A DNA stretch of 63,998 nucleotides, filler included, from Sanchytrium tribonematis (taxonomy: Eukaryota), in NCBI GenBank assembly GCA_018985235.1. It is 14 parts of 14 records of this genome, joined end to end, with 100 filler letters (N's around TTAATTAATTAA, not from the genome) between each part and the next. Parts side by side here need not be neighbours in the genome. Positions count along the whole stretch, not along the records: positions 1 to 18,665 come from JADGIG010000108.1; positions 18,766 to 20,970 come from JADGIG010001102.1; positions 21,071 to 23,261 come from JADGIG010001103.1; positions 23,362 to 25,549 come from JADGIG010001104.1; positions 25,650 to 27,831 come from JADGIG010001105.1; positions 27,932 to 30,112 come from JADGIG010001106.1; positions 30,213 to 32,389 come from JADGIG010001107.1; positions 32,490 to 51,134 come from JADGIG010000109.1; 6 more parts are not named here. The stretch is one strand, 5' to 3'. The first letter of the stretch is position 1. Every line of letters starts with the position of its first letter. Shown here one piece after another: positions 1 to 63,998 of the stretch. The translations under genes and the position numbers were made by a program. Below the pieces are notes generated by a model that had not been told where the DNA came from, ran no database searches, and saw nothing but the letters and a program-made list of their open reading frames with translations.

Positions 1-840
1 TCAATTGAAGGTGTTTATCCTTCAAAACCATTGCAGATTAATGATCAATACTTTCCTGGAAACGAGGGGTGTGGTGAAGTAGTAGAAGTCGGAAATTCAA
101 TTTTGGGGTTTGCTCCAGGAGACCGAGTGATTTTTTCAGCTTATGCCAAAGGATTGTGGAGAGAATATGTCTCCGCAAAAGAAAATGAAATTTTGAAAGT
201 ATCACAAGAACTAGATTCTAATAGTGCTGCTATGTTAAGCGTCAATCCGTGTAGTGCTTACCGTATGATTGAAGATTTTGGAAGCCATCAAGTCATCATC
301 CAAAACGCAGCTAATTCACACGTAGGAATGATGGTCATACAAATGGCAAAGCGTCGCGGAATAAAAACTATCAACGTTGTTCGCGATAGAGAAAATTTAA
401 AGTCATTGAAAACTAACTTAATCGATCTTGGCGCGGACTTTGTTTTTTCAGAGTCGGAGATGAAGCTAAGAGAAACCATAAATCTCGTTAAACGTCTTAG
501 CCCTACTTTGGGTTTGAATGCAGTTTGCGGTGAATCTGCGCTAAATATATGCCGGTCTCTATCGGAAAACGGAACACTTGTGACTTATGGTGCTATGAGT
601 AAGAAACCAATTACGGTACCTGCTTCCGTATTTATTTTCAAGAACATCATGCTCAAAGGCTTTTGGATGACAAAATGGACATCCTTGCACTCCCAGGCTG
701 AAAAAGCAGTAATGATCAACGAAATTGAAAAATTAGTTTTAGAAAAAAGCATAAAACTTCCGTCTATCAGAGAGTACAACATTAAAGATTTCCAAGCTGC
801 TTTTGATACTAAAGAGAAGACAATATTTAAGTTTGAATAA
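1..840 (+). CDS. MECR: Mitochondrial enoyl-ACP (trans-2-enoyl-CoA) reductase, 5' truncated by window
   Basis: Open from base 1 (SIEGVYP...PGNEGCG); VNPCSAYRM, QNAANSHVG, LVTYGAMSKKP, IFKNIMLKGFW motifs of Etr1/MECR. Confidence 0.92.
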   Translation, partial: SIEGVYPSKPLQINDQYFPGNEGCGEVVEVGNSILGFAPGDRVIFSAYAKGLWREYVSAKENEILKVSQELDSNSAAMLSVNPCSAYRMIEDFGSHQVIIQNAANSHVGMMVIQMAKRRGIKTINVVRDRENLKSLKTNLIDLGADFVFSESEMKLRETINLVKRLSPTLGLNAVCGESALNICRSLSENGTLVTYGAMSKKPITVPASVFIFKNIMLKGFWMTKWTSLHSQAEKAVMINEIEKLVLEKSIKLPSIREYNIKDFQAAFDTKEKTIFKFE

Positions 841-863
841 AATACTTTTATAATATTGATAGG

Positions 864-1007
864 ATGTCACAAGGAAGCAAATTACAAAAAAAGCCAAAGA
901 AAACAAAACCATATAGCAGAAAAGGAAAACCTGAGAAGCGGAAGCTTAAAATAAAGTCAAATGCTATGGAGAGAATCGAGTTGGATTTGAGAAGGAAATT
1001 AAAATAA
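864..1007 (+). CDS. 47-aa basic protein, UPF0390/C19orf53-like (absent from ORF track)
   Basis: ATG 864 to TAA 1005-1007: MSQGSKLQKKPKK...MERIELDLRRKLK; fills the intergenic gap; stop embedded in AATAAA like neighbouring genes. Confidence 0.55.
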   Translation: MSQGSKLQKKPKKTKPYSRKGKPEKRKLKIKSNAMERIELDLRRKLK

Positions 1008-1036
1008 ATCTTATTATTAGGAGTATCAAAAGAAAC

Positions 1037-2186
1037 ATGACAAAAAAAGTTGCATATTTATATCACTCAGATCTTCCAAACCATTACTATGATGTGTCTC
1101 ACCCAATGAAACCTAGCAGGATAAGAATGGCGCACAATTTGGTTCTTTCATATGGATTATTTAATCATATGGAATGTTTTGAAATTCAACCTGCTACTCT
1201 TAAAGAATTGACTCGATTTCATACCACGGACTATGTTCATTTTTTAAAGAAGGTGGGAGTTCATCAATCTAAACATGGACGGGATATTTCTAAATATACC
1301 ACAACTGATTGTCCAATGTTTGCCAATGTTTACGATTTTTGTTGTTTATCGAGCGGTGGAAGCCTAGATGCTGCGAACCTCTTGAAATCATATGATAAAG
1401 TTATTCACTGGGGAGGTGGGCTTCATCATGCCAAGGCTAATCAGGCTAATGGTTTTTGTTATACGAACGACATAGTGCTTGGAATTTGTGAATTACTGAA
1501 ATTTAATAGACGAGTTCTGTATTTAGATATTGATATCCATCACGGAGGTACATTTTATTAAAATAGACGGGGTGGAGGAAGCATTTTATGCAACAAACAG
1601 AGTTTGTACTGTCAGTTTTCATAGATACGGGGAATTCTTTCCAGGCACGGGTCATTACCGAGATATTGGAATAGGAGATGGACAGGGCTATGCGATTAAT
1701 GTACCATTAAAAGAAGGAATTGACGACGATTCTTATGAGTTTATTTTCCGGCCCATAATGGATGAAGTAATGCAATGGTACAAACCCGACTGCGTTTTTA
1801 TGCAATGCGGGGCAGACTCGTTGGCTGGGGACCGGCTCGGCCGATTTAATATTTCGATGAAAGGGCATGGTGCATGTGTTGAATATATGATGAAATTTAA
1901 TGTTCCAATGGTTATTACGGGTGGAGGGGGTTATTCTGTTAAAAATGTTAGCAAACTGTGGTGCTACGAAACATCCTTGGCCTGTGGAATCGAGTTGGAT
2001 CCACATCTACCGCCTACAGACTATTCTGAGTATTATGGACCAGATCACGTATTGCAAGTCCTGCCACAAGATGATTTGATTAATTTGAATTCAATTTCCG
2101 ATCTAGAGTATGTTAAAGGAAGAGTGTTAGAACAGCTCCGTAATGTCGAGCATGCTCCTAGTATACACGTCCCACAAAACAACTAA
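1037..2186 (+). CDS. RPD3: Class I histone deacetylase; join(1037..1547,1567..2186)
   Basis: HPMKP, GGLHHA, GFCY, DIDIHHG|DGVEEAFY restored by 19-nt intron, QCGADSL, GGGGY. Confidence 0.93.
1548..1566 (+). other. 19-nt GT-AG intron GTACATTTTATTAAAATAG (phase 1)
   Basis: Removal restores HDAC HHGDGVEE. Confidence 0.95.
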
Positions 2187-2815
2187 ATAGATTTAAGTTT
2201 TTCATGTACCCCCAAAAATAAACTGCCACCTAATCCAATCCAAAAAGTTCTGGGCAGCACGCCTTTAAATAATGCCTTTTGTGTGTAAGCCTCTTTGGCA
2301 ACTTCTGAGACAGTTTGTCTTGATAAAATAACTCTAGTTCTGATCACATCTAACGGTGTCGTGATGATAGCTGCAAACGATCCCGCAAAAATACTAGCCA
2401 TAAACAAATTATTTTCTTTAAAATACTCAAATATTGAAAATTGAATGATACTAAATGGAATATCTCTAAATAAAGTTAGCCTAAAACCACGAAATGGTCT
2501 AATGAAATTATTTTGAGAAACTTGCATATGAATTTTGTAATTATCGACCGGAACACGGACTAAGCACGCAGCAATCTCTCCAAATGTTGATCTTAAAAGT
2601 ACAGGTGCCTCAACATGATCGTATACACTGAAAAATAAACCTGCGCTTGGCATTGATCCTATCAAAACCGGGAGAAGACCTTTGTATATATTTTTGAAGC
2701 CACCAGCATTGAGAAAACCTTGTTTACTTTGCATGCGAGTTTTAACTGTGTCTAAAGGGAAAAGGCAAACGTCGACAACCAAACCAGAAATTGCCCCGCT
2801 AAAAAAGCCATGCAT
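2183..2815 (-). CDS. PET8: Mitochondrial carrier, S-adenosylmethionine carrier-like (short, 210 aa)
   Basis: FPLDTVKTRMQ, GEIAACLVRVP, TTPLDVIRTR carrier signatures. Confidence 0.85.
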   Translation of the reverse strand: MHGFFSGAISGLVVDVCLFPLDTVKTRMQSKQGFLNAGGFKNIYKGLLPVLIGSMPSAGLFFSVYDHVEAPVLLRSTFGEIAACLVRVPVDNYKIHMQVSQNNFIRPFRGFRLTLFRDIPFSIIQFSIFEYFKENNLFMASIFAGSFAAIITTPLDVIRTRVILSRQTVSEVAKEAYTQKALFKGVLPRTFWIGLGGSLFLGVHEKLKSI

Positions 2816-2829
2816 GTTACAAGGAAATT

Positions 2830-3942
2830 TTATTTTCTTCCGGTTTGCGGATATGGCAAAACATCAGCAATTTTGGTCTTCTTTAATAAAATCATTATCA
2901 GTCTGTCTACTCCTAGTCCCCATCCAGTGGTAGGTGGCATTCCGAGTCGAAGAGTATCAATATATTCCTTATCTATAGGATTATTTTTACCAATTGATTC
3001 TAACTTTTCCAGCTGGAGATCTGCTCCATTTTCTTCTTCGTAACAATTTATAAGCTCAATTCCGTTAAAATACAATTCAAAAGATTTGCTAATATTCGGA
3101 TTGTCATTTAGTCCCTGCTTTGCAAGAGGGCTGAGATATTTTGGGGATCCCAGAACAAATACAAAATAATCGGGATACTTCTTCAATTCAAGTTGAACTT
3201 CTTTTTCATAATGATGCTCAGAATATGCGCTCGAGTTTAATTCTATAAATTTTGGGAAATAATTCAAATATTTGTAGACAAAGGTATTCAGAAATGATTT
3301 TGTGAAGTTAATCCAATCATTAAGAGTCGTACCGGCCTCATATGCCTCACAGATCGTAAATTCAGGATGATGTGTATGATCCATTCCTTCGTTGCGGAAA
3401 ACTTTCGCTATTTCAAACACTTTGGGAAAACCAGCAACAATAAATCTTTTGAGATACAATTCTGGAGAAATTCTAAGAAACATTTGCTTATCAACTGATC
3501 GACAATGGGTTTTAAATGGAGTGGCAGTGGCACCACCATAAATAGGCTGAATAATAGGTGTTTGAACTTCCATGTACAGGTTGTTCAAATAGTACGATCT
3601 TATGTCTTGTAAGATAGAAAATCGACTACGCAAAATGCGCAGTTTGTCACTAACAATCATTTGCTCTGTTGCATTTTTGGAGTTTTTGCCAAAAGGAATA
3701 ATTTTCTCAGGTGATGCTAACTTCCTCACCGTTTGCGCAAAAAAACTATAAGAACTTCTTTTGCTATATCCAAAATCACCAGAAAATTCTACCACGTCTC
3801 CAATTCCAAGCGAAATATGATCAATTAGCTCGCCTTTTACAATGACCTGAATTTTGTCTATTCCATTGATATACAAATCGTAGAACTGCGCTGCTTTGTG
3901 AGATCTCTTCTTATGAATCCTTCCAAATATCTTGAGCGCCAT
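2830..3942 (-). CDS. Lysyl-tRNA synthetase class II (probably mitochondrial); N-terminus uncertain
   Basis: GGATATPF, LRISPELYLKR, FRNEG..HHPEFT, GMPPTTGWGLGVDRL. Confidence 0.9.
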   Translation of the reverse strand: MALKIFGRIHKKRSHKAAQFYDLYINGIDKIQVIVKGELIDHISLGIGDVVEFSGDFGYSKRSSYSFFAQTVRKLASPEKIIPFGKNSKNATEQMIVSDKLRILRSRFSILQDIRSYYLNNLYMEVQTPIIQPIYGGATATPFKTHCRSVDKQMFLRISPELYLKRFIVAGFPKVFEIAKVFRNEGMDHTHHPEFTICEAYEAGTTLNDWINFTKSFLNTFVYKYLNYFPKFIELNSSAYSEHHYEKEVQLELKKYPDYFVFVLGSPKYLSPLAKQGLNDNPNISKSFELYFNGIELINCYEEENGADLQLEKLESIGKNNPIDKEYIDTLRLGMPPTTGWGLGVDRLIMILLKKTKIADVLPYPQTGRK

Positions 3943-4118
3943 TGTGGACCAATTCCAAAATGTTCCAAATTTTCCCCAAATTTGACTTGGTCAAGTAGTT
4001 TCAAAATTCGCAGGGGATCAACAAATTCATTAGCGTCTGGATTTAGCATAGACACAATTTAACTTCTACTGCTTTTTATTCAGTCAAAATCAAGGGGTAC
4101 TGGCCTTGACACGTCGAA

Positions 4119-5550
4119 ATGAATAATGGGCAATTACAAATCGGAGACTATCAATTGGTAGAGACATTAGGTGTAGGCAGTTTTGGGAAAGTAAGGCTAG
4201 CCATACACCAACCCACAGGTATCAAAGTTGCACTTAAATTTATCAATCGCCAATTATTAAAATCTAAAGATATGCATGGTCGAGTGAAACGGGAGATAGA
4301 GTTTCTATTATTTTTAAATCATCCTCACATAATTAAATTATACACTACCTTTACAACAAGTTCAGACATAGTGATGGTCATGGAAGTTGCAGATGGGGAA
4401 TTATTTGACCTTATTGTGAAAAAGGGGAAAATGAGTGAAGATATTGGCCGAAGCTATTTTCAACAGATAATGTCAGCCGTGGAATACTGCCATCGGCATT
4501 GTATTGTTCACAGAGATTTAAAACCAGAAAATATCTTACTTTGTGGGAATATGATTCGAATAGTAGATTTTGGACTTTCTCAAGTCATAAAAGATGGTGA
4601 ATTTCTAAAAACGTCTTGTGGCAGTCCAAATTATGCTGCACCGGAAGTAAATTATACTTATTTAGGTAATTAGTGGTAAATTTTATGCAGGACCTGAGGT
4701 CGATATATGGAGTTGTGGGGTTATTTTATACGTTATGCTAGTGGGTAGACTGCCGTTTGATGACGAGTCTATTCCAAATTTATTTCAAAAAATTAATAAT
4801 GGAGTATTTGTTATTCCTTCTTTTTTGTCACCAGGAAGTGCAGATCTATTAAAAAAAATGCTTGTTGTGGATCCTTTAAAACGTGTGAGTATAAAAGAGA
4901 TTCGAGACACCGCTTGGTTTGTCGTTAATTTACCAGATTATCTTCAGCCTCTGCCCGAAGTTCAAGCATTTAATTCCGAGATATTGGACGAAAGTGCAAT
5001 TGATCAGCTCATTCACAAGCTACATGTGGATAAGGAGCATTTAGTGAATGCCCTTAAAAGTGAAAAAACGAATTCCAATCACCCTGTCACAGTGGCTTAT
5101 CAATTGGTTAGAGATAATATTCGTGTTTATTCTGACCCTATCCGTAAAGACATATCTATGAAACCCAGTCTTCAGCAGGATTCAAATATCCCCACACTAG
5201 AAGTCCTTTCAAGCAGTGTTCCAACATCTATGTCATTTCCAAAGCCAAGTACTGCAAAAAGTAAATGGCATGTAGGAATTAGGAGCCGAAGCAGTCCACT
5301 TCAGATTTTATACGAAATCTACAAAAGCATTTCAAAATTACCAATGAAATGGAAATCATTAGATCCGTTTTCATTGAGAGTTTTATACATTTACCATGAT
5401 TTGGAAATTAAGTTGGATTTACAGCTTTACAGCGTGGATACTAACTATTATTTATTAGACTTCCGAGCAGTACAACCGTCAATGATGAATGTCCTTGGCT
5501 TTTTTGAGGCATGTTGCTTAATTATCACTGAATTGGCAATAAATAGTTAA
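4119..5550 (+). CDS. SNF1: AMPK/Snf1 catalytic subunit; join(4119..4646,4666..5550)
   Basis: LKTSCGSPNYAAPE|VISGKFYAGPEVDIWSCG restored by intron; C-terminal KWHVGIRS domain. Confidence 0.95.
4647..4665 (+). other. 19-nt GT-AG intron GTAAATTATACTTATTTAG (phase 0)
   Basis: Removal restores YAAPEVISGK. Confidence 0.95.
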
Positions 5551-6483
5551 CTAGTCTTCTTTTAAAATTGGACTTTCTTCTGTTGGGCTAGATGGTATCT
5601 CAACATCATCTACTTGACTTCTATACTTTTCATAAAAGATCAGAGCAGTTCCAAAACAAATAAATAGAGCCCCAACTAGACTTAAAATGTTAATACTTTC
5701 ATCAAATAGAAAAAATGAATATAAAAATGCAAACACAACATCCAAATTGCGCATTAGAGTAGCACTGCTACTTGCTAGCTGCAAACCCCGATTAACAGTG
5801 ACTTGACCCAGATAGGCAAAAATCACTACTCCAATTAAATAAAATGAATCTAAAATATTTGGGATAATAGGCCCAATGAATAAAGTAGGAAAAAAACTTA
5901 TCAGGGAGCTTGTGATACCAAAATAGAATACTAAGCACAAATGGTTTGCACGATTTCCAATAATTGCAATCATTATATAGGCACAAGCTGATATAAATGC
6001 GCCGGCTAACGATATCAATAGAGCCAACTTGTCCGATGTTTCTTCCACTGGGAATATACCCAAAAAACTTGGGCGAGCCACAAGCAATGTGCCTAATAAA
6101 CAAAAGAGAATTGACAGTAAATGAACAACATTCAAGCTTTGCTTCAAAAACATTGCAGAAAGAATTGTTGTCATTGCAGGTGCCGTAAAAAATACTGCAG
6201 TGGTGTCTCCTAAATTTCCATAGCGAACCCCATAAAAGTAAAATCCAACGCTAAAAGCACCAAAAAGCCCTCTCAACAACAAAAGTGCCCTTATGTGTCT
6301 TTTCCCAAAAGGGTTAATGCCTTTCAACCAACAAGCTATTGCAGCTATTAAGGTCTGACAAACACTTCGAATAAAAACGATCTGTGCTGCGCCTAAGCTG
6401 CACGATTTCACAAATAGAGACATCCAGCTGAAAAATAAAGCACTGGCAGTGACAAATAAAAATCCTTTTACTTCAGAACGCAT
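5551..6483 (-). CDS. EamA/DMT family transporter (SLC35G-like)
   Basis: About 10 hydrophobic helices; LLLRGLFG and LMRNLDVVFAF motifs; start chosen at second ATG. Confidence 0.8.
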   Translation of the reverse strand: MRSEVKGFLFVTASALFFSWMSLFVKSCSLGAAQIVFIRSVCQTLIAAIACWLKGINPFGKRHIRALLLLRGLFGAFSVGFYFYGVRYGNLGDTTAVFFTAPAMTTILSAMFLKQSLNVVHLLSILFCLLGTLLVARPSFLGIFPVEETSDKLALLISLAGAFISACAYIMIAIIGNRANHLCLVFYFGITSSLISFFPTLFIGPIIPNILDSFYLIGVVIFAYLGQVTVNRGLQLASSSATLMRNLDVVFAFLYSFFLFDESINILSLVGALFICFGTALIFYEKYRSQVDDVEIPSSPTEESPILKED

Positions 6484-6681
6484 TTTGAGAGTTTGTGATT
6501 TTAAAGTACCCCTAGTCATTTTCAGGATGCTTTGATTAACTTAAATTTTAGGGAAGGTACTCACGTACAAGCATGAGACAAATTTACATAAACCTCAGTT
6601 TTAGCGGAAATAAAATTTAGGTTATGACACATGAACAAATAGCGCCAATATAAACCCCTTTGGTAACAGGCAGAAATACTC

Positions 6682-8115
6682 ATGGAAACAACTATTCCCT
6701 CTGACTCAGACTTGGTGGCTAAATATCAAATTGTGCTTCAAAATAAGGATTCAGAAATTGCTGCAAAAGACGATCAAATAACGAAACTCAATTTAAAAAT
6801 TAACAAGCTCAACAAAGAAATGTATCAATTAAAGAGAAAATATCGAAGCAGTCTAAGCAATAGATCCGCAAATGATGAGAATATACCTATGCCGGAATAC
6901 AAAAATAATGACGAGCTTGTAGCTCTCAAAGAAGCGAGTGGAGCCTTGTATAAAGACAATGTTCAATTGCAAAACCAAAACGATGTTCTAAAAAATGCGA
7001 TTTTATCCATAGATAATTATTTATTTCCAAAATTGATGGACAGATCAAATTTGAATGAACAACTGACTCGAGTTGATCTTGGTATACAACAAAAAGTCTT
7101 TGAAGTTAAGCAGCTAAAGAATTTAAATCAAGATTTATTATGCTCTAAAAATGAAGATATTTCAAAGACAATTCAAACAAACCTTCAGCCCTTTATTGTA
7201 AAGCATTCTAATTTGATGCAAGAAAACAAGGAATTGCAACTCGATTTGAGCATGGCTATAAAACAGTCAAGCTTCTACAAAAAGCAAGTTTCAATTATGG
7301 ACGAGGTTCTCAATGAGTTGGAAAAACAAATGATTGAAAAAGATGAAGTCGAAAATGTACAAAAAATTATTCAAAGAGAATCAAAAATGAAAATTTTGAC
7401 AGAAGAATGTCAAAGCTTAAGAAAAGAAATTTTGAATACTGAATTCAAAATTGAATGCAAGCATTCTCTCCAGCTTATAGATCATTCTTTTCTGACTCAG
7501 GCATATCAAATTATCAACGAATTAAATGCTAAAATTTTGGAATTGCAATCCAAGCTGAACGATTTTGGTCCTCGGCTAGACAGATTAGAATATTTATTCT
7601 GCAAATACCATTTAAAAGAACAAGACGACAATATTTTCGCTTTTGTTGGTAGCCCCGCTATGGAACATTTTATTGCTTCCAGGTCAATTTTAAAAGCTCT
7701 ATGTAAAAGTAATTATGAATTACTGACGATGTTGGTCGACAAAAAAGTTGAGCATGTTCCAAAATCTATTTTGGATCAGAAGCAGCTCGAAATTCAAGAC
7801 AAAGAACAACAACTTGCTACAAAGACTAAGCTTTTGAATCGTACCAAACAAATTTTTGCTCAAAAAGCGAAGCAGGTTAGAGATGTAACTTGTACATTAC
7901 TTGGCTGGAGTTTGGACCTATTAGATAATAATAGATTTAAATTATCTGACTCGGGTGATCAGTATTTTATTTTTCAGGAAACGGAAGGAAAATTTAGTTT
8001 AGTATCAATGGATACATCAAAATTTCAATTATATCAGCCATTAATCGAGAGTTGTATTAATCAAAGAAATTCTTTTCCAGAGTTTCTTGCTACCGTTTTA
8101 ATTAATAAAATTTAA
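6682..8115 (+). CDS. MAD1: Spindle checkpoint protein Mad1-like coiled-coil protein
   Basis: Long coiled coil; C-terminal RTKQIFAQKAKQVRDVTCTLLGW...SFPEFLATV resembles the Mad1 C-terminal domain. Confidence 0.7.
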   Translation: METTIPSDSDLVAKYQIVLQNKDSEIAAKDDQITKLNLKINKLNKEMYQLKRKYRSSLSNRSANDENIPMPEYKNNDELVALKEASGALYKDNVQLQNQNDVLKNAILSIDNYLFPKLMDRSNLNEQLTRVDLGIQQKVFEVKQLKNLNQDLLCSKNEDISKTIQTNLQPFIVKHSNLMQENKELQLDLSMAIKQSSFYKKQVSIMDEVLNELEKQMIEKDEVENVQKIIQRESKMKILTEECQSLRKEILNTEFKIECKHSLQLIDHSFLTQAYQIINELNAKILELQSKLNDFGPRLDRLEYLFCKYHLKEQDDNIFAFVGSPAMEHFIASRSILKALCKSNYELLTMLVDKKVEHVPKSILDQKQLEIQDKEQQLATKTKLLNRTKQIFAQKAKQVRDVTCTLLGWSLDLLDNNRFKLSDSGDQYFIFQETEGKFSLVSMDTSKFQLYQPLIESCINQRNSFPEFLATVLINKI

Positions 8116-8137
8116 GATGTAATTTATTTTTTAAAAC

Positions 8138-9755
8138 ATGATCATCAGAGTTCGTACAGCGAATGGTCAGTTTAGATTTGAAATCAGCAATGGAATTGAA
8201 GAACTCGCTCAATTAATTAATCAAGAATTAAAATATTCCACGTTCACTTTATCCTTAGACCCAAAGGGTCGCCAGCCAGTTGGCCAATTACAGCATGGAA
8301 TGCAAGTGTATCTCCAGTCTGAAATCGAAATACTTAGCACTTCAAAAAAAGAAACGCCAAAGACAACTTTGGAAGATAAGATACCGCAATTAAGTGCTCT
8401 TGATCAAATGCTATGGAAATCCGATGGGGAAGTTGCTCGATCAATATCTACAATGTGTAGACATGGTGATAAAGGCAAATGCTCCTATTGCTCCTCATTG
8501 GCTCCATACGACGCTGAGTATTTGTCAAGTCAAAATATAAAACATCTCAGCTTTCATTCATACTTGAAGAAATTGAAAGCTGACAAACCAGATTTTTTGA
8601 ACTTTATTCTTGAGGAAGATGAAATTAAAGCTGGCATTACCACGAAAAATGCTTCCACTAGCACCTTATCATCCACAGTGACTTTACAAAGACAAAAGTT
8701 TAGAATGGTGGATCATTTAGAATTTGAGACTCACGATATGGTGGACAAATTTCTCAAGTCATGGAGAAGTACTGGATCTCAGAGATTAGGCTGGCTTATT
8801 GGTTATTATGGTGCATATGACCAGGTTCCCTTAGGAATTAAAACCGTTGTTTGCACAATTTATGAACCGTCTCAGCACGGATTCGTAGACGGTGTTCAGG
8901 TTTACTATTTTCCTGGCCTTAGCTCTAGTACTGATGAATTTAAGCATGCAAAATTAGAGTTTGATCAGTTAAGGAATGTTTGTGAGCTTTTAGGACTTGA
9001 AATCGTAGTTATAATTTATGCAGGTGGGACTTATAATGACAGATTTGAAAGACGACGGAACATCGCAGGGCAAAGTTTTGCACAAAAGACACCTCGATAC
9101 ATATTTTTTGTCATCCCAGGAATGTCTTCTCGCGGGCATGCTTCAGAACGAATTTAAATACAAAACCCCATTAAGTAGCTCAAACGAATTTGGAAGTAGA
9201 TTTATAACTTGTGTAGCAAGTGGTAATAGTGATGGCGGGATTGAAATCGAGGCATATCAAGTTTCCAATGCATGTATGAGTCTTTGTAAAAACAATTTGA
9301 TTGAAGCAACTTTCCATCCAAACCATATGCAACTTAGAGATATACCACAAAAACCGACGTTGCAATACCGATACGTGGACAAATATGGGAACTCAGTTAG
9401 TGAGATAGCAAATCCAACTTTCCCGATTGAGTATATGTTATTAACTTTAACTCATGGCTTTCCACAACAAGCAAATCCATTTTTCAAGAGTACTAAATAC
9501 TTCAACATTGAAAATCGAATTACTGAACCACAAGAACCATCGTTACTCAAATCCTATTTTCAGTCGGAAACAGTACTCTTTGATTTGTCTAATCTACATG
9601 TAATTATGTTTTTGGTTAAAATGTCACTCCTAGATGACCAAACTACAAAGTTGATATGTGAAATTGCTAAAAATCCAGAAAGCGATCATTCAATGCAACT
9701 GTTTTCCTCTCCTGGCTGGCAAACATTGGAATTGTTGATACAAGATTATGAATAA
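8138..9755 (+). CDS. NPL4: Nuclear protein localization protein 4; join(8138..9004,9024..9755)
   Basis: CRHGDKGKCSYC, HLSFHSY, TLQRQKFRMVDH, VPLGIK; LGLEI|VGLIMTDL restored by intron. Confidence 0.94.
9005..9023 (+). other. 19-nt GT-AG intron GTAGTTATAATTTATGCAG (phase 0)
   Basis: Joins the two Npl4 ORFs in frame. Confidence 0.92.
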
Positions 9756-9777
9756 ATTATGCGCAAATTGTCTCCTT

Positions 9778-11094
9778 ATGTCACAGACTTCTAATTTGCG
9801 AATTATTCTAATTAGCATTATATTTTTTGGCATAAGCCTCGTCTGGAGTCTAGAGTTATCCTTCGGAACCCCGTTTTTATTGGCATTGGGATGGACCAAG
9901 TCTTCAACGAGTTTTATATGGTTAGCAGGTCCTTTATCTGGATTATTGGCGCAACCGTTAGTCGGAAGCTACTCAGACCAGCACACAACTAGATTTGGTA
10001 GACGTAGGCCATTAATGGTTATTAGCACAATCATAATCTTGTTTTCAATGTTAATGATTTATCAAGAAACTACAATAATGGTTGCTTTGGGTTTTTACTT
10101 TTTGGATTTTAGTGTTAATTCTTTACAGGCAATTTCTCGGGCATTTGTATTAGATGTTGTGGAAAGCGTAGATCATGCAAAAATTACTGCATGGTCTTCT
10201 ATTATGGGAGGCGTAGGAACAATTTGTGGAAATTTTATGGGATATATGAGAGATTATGGAAGCAGCAAAGATGCGCCAATAAGGAGAATGAAAGACTTGT
10301 TATTTATCAGCTCATTTATTTTAATTATAACTACAACTATTAGTTGTGTAATTGGCCAAGAAATTGTAAGGTATAGGTACGTCCCCAAAGGCCTGGGAGC
10401 TTTGGTCAGAAAACTTATGAGAGGCATATTTAATTTACCCAAAGAGATGCAGAATCTTTGTGCTGTGCAATTTTTTACATGGATGGGATTTTTCCCTTTT
10501 TTATTCTATTCTAGCACTTGGATTGCGGAGTATGCTGCTTACTCTAAACGTCCATTTGATACAGAATATTCTGAGTATGCCGCCGAAATGGGATCTTATG
10601 GAACACTGTGGTTTAGCAATGTTGCATTTGCTTCCTCATTTCTACTGCCCCTAATTTCTAAGTGGATTGACAAGCGGCATTTATATACCATGTGTTTATA
10701 CCTTTTTTGTTGCTTATTGGCGTCGACAATCGTCGTCACAGGTGCAAAACAAGCAATTGCAATAACAGCTGCAGCTGGAATTACTTGGGCAGCAATGGCT
10801 TGGCTTCCTTTTGTAATTGTAGCAGAATTTATATCAAAAAATCAAGAATTGGTTACCGTTGAAAGGTCCACCTTGGATTCGGGGTCTCTATTAGGAATTT
10901 TAAACGTGTTCGTAGTACTACCTCAATTTGTTATGCTGATAATTTCTACGGTCATGTTTTCGATTTTTGAAGGTATAGATGGCCCGTTCGGTTTGTGGAC
11001 AGATGCAATTGGGTGGATTCTGAGAATTGGCTGTATTTTCTTAATTTTTGCTACTTATATTTCTCAGTCTCTTTGGATCAAGTATGAAAGATAA
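9778..11094 (+). CDS. Sut1/SLC45-like sucrose/alpha-glucoside:H+ symporter (MFS)
   Basis: WLAGPLSGLLAQPLVGSYSD, RFGRRRP, QFFTWMGFFPF, GILNVFVVLPQ. Confidence 0.88.
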   Translation: MSQTSNLRIILISIIFFGISLVWSLELSFGTPFLLALGWTKSSTSFIWLAGPLSGLLAQPLVGSYSDQHTTRFGRRRPLMVISTIIILFSMLMIYQETTIMVALGFYFLDFSVNSLQAISRAFVLDVVESVDHAKITAWSSIMGGVGTICGNFMGYMRDYGSSKDAPIRRMKDLLFISSFILIITTTISCVIGQEIVRYRYVPKGLGALVRKLMRGIFNLPKEMQNLCAVQFFTWMGFFPFLFYSSTWIAEYAAYSKRPFDTEYSEYAAEMGSYGTLWFSNVAFASSFLLPLISKWIDKRHLYTMCLYLFCCLLASTIVVTGAKQAIAITAAAGITWAAMAWLPFVIVAEFISKNQELVTVERSTLDSGSLLGILNVFVVLPQFVMLIISTVMFSIFEGIDGPFGLWTDAIGWILRIGCIFLIFATYISQSLWIKYER

Positions 11095-11191
11095 TGCTTA
11101 ATACCCTTTTATTTGATTGTATAATTATTCTAAATAAATTTCCAAATACAACTACGTCGCACTTTTTGAAACCATTCTTCAATATTGATAG

Positions 11192-12968
11192 ATGAATAGA
11201 TCAAAAAGCAAAAATTCGGCGGAAAATCCTATTGTTAAACAAGACACATTGTTAAGAAAAACAATGAGCCGCGTCACTGCAATGATTGAAGAAGATTTTC
11301 TGCTAAACGAAGATAAAACAAGGAAAAGAAGGCTTTTTTGGAATTTTATCCACACTATATGGATTGCTATTGCGATAATCGCCCCATATATCATTGCAAT
11401 TAGTTTCCAATCTACTTTTTTGCTTGATTTTAAACCAACCAAAAAGGTAGACAGTGACATTTGGCTTACAAACGAAATTCTACTTTCGCAGGAAATGCAG
11501 AGATGGTCGATCTTATTATGCTCAGTATGGGCAGTTTTTGTTTTGGTCTACTCTATTTTGACTATAATCCCATTTTTCATATTTGAGTTTCTTAAAATAT
11601 TTGATTCCAATCCAGGTAAATTGACTCAAACAATTGCTTATTTGAAAGGGCTTAAAATTAGCATAGTGCGGCTTGCATGCTCAATTTGTTGTGCGTCTAC
11701 GTGTTCAGTGTTGTGGGGAGCATCTTCGCGGACACCGAATGACTTTTCTCTACCAAACTACATTTATATTGCGTTAGGATTATTCCAGTCAATTATATTT
11801 TATTGCTCCTGCCTATTGTTAAAAAAAATATTTATTATTAGTCTGTATTTCAAATTGCGAGAAAGAACCTATAAAGAACGTATCAGCTTCAGCAAGAAGG
11901 CAGTAAGTATGATAGAACATTTAAGGTCTGAAATAGGAAAAAAACTACATGCCGAAAAATTTCTGAGCGAAGCTAGATTGCATTGGAAGGAGGATATTGA
12001 GTTTTATAATTACGACAATCTTTTTGATAAGCTTGGCGTCGATCATGCCAAGGAAATATTTTTGGGTGTAGGAAAAGGAAAACATCATTTGATAGCAGGG
12101 GATTTTAAGCCCTACTTTCCTACCGAAGAGGAAGCGATTGCAGCATTTCAGATTTTCGCTGGAGACGAAGGCAAAACGGAGTTGCATGGAAAGGATTTAA
12201 AAGAAACCATAATCCAGATTTACAGAGAACGCAGAAGACTTAATGATAATATTCGAGATATGAATGGTTCTATTAGCAAACTAGAAGGAATCTTCAACGT
12301 GTTTTCATTAATTGTTTCCGCATTATTTTGTGTAGCCTATTTTGATAATTCATTTCTGCGGGCGAGTTTACCAATATTTTCAAGTATGCTGGCTCTTAGC
12401 TTTCTTTTCGCAGAATCTGCAAAAGAACTGTTCATCAATTGTATATTCTTATTCAAGTACATTTTGTTTACTTAGTATGCACCCCTTTGATACGGGAGAT
12501 ATAGTAGTCATTCGAGATGTGAATTACCGAGTTTTAGAAATGAGCTTGTATTATACCATATTCGAAAGATTAGACGGGCAGCAGACCTACATTGCTAATG
12601 CCATTTTAGCAAAGGAAGTTTTAAGAAATTTTAGGAGATCGGAAAATCAGGCAGAAGGAATTGAAATCCAGATTGACTACATGACACACCCAGATAAGAT
12701 TATGCACCTTGAAGAGCGGATGAATGAATATTATCGATCTAAAACAAATATGTATAGAAATCCTATAACTATTTCATACAAAGAGGTCCTGGAATCAAAT
12801 CGACTTACTATAGTTGTACCAGTTCTTTTTAAAAAAAATTGGCAGGATTGGAAAGCCAGAAGCATTGCCAGAAATGACATGATGAAGCTTCTTCAAAAAC
12901 AAATTTATGAATTAAAAATAGAATATAAACCATTAAAACAGACCATTAAAATGCTAAAAGAGCAATAA
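11192..12968 (+). CDS. MscS-like mechanosensitive channel (Msy1/2-type); join(11192..12456,12476..12968)
   Basis: TM helices, EF-hand-like segment, FLFN|MHPFDTGD restored by intron, NFRRS. Confidence 0.88.
12457..12475 (+). other. 19-nt GT-AG intron GTACATTTTGTTTACTTAG (phase 2)
   Basis: Removal gives FLFNMHPFD, the MscS core motif. Confidence 0.93.
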
Positions 12969-12970
12969 AT

Positions 12971-13285
12971 TTATTGCGCATAATATTCGGGCTTTGTTGC
13001 TTTGATTCCATATTCTGCTAAAGCCTGGCTTAAGTCTTGAACTGTCAGAACCATTTTCCTAGTCTTGTTTTTCTTATCACCATTTTGTTTACTAAAATGC
13101 AATGCATCATTAGAAATGTCAGTGATAAATTTTTGTGCTGCTAAAGAAATAATTCTCTGGACCCTAACATCATCGCAGGCAAAACCTGCTTGATTAAGAA
13201 TGGGTTTTGTAATGCTGTCTGGTATTAACGGCTCTGTAGACTCGACAAGATTTAATAATTCTGCAAGGGCTCTGTCGGTGTTCAT
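12971..13285 (-). CDS. TAF10: TFIID/SAGA subunit 10
   Basis: PLIPDSIT, RIISLAAQKFITDISNDA, VLTVQDLSQALAEYGI..KPEYY. Confidence 0.93.
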   Translation of the reverse strand: MNTDRALAELLNLVESTEPLIPDSITKPILNQAGFACDDVRVQRIISLAAQKFITDISNDALHFSKQNGDKKNKTRKMVLTVQDLSQALAEYGIKATKPEYYAQ

Positions 13286-13335
13286 CTTACTCCTCAGTTT
13301 AGAGTACAAAAATAAATACTGGTACATCGAATTAT

Positions 13336-13875
13336 TTATTCTTCCATGGGGTCTTCTGTTTTTGTCACTACAGGTTGCTCCTCGACAGTTTCCGCTTGTT
13401 TCTTAGACCCGTCTTTGTCTTTCCGTTGATATTTTCGTCTTTTTTGGTGAATGTTACGCTTACGACCCCAAGCCTTTTGAACATCAGATAAGTGCTCCAT
13501 CCTTTCACTTTCAGGCATATGCTGCATCTTGATTGCCTCATCAAAAGTGATAGGAATTTTGTTTTTAATTCTAAACTCAGTTAAAAACTCGTAATATACA
13601 TTGTCGAAAGTAGACTGATAATCATATAAAGTGTCAATATTCCTTTCCTTGAGATTATCTCTATTTCTTTCGTTTATAAGATCCATTATTTGGTATGATT
13701 TTAATGCAAAAGCTCCATCAATTGCAAAAATTGCTTTGAGATAACCCCTAAATTCTTTTGATTGAATAAATATAATTTGTTCTGGTATAGGATTTCTGAG
13801 TGAGACATCATAAAAGGTATCCGCGGAAAACTTTTCCATTGCCTTTTTGTGAATTCTCTCAGTGTCGAAAATCAT
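13336..13875 (-). CDS. Hypothetical protein with basic C-terminal region
   Basis: ORF from ATG 13875; stop within AATAAA; no family recognised. Confidence 0.5.
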   Translation of the reverse strand: MIFDTERIHKKAMEKFSADTFYDVSLRNPIPEQIIFIQSKEFRGYLKAIFAIDGAFALKSYQIMDLINERNRDNLKERNIDTLYDYQSTFDNVYYEFLTEFRIKNKIPITFDEAIKMQHMPESERMEHLSDVQKAWGRKRNIHQKRRKYQRKDKDGSKKQAETVEEQPVVTKTEDPMEE

Positions 13876-13930
13876 GTTTCGCTCAACTCCGTTGCAAAAT
13901 TGAAAAATCAAATATTTTATTAATTTTTTA

Positions 13931-15440
13931 TTAAATGGGACGCAGTTCAAATCTTGAAAGGTATCTAATGAGCAAGGTATCAATGAAATGTTGATGTCTA
14001 TATAAAAACAAAATACTTAACTCCAGGGGACCTAGCAAGCTTGAAAGCTTGAAGCCCTTCCATAATATGATTCACAAATCCAAGTTTAAACATTGCTGCT
14101 ACTATCATAAAACCAGTTCTATTGAAACCATAATGGCAGTGAAGTGAAATCTCTCTATTTGGATATATTTCCCAATAGTCCTTGCAAAGATTCACAAAGT
14201 GTTCCACATCATCCTCTGAAGGTGGTATTTTGGATACAAATGATTGTTTGATGTACATGGGTTTAAGGCTATCACCTTTACATTCATATGGGGTATTTGA
14301 GCGATTGTATTTTATAAGTTTAGGGTGAATCGATTGAAATTGTGCGACATTGTATGGTGGAACGTCTCTACTCATATCAATAACAAGTCCTACATTTTCG
14401 TAATTTTCAATCAGCAATTTCGGATTGTGTTCATCGTCAATTTCTCTTAAAATTTTCATTGCCCTAAATTTTGAATTACCAATGAGGCCGCTGACTGGTT
14501 GAATTACTTTCCACTTTTTAAAATTTTTTAAAGCATAAGGGTCATCCATTTTGAATTCCTTGCTTTGACTAGGTGGATGGCACAAAATTTTAAGGTGTTG
14601 AAAAAAATGAGTAATGTATCCGATTGTACTAAATGGATCTTCGCTCATTACATTGTGCCCACAAGAAAGACCAACAATCGGGTAGGGATGTATCGCATTC
14701 GGAGCTATAGTTAATTTTCGAGTTAGTACACGTTTATATTCAAGCTGATCATAGCCATTTAAAAAGTTAAAAACTTCCAAGGTGCATTTGATAGGCGTAG
14801 ACTGATCATATTCTCCGACAATTAATTGAACTGGAACAATTATTTTGCGAAATAAATCGTCATCTGGCCATACAATTTGATTAAATATACCAAACAAAGT
14901 TTCTGTTCTAGACTGCTTATTCCATCTGGCTTGATCCATCTTAACTTGCTTACTAGCCGCGGGATAAAAAATATATTGTTTCACAGATTGGCCATAAATA
15001 CCACCAAATCGATAATACCACCTCCATAATTCAACAACCCATAAAGGCAACTTCACGAGACCCTTAACTCTTTCTAAATTGATTGTGTATTGAGATCCTA
15101 TGAAAACAAAACCCTTGACACTTTCTTTCAGAATGTTGTTCATGTAGACAGCAATTCCACAGCCCATAGAATGTGCAATTATTACAAACATTTTGTCTTC
15201 TGGTAATAAATCACAATACTGCTGAGCCATGTCTTGCAAATCATAACTTTGAGATGCTCCACTTTGTCCATGACCAAATAAATCAATGGATATGACATGA
15301 TAAGTACTACTAAAATAATTATAAATGGGTTTAAATTGTTCACTCTGCCCACCTAGTCCATGAATAAACACCAAGCATACCTTATTCGTGTTCATTTTTT
15401 CATATGTGGTCAAGTTGCCAAAACGTGTTTCCTTTAACAT
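13931..15440 (-). CDS. Alpha/beta-hydrolase fused to dual-specificity/RNA-triphosphatase-like phosphatase; complement(join(13931..13997,14017..15440))
   Basis: FIHGLGG, AHSMG, HCHYGFNRTG (HCx5R); PGVK|HQHFIDTL restored by intron. Confidence 0.88.
13998..14016 (-). other. 19-nt GT-AG intron GTATTTTGTTTTTATATAG (phase 2)
   Basis: Removal extends protein to PGVKHQHFIDTLLIRY. Confidence 0.9.
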
Positions 15441-15649
15441 GAATTTGAAAAACTCAATACAAAAGGGGTACAAAATCAGGCTACATTAACAAGGCTTCGC
15501 GTTGTTCAATGGGAGCATATAATTTATCATGAGACTATATAAATTTACAAAGTCTTGCACTCATTTGCGTCCACCAATCATGTGATCCAATGGTTTGACA
15601 TTGCCTCACGAAAAAGTATTAAAGCGGAAACTCCTCCTTTTGAATCATA

Positions 15650-17650
15650 ATGAATTCCGAGGAACAATCACCCGAATCAGCAAATACAGAGCATACGCTC
15701 GTTGACCAGGACTTTGAGGAAGAATGGGAGAGTGAGCTAAGGGCCGAAGAAAAGAATATTGAAAAAGAATTACAACGAGCAGAATTTGAAAATAGTGGTA
15801 TTAACCTTAAAAAAAGATTTATTGTTTGTTTTACCATCAGTTTCACATTGTTTGCGGTTTCCTATTTTATTTTAAGGCCAGGATACAGTGGAATCCCTAT
15901 TGACAATACAGAAGTCAATAATGAAAAATTAAAAGTAACTTCTATCTTATACTATTTAGCTATTATTCCTGCATCCTATTTTATTTCATCATTTATAGCA
16001 GTGACCATAAAATTGATGTTAAAAAGAAAGAAGGAAAATACTCGATTACTTGTCTTTTATTGGTCAAAAATGCAAACTTATTTTATTATTGCTTTAACAG
16101 GAGGCCTTTCCAGAGCAGCTCTTGATACTTCATTTTTAATCACACAACCTGCGCAATGGTCCAGTTTTCAAACCAATTCGGATATGAATCCGAATGCTAG
16201 AAAATTTTTATTTTTCGCTTCCACATTGTTTTGGCTAATTTTGAGTTGGGGGTTAGTACATCTAGCAGGTTCCATATTGTTTCGTACTTTTTCCATCAAA
16301 TTTCACAAATCTGCATATTATGACAGAGTTTTAGATGCCCTTTTCACCGAATATGTTTTGGTCATGTTAAGTCGACCATCTGATTCGTTTGCGAAAAGAA
16401 GAAAAGGCAGCCGGCCTGATTCAGTGGCAAGTAGTCCTACGTTTATGCCAAATTTTGATTCTTGGTCGGATGTGAAAATTGACAAAGTTCCAATCAAGGA
16501 AAAAGAAATTATTTCTAGGCAAGTCTCAAATATTCGACTTGCTGAATTTGTGAGTTTTTTACAAGATAGCCCATATTTTTTGGTTCACTCTGCTGAGCAC
16601 GACGAGAATGAAAAAGTGTCTCTCAATTTTAAGTCTGTAGGTAAATCTATGGGAAAACTATTATCGACTTCACCCAAAGTTAGTCGAAATCAGTCTACTA
16701 TGAAAAAGAGTCAGGCCCGAGCTTATTCTGCCAGAAAATTAGGCCACCGATTATTTAAGAGTTTAAAAGACCCTTTTAGGGAAGATGTGATTCTCGAGGA
16801 TTTTGAGAAACATTTACCTCTCACTTTAGCAGAAGATGCATTTTACATTTTCGATAAAAATTATGATGGTTCTTTGGATTATAGAGAGTTCGTTTCAACC
16901 GTAAATGACATCCTCAAAGAAAGAAAAGCAATAAGTGATAGTTTAAATGACGCCGAAAAAGCGCTCTCGAAATTAGAAAGTGTTCTCTTTGGAATTATGA
17001 CTTTTATATGGTTTTTTATTGCGCTTTATATATGTGGAGTAGATGTGCAGTCCACTTTTGTCTCATTAACATCTTTTATAGTTGGCTTTGCTTTTCTATT
17101 TGGTCCGGTTGTGAAGTCTATTGTGGAAGGCGTTATATTTGTCTTTGTTTCCCACCCATTTGACATTTCTGATAGGATTTTGTTAGGTACTGGATTTGAA
17201 AGCAATCCTACGGAAATGTTTACAATTATGCGATTGAATATGTACAATACAATTATGAAAAGGCATGACAATGCCCATGTTGTATTTCCGAATTCTGAAT
17301 TAGCAAAGATGAAAATTGTAAATCTTACCAAATCCCAAAATATGGTCGATGTTATCAGATTCAACTTTAATGCAGACACATCGATTGACAAAATAAGAAA
17401 GCTTGAAGCCATGATAAAACAGTTTTTGGTACAAAATACTCAGCACTATATGGATGTTTTCGAGCTTAGCATGAGCAAATGTGAAAATTACTTGACAGTC
17501 GATGTAAGAATTTCGCACCGTCATAATTTTCATAATATGAAGCGATATCGAGAACGAAGAACGAATGCGATCTACGAACTCATGCAAATCGTTGAACATC
17601 TTGGTATTAAAAATGAGGAACTCACAAGACCGTACAAGAAAATCGAATAA
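15650..17650 (+). CDS. MscS-like mechanosensitive channel with EF-hand
   Basis: FHKSAYYDR, FDKNYDGSLDYRE EF-hand, FVSHPFDISDR. Confidence 0.88.
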   Translation: MNSEEQSPESANTEHTLVDQDFEEEWESELRAEEKNIEKELQRAEFENSGINLKKRFIVCFTISFTLFAVSYFILRPGYSGIPIDNTEVNNEKLKVTSILYYLAIIPASYFISSFIAVTIKLMLKRKKENTRLLVFYWSKMQTYFIIALTGGLSRAALDTSFLITQPAQWSSFQTNSDMNPNARKFLFFASTLFWLILSWGLVHLAGSILFRTFSIKFHKSAYYDRVLDALFTEYVLVMLSRPSDSFAKRRKGSRPDSVASSPTFMPNFDSWSDVKIDKVPIKEKEIISRQVSNIRLAEFVSFLQDSPYFLVHSAEHDENEKVSLNFKSVGKSMGKLLSTSPKVSRNQSTMKKSQARAYSARKLGHRLFKSLKDPFREDVILEDFEKHLPLTLAEDAFYIFDKNYDGSLDYREFVSTVNDILKERKAISDSLNDAEKALSKLESVLFGIMTFIWFFIALYICGVDVQSTFVSLTSFIVGFAFLFGPVVKSIVEGVIFVFVSHPFDISDRILLGTGFESNPTEMFTIMRLNMYNTIMKRHDNAHVVFPNSELAKMKIVNLTKSQNMVDVIRFNFNADTSIDKIRKLEAMIKQFLVQNTQHYMDVFELSMSKCENYLTVDVRISHRHNFHNMKRYRERRTNAIYELMQIVEHLGIKNEELTRPYKKIE

Positions 17651-17673
17651 ATTCTTTTTCTTTCAAAGGAGCA

Positions 17674-18012
17674 ATGTCTACCAAGTACCTGTGCAAATAT
17701 TGTAATGTGTTTGTTCAAAATAATCCTTTGCAGAAGAAAAAGCATGAAAGTACACCACTTCATACCAAAAGGAGAGAAGAAAAGATACAAGAATCTTTAC
17801 AAACCAAGTTTGATGTTAACAAAAGGGTAGATTTTGGAAAAAAGATTCAAAAAGAAGAGACACTTTTAGTGGATCAAAACACTGGTTTGCCAGAGTGGGA
17901 AATATATGTACCACCTCCAAAAAAACCAATTGCACACTCTGGAGTAGAAAAAGATAGCGATATTAAAGAGATTGATAAAAAAGTTAATTTTAAAAAAAGA
18001 AACCGAAAATAA
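17674..18012 (+). CDS. U1/matrin-type zinc-finger protein (WBP4-like)
   Basis: KYLCKYCNVF...KHE...H zinc-finger pattern. Confidence 0.65.
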   Translation: MSTKYLCKYCNVFVQNNPLQKKKHESTPLHTKRREEKIQESLQTKFDVNKRVDFGKKIQKEETLLVDQNTGLPEWEIYVPPPKKPIAHSGVEKDSDIKEIDKKVNFKKRNRK

Positions 18013-18035
18013 GAAATATTTTTTCAAACTTATTA

Positions 18036-18665
18036 ATGAAGCTTACCGTCATTCATGGAGAAAACATAAATTCGATTGAAGCTTCATTAGAGCTTGATAT
18101 AGAAACTTTAAAAATGATAATTCAAGCTGAATTAGGGAAAGAAAATTTGTTGCTTTTTTACCAGGAAAAAGAATTGAAAAGTGGAACGATTCAATCAAAT
18201 AATATTTCTGATCAGGATTTGATCATGGCCATGGAACCACCAAAACCTCAATTACAGAGACAACAGCCTATGAATCCACAATTGCAGCAGTTTTTGAACA
18301 ATCCACAATTAATGTCACAAGTTCAACAGCTTCTTGGGCAAAACAACGGCTCAAAAGATCCTATTGTTGAAAATTTTGAATATGCCATGGAACATTACCC
18401 TGAAGCCTTTAGCGGCATTAATATGCTATATATTCCTTGTCACATCAACAAAATACCCATCTCCGCTTTTGTGGACTCAGGGGCACAAGCTACAATTATA
18501 AGCCTAGAGCTTGCCAGAAAATGCGGCATTGACCATTTAATTGATAGAAGATTTGGCGGGGAGGCTAGGGGAGTTGGGACTGGTAAAATTTTAGGGCGAG
18601 TTCACGCTGCAGAGTTGGTTATTGATTCATTGCATCTGACTTGCACATTTACCGTTATGGAAAAA
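18036..18665 (+). CDS. DDI1: DNA-damage-inducible protein 1 (UBL + retroviral-like protease), 3' truncated
   Basis: UBL N-terminus; MLYIPCHIN, AFVDSGAQATI, GVGTGKILGRVH. Confidence 0.93.
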
Positions 18666-18765
18666 NNNNNNNNNNNNNNNNNNNNNNNNNNNNNNNNNNN
18701 NNNNNNNNNTTAATTAATTAANNNNNNNNNNNNNNNNNNNNNNNNNNNNNNNNNNNNNNNNNNNN
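18666..18765. other. Artificial contig linker; also at 20971, 23262, 25550, 27832, 30113, 32390, 51135, 53403, 55661, 57919, 60170, 62415 (each 100 nt)
   Basis: N-run + TTAATTAATTAA (stops in all six frames) + N-run, repeated 13 times. Confidence 0.98.
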
Positions 18766-20294
18766 TGCTTGACACCTTTTCTTAGCATAGCCAGATACGC
18801 TTCCTCAAACACTTGCAAATAATCACTTTGTTTCTTTTCCAACTCTTTTATATTGATTTGACTTTTAACTTCAAAATCTAGAATTTGTGGTGCCTGGGCT
18901 AGTCTCCTGTTCCAATCATTCAGCCCACAAAATGCTTTTCTATCAGAAAATTTTCGGAGGTGAAATGCAAAAGGCATTAATAAGACCCACTTATTGTCCG
19001 ACTTGATGGCTCGACAGTTTGTGTCCCATACATGATTCCACAAATGGGCTTCCTTCTCAATATCTTCCTTGGATTTTTTCTCATGGAAAAACTTCAAGAC
19101 GCACAAATCTCCATTATTATCACAACAAACAGCAACGTTTCCATCGCCTCCTTCAGAATATTTTAAAACATAGAAATGAGAGTTTCGTATAGAGGCTAGA
19201 TTATATGAAAAAGGCTTATCGACAATTAAATTTGAGGGAAGTGGAGCGTAAACGCAAGATTCATCAGTCAATTTTATAAAATGCATCTCCCGTTTTGCCA
19301 ATCGATCAGGAGTTTCTACTGGAGATTGATTTATCTTATATAACAGACTAATTAATATTTCGACAAGCTTAGGGTCATTGTACTTATAGATTCTTGTTTT
19401 TGATAATTTCACAAATTTGCTGATATAATGCTCGCTAGCACTCGTTTTAGCACAATAATTATCAAACTCTGATTTTTGACTAATTTTAGCAGCTTCGTCT
19501 GTATCAGAAAACCACATAAATCTCCAGTCTTCGTAAGTCGTCAGAATCGCAAATGGGAATCGGACATGATGCGAATTTCGAAGTACTAAGAGGTAGTCGA
19601 TGACTTGAAATAATGAAAATTGTTCAAAATCCTTCTGTGGGAGCTTGATTTCACAAAGACCTAAAATATTAGATCTATTTTTATCAATAAAGGCATAATC
19701 CGGCCTATGCTGACTCAAATCATGAGTTCTCATTGCTAAATTCTGCTTTGACGTGATTTTTAGATTCGAGAGATGTGCAACTGATTTGCAACATTCAAGA
19801 ATTTTTAAAATGTTATCACCGATTTCTTTTTCATTTGACCATTCTTTTATCTCGAGTACAACATCATTTTTACTGAGTTCACTCTTGGAATATTCAGCTA
19901 ATATATTAAATTCAGAAAAATTTTCTTGTACCTCAGTACCCAAAGAAGATTTTTTTTTCATGGTGCTTTGACTGATGCCTGTAAATCTAGGTGGTAAAGG
20001 TGGAAGGCCGTCCTTAAGCAGCATATTCGGCAAAATAATGTATATCTTTTCACAAATAGTCACAGGGTCATCCAAGTTCAACTCAGTGATTTGTGAATTG
20101 CCAGGTTTCTCAGTCGAGACGCGGATGTTGTTGCGCTGGTAGTAAATCAAATTATGTTTCACTTGAATTGCTTTCAGAATGTCATACCAATCGCAGTCAC
20201 TCGCAACTTTTAGACACCCACTTAATATATGTGCAGGAAATTTATGGCTGTAAATATCATAATTCAATTTAAGTGAATTGCTTGATTTACCCAT
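18766..20294 (-). CDS. Crinkler-like protein: ubiquitin-like header + PD-(D/E)xK nuclease-like domain + kinase-like domain, 3' truncated
   Basis: RPDY...CEIKLP...QVIDYL...FAILTTYEDWRF restriction-endonuclease-like motif; GGDGNV..VLKFF..EKEAHLW kinase N-lobe-like. Confidence 0.6.
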
Positions 20295-20633
20295 GTTTTT
20301 CCCCAAGAATAAAATTAAATCTCAATTCCACTTCTCCGAAACACCCTCATATTCTCTCAAATACCAGCCTACACGCCGCAATTGACATGTAAAATAAATC
20401 AAGTCTAGTTGTCAAAGCATAAAGATCGTCAAGGTATATAAATGGATTTAAATGGATTTACTGGAATAAATTTGCAGACACGGTCATCCAATCAAACGGG
20501 TATTTATTTTTTCAAAACATTTGATCAGACTGTATTCCACACAGCGTATTCCAAACATTTAAGTTCTCTGAATAATTAGTAAAATTCCTTATAGATGACG
20601 ATATTTTAAAATTTGCAGGAGGACTCCTTAAAA

Positions 20634-20909
20634 ATGTATTTTGTCTTGCTTTTGTCAATATTTTCTTTACCTTTGTCGATTCCGCTTTGTGGTAAAAAGT
20701 GCCACTTTGCAATCGGTTTTGCATTCAGCACAGCAATTATTGCGTATCAATTGGAAAAAAATCCCGAAAAAGTAAAGTCTCATCTAAATGAGTTAAAAAA
20801 TTGGAGTACAAACCAATTCAGAAATCGGGAACATCATTTCTCTTCACTCAAAATATTTTTAAGAAGTCTCAAAGACAATATTTCTCGGATATTTCATAGT
20901 TATATATAA
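20634..20909 (+). CDS. Small hypothetical secreted/membrane protein
   Basis: MYFVLLLSIFS hydrophobic start plus second hydrophobic stretch. Confidence 0.45.
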   Translation: MYFVLLLSIFSLPLSIPLCGKKCHFAIGFAFSTAIIAYQLEKNPEKVKSHLNELKNWSTNQFRNREHHFSSLKIFLRSLKDNISRIFHSYI

Positions 20910-21072
20910 TAAAATATATCGTATTTTCAAAATTTACATTTAAAATTTTATTGTGCAGATGTAGCAGCATNNNNNNNNNNNNNNNNNNNNNNNNNNNNNN
21001 NNNNNNNNNNNNNNTTAATTAATTAANNNNNNNNNNNNNNNNNNNNNNNNNNNNNNNNNNNNNNNNNNNNCC

Positions 21073-23261
21073 TTTACATTTGACTCTGTTTATCCAAGTC
21101 AGACTGAAAATGAAGATGTTTTTAATGACGCGTGTTTACCACTCTTAAATCAGTTTATCCAAGGATATAATTGCACATTATTATGTTATGGACAAACAGG
21201 AAGTGGGAAAACATATACTTTGGGCACAGATATTAATTATCCGAATGGGTTGCTTCCAAATGCATTAAAATGGATATTCACAGAATCAAACACACTAGTA
21301 AACCCAAATATACAAGTATCCTTTTTAGAATTATATAATGAAGAGTTTATTGACTTGTTAAAATTGGAAAATGTAGTCAAAATAAGAGAAGTTGATAATA
21401 AATTGGTTTGGACTGGAGTGAATCAAACCAAATGCAATTCATTTTCAGATGCATTAGATTGTTTATATGCTGGATGTGCGAATAGAAAGACGGGATCTAC
21501 AGATATGAATTCTACTTCTTCACGGAGTCATGCCATTTTTGCTGTTGAATTACAACACGGTGAGACGATGAGTCGATTTTGTTTTGTGGATTTAGCAGGA
21601 AGTGAAAGATTAAAGCGAACCAATGCGAGTGGAATACGTCAAAAAGAAGGGATCAGCATTAATTCAGGGCTATTAGCACTTGGAAATGTGATTTATGCAT
21701 TAAGTGAGCAGAATCAAAGACAACATATCCCATATCGTGATTCTAAATTGACTAGAATATTGCAGGACTCGTTGGGTGGTAATTCACTTTGCACGATGAT
21801 TTGTTGCATTTCTCCCTCTGACACGGATTTGCAAGAAACTTTGAATACTTTGAAATATGCAAGTCGTGCTAGAGAAATACAGAATCAGGCCATACGTAAT
21901 TTAATAGATAGTGATAATGATGTTGAGAAATTAAAGGAATTAGTTCGAAACTTAAGACGAGAAAATGAAGAATTGAAGAATTCTAATTATTTTCACCCTA
22001 CAAATGACTTACTACTTAAAGAAAATAAGGAATTGAAAATGGAATTAATGATGGTCAAGGCTAAATATGATGATTTATCAGCTGGAATCCAATTAAATGA
22101 AATTGGAAAAATGGGAGAATCTGAGAAATATAAAATGTACCATTCCATCATTGAGCAATTAAGAAAAAGATTAAGAAAGTTTAGAAGAATGTTCCAGCCA
22201 CATCAACGACAATCCTGGTCTAAAAATGATCAGGATCCAGAATGGGAAGATTTAGAAATATCAGATTCTAGTGATTCTGCTTCCAATTCAGACAATTCAC
22301 AATTAGATCAAGCATTAAATACCATTCAAGGCAATATTGACGCACAAGAAGATATGTTAAAAGCATTAGAATCTTCTCAAAAAGAAATAGAAATTATTAA
22401 ATTGAAATATGAGCATAAAATTGAAGATTTGACTCGTAAATGTCAAGTAATTAGCAAAGAACGGGATATATTTTTGAAGAAATCAACAGACAGTGCACAA
22501 ATTATATCCATTAGACAGAGATATGAACAAGAAATTAATAAAATTCAGTCAGAATTGGTAGAATTAAAAAGAAAGCATTTAGAGAGTGAAAAAGCATTAG
22601 AGAAGATTAGACAGAAAGCCAATGATGATTTAAATACCATGAAAACGAGTATATCTGATTTAAGAAAGGAGAAATCTAAATTAATGGCCCAATTAAAAAA
22701 TGAGAATATTAGAGCCAGAAGGGAAACCATAAAGAGTGAAAAGGAAGTATTGAAATTAAAGAGAAAAGAAATGAAATCTGAGCACCTCATTAAGAAATAT
22801 GAGCATCAAGTGGAACTACAGGTCATTTTAATTAATTTAGAAGAATTTGCTGAGCACTAGATCCCATGATACCATTCATATTAAGAGAAAATGGCAAAAA
22901 GCATTGGTATTAATGAAAAAGAAGGGTATTTCTTTAGATGGTGTCAATTTAAAACGACGAGATTCTTCAAAAGATGTCTCTGAAATCAAGAATTCTATTG
23001 ATAAATTCATAGATTTGAACTCTACTGCGCGTCGTAATACATTTCAGTTGGAAGAATTAATAAAAAAACAACGACTTATGGTGGAAGAAAAACTTCGATT
23101 GATTGATGAAAGAGAAAATTTATCAAAACAATCTGATTCTGTCAATTTAAAGTATATTGATGATAGATTTGAGAATATTGAAAGTGATTTAGATGTTGTA
23201 GTATCCCGTATTAATGAAATCAAGTTTCTAGTGGCTCAAGTAGACTCAAATGACAATGAAT
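21073..23261 (+). CDS. Kinesin-4-like motor, truncated at both ends; intron 22822..22840
   Basis: YGQTGSGKTYT, NSTSSRSHAIF, DLAGSER, HIPYRDSKLTR; long coiled coil. Confidence 0.9.
22822..22840 (+). other. 19-nt GT-AG intron GTCATTTTAATTAATTTAG (phase 0)
   Basis: Joins ELQ to KNLLSTR in the frame of ORF 22847. Confidence 0.88.
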
Positions 23262-23434
23262 NNNNNNNNNNNNNNNNNNNNNNNNNNNNNNNNNNNNNNN
23301 NNNNNTTAATTAATTAANNNNNNNNNNNNNNNNNNNNNNNNNNNNNNNNNNNNNNNNNNNNTATTAAAAAATTTACAATTGACATTCGGGTATATAGTTC
23401 AGCAGCATCTTTCAAGTATATTATTGAATTCATT

Positions 23435-35568: not shown

Positions 35569-35763
35569 TCACTTTTTCTTTTTTGATGCCAAAACAAGTA
35601 AAGTGCACAAAACACTGATCCCAGTGATCAATAAGGTAAAGGGGATTTTAATAGCAAAATCTCGTCTAGGGAACCAGTCAAAACCAAATGGTTGCAAAAA
35701 TACCCACGCGGTATAATAAACAAATATCAAGGAGCCAAGACCCATCAAGAGTAATCCAATCAT
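35569..35763 (-). CDS. DPM2: Dolichol-phosphate mannosyltransferase regulatory subunit
   Basis: IFVYYTAWV..PF..FP..FAIKIP; C-terminal KKKK. Confidence 0.85.
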   Translation of the reverse strand: MIGLLLMGLGSLIFVYYTAWVFLQPFGFDWFPRRDFAIKIPFTLLITGISVLCTLLVLASKKKK

Positions 35764-35794
35764 TTTGTTTTATAGGAGAATTAAATTCAGTAAT

Positions 35795-36040
35795 TTATTG
35801 ATGCAGTTCACGTTCCGCCTCACCTGCTTTTGTCTCCAGAAAGTGAAATTTCTTTGTTGCCCAAGTGTAAACACCATAGCCAAATGCAAAAGGGATACCC
35901 CAATAAAAAATGTTAGCTGTAAATCTTCGATAATTTTTATAAGCAGAGTAACCGATAGGATCCACTAATTTTGCTCTGAATGGTGAAATTGAATATTGAA
36001 CGTGTCCTGTTTGTGCAGGTGTCTTAAACCACTTTCCCAT
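35795..36040 (-). CDS. QCR8: Cytochrome bc1 complex subunit 8
   Basis: VQYSISPF, NYRRF..IFYW.IPF..GY.VYTWA. Confidence 0.85.
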   Translation of the reverse strand: MGKWFKTPAQTGHVQYSISPFRAKLVDPIGYSAYKNYRRFTANIFYWGIPFAFGYGVYTWATKKFHFLETKAGEAERELHQ

Positions 36041-36073
36041 TTTTTGATTGTTTTAGGGGAAAATAAAATTCAT

Positions 36074-37333
36074 TTATTCAAATTTCCAGCTGTCACAGTC
36101 AGTACAATTTAGTGGTTGTATGCACGGTGGTACAGGAAGCTTCTCAATAACGTTTTTTATGACGGGTATTAATCGATGATGGGTAATAGACAGTCTCCAG
36201 GCTGGGTCCAAATCGTTTATAGAATAAAAAGGTGTGTCTTGTGTGAATCCTAAATTAGGCTCCTCGAGCATTCTGGGTGGTGGTGCATTTTCTCTGGTCT
36301 CATAAGAACAAACAAATCCCGAATGACACTGCACTTCTAATGCATATCCAAAGTAATAACAACTGCTAGTTTTTCCATTGCATTCTCCAGTAAAAACGGG
36401 ATCAGCAGTATTGCCGAAGTTAAAGACAGGAGCTGGAAATAATAAACCAAACCTGTGAAGAGGTAATCTTTGAGCCACGGCCTCATATGTGAAGGTACCT
36501 CCACCAAAATGCTTTAGTTCTGCATCCGCCAAGACCATGTGTAGAATAAAAGTAGCCATTGAACCGCCAAGAGAATGCCCTGTTGTATGAATTCTAGCGT
36601 TGGGAAATTTTGTATGTGCTACTTCCAGAATATCTTTAGCTGAATCATAATACGTTCTCGTGCATGTACCTAAAGGACAATTACACCCGTCAGCAGCACA
36701 ACCCTGAACTTCCTTATGTATGCACTTTTCGTCGCAGACATTATTCGGTTTTGCGCAACTACAAATGTCCTTCCACGTAACATCAACATGAGCACAGCAG
36801 CAACTGAATAATAAGTTATCGTTACGCTTGTCCAAATCTGGTTCTTCTCCACCTACTAAGGAAAATGATGTACCTTTTATGGCTATTACTATATCTTGCA
36901 CCTCCTCATGAACAGGCGAGTCCTCTAAATCCTGGCTTTTCTCAATCCAACTTGGCACAAATATATACCCTCGAAGACCTGGTGAAGACCAACCCCAACC
37001 AAGATCACTCGAATTTTTAGGTTCGTAGTAAGCCTGCCAACTCATATGTGCCATTCCTACCACTGTATCCTTATCTTTAAAATCCGGAATGATTCGGTCA
37101 TCAAATTTAGTAAATTTTATCGGTTGTAATATAGGCATCTCTCCTAGGATATGGCTTTTTTCTGCATCATCGAAATAAAAATGGTGCAAATCGAGAGACT
37201 TTAATATTTTTTTACGCTTAGATAGTGAATGGACTACCATATGTGGTTTAAAAGACTGATATTCATTTAAAATTTTATCTGAATTTATATTCAATTGTTC
37301 CGCGAATAGGCAAACAATAGCTATTGGAAACAT
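36074..37333 (-). CDS. ATG15: Autophagy lipase Atg15
   Basis: GLRGYIF, IAIKGTS, DKRNDNLLFSCCCA, TGHSLGG, GNTADPVFTGEC. Confidence 0.9.
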   Translation of the reverse strand: MFPIAIVCLFAEQLNINSDKILNEYQSFKPHMVVHSLSKRKKILKSLDLHHFYFDDAEKSHILGEMPILQPIKFTKFDDRIIPDFKDKDTVVGMAHMSWQAYYEPKNSSDLGWGWSSPGLRGYIFVPSWIEKSQDLEDSPVHEEVQDIVIAIKGTSFSLVGGEEPDLDKRNDNLLFSCCCAHVDVTWKDICSCAKPNNVCDEKCIHKEVQGCAADGCNCPLGTCTRTYYDSAKDILEVAHTKFPNARIHTTGHSLGGSMATFILHMVLADAELKHFGGGTFTYEAVAQRLPLHRFGLLFPAPVFNFGNTADPVFTGECNGKTSSCYYFGYALEVQCHSGFVCSYETRENAPPPRMLEEPNLGFTQDTPFYSINDLDPAWRLSITHHRLIPVIKNVIEKLPVPPCIQPLNCTDCDSWKFE

Positions 37334-37432
37334 TTTAATGTTTGAAGTTCTCCTAGTCATTATATAATAACTTCAACTCCTACTCGGATTTTAATGGTCA
37401 AACAATAATGAAATTCACTTAAGGGGAATAGT

Positions 37433-38579
37433 TTATTGTTGCGAAAGAACAGACGGCTGTTTTTTAACTGCTAAATCTGCCCGCGAAATATTAGCAGAGG
37501 ACCTTGGGCCGTGGCTTTGCTCTCTACTTTCCTTTAAAGCCAACAATTGCCTAGTTCTGAAAAATTCATAGTGGAATAATGCCGTGCTTTCAACCAAATC
37601 ATGCAAATGAGTTCTACATGAAAAAATATTACTGTAACAAAAATTTTTTTAAATGAATAAATTCACAATGATTTGGGTCCTCAATATTAATAATAGCACC
37701 CCAATAAGTTTTACGGCCTCGAATTAATTTGCCGCCCTCCTTCGAGTCTGCTGGAATCAAAGTTTCACTTCCGATAATGGCAAAAGGCATAAGATCTCTA
37801 ATTTTCTGGTTAAGGTTTAGTTGCTCCTCGTGGACCTTTTGTAGCTCTTCATCGTCATACTTTGATCTTTCCCGGTCTGGATGGTATGGGTCTGAGTCAT
37901 ACGGATATAAGCGAATGCCATGAAATTGAAACTCTTCTTGAACCCTTTTTTTAAAATTAACCCTTTCGTCTAAGGTCAAGGCATCAGATTTCGCAATGAC
38001 TGGGATAACGTTACAAATATCGCCAAGCAATTTCAGAGCTAAAATATCCAGAGGCTTTAATGCATGTCCAGATGGAGAAATAAAGTACAAGATGCAGTGA
38101 ACACGAGTATCGTCAATAAACTTTTCACGAGCAGCAGTCAGTTCTCTTCTGAGATAGAGTGTGTACTGTTCTTTTATATATTTCAAAATATTTTCCATTG
38201 CGTTTTCATTGTTGATTCCTAGTCCGAATCCAGGAGTATCAATTAAATTTAAATGCATACTAATTCCGTTTTCAGCTAGATTAAAGTGATTTAATTTAAT
38301 TTGAGTGGTCCCATTGTCTTCAATTTTACTCGCATCATGCTTTACTAAGTTGGCACCGAACAATGAGTTGATAAATGTAGTTTTACCTAGTCCTGAACAT
38401 CCAACCACCATAATATTAAAATTAAATCCTCTCAACTTTAATTTTGATTGCATTTGTGAAGGATAACTGTCAATACCCACGTTTTTCAAGCTAATTTTAA
38501 GAATCTTTTCTACAGTTTCGTTAAGGCTAGGAGTTGGAGAATCTTCTATTTGATTTGAGATATCTTGTTGAGATTCCAT
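37433..38579 (-). CDS. Septin (Cdc10-like); complement(join(37433..37613,37633..38579))
   Basis: GCSGLGKTT, DTPGFG, DTRVHCILYFI, AKSD; FLLQ|THLHDLVEST..HYE.FR restored by intron; no C-terminal coiled coil. Confidence 0.92.
37614..37632 (-). other. 19-nt GT-AG intron GTAATATTTTTTCATGTAG (phase 2)
   Basis: Restores the septin unique element. Confidence 0.94.
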
Positions 38580-38651
38580 CTTATTTGTTTCAAAAAATAA
38601 ATTCAACTATTTATTAAGGATTTTTTCTTAAACGGCAAAGATATTCCTACG

Positions 38652-39377
38652 TTAGTATATGGTACTGGAAGGTGAATATGAATTTCTCGGGGTGTTTAGA
38701 ATATCCATGGGGGATTTAACTGAGCTTGCAATAGAACAAGTATCGTTTGAAAATTTTGGTGCTTGGCTTCGATGAGAGTTAAATTTGAAGCTGCTTTTGT
38801 TAGAGTTGTGCCTATTCGATTGTGTATTCACTGGTGTTTGCTTATTCATATCGTACATGTGTTGTAATTTTTGACAAATGCGAGTCTTTTGTTGAAGTTG
38901 GGATTGTAGCTCGCTAATTGTTTTCTTATCTTTTTCTCTGGATGACTCTAATGATTGAAATCTTCTCTTCAGCTCTCTCAGTTCATGTCCGTTATTTTGC
39001 TCAAACTGCTGCATCTTACTTTTTTCTGCTTTATATTTTTGTACGGCTTGTTTATACATCATTTCTTGCAAATTTATTTCTTGGGTTACTTGGTACATGT
39101 ACATGCTTATCGATCTAAAGCAGATATCCTGAACAATTTCAGGCGAAAGGCCTGCTAATACTTGGCTTTTGTAAGTTTCATTTGGATTTAAGTCCATTTG
39201 TTGAATATCGTACTTGTCATTTAGGCTTGTATGACACACTGGACAACTAAGCTGATGTGAAAAGGCTCTATTAGCACAACTAGTACAAAATATATGAGAG
39301 CAAGCTGTTGCGTAAGCTGTTCCTTGTAGCCTTTTTCTACAATTGAGATTATTGCATTTTAATGTAAATTCTTCCAT
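38652..39377 (-). CDS. HEI10: Meiotic RING E3 ligase Hei10/CCNB1IP1
   Basis: LKCNNLNCR..ATACSHIFC..C..CPVC..LNP..YK..VLAGLSP; coiled coil. Confidence 0.85.
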   Translation of the reverse strand: MEEFTLKCNNLNCRKRLQGTAYATACSHIFCTSCANRAFSHQLSCPVCHTSLNDKYDIQQMDLNPNETYKSQVLAGLSPEIVQDICFRSISMYMYQVTQEINLQEMMYKQAVQKYKAEKSKMQQFEQNNGHELRELKRRFQSLESSREKDKKTISELQSQLQQKTRICQKLQHMYDMNKQTPVNTQSNRHNSNKSSFKFNSHRSQAPKFSNDTCSIASSVKSPMDILNTPRNSYSPSSTIY

Positions 39378-39391
39378 TTTTTTACAAGACA

Positions 39392-40777
39392 ATGTTTGAC
39401 ATTATTTTCGATTTTCTTGCTGCAAAAACTGGTTTAGCCACCTCTGCCTTGAGATTGCTAGTAGGAATGTTACTAGGCTATCCTGCAGCATACTTCTATA
39501 CAAAAATAATTGATTCGGCTAAAACATTAAGATTGTCGTATTTGCTGACAACGGGATTAGGAGTAGCTTATATATTTTGTCAAGAGGATATTGTATATTC
39601 CTTGGCAGCTATATTTTTTACGTGGTCCACTTGCTTTGTATTCCAAAAGCTTAGAAGTTTAGCATTGCTGACAAGTTTTGTTGGAAATGTCGGGTCGCTT
39701 TTGTATATCTACTATTTGCACTCTACTGATGACTACGACTTAAATTGGACAACCTGCCAGTCAGTTTTATGTTTGAGGCTAATTGGATTCACGTACGATT
39801 TTTATGATGGGACTGATAAAAATTACAAGGGATCCGCAAATGGCTCACTTCCGTGGGTTGGAGATCTTTCACTGAAAGAACTGCCAAATATACTTGAAGT
39901 CTTTGGGTATTGCTACTTTTTTTCTGGATTCCTTGTTGGGCCCCAATTCTCATTTAAACATTACTCTTTATTCCTTGAAAACAAATTTTACGAAGAAACC
40001 AAATCAAAGAACTTGAAGCAGCAATACATCGCGAATGCATATAAATATGCATGGAAATCACTTGCAATTGGTGTGTTGTATCTAGGTTGGTCTCAAGTAC
40101 TTAATATTATTGCTCCTGCCGCAACAGTTCTAGACCATGCTTATTTGAAAGCTCCAATTTGGAAGAAGTTATTGTTGATTTTTGTGTGCGGAAAAAGAGC
40201 TTTTACAAAATACTATGGAGTATGGAAACTTAATGAGGGTCCTTGCGCACTCAGTGGATTATCTTATAACGGGATCGAAAAAGAAAATGTCAAAATGGAT
40301 GGCCTTTGTAATATAAATCCATTTAAGTTGGAACTGGGTACCAGTTTAGGTTTTCAAATTGAGAATTTCAATATAAATACCAATCAGTGGTTAAAATTAT
40401 ATGTTTTTAAGCGACTGCGTTTCTTAAATAACAAGAACTTGAGTTCCGTCGGAGCATTGTTTTTTCTAGCAGTTTGGCACGGATTCCATGTTGGTTACTA
40501 TCTTACTTTTCTATATGAATTTCTTATTGTGGGACTTGAAGCGCAATTTTTAAGAATCACTGCAGGCTCAAGTTCAAATATTTTAACGTCATTAATTGGC
40601 TGGATCCATACAAACTTCAATTTATTTTTCCCTGTCATTGCTTTTGATGTTTTGAGCATTGATAAAATTAGAACAGCATATGACCCACTTTATTGGATTC
40701 CATTTATATATGCGGCTCTTGGATTCGTTTTATTACCAATGGTTCCACCTCTATATAAAAGCGACAAATTGAAATAA
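39392..40777 (+). CDS. MBOAT lysophospholipid acyltransferase (LPCAT3/Ale1-like)
   Basis: FLVGPQF, FNINTNQW..YVFKRLRFL, FLAVWHG. Confidence 0.9.
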   Translation: MFDIIFDFLAAKTGLATSALRLLVGMLLGYPAAYFYTKIIDSAKTLRLSYLLTTGLGVAYIFCQEDIVYSLAAIFFTWSTCFVFQKLRSLALLTSFVGNVGSLLYIYYLHSTDDYDLNWTTCQSVLCLRLIGFTYDFYDGTDKNYKGSANGSLPWVGDLSLKELPNILEVFGYCYFFSGFLVGPQFSFKHYSLFLENKFYEETKSKNLKQQYIANAYKYAWKSLAIGVLYLGWSQVLNIIAPAATVLDHAYLKAPIWKKLLLIFVCGKRAFTKYYGVWKLNEGPCALSGLSYNGIEKENVKMDGLCNINPFKLELGTSLGFQIENFNINTNQWLKLYVFKRLRFLNNKNLSSVGALFFLAVWHGFHVGYYLTFLYEFLIVGLEAQFLRITAGSSSNILTSLIGWIHTNFNLFFPVIAFDVLSIDKIRTAYDPLYWIPFIYAALGFVLLPMVPPLYKSDKLK

Positions 40778-40792
40778 AACCAATTGTTTTCA

Positions 40793-41200
40793 ATGTTTAA
40801 ACAACAAATTTTAGAGGCTTTTCAATTATTTGACACAGACAAATCAAACTCTATTGATTCTGATGAACTAAGGGTAGTTTTGACAGCTATTGGAATGGAG
40901 CCGACTAAAAAAGAATTAATTGAAATTACAAGAAATTTAGCCAAGAATGGTGAAATTAGCTTTGATGACTTTTATGTGTTTATGTCTAAACAGCTTAAGT
41001 CTCAGCCCCCAGAATTTAATTATTTAAATTCCGGGAATCCCTTAAATTTGGAAGACTTAATAAAATTGAGCTTGGAAGTGGGAGAAGCTTTATCGAAAGA
41101 GGAGGCTGAAGAACTAATGCAGTATTGCGATTTGGATGGTGATGGCTTTATCGGGTTACAAGATTACGAAAACATTAAGTCTGCATGTGCTAATTATTAA
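40793..41200 (+). CDS. Centrin-like EF-hand protein
   Basis: [24 protein letters not shown]...G.EP.KKE; terminal DLDGDG EF-hand. Confidence 0.75.
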
Positions 41201-41219
41201 AAGTAAATTTTTCTTACAA

Positions 41220-42929
41220 ATGGAACAATTTTTAAAATTTTATCCTCATCAAACTAAAGAATTTCTGCAATCCATTGAAGAGTCCAAAATTCAAGAATAT
41301 TTTGAACCAAGAATACAGTTTGGGACGGCTGGCCTTCGTGAAATTTGTCAAATCGGAACGCGTTATATGAATGGAATTACTGTTGTTCAAATGGCCCAAG
41401 GACTTTTTAAATGGCACTTATCACAGAAAGGAAAAAAGCAAATTGTTGTTGGTCATGATCACAGGCATCATTCTTTGGAATTCGCCACACTTATCGCAAA
41501 TGTATTTCATCATAATGGCTACAAAATACATTGGCTTGGTCAATGTGCGACTCCACTAGCTTCGTTTGCATCTTCGCATTTCGGATCATTAGCTGCAATG
41601 GTGACTGCAAGTCACAACCCTAAAATATATAATGGCGTGAAAATATATCTAGAGAATGGCTGCCAGTTAGTAAGCCCTTACGATAAAGCTATTTCAAAGG
41701 AGATTGACAATAATTTAGACATTGAGTATTTTGACTCATCCCCGAAGGCCTATTCACACATACACGACGAAATGCTTCAATTGTATTTTGAAAGTTGCAA
41801 AAATACCGCAAGAGCCTTACCAGAAAAGGATTGTTTAAAGGCTGTTTATACCCCTATACATGGAGTGGGATATGAGATGGTTGATAAAGTGGTCAAGAGA
41901 TGTTTTAACAATGTTGAGTTGTTAGTTGTGCCAACTCAAGAAAACCCGGACCCTGATTTCCCCACAGTCTCATTTCCAAATCCTGAAGAACAAGGCGCTT
42001 TAGATTTGGCTATGGAATACGCAGAGTCTCAAAATGTGGACATCATTATAGCAAACGATCCTGACGCCGATAGACTTGCCCTTGGTCAGAAAAAAGATGG
42101 AAAATGGAATTTATTTAGTGGAGATCAGTTGGGAATTATTCTGGGATATTGGCTGCTAAAAAATTCCAGTGGGAACAGAGCTGTAGTGTCTACAGTCGTT
42201 AGCTCGCACTTATTCTCTCACATGGCTGAGTGTCTAAGAGTGAAAGCGGTTCAGTGCCTCACCGGGTTCAAGTGGATTGCTGCGGCTTCTTTAGAATTAA
42301 AGGACCAAGGGTATAAGGTAATACTTGCCTACGAAGAAGCTTTGGGATATATGGTAGGCGACTTTCCTATTTGGGATGTTAAAGACAAGGATGGTGTCCG
42401 AGCAATGATAGTTTTGATAAATTTACTCTCTCACCTTGAGACTCAAAAGAAATCCGTTTCATCTCTTTTGGATGATATTTATCTTGAATTTGGATATTTC
42501 GGCAATTCAAATGGCTATATAATTTCAAATGACAAACAAAAAATGGAAGACTGCATCCAAAAACTTAGAACTTCTGAAAGCGGCCTGTCTTATCAGGGAT
42601 GGAAATATCCCGAAAAGTTGGGAGATTTTGTCGTTACCAGAGTGGTTGATTTGAATGTTGAATTTGATTCATCAAAACCTGACTTCAAGCCAATTTTGAC
42701 CCGGCAATCCTCTCCCATGATACAATTTGAATTCAAATGTGAATCGAGCAGTCAAGAATACAAAGCATGGCTTACTATTCGTGCTAGTGGCACAGAACCC
42801 AAATTGAAATATTACATTGAAGTTTCATCCAACACTGATACTCTAAGTAGCACTATCGAGCGTGTTGATGCAATGGCCTGTCACTTGGAAGATTTAGTTA
42901 CCAGTGAATGGTTGGCCGCCCTAAAATAA
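41220..42929 (+). CDS. Phosphoglucomutase-2/phosphopentomutase family
   Basis: FGTAGLR, TASHNP, DPDADR, YEEALG, RASGTEPKLKYY. Confidence 0.92.
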   Translation: MEQFLKFYPHQTKEFLQSIEESKIQEYFEPRIQFGTAGLREICQIGTRYMNGITVVQMAQGLFKWHLSQKGKKQIVVGHDHRHHSLEFATLIANVFHHNGYKIHWLGQCATPLASFASSHFGSLAAMVTASHNPKIYNGVKIYLENGCQLVSPYDKAISKEIDNNLDIEYFDSSPKAYSHIHDEMLQLYFESCKNTARALPEKDCLKAVYTPIHGVGYEMVDKVVKRCFNNVELLVVPTQENPDPDFPTVSFPNPEEQGALDLAMEYAESQNVDIIIANDPDADRLALGQKKDGKWNLFSGDQLGIILGYWLLKNSSGNRAVVSTVVSSHLFSHMAECLRVKAVQCLTGFKWIAAASLELKDQGYKVILAYEEALGYMVGDFPIWDVKDKDGVRAMIVLINLLSHLETQKKSVSSLLDDIYLEFGYFGNSNGYIISNDKQKMEDCIQKLRTSESGLSYQGWKYPEKLGDFVVTRVVDLNVEFDSSKPDFKPILTRQSSPMIQFEFKCESSSQEYKAWLTIRASGTEPKLKYYIEVSSNTDTLSSTIERVDAMACHLEDLVTSEWLAALK

Positions 42930-42960
42930 ATAGCGTATTGTATTACAATACTTGAAACAA

Positions 42961-44751
42961 ATGAGCACGCATGAAGTTCAATTTTTGAAAGAACATATTG
43001 TTAGACTTCAAGTTGAATTATCCAAAAATCTTAATATTGAATTGCTTCCGAACAAAGAATATTTACATGACAAAAAATTGCTAGACCCCTTGTTAGCCTT
43101 GTATGACCACAGACTGAAAGAACAAGAAGTCATTATTAAAAAGTACGAGACAGAGGCGAAGGATATAAAAAAGGAATTGAAGGAACTACTTTATGAAAGG
43201 AATAAGTCCGCTAATGACATTGACCAGTTACAGATAATGAATATGGAGAGGCAGCTAGTTTTTCTCGAAAACGAAAATATGGAGCTTTCTCAGCATTTGA
43301 GTCAAGCTGAATCTACACTAGAGGCTGCTGCTCAAAAATTAGAAGTGTATGAATACGGATTAAATGAGATTACTACCAAATACAAAAATTGTGTGGAAGA
43401 TTTCAGAAAATTTGCTGAAAACAACAAACAAAATGCAAAAATTATGGAACAAAAATGGAGTACAATTGTAAAGGAAAAAGACGATAAGATAAACCAATTA
43501 CAAAAGCTTGTTGTGAAAACAGAATTAATAATTAGTTCAACAAAATCCAGTATTTCTGTCATTACCAAGAAAAATGTAGAGTCTGATGATAAGGCAAGAA
43601 ATTTATCACAAAAATTAAAAGTTGCCGAGGAAGAAAAACACAATTTGATTAAATTGAGGGAGCAATCGAATGAAGAATTGCTTCTTTGTCAAAATGAGGT
43701 CAAGAATTTGAAGGGTTCAATTTTAGAGATTCAGCATTCCGAAAAAGAAAAATGCGCATTACTTAGAAAAGAATTTGATCAACATATTTTGAAATACGAT
43801 TTTGCTTTCAAGGAAACACAATTGAAACTGACTCAACTTTTAAAGCAAAAAGAGCAAGAATTACAAGAGAGCAGCCATAATGTTAAAGAATTGTGCTCTA
43901 AAAATCGTCAACTACATGTATCGTTGGAAAATTACATGAAGGAACCAACTGTTGTAGAAAATTACGATCTTGTGATTCACAACCTTAGTCAAAAATTGAG
44001 AGAAGCTGAACTCAAATGCTCAAGATTATCAGAGGATTATCAGGATCTGAAGGAAAAGTTCCAAGATATGGAAGAAAAATTCATGACTGGCAAAAAACAG
44101 TATGTTGAGCGCATAACTCAGATTGAAGGCCATCTTCTTTCTAGTAATCTGGAAAAAGATAGAAAATCAGAGATTATTAAAAATTTAAATGACGATTATG
44201 ACAAAATCAAACTTAAATTTTCCAAATTATCTCAAGAGTTTGATGTTCATACTATAGAGAAAGAACAGATAATCAGTCAACTTTCAAGAAAGCTGCAAAC
44301 TCAAGAAGCAGATTTGAAAACAAGGATTAATGATCTTTCACTTGAAAAGGAAGCTCTCTCCGAAAAGTGTCAAGAATTTGATTCTAATACAAGAAAACAA
44401 AGGAATATTTACTGCGCAAAATTTAAAGATTCTAACACAAGATACGAATTGGTAATAGCTAAATTAAAAGGAGCCCTCAAGGTGATTTCAAATAAGCTCG
44501 ACATTTCTAATCGGCGCATAGAAGATCTTGTTGCTCAAAAAGACAACTTTTTAGTAGAACTTAGTTCAATTCAAAAGTCATACCGGAAGTCGCAAGAGAT
44601 AAACATAGAACTTCGCACGCAAACGAGAAAACAGAATGAAATTCAAAAAGAAAATCTGAAAAAAATGAATTTTATAATGGAAGAAAGGCGCCAAGCCTTG
44701 AGCAAATGCGACCAATTGACGCTGAAGTTATCCCAGTATGAAGAAAAATAA
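42961..44751 (+). CDS. Long coiled-coil protein, possibly centrosomal (CEP89-like)
   Basis: Heptad-rich throughout; LDPLLALYD motif reminiscent of CEP89 (weak). Confidence 0.45.
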   Translation: MSTHEVQFLKEHIVRLQVELSKNLNIELLPNKEYLHDKKLLDPLLALYDHRLKEQEVIIKKYETEAKDIKKELKELLYERNKSANDIDQLQIMNMERQLVFLENENMELSQHLSQAESTLEAAAQKLEVYEYGLNEITTKYKNCVEDFRKFAENNKQNAKIMEQKWSTIVKEKDDKINQLQKLVVKTELIISSTKSSISVITKKNVESDDKARNLSQKLKVAEEEKHNLIKLREQSNEELLLCQNEVKNLKGSILEIQHSEKEKCALLRKEFDQHILKYDFAFKETQLKLTQLLKQKEQELQESSHNVKELCSKNRQLHVSLENYMKEPTVVENYDLVIHNLSQKLREAELKCSRLSEDYQDLKEKFQDMEEKFMTGKKQYVERITQIEGHLLSSNLEKDRKSEIIKNLNDDYDKIKLKFSKLSQEFDVHTIEKEQIISQLSRKLQTQEADLKTRINDLSLEKEALSEKCQEFDSNTRKQRNIYCAKFKDSNTRYELVIAKLKGALKVISNKLDISNRRIEDLVAQKDNFLVELSSIQKSYRKSQEINIELRTQTRKQNEIQKENLKKMNFIMEERRQALSKCDQLTLKLSQYEEK

Positions 44752-44764
44752 ATACAGACTTGAT

Positions 44765-45358
44765 TTATTTAGAGGCTTTTTTAGCAGCTTTAGCAGCTGC
44801 TTTGTCGGCTTTAGCAGCGTCTTGTTCTTCTGCTTCTTTGTCAAGAGCTGTCAAGACCTTCATCGATTTTTCTAGCTCAGCCTTTGGAATCTCACTTGGG
44901 TCCACATTTTCTAAATGGTGAGACAATCCTCCATTGATATCACCAAATCCAAGATTGGATTGACCGTACACTTTTTCCAATAATTCATCAGCCAGATAAT
45001 TTTTAGAGTTATCAGGATCTTTAAGGTTATTAGTCGTGATGTACTTCCAGACCAATTTTAAGGCTGCCTTTCTTGGTGCATACTTTAATTTAATCACTTC
45101 ATACATTTCATCACTGACTTTAGAAAATTTTTGGTCAGCTAGCTTTGCCTTCTTTCTCTCTTTCTTATCATCACCATCTGTCTTTCTTTTTTTAGACTTT
45201 GAGCCTTTTGTTGCACTCTCGATTATTTCTAATTGTTCATCGTCAAAGTCAGAGTAATCAAATTCTGCTTTCAAATACTTTTTGATTGCAGCTGCAGTTT
45301 TCTTTCCTTCAGCTTGAGCAGTTGCCAAATGATCTTCAAATTGCAAGGCTTCTGGCAT
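44765..45358 (-). CDS. SWIB/MDM2-domain protein (Uaf30/Tri1-like)
   Basis: KLVWKYITTNNLKDPDN..YLADELL. Confidence 0.75.
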   Translation of the reverse strand: MPEALQFEDHLATAQAEGKKTAAAIKKYLKAEFDYSDFDDEQLEIIESATKGSKSKKRKTDGDDKKERKKAKLADQKFSKVSDEMYEVIKLKYAPRKAALKLVWKYITTNNLKDPDNSKNYLADELLEKVYGQSNLGFGDINGGLSHHLENVDPSEIPKAELEKSMKVLTALDKEAEEQDAAKADKAAAKAAKKASK

Positions 45359-45475
45359 TTCGTTTCAGAAAGTTCCTCAAATTTCGCAAAAATTTATTTT
45401 TTTGGAACCAATTAGCAAGTGTAAAAATATTTCGAATCAAATTTATTTGCTTAGTGAGTAACAATAAAGAATCTT

Positions 45476-45994
45476 TCACCAAGTTTCTAGCTCCCATGTA
45501 TGAATTGGCTTTTTCAACGGAATCATAAGTTTTTTCATTGCATCTCTTTTTAAGGATTTCCTCATGTCAAAAGCATTTTCATCGTCATAATAATCTATAA
45601 CCTCTCTGTAAACCTCGTATCCTAGTTTCCGGTACATTGATATAGCCAAAGAATTACTGGCACGCACAAAGAGATCAATAAAATAACATTTTCGAACATC
45701 CCCAATACGTTCTAGTTCTTTCATAAGCATTTTGGCCAAACCCTGCCTACGATACACAGAAGCAGTAGTGATGGCTGTAACATGCCCATGCCACCATTCG
45801 CCTTCACCTTCTTCTTTCGCTAATAGATAAGACATGGGTGTTCCAGAATTTGACAATAAAATCTTGTTGTAGTTTGGCCACCAGCTTAAATACTGCAAAT
45901 AAAATGATATGTTATAGTTTTCGGTTAGTGGGTCTAAATTAACAATCGATAAATCAAAAATATCTGTTGCCTTGAATCTTCTCAAAGTTGCCAT
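45476..45994 (-). CDS. NAA20: NatB N-terminal acetyltransferase catalytic subunit
   Basis: VNLDPLTENY, WHGHVTA, FIDLFVRASN, AFDMRK. Confidence 0.95.
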   Translation of the reverse strand: MATLRRFKATDIFDLSIVNLDPLTENYNISFYLQYLSWWPNYNKILLSNSGTPMSYLLAKEEGEGEWWHGHVTAITTASVYRRQGLAKMLMKELERIGDVRKCYFIDLFVRASNSLAISMYRKLGYEVYREVIDYYDDENAFDMRKSLKRDAMKKLMIPLKKPIHTWELETW

Positions 45995-46012
45995 CCAAAC
46001 ACGGGACTGAAA

Positions 46013-47044
46013 ATGACCGACGCTAAACGAAAAATTTTAACTCTCTCTGATTTAGAAAGATTCAAGGCTTCAAAAGATTACGAAGAATATGTCTCTTTCG
46101 TAGAGTTGGCGTCATCTGCAATTATTGGCAAAAAATTGACTGATCAATTTAAACTGTCACAATTTTTGCAGGAAATTGTTACTTTATTGGACAATATCGA
46201 AAATCTGATTAAACAAGCACCGCCCATAGAACATGATTCAAGATTCGGAAATCCTCAATTTCGATTTTTTTATGACCTACTAGGACAAAATTTAGTGGAA
46301 TGGCTCCACTTTATACCCAAAGAACACAGGATAGAATTGTCTACCTATTTATCTCAATCTTTTGGTCATCGCCAAAGGATTGATTATGGAACTGGTCACG
46401 AAACTAATTTTTTTGTATTTTTATACTGTTGCTATAAATTGGAATTAATTTTGCCTGAGGATCTGGATGCCATGATTCTTGTTGTATTTCAAAAATATCT
46501 CATGCTCATGAGAAATTTGCAAATTTCTTATTTGTTGGAACCAGCCGGTTCACATGGTTTGTGGGGTTTGGATGATTATTCGATGTTGCCATTTTTGTTT
46601 GGAGCTGCTCAATTACGCACCCATAAACATATCAAACCCAAGTCTATCCACAATCCTGAAACTGTGAATCATTTTTTTAAAGACTATATGTATTTAGGAT
46701 GTATCAAATTTATCAACGAAATCAAGACCGTTTCTCTCAAGTGGCATTCTCCAATGCTGAATGATATATCAGGAGTAAAACAATGGTCAAAAGTGCACGA
46801 GGGTATGATTAAAATGTACAAAGGAGAAGTATTAGGAAAACTTCCTGTGATGCAGCATTTTTTGTTTGGATCCTTCATAACTTTCGACGGCGCAATTATC
46901 GAGGATGACAAAGCATTCGACGGACATCAGCATGTATATGCCATGGGTCAGATGTTCCCGGATTGCTGCGGAATGCGCATCCCAAGCTCTATTGCTGCAT
47001 CAGGTTTGGCGTACAAAGACAAAAAGGACCTTCCGTTTGATTAA
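46013..47044 (+). CDS. RRD2: PP2A phosphatase activator (PTPA/Rrd2)
   Basis: SRFGNP, RIDYGTGHE, LEPAGSHGLWGLDDY, HSPML.DISGVK. Confidence 0.92.
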   Translation: MTDAKRKILTLSDLERFKASKDYEEYVSFVELASSAIIGKKLTDQFKLSQFLQEIVTLLDNIENLIKQAPPIEHDSRFGNPQFRFFYDLLGQNLVEWLHFIPKEHRIELSTYLSQSFGHRQRIDYGTGHETNFFVFLYCCYKLELILPEDLDAMILVVFQKYLMLMRNLQISYLLEPAGSHGLWGLDDYSMLPFLFGAAQLRTHKHIKPKSIHNPETVNHFFKDYMYLGCIKFINEIKTVSLKWHSPMLNDISGVKQWSKVHEGMIKMYKGEVLGKLPVMQHFLFGSFITFDGAIIEDDKAFDGHQHVYAMGQMFPDCCGMRIPSSIAASGLAYKDKKDLPFD

Positions 47045-47050
47045 TAAAGT

Positions 47051-47413
47051 TTATTCATTACCAAACAAAGCGTTAACTCTTTTCAAAACTGAGTCCTTTG
47101 AAGGATCGTAAGGGTGATCTTTACTTGGCATCTCTAAGACGGAAGGGTAAGCTTGATGATAGTCATCTAATAAGTGCCTGATTTTGTTTGCAATGTGTTG
47201 GTTGATCAACAGAATCGCTATGTCCTTTCTGGTTGTATATTCTGCGAATGCCTGCTCGATTTGAGATTGAGTCGTCTTATTATCAACAGTCAAGAAATTT
47301 GATCTTTGTTTACTGTCAACGTGACCTACTCCGGCTAGAAGCAAACCTGTTATGGTATCTTCATCTCCAATTACAGATATGATAGTTCGTTGAGAGGCAC
47401 CAGTTTTGTCCAT
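47051..47413 (-). CDS. VMA7: V-ATPase subunit F
   Basis: [34 protein letters not shown]. Confidence 0.96.
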
Positions 47414-47466
47414 TTGCAAATTTTTTGCGTTTTAAATCTACCCCAAAATATATAAAAGGCCAAAAC

Positions 47467-47724
47467 ATGAACACTGAAAACCAAAATCAAGCTTTCACCC
47501 AAACAGGATTTGCAGTTATTAAAAAACCCAAATTCCATGAGAGACTTGCCACTCCAAAAAAACAGGCCTCCTTGTTGGACATTGAGAACAAGTTGGAAAA
47601 AGCAAAGGCTCGAAAATTTAAAAGACGATCATTTTTGCCTCCCAGATCTAAAGTATCAAAACCCACTCGCTTGGATTCAGTAGTGGGGTATGAAGGTATT
47701 CAAAATGCAGAATTTGCCCAATAA
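47467..47724 (+). CDS. Small basic hypothetical protein
   Basis: ATG ORF with stathmin-like SLLDIENKLEKAKARK; stop in AATAAA. Confidence 0.5.
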   Translation: MNTENQNQAFTQTGFAVIKKPKFHERLATPKKQASLLDIENKLEKAKARKFKRRSFLPPRSKVSKPTRLDSVVGYEGIQNAEFAQ

Positions 47725-47770
47725 ATTTATTTTTATTTAATAATTCAGTGACAATTATAATATAAAGATG

Positions 47771-48727
47771 TTATTCTTGTTGCTCTTTACCCCAGTCTAC
47801 CTTAATTGGCCTTCCATTCAGCATTTTTCCATTTAAAGCAAATATGGTTTTCGCTGCAGACTCATGGTTTTGTAATTTCGCAAAAGCCATTCCAGTGTCG
47901 CTATTAAATCGAAATTCCTGTAATTTACCATACTCTAGTACCATTTTTTGAAGTTCCGCTTGCTTAACGAGTGAACTGACATTGCCAATATAAATAGATT
48001 TGTGCCATTCTGGGGTCTTTTTGAGAATTTCTTCATAATTCGCAGAGGTCGAATACGAATTAATCAAGTGAATATTTCGATTCTGATCATTTTGTTGAGT
48101 CTTCTGGTTTGCCCAGTTGACGCGAAGAAATCTGTTACCAAGCTGTTGACCATTCATTTCCGCAATTGCTTTTTCGGCGTCACTTTTCTCACGAAACGCA
48201 ATAAAACCATAACCTCGACTTCTAGCGGTGTTGGGATCCACCATGATCCTTGCGTCGCTAAGACTTGGGTATTTGTTGAATACCTCTCGCAACATTTCGT
48301 CATCAACTTCGTTTGATAAGTCACCTACAAATACGTGACTATGTGTACTAGTGTCTTGCTTAGGTAGGGATACAGTACCTTGGGATGCATATTGTACTTT
48401 CATAGCTTTTCCATATAAATATATTCCATTCAACAATATGTGAACAGAATCGGCAGCGTTTCGATCCGGTAGTTCCACAATTCCTATATTCGAATGGCCA
48501 GCAACGCTTCGATCAGCTATCACCTTCACGCTTATGACAGGTACCATAACAGCGATGATGCTATGCAGTAAGACATCTGTAACTTTTGTATCTAGATTAC
48601 TGATGTACACTGCCCGACATGTATCTTGTTTATTGGTAGGTGGCTCGTAAATTTGGCGAAGTTCAGTCCATAGTTCAGGCGGCACAATTGTATGTGGAGC
48701 GGTGATTGCAATTGGTAATTTATTCAT
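47771..48727 (-). CDS. PUB1: Pub1/TIA-1 family triple-RRM RNA-binding protein
   Basis: HVFVGDLSNEV, SDARIM.D..T.RSRGYGF, LRVNWA, third RRM ending WGK. Confidence 0.85.
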   Translation of the reverse strand: MNKLPIAITAPHTIVPPELWTELRQIYEPPTNKQDTCRAVYISNLDTKVTDVLLHSIIAVMVPVISVKVIADRSVAGHSNIGIVELPDRNAADSVHILLNGIYLYGKAMKVQYASQGTVSLPKQDTSTHSHVFVGDLSNEVDDEMLREVFNKYPSLSDARIMVDPNTARSRGYGFIAFREKSDAEKAIAEMNGQQLGNRFLRVNWANQKTQQNDQNRNIHLINSYSTSANYEEILKKTPEWHKSIYIGNVSSLVKQAELQKMVLEYGKLQEFRFNSDTGMAFAKLQNHESAAKTIFALNGKMLNGRPIKVDWGKEQQE

Positions 48728-48748
48728 TTAAAATTTGATACAAGGAGA

Positions 48749-49991
48749 ATGACTATTCCGTTTTCTAATATTTTAATTGAGGCCAGCAAATATCCAGACT
48801 TAGAAACTAAAAATATTAAAAAATTCACCAAACTACTTAAATATTTGTACCCCGAAGCCTCCATTACTTTAAACAAAAAAGGGACAAGTAAGGTCAAGTT
48901 TTACGATTTTCAAATCATAATTCTCCTTAATCCGCAAAGCGTTCTTAGCAATGACGAAATATCTCAATTCCAAGAATATGTTAAAAACAAAGGAAATCTA
49001 ATTCTTTTCGTAAATCATTCAAATTCTACTGTTTTGCAGAATTTAAATTTCTTGCTAGAATCATTTCACATGAGTATCAATAATGATCAGGTTATTAGAA
49101 CTTCTTACAAAAAAGGATACTATCATCCCAAATGTGCTTTTATAAAAGAGGGTGTTTTAAATCGGTCCATTTCTCACCATTATAAACTGGAAAAGAATGA
49201 ATTTCATATACTTTATCCATTTGGGCACACTATTAATTGTAATTATCCATCAATTCCATTACTTGGAACAGGAATGCAATGCTATCCCGTCAATCGACCA
49301 GTTGCGGCTCTATATGACAATTCACAAAGTAAAGTTTTTGTATGTGGTTGTTTTCAATTAATCACAGACAAATATTTTGATTCTTTAGAAAATTCGAAAT
49401 TTATCGAATACGTCTTGCTCTTTTTAAAAGGCGACTTAAAATTAGATGAGTTGGATGTCCGAGAATCTGGAATTAATGAATATCATCATGTCAGCGAGAT
49501 CAATGAACTTGCAAATCAGCTACAATACGGAATAGAAGAATGTGATACATTAGAGACTGACATGAAAAAATTGCATGTCAAGGAAGTGTATCATCTATCC
49601 ACTAAATCTTATTCAGTCCTACGACAAGTATACGAAAATTTACAAATACCACTAGAACCGTTAATATTAATACCACCTGAATTTTTGACACCACTTCCCA
49701 CACTTAAAATGGCTTACTTCCCACCAGTGATGCGTACCGGTCCTTCTGCTCCATTGGAACTTTTTGATTTAGATGAGCATTGCGCTTCTGAGCGGGAAAG
49801 GCTAGGAATGACGGTCAACAAATGTATTTTATTTTGATGTAGGCAAGGATGATGACTTGGATTATTTTATTGTAGAGTCAGGAAGAATTCTAGACATAAA
49901 TCTCAAAACCCCCAAAGAGGTACTGTCACATGTTTTACTCAAGTGCTTAAAATGGAAAATGTTGGATCCTAGTCGATTCAAAGAAGAGTAA
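48749..49991 (+). CDS. IFT52: Intraflagellar transport protein 52; join(48749..49823,49843..49991)
   Basis: YYHPK, GVLNR, CYPVNRP, LIPPEF.TPLP.L, LELFDLDE..SE; NK|CKDDDLDYFI restored by intron. Confidence 0.9.
49824..49842 (+). other. 19-nt GT-AG intron GTATTTTATTTTGATGTAG (phase 1)
   Basis: Adds the conserved IFT52 C-terminal segment. Confidence 0.92.
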
Positions 49992-49993
49992 AT

Positions 49994-51064
49994 TTAATCC
50001 TTTCTACTTCTAATGAGTTTCGACATTCTAATAGCATTGTATAATCCAACTGTAGCAGCAACTCCCACACTGAAGTAAGATACTTGCCAAAACGCACTTG
50101 CGGACTCTTCTAGACCGCTTAACAAATTCATTCCGAACAAAGTCGAAAATAAAGCGCCTGTAGAAGATGCTGCAGAAAGAATCGTAAGTTTTAATTCCAA
50201 CACTATCAAGTCGTTTCTCTCACTGTCCAAAGTTATGTTTACTATTCCTTCCGTTGTTGCAACTTGTTTCTGCAATTCATTAGTAAGCTGCATGATTTCT
50301 TCAATTCTTGAAACGTAGTTTTCTAACAAAAGCTCTATTTCAGTGTGGTTATTGTCACCAACTCGTACACGGCTGTACTTATCGGGATGAACCTTTTTTT
50401 CTGTCAAATGCAACTCTGTTAAATCTTCATCGGACTCTAACAGTTCGTTTAAAGATCTGCTAAATGGTTCTAATTTTTGCATAAATGAGTTTAATTCTTT
50501 TGAATATTGTAACAAACTCATCAAGTCGCGGCGACTAATTTTGTTTTTATGTTGAAAGTTATCCAAAATTATTTCAACAGGCATTGACATCTTTCTAAGT
50601 TCATCTTGCAATTCACTTACATACGATTCCAGCATTACTTCCATTACTTTAAATTCATATGGCAGAGCATCAGAGGGGTCAGCGAGCTTAGTTTCCAAAT
50701 TAAACATAAGTTGGCTTAATTTTTCCAATTCTGATTGCTGTTGAGGCTCAAATAAAAGCATTCTATTATTACTTACAACAGCCTTTATAGTCTCTAGGGA
50801 TATAATGATAGCTTCTTCTCTCACGGCAAGACTTGGAAAAGTCTTAATTCTTGAGTCCACTTTTCTCAAGTCTCTTGGTTGGAGTCCAAAACTCGCACAA
50901 AGGTCCAACTTATTGGATTGCATATTACTCTTTTTACCACTATCGTTCAATTCAGTACACTTTAAATTGAATTGTGGCTTACTAGGCTGTGAGGCATATC
51001 GCTTTGAGTTTGAACGAGAGGTTATGAACCTCTTTTGACTTTTCATTAAATTTAATAACATCAT
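49994..51064 (-). CDS. MRS2: Mitochondrial Mg2+ channel (CorA/Mrs2)
   Basis: GLQPRDLRK, LPYEF, ELLLENY, LDSERN, FGMN. Confidence 0.92.
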   Translation of the reverse strand: MMLLNLMKSQKRFITSRSNSKRYASQPSKPQFNLKCTELNDSGKKSNMQSNKLDLCASFGLQPRDLRKVDSRIKTFPSLAVREEAIIISLETIKAVVSNNRMLLFEPQQQSELEKLSQLMFNLETKLADPSDALPYEFKVMEVMLESYVSELQDELRKMSMPVEIILDNFQHKNKISRRDLMSLLQYSKELNSFMQKLEPFSRSLNELLESDEDLTELHLTEKKVHPDKYSRVRVGDNNHTEIELLLENYVSRIEEIMQLTNELQKQVATTEGIVNITLDSERNDLIVLELKLTILSAASSTGALFSTLFGMNLLSGLEESASAFWQVSYFSVGVAATVGLYNAIRMSKLIRSRKD

Positions 51065-51234
51065 TATGTGACAAAGTTTTACAAAATTTATTTCACACTT
51101 TCTTGTTTAATTTGAAAATTCTTGTTTCCGATCGNNNNNNNNNNNNNNNNNNNNNNNNNNNNNNNNNNNNNNNNNNNNTTAATTAATTAANNNNNNNNNN
51201 NNNNNNNNNNNNNNNNNNNNNNNNNNNNNNNNNN

Positions 51235-51959
51235 GGCCATGTAGTCATTAATACACCACTCAATAGATTATCTGTGAGTGAATAATATTGGATTTGATTT
51301 GGGACATGGGTGATAATGCCAGTTAACAAGTTACTTTCCAATGAAACAGAAATTAATGAATCTGGTAAATAATTCACTTCTCCGTTGAATTGGTTATTAA
51401 ATCCTTGTAATTGAGTTAATCCAGATGGCAATGATGGAAAACTACCAGTAAATGCATTGTAAGATAAATACAATTCTGTCAATCCAGGTGGCAACACAGG
51501 AATAGAAGCATTTAAATTGTAATTTGCAGTCAAATCTAGAAATGTCAAACTAGTTGGTAATGTACTTGGAATAGATCCGTATAATCTATTTGAATTCAAA
51601 TCAAGGATGCTAATGGTATTGGGTAAATTAGATGGGATTTTAGTGGATAATTGAAAATTAGCAGTCACCATGAGTCTTGTAACGCCTTTTGGGATACTAG
51701 ATACATTAAACACCCCATTAATATTTAAATTAATCACTTGAATGGCAGTGACAGCACCAGAAGTACAAAATATACCTATTTTACTGAGTGGTGTCAAATA
51801 TGGGGTAAATGTGCTGGTACTTTGGTAATTACAACAAATTTGAGGTATTTTATTGAATTCTGATGTATCTGTGATATGCATCTTTAATGATTTGAAGAAT
51901 GTCATGGTTGAACTACAATCTGTAGCATGTAAAATGAAAAACAAGATGAATGAAAACAT
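51235..51959 (-). CDS. Secreted LRR protein, 3' truncated
   Basis: Signal peptide, DC..CC..C N-cap, LDLxxNxLxG repeats. Confidence 0.85.
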
Positions 51960-52017
51960 TTCAAGTTTCGTGATTGATATATTTCAAGCCACAAATCTCG
52001 ACGACATTTATTGACAA

Positions 52018-53402
52018 TCAATTTATTGAAATATCAAATGACTTGTTCATAGTACTTTTAGATACTTTTGTTTTTCTCCTTTTCAAGGTGAAAGTATCAG
52101 TGAGCACATAAACAATTAATCCCAAACTGATAAATATTCTAGCAAACACTGGTACGCTAATAGTTAATTCAATTGGGGATATATTGGCACTCCATTTTTC
52201 AAAAATCATTGAAACACTGCTTGAGCTTGAAGAAATTGGCTCTGTTTCTGGTTCTAATGAGAAATCAGTTGTATATTCTACAAATGATGTCGATTTAGCA
52301 ACAAATACAGGACCTATATGAGTCAAATGAACGTGTCACAATGGCGATTTCAGGTGGTTTCACACTTTTAATTGTAGATTCTGCAATAATTATACTTGTC
52401 TGACTTTGTGAAATGCTTTTTACAGTACTATTTACAATGATACTTAGATTATTTGCACAAATATACCCTGTATTCGCAAATAATTTAGTTTTTGTGCAAA
52501 TGGATGGTAATTGATCTAATCCAACTGCATTTAACAATGGATTATTATCTAATTCACAATCAGTTAATGTAGAATTATCAATAATAGTCACGTTTGTAAT
52601 CAAATTGCCAAAAATAGCCAAACTTATTGGTTTTTGAAACACTATAGGACCTCGAAATTGATTTCTAAACATATAACATGTTGTACATCCTACCACTACA
52701 TCAAAACAACCAGTAAATGGATTGTCATTGATATACAAAGTAGGAACTTGCAGGAATGACTGTGGAAATACCCCTGTCAATAAATTATAATCCAACGACA
52801 AGAAATCTAATTTATCAGGTAAATCAGCTGTAATTTCACCAGACATGAGATTATAACTAACGGAGAAATAGTAAACATGACGGGTGATGCGATCAAGGGT
52901 ACCATTGAATGAATTTACATCCAGTATCACTTGTTTTAAAGTATCTGGCAAATGATTGATTGATCCTGTTAATTGATTACAATACACTAATAAATACTGC
53001 AATCCACTTGGTAAATCATTTGGGATATCCCCACTTAAATCATTATAGTCTAAATACAATTTAATCAAATTAGGTGGCATTTTAGGGATATTTCCAGTCA
53101 AATGATTGTTACTAAATGATAATTGAGTCAAATTAATTGGTAATGTAGTCGGAATGGGTCCATATAAACTATTACCGCCTAAATCAAGATAATCTAATGA
53201 ATCTGGCAAATCATTTGGTACCAAAGTAGTTAATTGAAGATTTGAAGAAATAATTAAATTTTTAATATTTTTGGGTAAACTGGTTGAATTAATAAACCCG
53301 TTAATATTTAGATTGATTACTTGTATTGTAGTGACTTGTGTAGCTGTGCAATTGATTACTATATCATGATAGGGTGTGTCATATGGCGTATAAATGCTAT
53401 TA
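52018..53402 (-). CDS. Membrane-anchored LRR protein, 5' truncated; intron 52314..52332
   Basis: LRRs, C-cap, S/T stalk; intron joins C-terminal TM exon. Confidence 0.85.
52314..52332 (-). other. 19-nt GT-AG intron GTTCATTTGACTCATATAG (phase 1)
   Basis: IVTR|PVFV joins two ORFs; same context as intron 23725..23743. Confidence 0.9.
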
Positions 53403-53502
53403 NNNNNNNNNNNNNNNNNNNNNNNNNNNNNNNNNNNNNNNNNNNNTTAATTAATTAANNNNNNNNNNNNNNNNNNNNNNNNNNNNNNNNNNNNNNNNNN
53501 NN

Positions 53503-55660
53503 ACAACTCCATTAAGCTGAATGACTTTACCGCGAGGATCCCCGATCATTTAAACATCTGTAAAAGTGAGGGAATTAAAACCATAGTATTTGAGATTATT
53601 CCCTTTAACACATTCACTGATCCACAAATGAATTCTTACCATTCTATGGTTAAACAATTAAGCGAAGAGGGAATTCACAAACTATATAAGCAAATTGGTG
53701 AATATGAAAGTTGTAGAATAATTGGTTGTAATAGTGAAGAAGTAATACCATTACCTTTGACAAAGTCATTAGGAGTACGTGTTAAGACAGCAAATGGTGT
53801 GAAATTATCAAATGTCATTCACGGAAGAAGTGGGAAATTGTGGGGAAAAGACAATGTGGAGAAGCCAAATGATCCACCACAGGTCAGAACAGTGGGTGTC
53901 ATGTTGGGTGATAGGCTGACAAAGGTCTACAATAAGTCATTTGAGACATTTCTGAAGAAAAATCCCGATGTGTTTGCGATAACAAGAAGTCAGACACAAG
54001 ACACTGAGATGCAAGATGTGAGTGATTCACAGTTGACTGATGTGGGTATATTGAATGATTTACCAGAGGAGATTCTTGATGGGCATTCTAATCATTTTAT
54101 GGACCAGCTTCATCATTTAGAACCCGCTGATTTACCTAGTGAACATGAGGAAGATAAGCATCACCTTGATTGGAATTGGGAAAGCACACTGTATGTTTTA
54201 CCAGGTATCACGAAAAATGAATTTTTGAATCAACAATTGAATTGTGGGATTGGATTTGACTTTGCGGTTGAGATCTACAACAAACAATCTAAAGAAGAAA
54301 TAAAGGAGGAAATGAAACGGCAAAACCATGATCTGCTGTTGATGAATAGAAGAATTTATGTTCCACCGTGCTATCGGTCAATTTGTTTATATTATGCCCA
54401 TAATGATTTAATGTCTATGCACCAGGGATCTACTAAAATGATTAAGCAATTGGAAGGATATTACTGGAAGAATATGATTCTAGATATCAAATCATATTGC
54501 AAGACGTGTATTTGGTGTGCAGGGTATAAGAATATTCCACATTATAAAAAAATTATGGCTAGAACTCCACCAAGGGCACCTGGCGTTGAAATGTCAATGG
54601 ATGTACTCTATTTGGTACCGGAAGAGACCTCAACAGGCAATATGATTGCCAATGTTCTTATTTTGGCAGACACATTTAGTGGTTTTGTTGCTATGGAAGA
54701 GCTAGAAGATTTAACAAGCGAGTCAATTAACCAGGCATTAATTAAGGTATTTAGTTATTTACAAGTTCCGGAAAGGATAATCACAGATATGGCATCCTAT
54801 TTTGTCAAATCAGAGGCATTTATTCAAAAACTGGCTATCAAGGTAAATCAGAAGCTAGAAGTTCATTTTGGAACCCCTCATGTTCACAGATCAAACCCAG
54901 TTGAGCGTAGTAATCGCACTGTATTGGATATGATGAAGGCAGTATGTAAATATACACAGGATGGGGATCTTAGGGCAATGAGCTGGAGAGACGTACTAAA
55001 ATATGCTCAACTTGCAATCAATCACTCAATGATTGACGTGTTGAGATTGTCTCCTTTTGAGATTCATCACCCATGGAGAATCTCACTGAATAATAATCAA
55101 GATAAATTCTGTAGTGACACGGAATTTCAATACATTCAATCAATTGTAAAAGAAAAAACAATTGAAATTGAGAAATTAAAGATTATAAAATATTGTGGAA
55201 GAATTAAAAGAATAGCTGAAAGAAATGGTGTTTATAGCCCCTTTTATAATTTAAATGTAAACGATTTGGTTTTATATGGCACAGGAGGTACATCAGGGAA
55301 GATGTTCTGTAATTGGACAGGGCCCTTTATAGTCAAGAAAATTGAAGATCAATATGTAGTTATTGAACACGTATTGAATCAGAATTATAAGATAAAAACA
55401 ACAAAAGCATTGTTGAAAAAGGTGAGAAGTGCGGAATTTTCCGATTTGAATGGTAAAATTGGAAGTTTGCAGTCTCGATCTGTCAATCAAATTCAAGGAG
55501 AGATGTGCAGGATGATTCGTATTGAATTAGAATCACAGGATCCTGTTTGTGTTTCTGGTGATACTTCAAGTGTTCGGATGTATGACATTGTACCGGTTAC
55601 AGAGAGTACAATGTCAAGTTTAAAAAGGAAAAGAGAAAGCGAGAACACTGCGTAAAATGA
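53503..55660 (+). mobile_element. Ty3/gypsy-type LTR retrotransposon pol fragment (integrase)
   Basis: HHCC zinc finger (YAHND..HQG..CKTCIWC), D-D-E core (SMDV, ITDM, VERSN), GPF motif (WTGPF); no LTR visible. Confidence 0.88.
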
Positions 55661-55901
55661 NNNNNNNNNNNNNNNNNNNNNNNNNNNNNNNNNNNNNNNN
55701 NNNNTTAATTAATTAANNNNNNNNNNNNNNNNNNNNNNNNNNNNNNNNNNNNNNNNNNNNTGAATATTACTCACTAATTTTAATGAAAATACATCATTTT
55801 CAAAATCAACCATCTCAATTTAATGTTTTACGGAGTGATCATTTGACACGCTCGATTCCACTAGATGCAACTCATGCGGGTGACGTCATTATTTATTTGT
55901 T

Positions 55902-56856
55902 TTAGATATAGAATTCAGAAAACTGAATTAATCGAAGCAATAAAGCAGGTGTAGGTCTCCTTTCTGGATCACATTGAAGTAATAATTTAACCATGGCTCT
56001 CATTGCAATGTTTGCATCTATATTTCTCAATGAATTATATTGAATTTTCCTATCTGCCTTGCTTACTTGAATACATTTGACTATCCACCGGCCATCTTTA
56101 AGACGCTTGGAAATTGAAATTTCAAATAATTCAGATACCACTACACCCAATGAGAATAAATCAGACTGTTGTGGATCATTCAGAATCTTCGCATTTATGT
56201 ATTTCTGGTGCTGCCAATTCAGGAGTCCCAGAGTGCGTGGTGCTTTTTTCATTACTATTTGCAGTGGCCCATCCAAAATCAGCTAAAATGGTATTATTTT
56301 TCTTATCAATCATTATATTCTCTGGTTTGATATCCCTATGTGCTATATTTTTAGATTTGAGATAGTTCATTGCATTCAGCAACTGATTAATAATTTTGCA
56401 ATAAATGCGCCTTTGTTTATCAACTTCTTTAAAATAGCTTTTCCATAATGTTAACCTGGCAAATATTCCACCATGTTGTTTTTTAAATTTACGATGCATA
56501 TGAAATAAATCAGTTTCATAGTATGGCATCGTATATTTTGCTGTTGGATAGTCATTTGGTGGAAGGGAATAATTTTCAATTTTAATTATATTTGAATGAT
56601 CTAATGATTTTAGTATCTGAATTTCGTTCTTTAATTTCTTATATTCTGCATCAACTTCATCATGAATGATACTTTGGATTATAAAATTATCATGAATAAA
56701 GTAATGATATGATTTGGTCACTTTATTGCCAATTCTTTCAATTTTTGATAGGGTTTTTGCATAAAATTCCAAATCATCAAATTCATACTTCTTTAACGGG
56801 CTTTGTAGTATTTGACTGTTTGCCATTACGTCAATGAAAAAGAACAATGGGATCAT
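55902..56856 (-). pseudogene. Signal-peptide-bearing Ser/Thr kinase with frameshift near 56175
   Basis: HRDIKPEN, DFG, APE then TGA; DPQQSDLFSLG...CDPERRP continues in another frame; no GT-AG intron fits. Confidence 0.75.
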
Positions 56857-57008
56857 GATGATGGGGAACAATTAGGGGGTATTTGTGCCAAACGAAGTTG
56901 CATTCGAGATCACAGTCACAATTCTACCTCATTTAAGATTTGAAATGTACTACACATCATGTTTTTGTTTATTTTAATAAGCAATTTTTAGTGTTTTCAA
57001 ATATTTTA

Positions 57009-57510
57009 TTAAAACATAAATTGAATAAATCGAATTTTGGATAATAAGATAGCAGGTGTTGGTCTTTTGAATGGGTCACATTGAATTAATAAATGAACCA
57101 TAGATTTCATTGCAATGATTGGATTTGAATGGCTCAATAATTTATATTTCTTAATTCTTTCTGATTTAGTGAAATTGGTGCATTTTACAATGTTTTAATT
57201 CGCTATTTAATGGTGGCAGATGAAATTTAATCAATTTGATGATATTTTGATGATTTAATTTGGATAATACAGTGATTTCATTCTTTAATTTAAGATATTC
57301 TTCAATAATTCTATATTTCACAATCATTTGAATCAATGGATGCTCATAATGACTATAAAATTGAATTGATTTTGTCACAATTTGGCCATTTTTGACTATT
57401 TTTGGACCTGTATCTGCAATAAAAGTAAAAAATTGAATGGTGTACTGTTGTCTAGGTGATTGAATCACTGTATAATCATAAATTGCATAATATAGTGGCA
57501 TCAAAATCAT
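57009..57510 (-). pseudogene. Tandem paralog of the secreted kinase lacking the catalytic core
   Basis: Shares EY.KLKNEI..L..L.H.NIIK and, in another frame, AMKSMVHLLIQCDPFKRPTPA; HRD-DFG-APE region missing. Confidence 0.7.
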
Positions 57511-57551
57511 GATCAATTTGGAGTCCACAAGGGGTATTTTCACTTCAAACC

Positions 57552-57918
57552 ATGTTGCAAACCATGTCCCAAATAGATCTCTTCAAATTCATCGTAAATG
57601 GCACTGAAAATGGAATAGGTGGTCATACCCAACTCACCAATGATGAAATCATCACCCATTTCAAAGCATATCAATATGGTAATCCATATGGCATGAGAAT
57701 CAAATTTAAACCCCCCCATTCTGCCCACAAATCAAATCACATTATCCTATTCCGTTTATTTCCCACCAGATTTCATCATTAATAAAGGTGGCAAATTACC
57801 AGGTTTATGTGGTGGCTGTAAATGCAATCATGATGGTTTTTGCATTCGTCCCATGTGGCGTCGTCAATTTGATAATGAGATATATGTCCATGGTCCTCCA
57901 CAATCTACTGACTATTAT
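57552..57918 (+). CDS. Polysaccharide lyase family 14-like fragment, frameshift at C7 run 57711-57717, 3' truncated
   Basis: Frame from 57721: ITLSYSVYFPPDFIINKGGKLPGLCGG..DGFCIRPMWR..EIYV. Confidence 0.72.
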
Positions 57919-58123
57919 NNNNNNNNNNNNNNNNNNNNNNNNNNNNNNNNNNNNNNNNNNNNTTAATTAATTAANNNNNNNNNNNNNNNNNNNNNNNNNN
58001 NNNNNNNNNNNNNNNNNNAAAAGATGCAATTCGCGATATGTTGGGGTGATATCGTTGGATATTCAATTGATTTACAAACAAACCCACGGAGTATTTTGCG
58101 TCTTCTCCTCGAAATTTGTCAAA

Positions 58124-59251
58124 ATGTTGCTATCTGCTGTCATGTTCGCCAATCTCCAATTATCACAAACCATTAAAGTCGACAATCCATCATTCGTACA
58201 AGTATACAATGGCAATTTACTAGTCAGTTCATTCTCAAAATGGAGTGCTAAAATTTATTCCATATCCCCATCCAATGATATCTCTATTTTGAAGAATTCA
58301 AAATGGATGACATGGCCAAATGAGATCACATTATCGAGTTACAAGAATCAGAACATTGCATATGTCGGAAATGGGTTCTTACCGCCTTTTAAACAACTAG
58401 GTGCCATTTATGAAATCAACAAAGATGAAGTAAAACGCATTACGCCCATCAGATTTGGATGGTTTTACCATAAAGTATTAGAATTAGATGTCAATTTTGA
58501 TGGTGTATTGGATTTAGTGAGTTGTAAAGCGCAAGTACCCTTGCTCTATGGCGAGCCACAATCTAAAATGGTATTTTTTGATGGATTAACCAATTATGCG
58601 AATGAAATAGACATTATGGATGGATGCGATGTCAATTTTGTCATTTCTGATTTAGATAAAGACGGGAAATCAGAAATGATTTATGCGGGTTTTTGGAGCA
58701 GAGAATTGGCCATTATCACCTCACCAGATGGTAGATTTGATTATCCAGAAAGACTCGTTAAAACAGTTATTGCAAATGACATTGGGAGCGTGTTTGATGT
58801 TCAATTGGTTGATTTAAACAATGATGGTCAATTTGAATTATTAGTGACAAATCACCAGACCAAAGAAGATTTAATCACTAGTAAAGTCATGATTTACATT
58901 CCTGATAGAAAGGGACCCATCACCAATTGGAAATGGCAACAAAAAATCATTTTAGAAAATATTCCAGTGCGAAACACGGGTAAAAATGAAGCATCACCTG
59001 GCAGTGCCAAATCCATTTCTAAAACCAATGCGAAAGGATATCCATATATCACAGTAAGTGGGGATGGCTCACAAGAAGCTTATTTATTAAAACCCACTAA
59101 TAATGAATTTGAGTATCATCCAGAAGTGTTTTCAAATTGTAGTTCAACTGTGGGAGATGTGAGTGAACAGAAATGGAAAAATGATGTATTTATAGTAGTA
59201 CCATGCTATAATGAGAATGAATTGAGATTATATAAATTTGAAAATGAATAA
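58124..59251 (+). CDS. Secreted FG-GAP/VCBS repeat beta-propeller protein
   Basis: DVNFDGVLD, DLDKDGKSE, DLNNDGQFE Ca-binding loops; hydrophobic N-terminus. Confidence 0.8.
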   Translation: MLLSAVMFANLQLSQTIKVDNPSFVQVYNGNLLVSSFSKWSAKIYSISPSNDISILKNSKWMTWPNEITLSSYKNQNIAYVGNGFLPPFKQLGAIYEINKDEVKRITPIRFGWFYHKVLELDVNFDGVLDLVSCKAQVPLLYGEPQSKMVFFDGLTNYANEIDIMDGCDVNFVISDLDKDGKSEMIYAGFWSRELAIITSPDGRFDYPERLVKTVIANDIGSVFDVQLVDLNNDGQFELLVTNHQTKEDLITSKVMIYIPDRKGPITNWKWQQKIILENIPVRNTGKNEASPGSAKSISKTNAKGYPYITVSGDGSQEAYLLKPTNNEFEYHPEVFSNCSSTVGDVSEQKWKNDVFIVVPCYNENELRLYKFENE

Positions 59252-59263
59252 ACTTGATTTTAT

Positions 59264-60124
59264 TTAAGACGTATCTGGTGGCAAGTATGCCCAATTTCCT
59301 GTGATATTCGTAGATCCGTAAATCAGACCAGTGTCTCCATTGACCGTACCCACAATAAATCCTGATGTGATGCTCACAGTTGCCCAATCTTGAGTACCTT
59401 CCCAAACTTCCATTGCAAAATGTGGATTTGTATTCCCTTCTGTAATATCTGTTACAATTTCAACACTCACATCCGCACATTTAATAAAGTGTTTGTTTAA
59501 ATTTGCCGTGATTCCACAGATGAAGTTGCCAGACATACTCATTTGTTCCAAATAATATGGTAATTTCTTGGTTAATTCCATTGTTTCAGTGGGTGTGTCT
59601 CCAATAGCACCACAATAGACGGCATCTGATTTGCCTACACATAAAGTGCCTGCATCCAATGCAACAGAATGACTGTCATCCCCATTTGTAATTTGTATCC
59701 ATGAATAATCCGTAAGACTGAAAACACTGCACCAAGTTTGTGAATTGTCATTCGAGAGACATATAAAATTGTCGTCCAATTGCACTTGTACTACATCTCC
59801 AGCATCAACATCCACAAAATCAATGTCATAAGTCTGTCCATCTTCATTTAAAACCCCATCGATATTGTCTGTACACCATAATTTGCCGTCACCCCCAATG
59901 GCACACGCATTAGCACCCCTAATGGCAATATATTTACCCTGTCCATTCTTCCTGCTAGAGGTTGACCAGGTGACGCCTCCATCTTGTGTCGTTTTGCAAT
60001 AATAATAATCATCCATTCCAACCCCACAGAATCGACCAGGACCATTCAGTTCCACATAAGTGGATATTTGCTTGTAATTGTCTGTTAATTGCGTCATTGT
60101 TAAAGCGTTGACAACTGAAATCAT
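59264..60124 (-). CDS. Secreted tectonin-like beta-propeller (lectin-like)
   Basis: Repeats of about 40 aa with Q-I-S..xCG/A..YC pattern. Confidence 0.6.
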   Translation of the reverse strand: MISVVNALTMTQLTDNYKQISTYVELNGPGRFCGVGMDDYYYCKTTQDGGVTWSTSSRKNGQGKYIAIRGANACAIGGDGKLWCTDNIDGVLNEDGQTYDIDFVDVDAGDVVQVQLDDNFICLSNDNSQTWCSVFSLTDYSWIQITNGDDSHSVALDAGTLCVGKSDAVYCGAIGDTPTETMELTKKLPYYLEQMSMSGNFICGITANLNKHFIKCADVSVEIVTDITEGNTNPHFAMEVWEGTQDWATVSITSGFIVGTVNGDTGLIYGSTNITGNWAYLPPDTS

Positions 60125-60269
60125 TTGTTGCTTTCTGGGGGAAGATGCGTATTTTAACTTGATTTCATTNNNNNNNNNNNNNNNNNNNNNNNNNNNNNNN
60201 NNNNNNNNNNNNNTTAATTAATTAANNNNNNNNNNNNNNNNNNNNNNNNNNNNNNNNNNNNNNNNNNNN

Positions 60270-61041
60270 AATGCACAATAATATCCACTAATTCATCACC
60301 AGGTTGATATAATTGACAATCTACATGATATGTTTCATGATTCATGATGAATTCATAATTTAATAAATTGGGTTTAAATTGATTCCATTCAAATGTACCT
60401 GGTACAAATGGACTATTGGCTGGATTGGCATCTTGTAATGACATTTGAGTGCCATAGGGAAGATGGGATGACTTTACTAGTGCTAATAAGATGGGTTGAT
60501 CAATTACAGTAAAAATGGAGTCAAAAGTATCTCCATTTAATTGTATTTTGGTGTAAGTGCGTGGGGATGCACCAGATTGAAAATGGCATGAGAACTCAAT
60601 ATTGGATGGTATCGAATATTGTGTTTTAATGGAATTTCCACATTTTAATTGATAATCTGGATGAAATTGCCAATTTAATTCAGTCAATTCTAAATGCGTC
60701 TCGGATTGATCTAAATCAAATGTATTGACATTGTGAGTGAACTCATCTGATATTTTCAATTTTAAATCATGGGTGATTGTAAATTGCAAATGAATATCGG
60801 GTGATTGATCGGATGTTTTGGGTGTTTTGGGTGCTTTGACACGCCAATGGGTAGTTGATCGAGTCACATGGATGGATTTTAATGTGAATACATCAATGTG
60901 ATTCTGATGAATGATTTGGCAGTTGGTATTTAATGATTTGATGAAATCAGGGAGATTGGTGCATTCAAAACATGCATTGGCATCATAATGGAGTCATTTT
61001 GACATCCAAGGGGAAATGTGATTGAAAAATGGCAACATTTT
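60270..61041 (-). pseudogene. Hypothetical protein, 5' region interrupted by TGA, 3' truncated
   Basis: MLPFFNHISPWMSK* then a long open frame to the contig edge. Confidence 0.35.
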
Positions 61042-61053
61042 GATAAATTGATT

Positions 61054-61341
61054 TTATTGACATAGAATATAGGTCTCACTACCAGATACGAGTTGGGGGA
61101 TCATGATAATTGTATTTGAAGGTAAATTTAACTGATTTCCATTGTGAATCAAATCAATTTGTTGAAAAACTTTACCAGTAGATTGCTGTACTTTAAGTGT
61201 GTATTGATGCGAGAGACTGACTGAGACGCTGATGCCTAAATTGGAGAAATAAATGGATTTACCTGGTTTTAAAGTGTAATGAAGATGGTTATCACAGTGC
61301 AAAGTGAATGAGATTGCAAATAAAGTGAAAATGAATGTCAA
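61054..61341 (-). CDS. Small secreted hypothetical protein
   Basis: MLTFIFTLFA start; stop within AATAAA. Confidence 0.5.
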   Translation of the reverse strand: MTFIFTLFAISFTLHCDNHLHYTLKPGKSIYFSNLGISVSVSLSHQYTLKVQQSTGKVFQQIDLIHNGNQLNLPSNTIIMIPQLVSGSETYILCQ

Positions 61342-61473
61342 CATGAGTTGGCAAGGCACACTTTGTTATAAATGACATTTTTGGCAATAATTAGCCACGA
61401 TTTGGCGATCAAAGTCCAATCGAATAAAATTTGAATATTTTTTAAATAGGTCTGAAACATTTATAAAAATTTT

Positions 61474-62414
61474 ATGCTCTTAATTTTTACTTTATTAGTG
61501 AATGCTATTAATCCGGATTGTCCGGATGTTGTTAATTTGGCAATTGGATTGAATATGCCCACAGTTTTACCAGATATTTTTGAATTATTAAAAAAAGATT
61601 GCTGCTCCCCACATTCTTCTACAACTAGTAATATATTACCAGATTGTGATCAAAATAATGTGATATTTATAGACTGGGAAGGATTAGATTTAGACGGATT
61701 TGTGAATGAAACTGCTATTCCTTCAAAATTAAAATATCTATCGTTGTCTAAAAATAGAATTGTGGGAACTTTGCCCGGTCAATTGCCTAAAACATTGCGC
61801 ACTCTTAAATTGTCATGGAATAATCTGCAAGGCACACTCCCGTTGTATCAAGATGGCCTTGAAATAATGGAAATTTCATATAATCATATCACCAAAATAA
61901 TAGGACTGCCAAACACACTGGTGGAGATGATTGCATATTATTGTAATATTGGTGGAAATTTACCATTATTACCAATTACTATGTTGGAAGTAGACTTGCG
62001 AAATAATTTTTTTATTGGCAATATCTCTAATTTACCTAGCCAATTAAAATGGCTGCGAATTAATGGAAATCGTTTGACAGGCGTGATTCCCCAAATACTT
62101 CCCTCTACGCTTAATTGGATCCAAATGGGCTCCAATTTACTATCAGGTGATTTAAATCGAGATTGGCCATTTTCATTACAATATCTTGGAGTAGAAAACA
62201 ATTTATTATCTGGATATCTTCCATCATTTACAGCTGCTTTATATGAATTGCACGTGTCTGATAATCAATTTAAAGGAGAATTACCTTTTTATGAAGCTGT
62301 CACGATTTTATATGCAAAAAATAATAATTTGACAGGTTGCTTACCACCCATGTACAGTATATCCGATATAGACATCAGCAATAATCATTTTAATGGCAAA
62401 TTGCACTTGTTTAG
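61474..62414 (+). CDS. Secreted LRR protein, 3' truncated
   Basis: MLLIFTLLVNA signal, DCPDVVNLAIGLNM..DCC N-cap, LRRs. Confidence 0.87.
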
Positions 62415-62514
62415 NNNNNNNNNNNNNNNNNNNNNNNNNNNNNNNNNNNNNNNNNNNNTTAATTAATTAANNNNNNNNNNNNNNNNNNNNNNNNNNNNNN
62501 NNNNNNNNNNNNNN

Positions 62515-63046
62515 GAAAAGATAATCTTTTTGGCCTCTGATAAGCTCCAGTGGCTAAAATGATTCTATCTGCTTCGAAAGTGGCTTTCGATGTGTAAATT
62601 TGGAATTTTAAATTGCTTTCTTGTAATAAATTTAAGACATCGCACTTAACATATTTAATGTTCAATTTCGTTGCTGCATATTTGAAATATTTTGCAACCG
62701 CGCTTCTTTTTGGTCTATAAAATTCGTATTCTTCAACCATTTGGTTTGTTTCTTTCAAATAATCTTCGAATGTATATTGTGGAATATCTAATTGCCATCC
62801 ATAACTGACTGTCTCGGTATCATCCGATTCATTCCATATACCACCAAGGTGATCGCCAAGAATAATCACTTCGTATCTTGAATCTTTCTTTGTAAATTGA
62901 ACTTGAGACGCCCTTCGTTTTAACTTATTTGGCCAATATGACTTAGAAAATTGGTGCAAATCTTGTTTTGGTATGAAACCATTTAATAAAGCTGCAGTAA
63001 ATATAGCAGATGGTCCGGATCCAATAATGTAAATTCGTTCTTTCAT
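62515..63046 (-). CDS. FAD-dependent oxidoreductase (OSGIN-like), 3' truncated
   Basis: IIGSGPSA dinucleotide-binding motif, GGIWN, ILATG. Confidence 0.7.
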
Positions 63047-63138
63047 GGGTTCCACGGAGAAGTACAAATGAAGTCTAAATGACACTAATCATGCATTGAT
63101 TGGCAATTGCAGTATGGTAAAATAATAAACCAAATGCT

Positions 63139-63998
63139 TTATTCAATTGTGGCCGGAGGCTCAGGTGATACTTCTAAAATCTTATCCAGAGTTGCCTCAG
63201 TATTGGCCAGCTCTCGTAGCAATTTGGCATTTGAGGGGCCGGTTTGGTCTAACAAGGAACTAAATAATGAATTGGGGTTGTTTGATAAGGTTTTAGGTGT
63301 GTCGTATTCTCCAACTAAGCCGTTTTTCATCACCAAAATTTTATCAAAGTCAATAATCGTATTTAGTCGATGGGCAACTGTCAAAATTGTTTTGTCCGCA
63401 AAATCCCTTCGAATCGCCAACTGAATAAATCTATCTGTATGGACATCAACACTGGCACTTGCTTCATCCATAATAATGACGCTCACGTCAAGTAACATGG
63501 CCCTAGCCAAGCAAAAGAGTTGACGTTGCCCGACACTATAATTTTCACCATTCTCACTTACAAGACTATCCAGTTTATCGTCAAGTTTTTCGATGGCAGC
63601 CTTTAAACCCACTCTTTCAAGGACTGACCATAGTTTCGCCTCATCAAATTGACTATATCGATCCAAATTTGTTCTGATAGTCCCACTAAATAAAACAGGA
63701 TCTTGTGGAACAATTGCTACACCCTTTCTTAAGGCATGTAATCCGACCTTTGAAATATCGATGTTGTCAATAATTATCTCTCCGCTATTCAATTCTACTA
63801 ACCTTAATAAGGCAACCATCAATGAAGACTTTCCGGATCCAGTTCGACCAACAATTCCTACTTTTGTACCTGCAGGAATATTCAAATTAATGCCTTTAAG
63901 AACATCAGGTAACCCTGGTCGATATGACATCACAACGCCTTTGAATACCACTTCGCCCTTATTAGGCCAATTTTCAGGGTCTTCTTCTAACGTTTTAG
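63139..63998 (-). CDS. ABCC/MRP transporter C-terminal NBD, 5' truncated by window
   Basis: GRTGSGKSS, YSVGQRQL, MDEASASVD, AHRL. Confidence 0.94.
   Translation of the reverse strand, partial: KTLEEDPENWPNKGEVVFKGVVMSYRPGLPDVLKGINLNIPAGTKVGIVGRTGSGKSSLMVALLRLVELNSGEIIIDNIDISKVGLHALRKGVAIVPQDPVLFSGTIRTNLDRYSQFDEAKLWSVLERVGLKAAIEKLDDKLDSLVSENGENYSVGQRQLFCLARAMLLDVSVIIMDEASASVDVHTDRFIQLAIRRDFADKTILTVAHRLNTIIDFDKILVMKNGLVGEYDTPKTLSNNPNSLFSSLLDQTGPSNAKLLRELANTEATLDKILEVSPEPPATIE

What the first reader, a model, noticed from the sequence alone, without database searches (positions are those of the whole stretch)
1548..52332. All 11 detectable introns are exactly 19 nt: a fixed-length tiny-intron splicing system
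Seen: GT-AG introns at 1548-1566 (HDAC), 4647-4665 (SNF1), 9005-9023 (NPL4), 12457-12475 (MscS), 13998-14016 (phosphatase), 22822-22840 (kinesin), 23725-23743 (LRR), 30365-30383 (HRD1), 37614-37632 (septin), 49824-49842 (IFT52) and 52314-52332 (LRR). Each is 19 nt and restores a conserved motif or joins two ORFs in frame. They occur on both strands, in all three phases and on six contigs. Known: comparably tiny introns occur in heterotrich ciliates (15-16 nt) and chlorarachniophyte nucleomorphs (about 18-21 nt); typical fungal introns are much longer and variable. Inference: this fungus-like lineage has a spliceosome that measures intron length. I do not know whether this has been described for this organism. 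Standard gene callers would fragment these genes.
Basis: partly seen in the sequence, partly recalled or inferred. Interest (0 to 1): 0.92.

Follow-up and report, generated by a model that had tools for sequence, protein, structure and literature searches.

The report
Nineteen-base introns in sanchytrid fungi
Eleven genes in this DNA, likely from a sanchytrid (a tiny fungal parasite of algae), are interrupted by inserts of exactly 19 bases with one shared layout; these are very likely spliceosomal introns, would be among the shortest known in fungi, and are left unspliced in public protein records of these genes.

Summary
Confirmed and extended. All 11 intervals are 19-nt, AT-rich GT..YAG inserts that rejoin reading frames. 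Blind scans peak at 19, and homologues pick the 19-nt junction in 5 of 5 genes tested.

New here: all 11 have T at position 12 and A at position 14. This looks like a degenerate U2 branch site 5 nt before the 3' end, the spacing seen in Stentor. A likely 12th intron has an exact TACTAAC in that register.

The septin groups with Amoeboradix gromovi (80% identity), so the window is likely a sanchytrid fungus. All five relatives' septin ORFs break at the same junction. Read-through tails of two relatives fit only 19 nt; a third does not fit 19. Three intron sites are shared with distant eukaryotes, so these are likely shrunken ancestral introns, not new mobile inserts.

Splicing is not shown by RNA, and n = 11 still allows up to 24% other lengths. 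I found no description for sanchytrids in nine literature searches. This scan had not noted it before; it has a related note on 26-29-nt Rozella introns. A likely new, independent case of near-fixed tiny introns.

The parts
1548..1566 (+). 19-nt intron, phase 1, in RPD3-type histone deacetylase (gene about 1037-2186)
   Evidence: Pfam Hist_deacetyl 1-154 then 156-296
4647..4665 (+). 19-nt intron, phase 0, in SNF1/AMPK kinase (4119-5550), after YAAPE
   Evidence: best of 7 alternatives against 20 homologues; 7 unspliced fragments of other eukaryotes break at the same site
9005..9023 (+). 19-nt intron, phase 0, in NPL4 (8138-9755); the only CAG acceptor
   Evidence: best of 10 alternatives, with a 16-nt one second; same site broken in P0045, P0046 and P0446
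12457..12475 (+). 19-nt intron, phase 2, in MscS-like channel (11192-12968)
   Evidence: best of 11 alternatives against the intron-less paralogue at 15650-17650
13998..14016 (-). 19-nt intron, phase 2, in alpha/beta-hydrolase plus RNA-triphosphatase-like phosphatase fusion (about 13931-15440)
   Evidence: exon 1 aligns to capping enzyme up to its last residue; the 22-aa last exon continues in the same register
22822..22840 (+). 19-nt intron, phase 0, in kinesin-4/KIF21-like gene
   Evidence: joins 583-aa and 140-aa frames and carries the motif; a 22-nt AAG alternative lacks the branch A; no homology test
23725..23743 (-). 19-nt intron, phase 1, in LRR membrane-protein gene; the host gene has a frameshifted stretch near 24580 and may be a pseudogene
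   Evidence: same junction context (IVT|RP) as the paralogue at 52314
30365..30383 (+).
   Evidence: RING model ends at 42/44 at the exon end and splicing restores the last Cys
37614..37632 (-). 19-nt intron, phase 2, in septin Cdc10 (37431-38579)
   Evidence: best of 8 alternatives; 5 of 5 close relatives' ORFs break here; retained and spliced isoforms at this site in Paraphelidium
38647..38665 (-). candidate 12th intron, 19 nt, phase 1, with exact TACTAAC at positions 9-15, at the 3' end of a HEI10-like RING gene (name recalled); splicing would add 13 codons
   Evidence: 1 of 6 TACTAAC sites in the window; no homology test
49824..49842 (+). 19-nt intron, phase 1, in IFT52 (48749-49991)
   Evidence: best of 4 alternatives; exon 2 carries Pfam Itf52_C; relative P0288 reads through a 19-nt-compatible insert at this site
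52314..52332 (-). 19-nt intron, phase 1, in second LRR membrane-protein gene
   Evidence: no homology test beyond the paralogue
34801..35481 (-). SF3B4/Hsh49 (U2 snRNP protein) gene, intact
   Evidence: E 4.5e-61 to human SF3B4

Best explanation
The 11 inserts are 19-base GT..YAG sequences with an invariant T at position 12 and A at position 14, and they are likely U2-type spliceosomal introns of a sanchytrid fungus that have shrunk from ancestral introns to a near-fixed size. Shown by sequence: a short GUA-type 5' end with no G at +5, a U-rich stretch at positions 9-15 that can pair with the U2 branch-recognition motif, and YAG three bases after A14+2. Inferred mechanism: U2 snRNP binds positions 9-15 and bulges A14. 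A14 attacks G1 to give a 14-nt lariat loop with a 5-nt tail, and the YAG at a fixed distance is used as the 3' splice site. Nineteen bases is about what is needed for a 6-nt 5' site, a 2-nt linker, a 7-nt branch helix and NYAG. Deletion bias likely eroded surviving introns to this floor, while most introns were lost (about 0.2 per kb). Because the sequence signals are weak, the constant spacing likely also serves in recognition. Since 19 is 3n+1, any retained intron shifts the frame and meets an early stop.
For: Observation and chance tests. T12 and A14 in 11 of 11; 9 of 200,000 within-intron shuffles give two invariant columns. Mean U2 pairing is 4.64 of 6 at A14; 16 of 20,000 shuffles with T12/A14 held fixed reach it. 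The GUAGUA motif is from PMC13685798; the pairing register is recalled. A 12th candidate has exact TACTAAC in register. Relatives: 5 of 5 septin ORFs at 78-81% identity, including A. gromovi, end at the same junction. The tails of P0052 (septin) and P0288 (IFT52) fit only length 19 with all five constraints visible; chance per tail is 1.4-2.5%, and 0 of 14 non-sanchytrid tails fit. Ancestral sites: septin shared with the aphelid Paraphelidium (retained isoform P0112, spliced isoform P0444), SNF1 with 7 other fragments, NPL4 with 3. Spliceosome present: SF3B4 in the window; Prp8, Brr2, SF3B1 and a U2AF subunit annotated for A. gromovi (supplement of PMC8371127). The 5-nt tail matches Stentor (PMC9505925).
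Against: No transcript evidence; splicing and the branch A are inferred. n = 11, with a 95% upper bound of 24% for other lengths. 3n introns without stops are only weakly excluded: the motif count shows no peak at 18 or 21. The relative P0439 (90% SNF1 identity) lacks the window's SNF1 intron and breaks 11 codons later, with a tail that fits 18 nt (without T at -8), 22-23 nt or 20-21 nt, not 19. So 2 of 3 informative relative tails fit. Cryptic 19-nt motifs are not depleted in exons (4 against a mean of 4.9 at other lengths). No sanchytrid-like fragment was found for NPL4 or SNF1 at the window's sites (full-length forms were outside the searched lengths). At IFT52, 3 distant fragments break one base off the window's site. 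The single-gene septin tree does not recover the published sister relation to Blastocladiomycota.
Confidence: 0.8

Rival explanations
1. Hard molecular ruler: the sanchytrid spliceosome accepts essentially one geometry, choosing the 5' site by distance from the U2-bound branch rather than by U1 pairing, so 18- or 20-nt introns are spliced poorly or not at all. This is a stronger form of the best explanation, not exclusive of it.
For: 0 exceptions in 11 (12 with the candidate). G at +5 in 0 of 11. The minimal motif occurs 218 times in sense-strand exons over lengths 15-60 but only 4 times at 19, so length carries much of the specificity. Two relatives keep 19 at sites with unrelated intron sequence.
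Against: The P0439 tail does not fit 19. Four cryptic 19-nt motifs sit in apparently intact ORFs. The known tiny-intron systems all show a minor second length: 15/16 in Stentor, 16/17 in Mikrocytos, 18-21 in nucleomorphs. U1 status was not tested.
Confidence: 0.35
2. Small-sample effect: introns have a narrow but real spread (about 18-25 nt, mode 19) or a long tail, and this window shows only the mode.
For: n = 11; P0439; frame-based detection cannot see stop-free 3n introns.
Against: Blind scans show no second peak. 20- and 22-nt introns would be as visible as 19-nt ones, and none was found inside a gene.
Confidence: 0.3
3. Recent spread of a 19-nt mobile element (introner-like) that explains the identical length.
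For: Identical length; some sites are patchy among relatives (SNF1).
Against: Interior identity between introns averages 0.58 (maximum 0.80), as expected of AT-rich sequence. Terminal direct repeats are 0-4 nt. Three sites are shared with distant eukaryotes, and the septin site with 5 of 5 relatives.
Confidence: 0.04
4. Non-spliceosomal removal (Ire1-type, as for the 19-nt Candida albicans HAC1 intron), programmed DNA excision, or ribosomal frameshifting over the inserts.
For: A 19-nt fungal intron removed by Ire1 exists (PMC8044019). No RNA was seen here.
Against: GT..YAG ends and a U2-compatible branch site in all 11. No CNGCNG-type motif (recalled Ire1 consensus) at both ends of any of 11. 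In-frame stops lie inside or just after the inserts. No joined form in X1 DNA contigs over the first contig.
Confidence: 0.03
5. Assembly errors or pseudogene lesions that happen to be bounded by GT and AG.
For: Two unrelated frameshifts without GT..AG exist in the window (kinase near 56200, LRR near 24580).
Against: Identical length and motif in 11 genes, several of them essential; the same break in five relatives from other assemblies; no indels in X1 contigs.
Confidence: 0.01

Closest known systems
Heterotrich ciliate tiny introns (Stentor coeruleus 15-16 nt; PMC9505925, passages seen)
   Same: Near-single length, AU-rich, GUA 5' end, branch A at a fixed position leaving a 5-nt tail; a minority of genes carry introns (18% there, 11 of 56 gene models here).
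   Different: 19 rather than 15 nt, so 3n+1 rather than 3n; lariat loop of 14 rather than 10 nt; clearer U2-pairing signal (invariant T at -2 from the branch A); an unrelated lineage (fungi).
Mikrocytid introns (Mikrocytos mackini 16-17 nt; PMC10245619, section 7 and passages)
   Same: A parasite with a very narrow length class (217 of 224 at one length), 3n+1 mode.
   Different: Those are few (224 per genome) and highly conserved in sequence, with a strongly reduced spliceosome. Here they are denser (about 0.2 per kb) and sequence-degenerate; spliceosome reduction was not tested.
Chlorarachniophyte nucleomorph introns (Bigelowiella natans 18-21 nt; PMC6009652 and PMC2483917, passages)
   Same: Same size class, described as 19-nt introns; GT-AG; AT-rich.
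   Different: There no branch adenosine is discernible, density is about 3 per gene, and the genome is a relict endosymbiont nucleus. Here the branch site is invariant and the genome is a fungal nucleus.
Short introns of other Holomycota and animals (Encephalitozoon about 25 nt, Rozella about 30 nt: PMC6349667; myxobolids median 22 nt: PMC13644364, part 1 of 3)
   Same: Parasites with compact genomes and shrunken introns, in the same supergroup.
   Different: Longer and variable in length. Microsporidian introns are 5'-biased with strong motifs; these lie at 0.37-0.96 of the coding length in the 8 complete genes and have weak 5' sites.
Fixed branch-point-to-AG spacing in Yarrowia, Trichomonas and Giardia (PMC2483917, passages)
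   Same: Branch site anchored at a constant distance from the AG, no polypyrimidine tract.
   Different: Only the 3' spacing is fixed there, with a strong ACTAAC-type motif; here the 5' spacing is constant too and the motif is degenerate.
Candida albicans HAC1 19-nt intron (PMC8044019, passages)
   Same: 19 nt, fungal.
   Different: A single gene, removed by Ire1 and not by the spliceosome; unrelated.

Membership tests
U2-type spliceosomal intron | GT..AG termini whose removal restores the protein | tested here: met
   11 of 11 termini; homologue-optimal in 5 of 5; Pfam/PDB continuity for HDAC, RING and phosphatase
U2-type spliceosomal intron | Branch-point A within a U2-pairing motif near the 3' end | tested here: met
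   T12 and A14 in 11 of 11; pairing 4.64 of 6; shuffles 16 of 20,000; sequence-level only
U2-type spliceosomal intron | 5' splice site able to pair with U1/U6 (usual G at +5) | tested here: inconclusive
   GTA in 9 of 11, T at +6 in 10 of 11, G at +5 in 0 of 11; the organism's snRNAs were not available
U2-type spliceosomal intron | Major spliceosome encoded | tested here: met
   SF3B4 in the window; Prp8, Brr2, SF3B1 and U2AF listed for A. gromovi; no snRNA in the window
U2-type spliceosomal intron | Removed from mRNA through a lariat | not testable with these tools
   no transcript data at hand
Fixed-length tiny-intron systems (Stentor/Mikrocytos type) | More than 90% of genome-wide introns at one length under 20 nt | tested here: inconclusive
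   11 of 11 in 64 kb, upper bound 24%; 2 of 3 informative relative tails fit; no whole genome held
Fixed-length tiny-intron systems (Stentor/Mikrocytos type) | Branch A at a fixed position with a 5-nt tail | tested here: met
   against PMC9505925
Introner / mobile intron family | High sequence similarity among copies, terminal repeats, novel sites | tested here: not met
Ire1-spliced (HAC1-type) intron | CNGCNG loop motifs (recalled) at both junctions, non-GT-AG ends | tested here: not met
   0 of 11
Sanchytriomycota (organism placement) | Groups with a named sanchytrid in a protein tree | tested here: met
   septin 80% to A. gromovi against 52% or less to other fungi; clade support 1.00; one gene only, species not determined
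Sanchytriomycota (organism placement) | About 35% GC compact genome retaining part of IFT-B | tested here: met
   GC 34.3%, median intergenic gap 32 nt, IFT52 present; published values in PMC8371127

The most novel reading that the evidence does not exclude
Sanchytrids are the first fungi, and the first opisthokonts, with a one-size intron system. Essentially all of roughly two thousand introns per genome (extrapolated) are 19 nt, because a remodelled spliceosome picks the 5' splice site by a 13-nt distance from the U2-bound branch A, with little or no U1/U6 sequence reading (no G at +5). They would be the shortest spliceosomal intron class in the animal-fungal supergroup and a natural ruler spliceosome closely related to the yeast models.
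Probability: 0.35. Interest if true: 0.88.

Novelty: new variant of a known kind. Interest (0 to 1): 0.76.

Why it matters
It likely adds an independent origin of near-fixed tiny introns, inside Fungi, where snRNAs and proteins can be compared directly with the yeast spliceosome structures. Unlike nucleomorph introns of the same size, these show their anatomy (branch site, both spacings). That makes the long-open question of the minimal spliceable intron, and of floor versus ruler, directly testable, for example in yeast reporters. The convergence on the same 5-nt tail as Stentor points to a general steric constraint. In practice, the published sanchytrid proteomes were made by ORF calling on contigs with TransDecoder (PMC8371127). 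If the rate here holds (11 of 56 gene models), about a fifth of genes are truncated or split, which may affect gene-loss claims for this phylum.

Tried and rejected
No whole genome is held for the window, so no genome-wide histogram could be made. The run search listed one DNA holder and no RNA holder; this says nothing about expression. The second half of the introns could not be checked against X1 contigs. The metagenome scan with the sanchytrid septin alignment returned 2 loci at 45-49% identity, neither a sanchytrid; they were not analysed further. Rfam found nothing in the window at the gathering threshold or at E <= 1. The NPL4 and SNF1 homologue searches listed no sanchytrid-like fragment ending at the window's junctions; P0439 surfaced only as a cluster member. 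The treekit run gave no output and was replaced by a FastTree tree of 28 chosen septins. The alignment of LRR exon pieces was uninformative. The protein atlas gave no answer for the RING gene. Rejected as introns: the 23 non-19 calls of the gene finder, which mostly fuse neighbouring genes or sit at contig ends (eight regions inspected); its 19-nt call at 32575-32593 (inside an open frame); the frameshifts at about 56200 and 24580 (no suitable GT..AG); and 19-nt motif hits inside intact ORFs (29395, 39026, 48592, 60711) or on the antisense strand (42515, 52470). Depletion of cryptic 19-mers in exons was tested and not seen. Alternative genetic codes were not needed: complete genes end mostly in TAA (34 of 41 models).

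Full report
1. Observation. The window is 14 contig pieces joined by 100-nt spacers, 34.3% GC. It is very gene-dense: 56 gene models cover 57.5 of 62.7 kb, with a median intergenic gap of 32 nt. All 11 intervals are 19-nt GT..YAG inserts of 20% GC, on both strands, in all three phases and on six contigs. Left in, each gives a stop within 1-50 codons.

2. Chance and exact length. A blind test joined long ORFs through any GT..AG of 8-100 nt. A crude gene finder with a flat length prior picked 19 nt for 10 of 33 introns and no other length more than twice. Its other calls were mostly gene fusions or contig-edge artefacts. For SNF1, NPL4, septin, IFT52 and MscS, the 19-nt junction scored best against homologues among 4-11 frame-restoring alternatives. 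HDAC, the RING gene and the phosphatase are supported by Pfam or PDB continuity. Kinesin and the two LRR genes rest on frame joining and the motif only. DNA run X1 shows 34 substitutions and no indels over the first contig, none in its five introns; it may be the window's source, so it is not independent.

3. T at position 12 and A at position 14 are invariant in 11 of 11; 9 of 200,000 within-intron shuffles give two invariant columns. Positions 9-15 read as an AU-degenerate form of the yeast branch sequence. Mean pairing with the U2 GUAGUA motif is 4.64 of 6, the best of ten registers, and 16 of 20,000 shuffles with T12/A14 fixed reach it. The motif is from PMC13685798 passages; the register is recalled. 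The 5' site is weak: GTA in 9 of 11, T at +6 in 10 of 11, G at +5 in none. Counting the AT-rich motif by length gives 14 at 19 nt and 0-9 at the other lengths from 12 to 40. The scan also gave a likely 12th intron, 38647-38665(-), with exact TACTAAC in register. It overlaps the apparent stop of a RING gene, and splicing would leave a 23-nt gap to the septin start. It has no homology test.

4. Organism. The septin's five closest relatives are 78-81% identical and the next hits 52% or less. One of the five is EukProt's Amoeboradix gromovi; four are unnamed Logan/ENA records. They form one clade with the window at support 1.00 in a tree of 28 chosen septins, although the deeper position is unreliable and does not match the published one. 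GC content and IFT52 agree with published sanchytrid features (PMC8371127 passages). The window is therefore likely a sanchytrid; the species was not determined.

5. Relatives. All five relatives' septin ORFs stop 0-5 residues after the window's junction. Because these are unspliced gene calls, their tails can be back-translated. P0052 (septin, tail QYFPFI-stop) and P0288 (IFT52, 56% identity, tail CNYYSYRQDR-stop) are each compatible only with length 19 when T-8, A-6 and YAG are all visible. For P0288 the implied exon 2 can start C-K-T-D, against C-K-D-D in the window. A random tail fits 1.4-2.5% of the time, and 0 of 14 non-sanchytrid tails fit. The A. gromovi, P0048, P0049 and P0050 tails are too short to inform on length. 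Against strict constancy: P0439, 90% identical over SNF1 exon 1, reads straight through the window's site and breaks 11 codons later with a tail that fits 18, 20-21 or 22-23 nt but not 19. I could not see its DNA.

6. Origin. The septin site is shared with the aphelid Paraphelidium, where one transcript isoform is retained and another spliced at that point (P0112, P0444). Seven unspliced SNF1 fragments of other eukaryotes break at the window's site, and a partial Trifolium model ends there. Two more break at P0439's site. Three NPL4 fragments break at the window's site. At IFT52, three distant fragments break one base off, which is inconclusive. The introns are not similar to each other beyond composition and lack terminal repeats. 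The reading is differential loss plus shrinkage of ancestral introns, not a mobile element.

7. Mechanism. Shown: the sequence layout, its statistics, its conservation in two relatives, and spliceosome genes (SF3B4 in the window; Prp8, Brr2, SF3B1 and U2AF in the A. gromovi annotation table). Inferred: U2-dependent branching at A14, a 14-nt loop with a 5-nt tail, and a size set by 5' site plus linker plus branch helix plus NYAG. Erosion to a functional floor is the model proposed for mikrocytids (PMC10245619 section 7). That spacing also aids recognition is suggested by 218 exonic matches of the bare motif over lengths 15-60 against 4 at 19; but cryptic 19-mers are not depleted. Floor and ruler cannot be separated here.

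8. Literature. Near-fixed tiny introns are known in heterotrich ciliates, mikrocytids and chlorarachniophyte nucleomorphs. Short but longer ones are known in microsporidia, Rozella and myxozoans. For sanchytrids I found no description in searches; search 59 concerned nucleomorphs. In the genome paper and the TPPP paper the word 'intron' occurs only in a reference title, and proteins were called with TransDecoder on contigs. In the genome paper's supplements, file 2 could not be searched and file 4 was cut when stored. The library lacks most subscription journals, so a report elsewhere cannot be excluded. What I saw of each paper: passages of PMC8371127 (plus supplement searches), PMC10459994, PMC9505925, PMC13685798, PMC6009652, PMC6349667, PMC8476143, PMC2483917 and PMC8044019; part 1 of 3 of PMC13644364; part 1 of 6, passages and section 7 of PMC10245619. 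The EukProt records of the window's NPL4 and SNF1 are unspliced read-through ORFs. The scan's own notes hold nothing on this genome or protein and an unchecked note on 26-29-nt Rozella introns.

9. Verdict. The feature is real (about 0.95) and very likely spliceosomal. It is a new variant of a known kind, in a new lineage and with a readable anatomy. Exact genome-wide constancy and an active ruler remain open. Interest 0.76.

Noticed in passing
window 38647-38665 (-): Likely 12th 19-nt intron with exact TACTAAC, hiding a 13-codon last exon of a HEI10-like RING gene (name recalled; would hint at meiosis in this lineage).
   Followed up: partly
window, 8 complete intron-bearing genes: Introns lie at 0.37-0.96 of the coding length, none in the first third, opposite to the 5' bias reported for microsporidian introns; the motif scan found no convincing 5'-end candidates.
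   Followed up: partly
P0439 (ENA relative) against window 4647-4665: A close relative lacks the window's SNF1 intron and appears to keep another old one 11 codons downstream: reciprocal loss of two ancestral introns. Its length does not fit 19.
   Followed up: partly
window 55902-56856 and 56990-57510 (-): Two tandem degraded protein-kinase copies with frameshift or internal deletion and no GT..AG at the breaks; likely pseudogenes.
   Followed up: partly
window 23435-25355, 51235-53402, 61474-62414: At least four signal-peptide LRR/FNIP-repeat genes on short contigs, an expanded surface-protein family; two share an intron before a C-terminal hydrophobic segment, and one has a frameshifted stretch near 24580.
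   Followed up: partly
window 11192-12968, 15650-17650, 32490-33723, 30631-31887: Three MscS-like mechanosensitive channel genes (two with EF hands; the third named by likeness) and a Mid1 calcium-channel subunit within 64 kb.
   Followed up: no
window 34801-35481, 17674-18012, 47771-48727: Splicing-related genes: SF3B4/Hsh49, a small U1-type zinc-finger protein, and a three-RRM Pub1/TIA-1-like protein (last name recalled).
   Followed up: partly
window 53503-55655 (+): Retrotransposon-like ORF with an integrase zinc-binding domain, cut by the contig end.
   Followed up: no
window about 35575-35760 (-): Small intron-less hydrophobic ORF resembling DPM2 (recalled), below the ORF list's size cut-off.
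   Followed up: no
window 15441-15649: A 209-nt intergenic stretch with inverted-repeat character and no Rfam match; possible unannotated RNA or bidirectional promoter.
   Followed up: partly
P0048, P0049, P0050, P0052, P0288, P0439: Unnamed Logan/ENA records show at least four further sanchytrid-like lineages in environmental data.
   Followed up: partly
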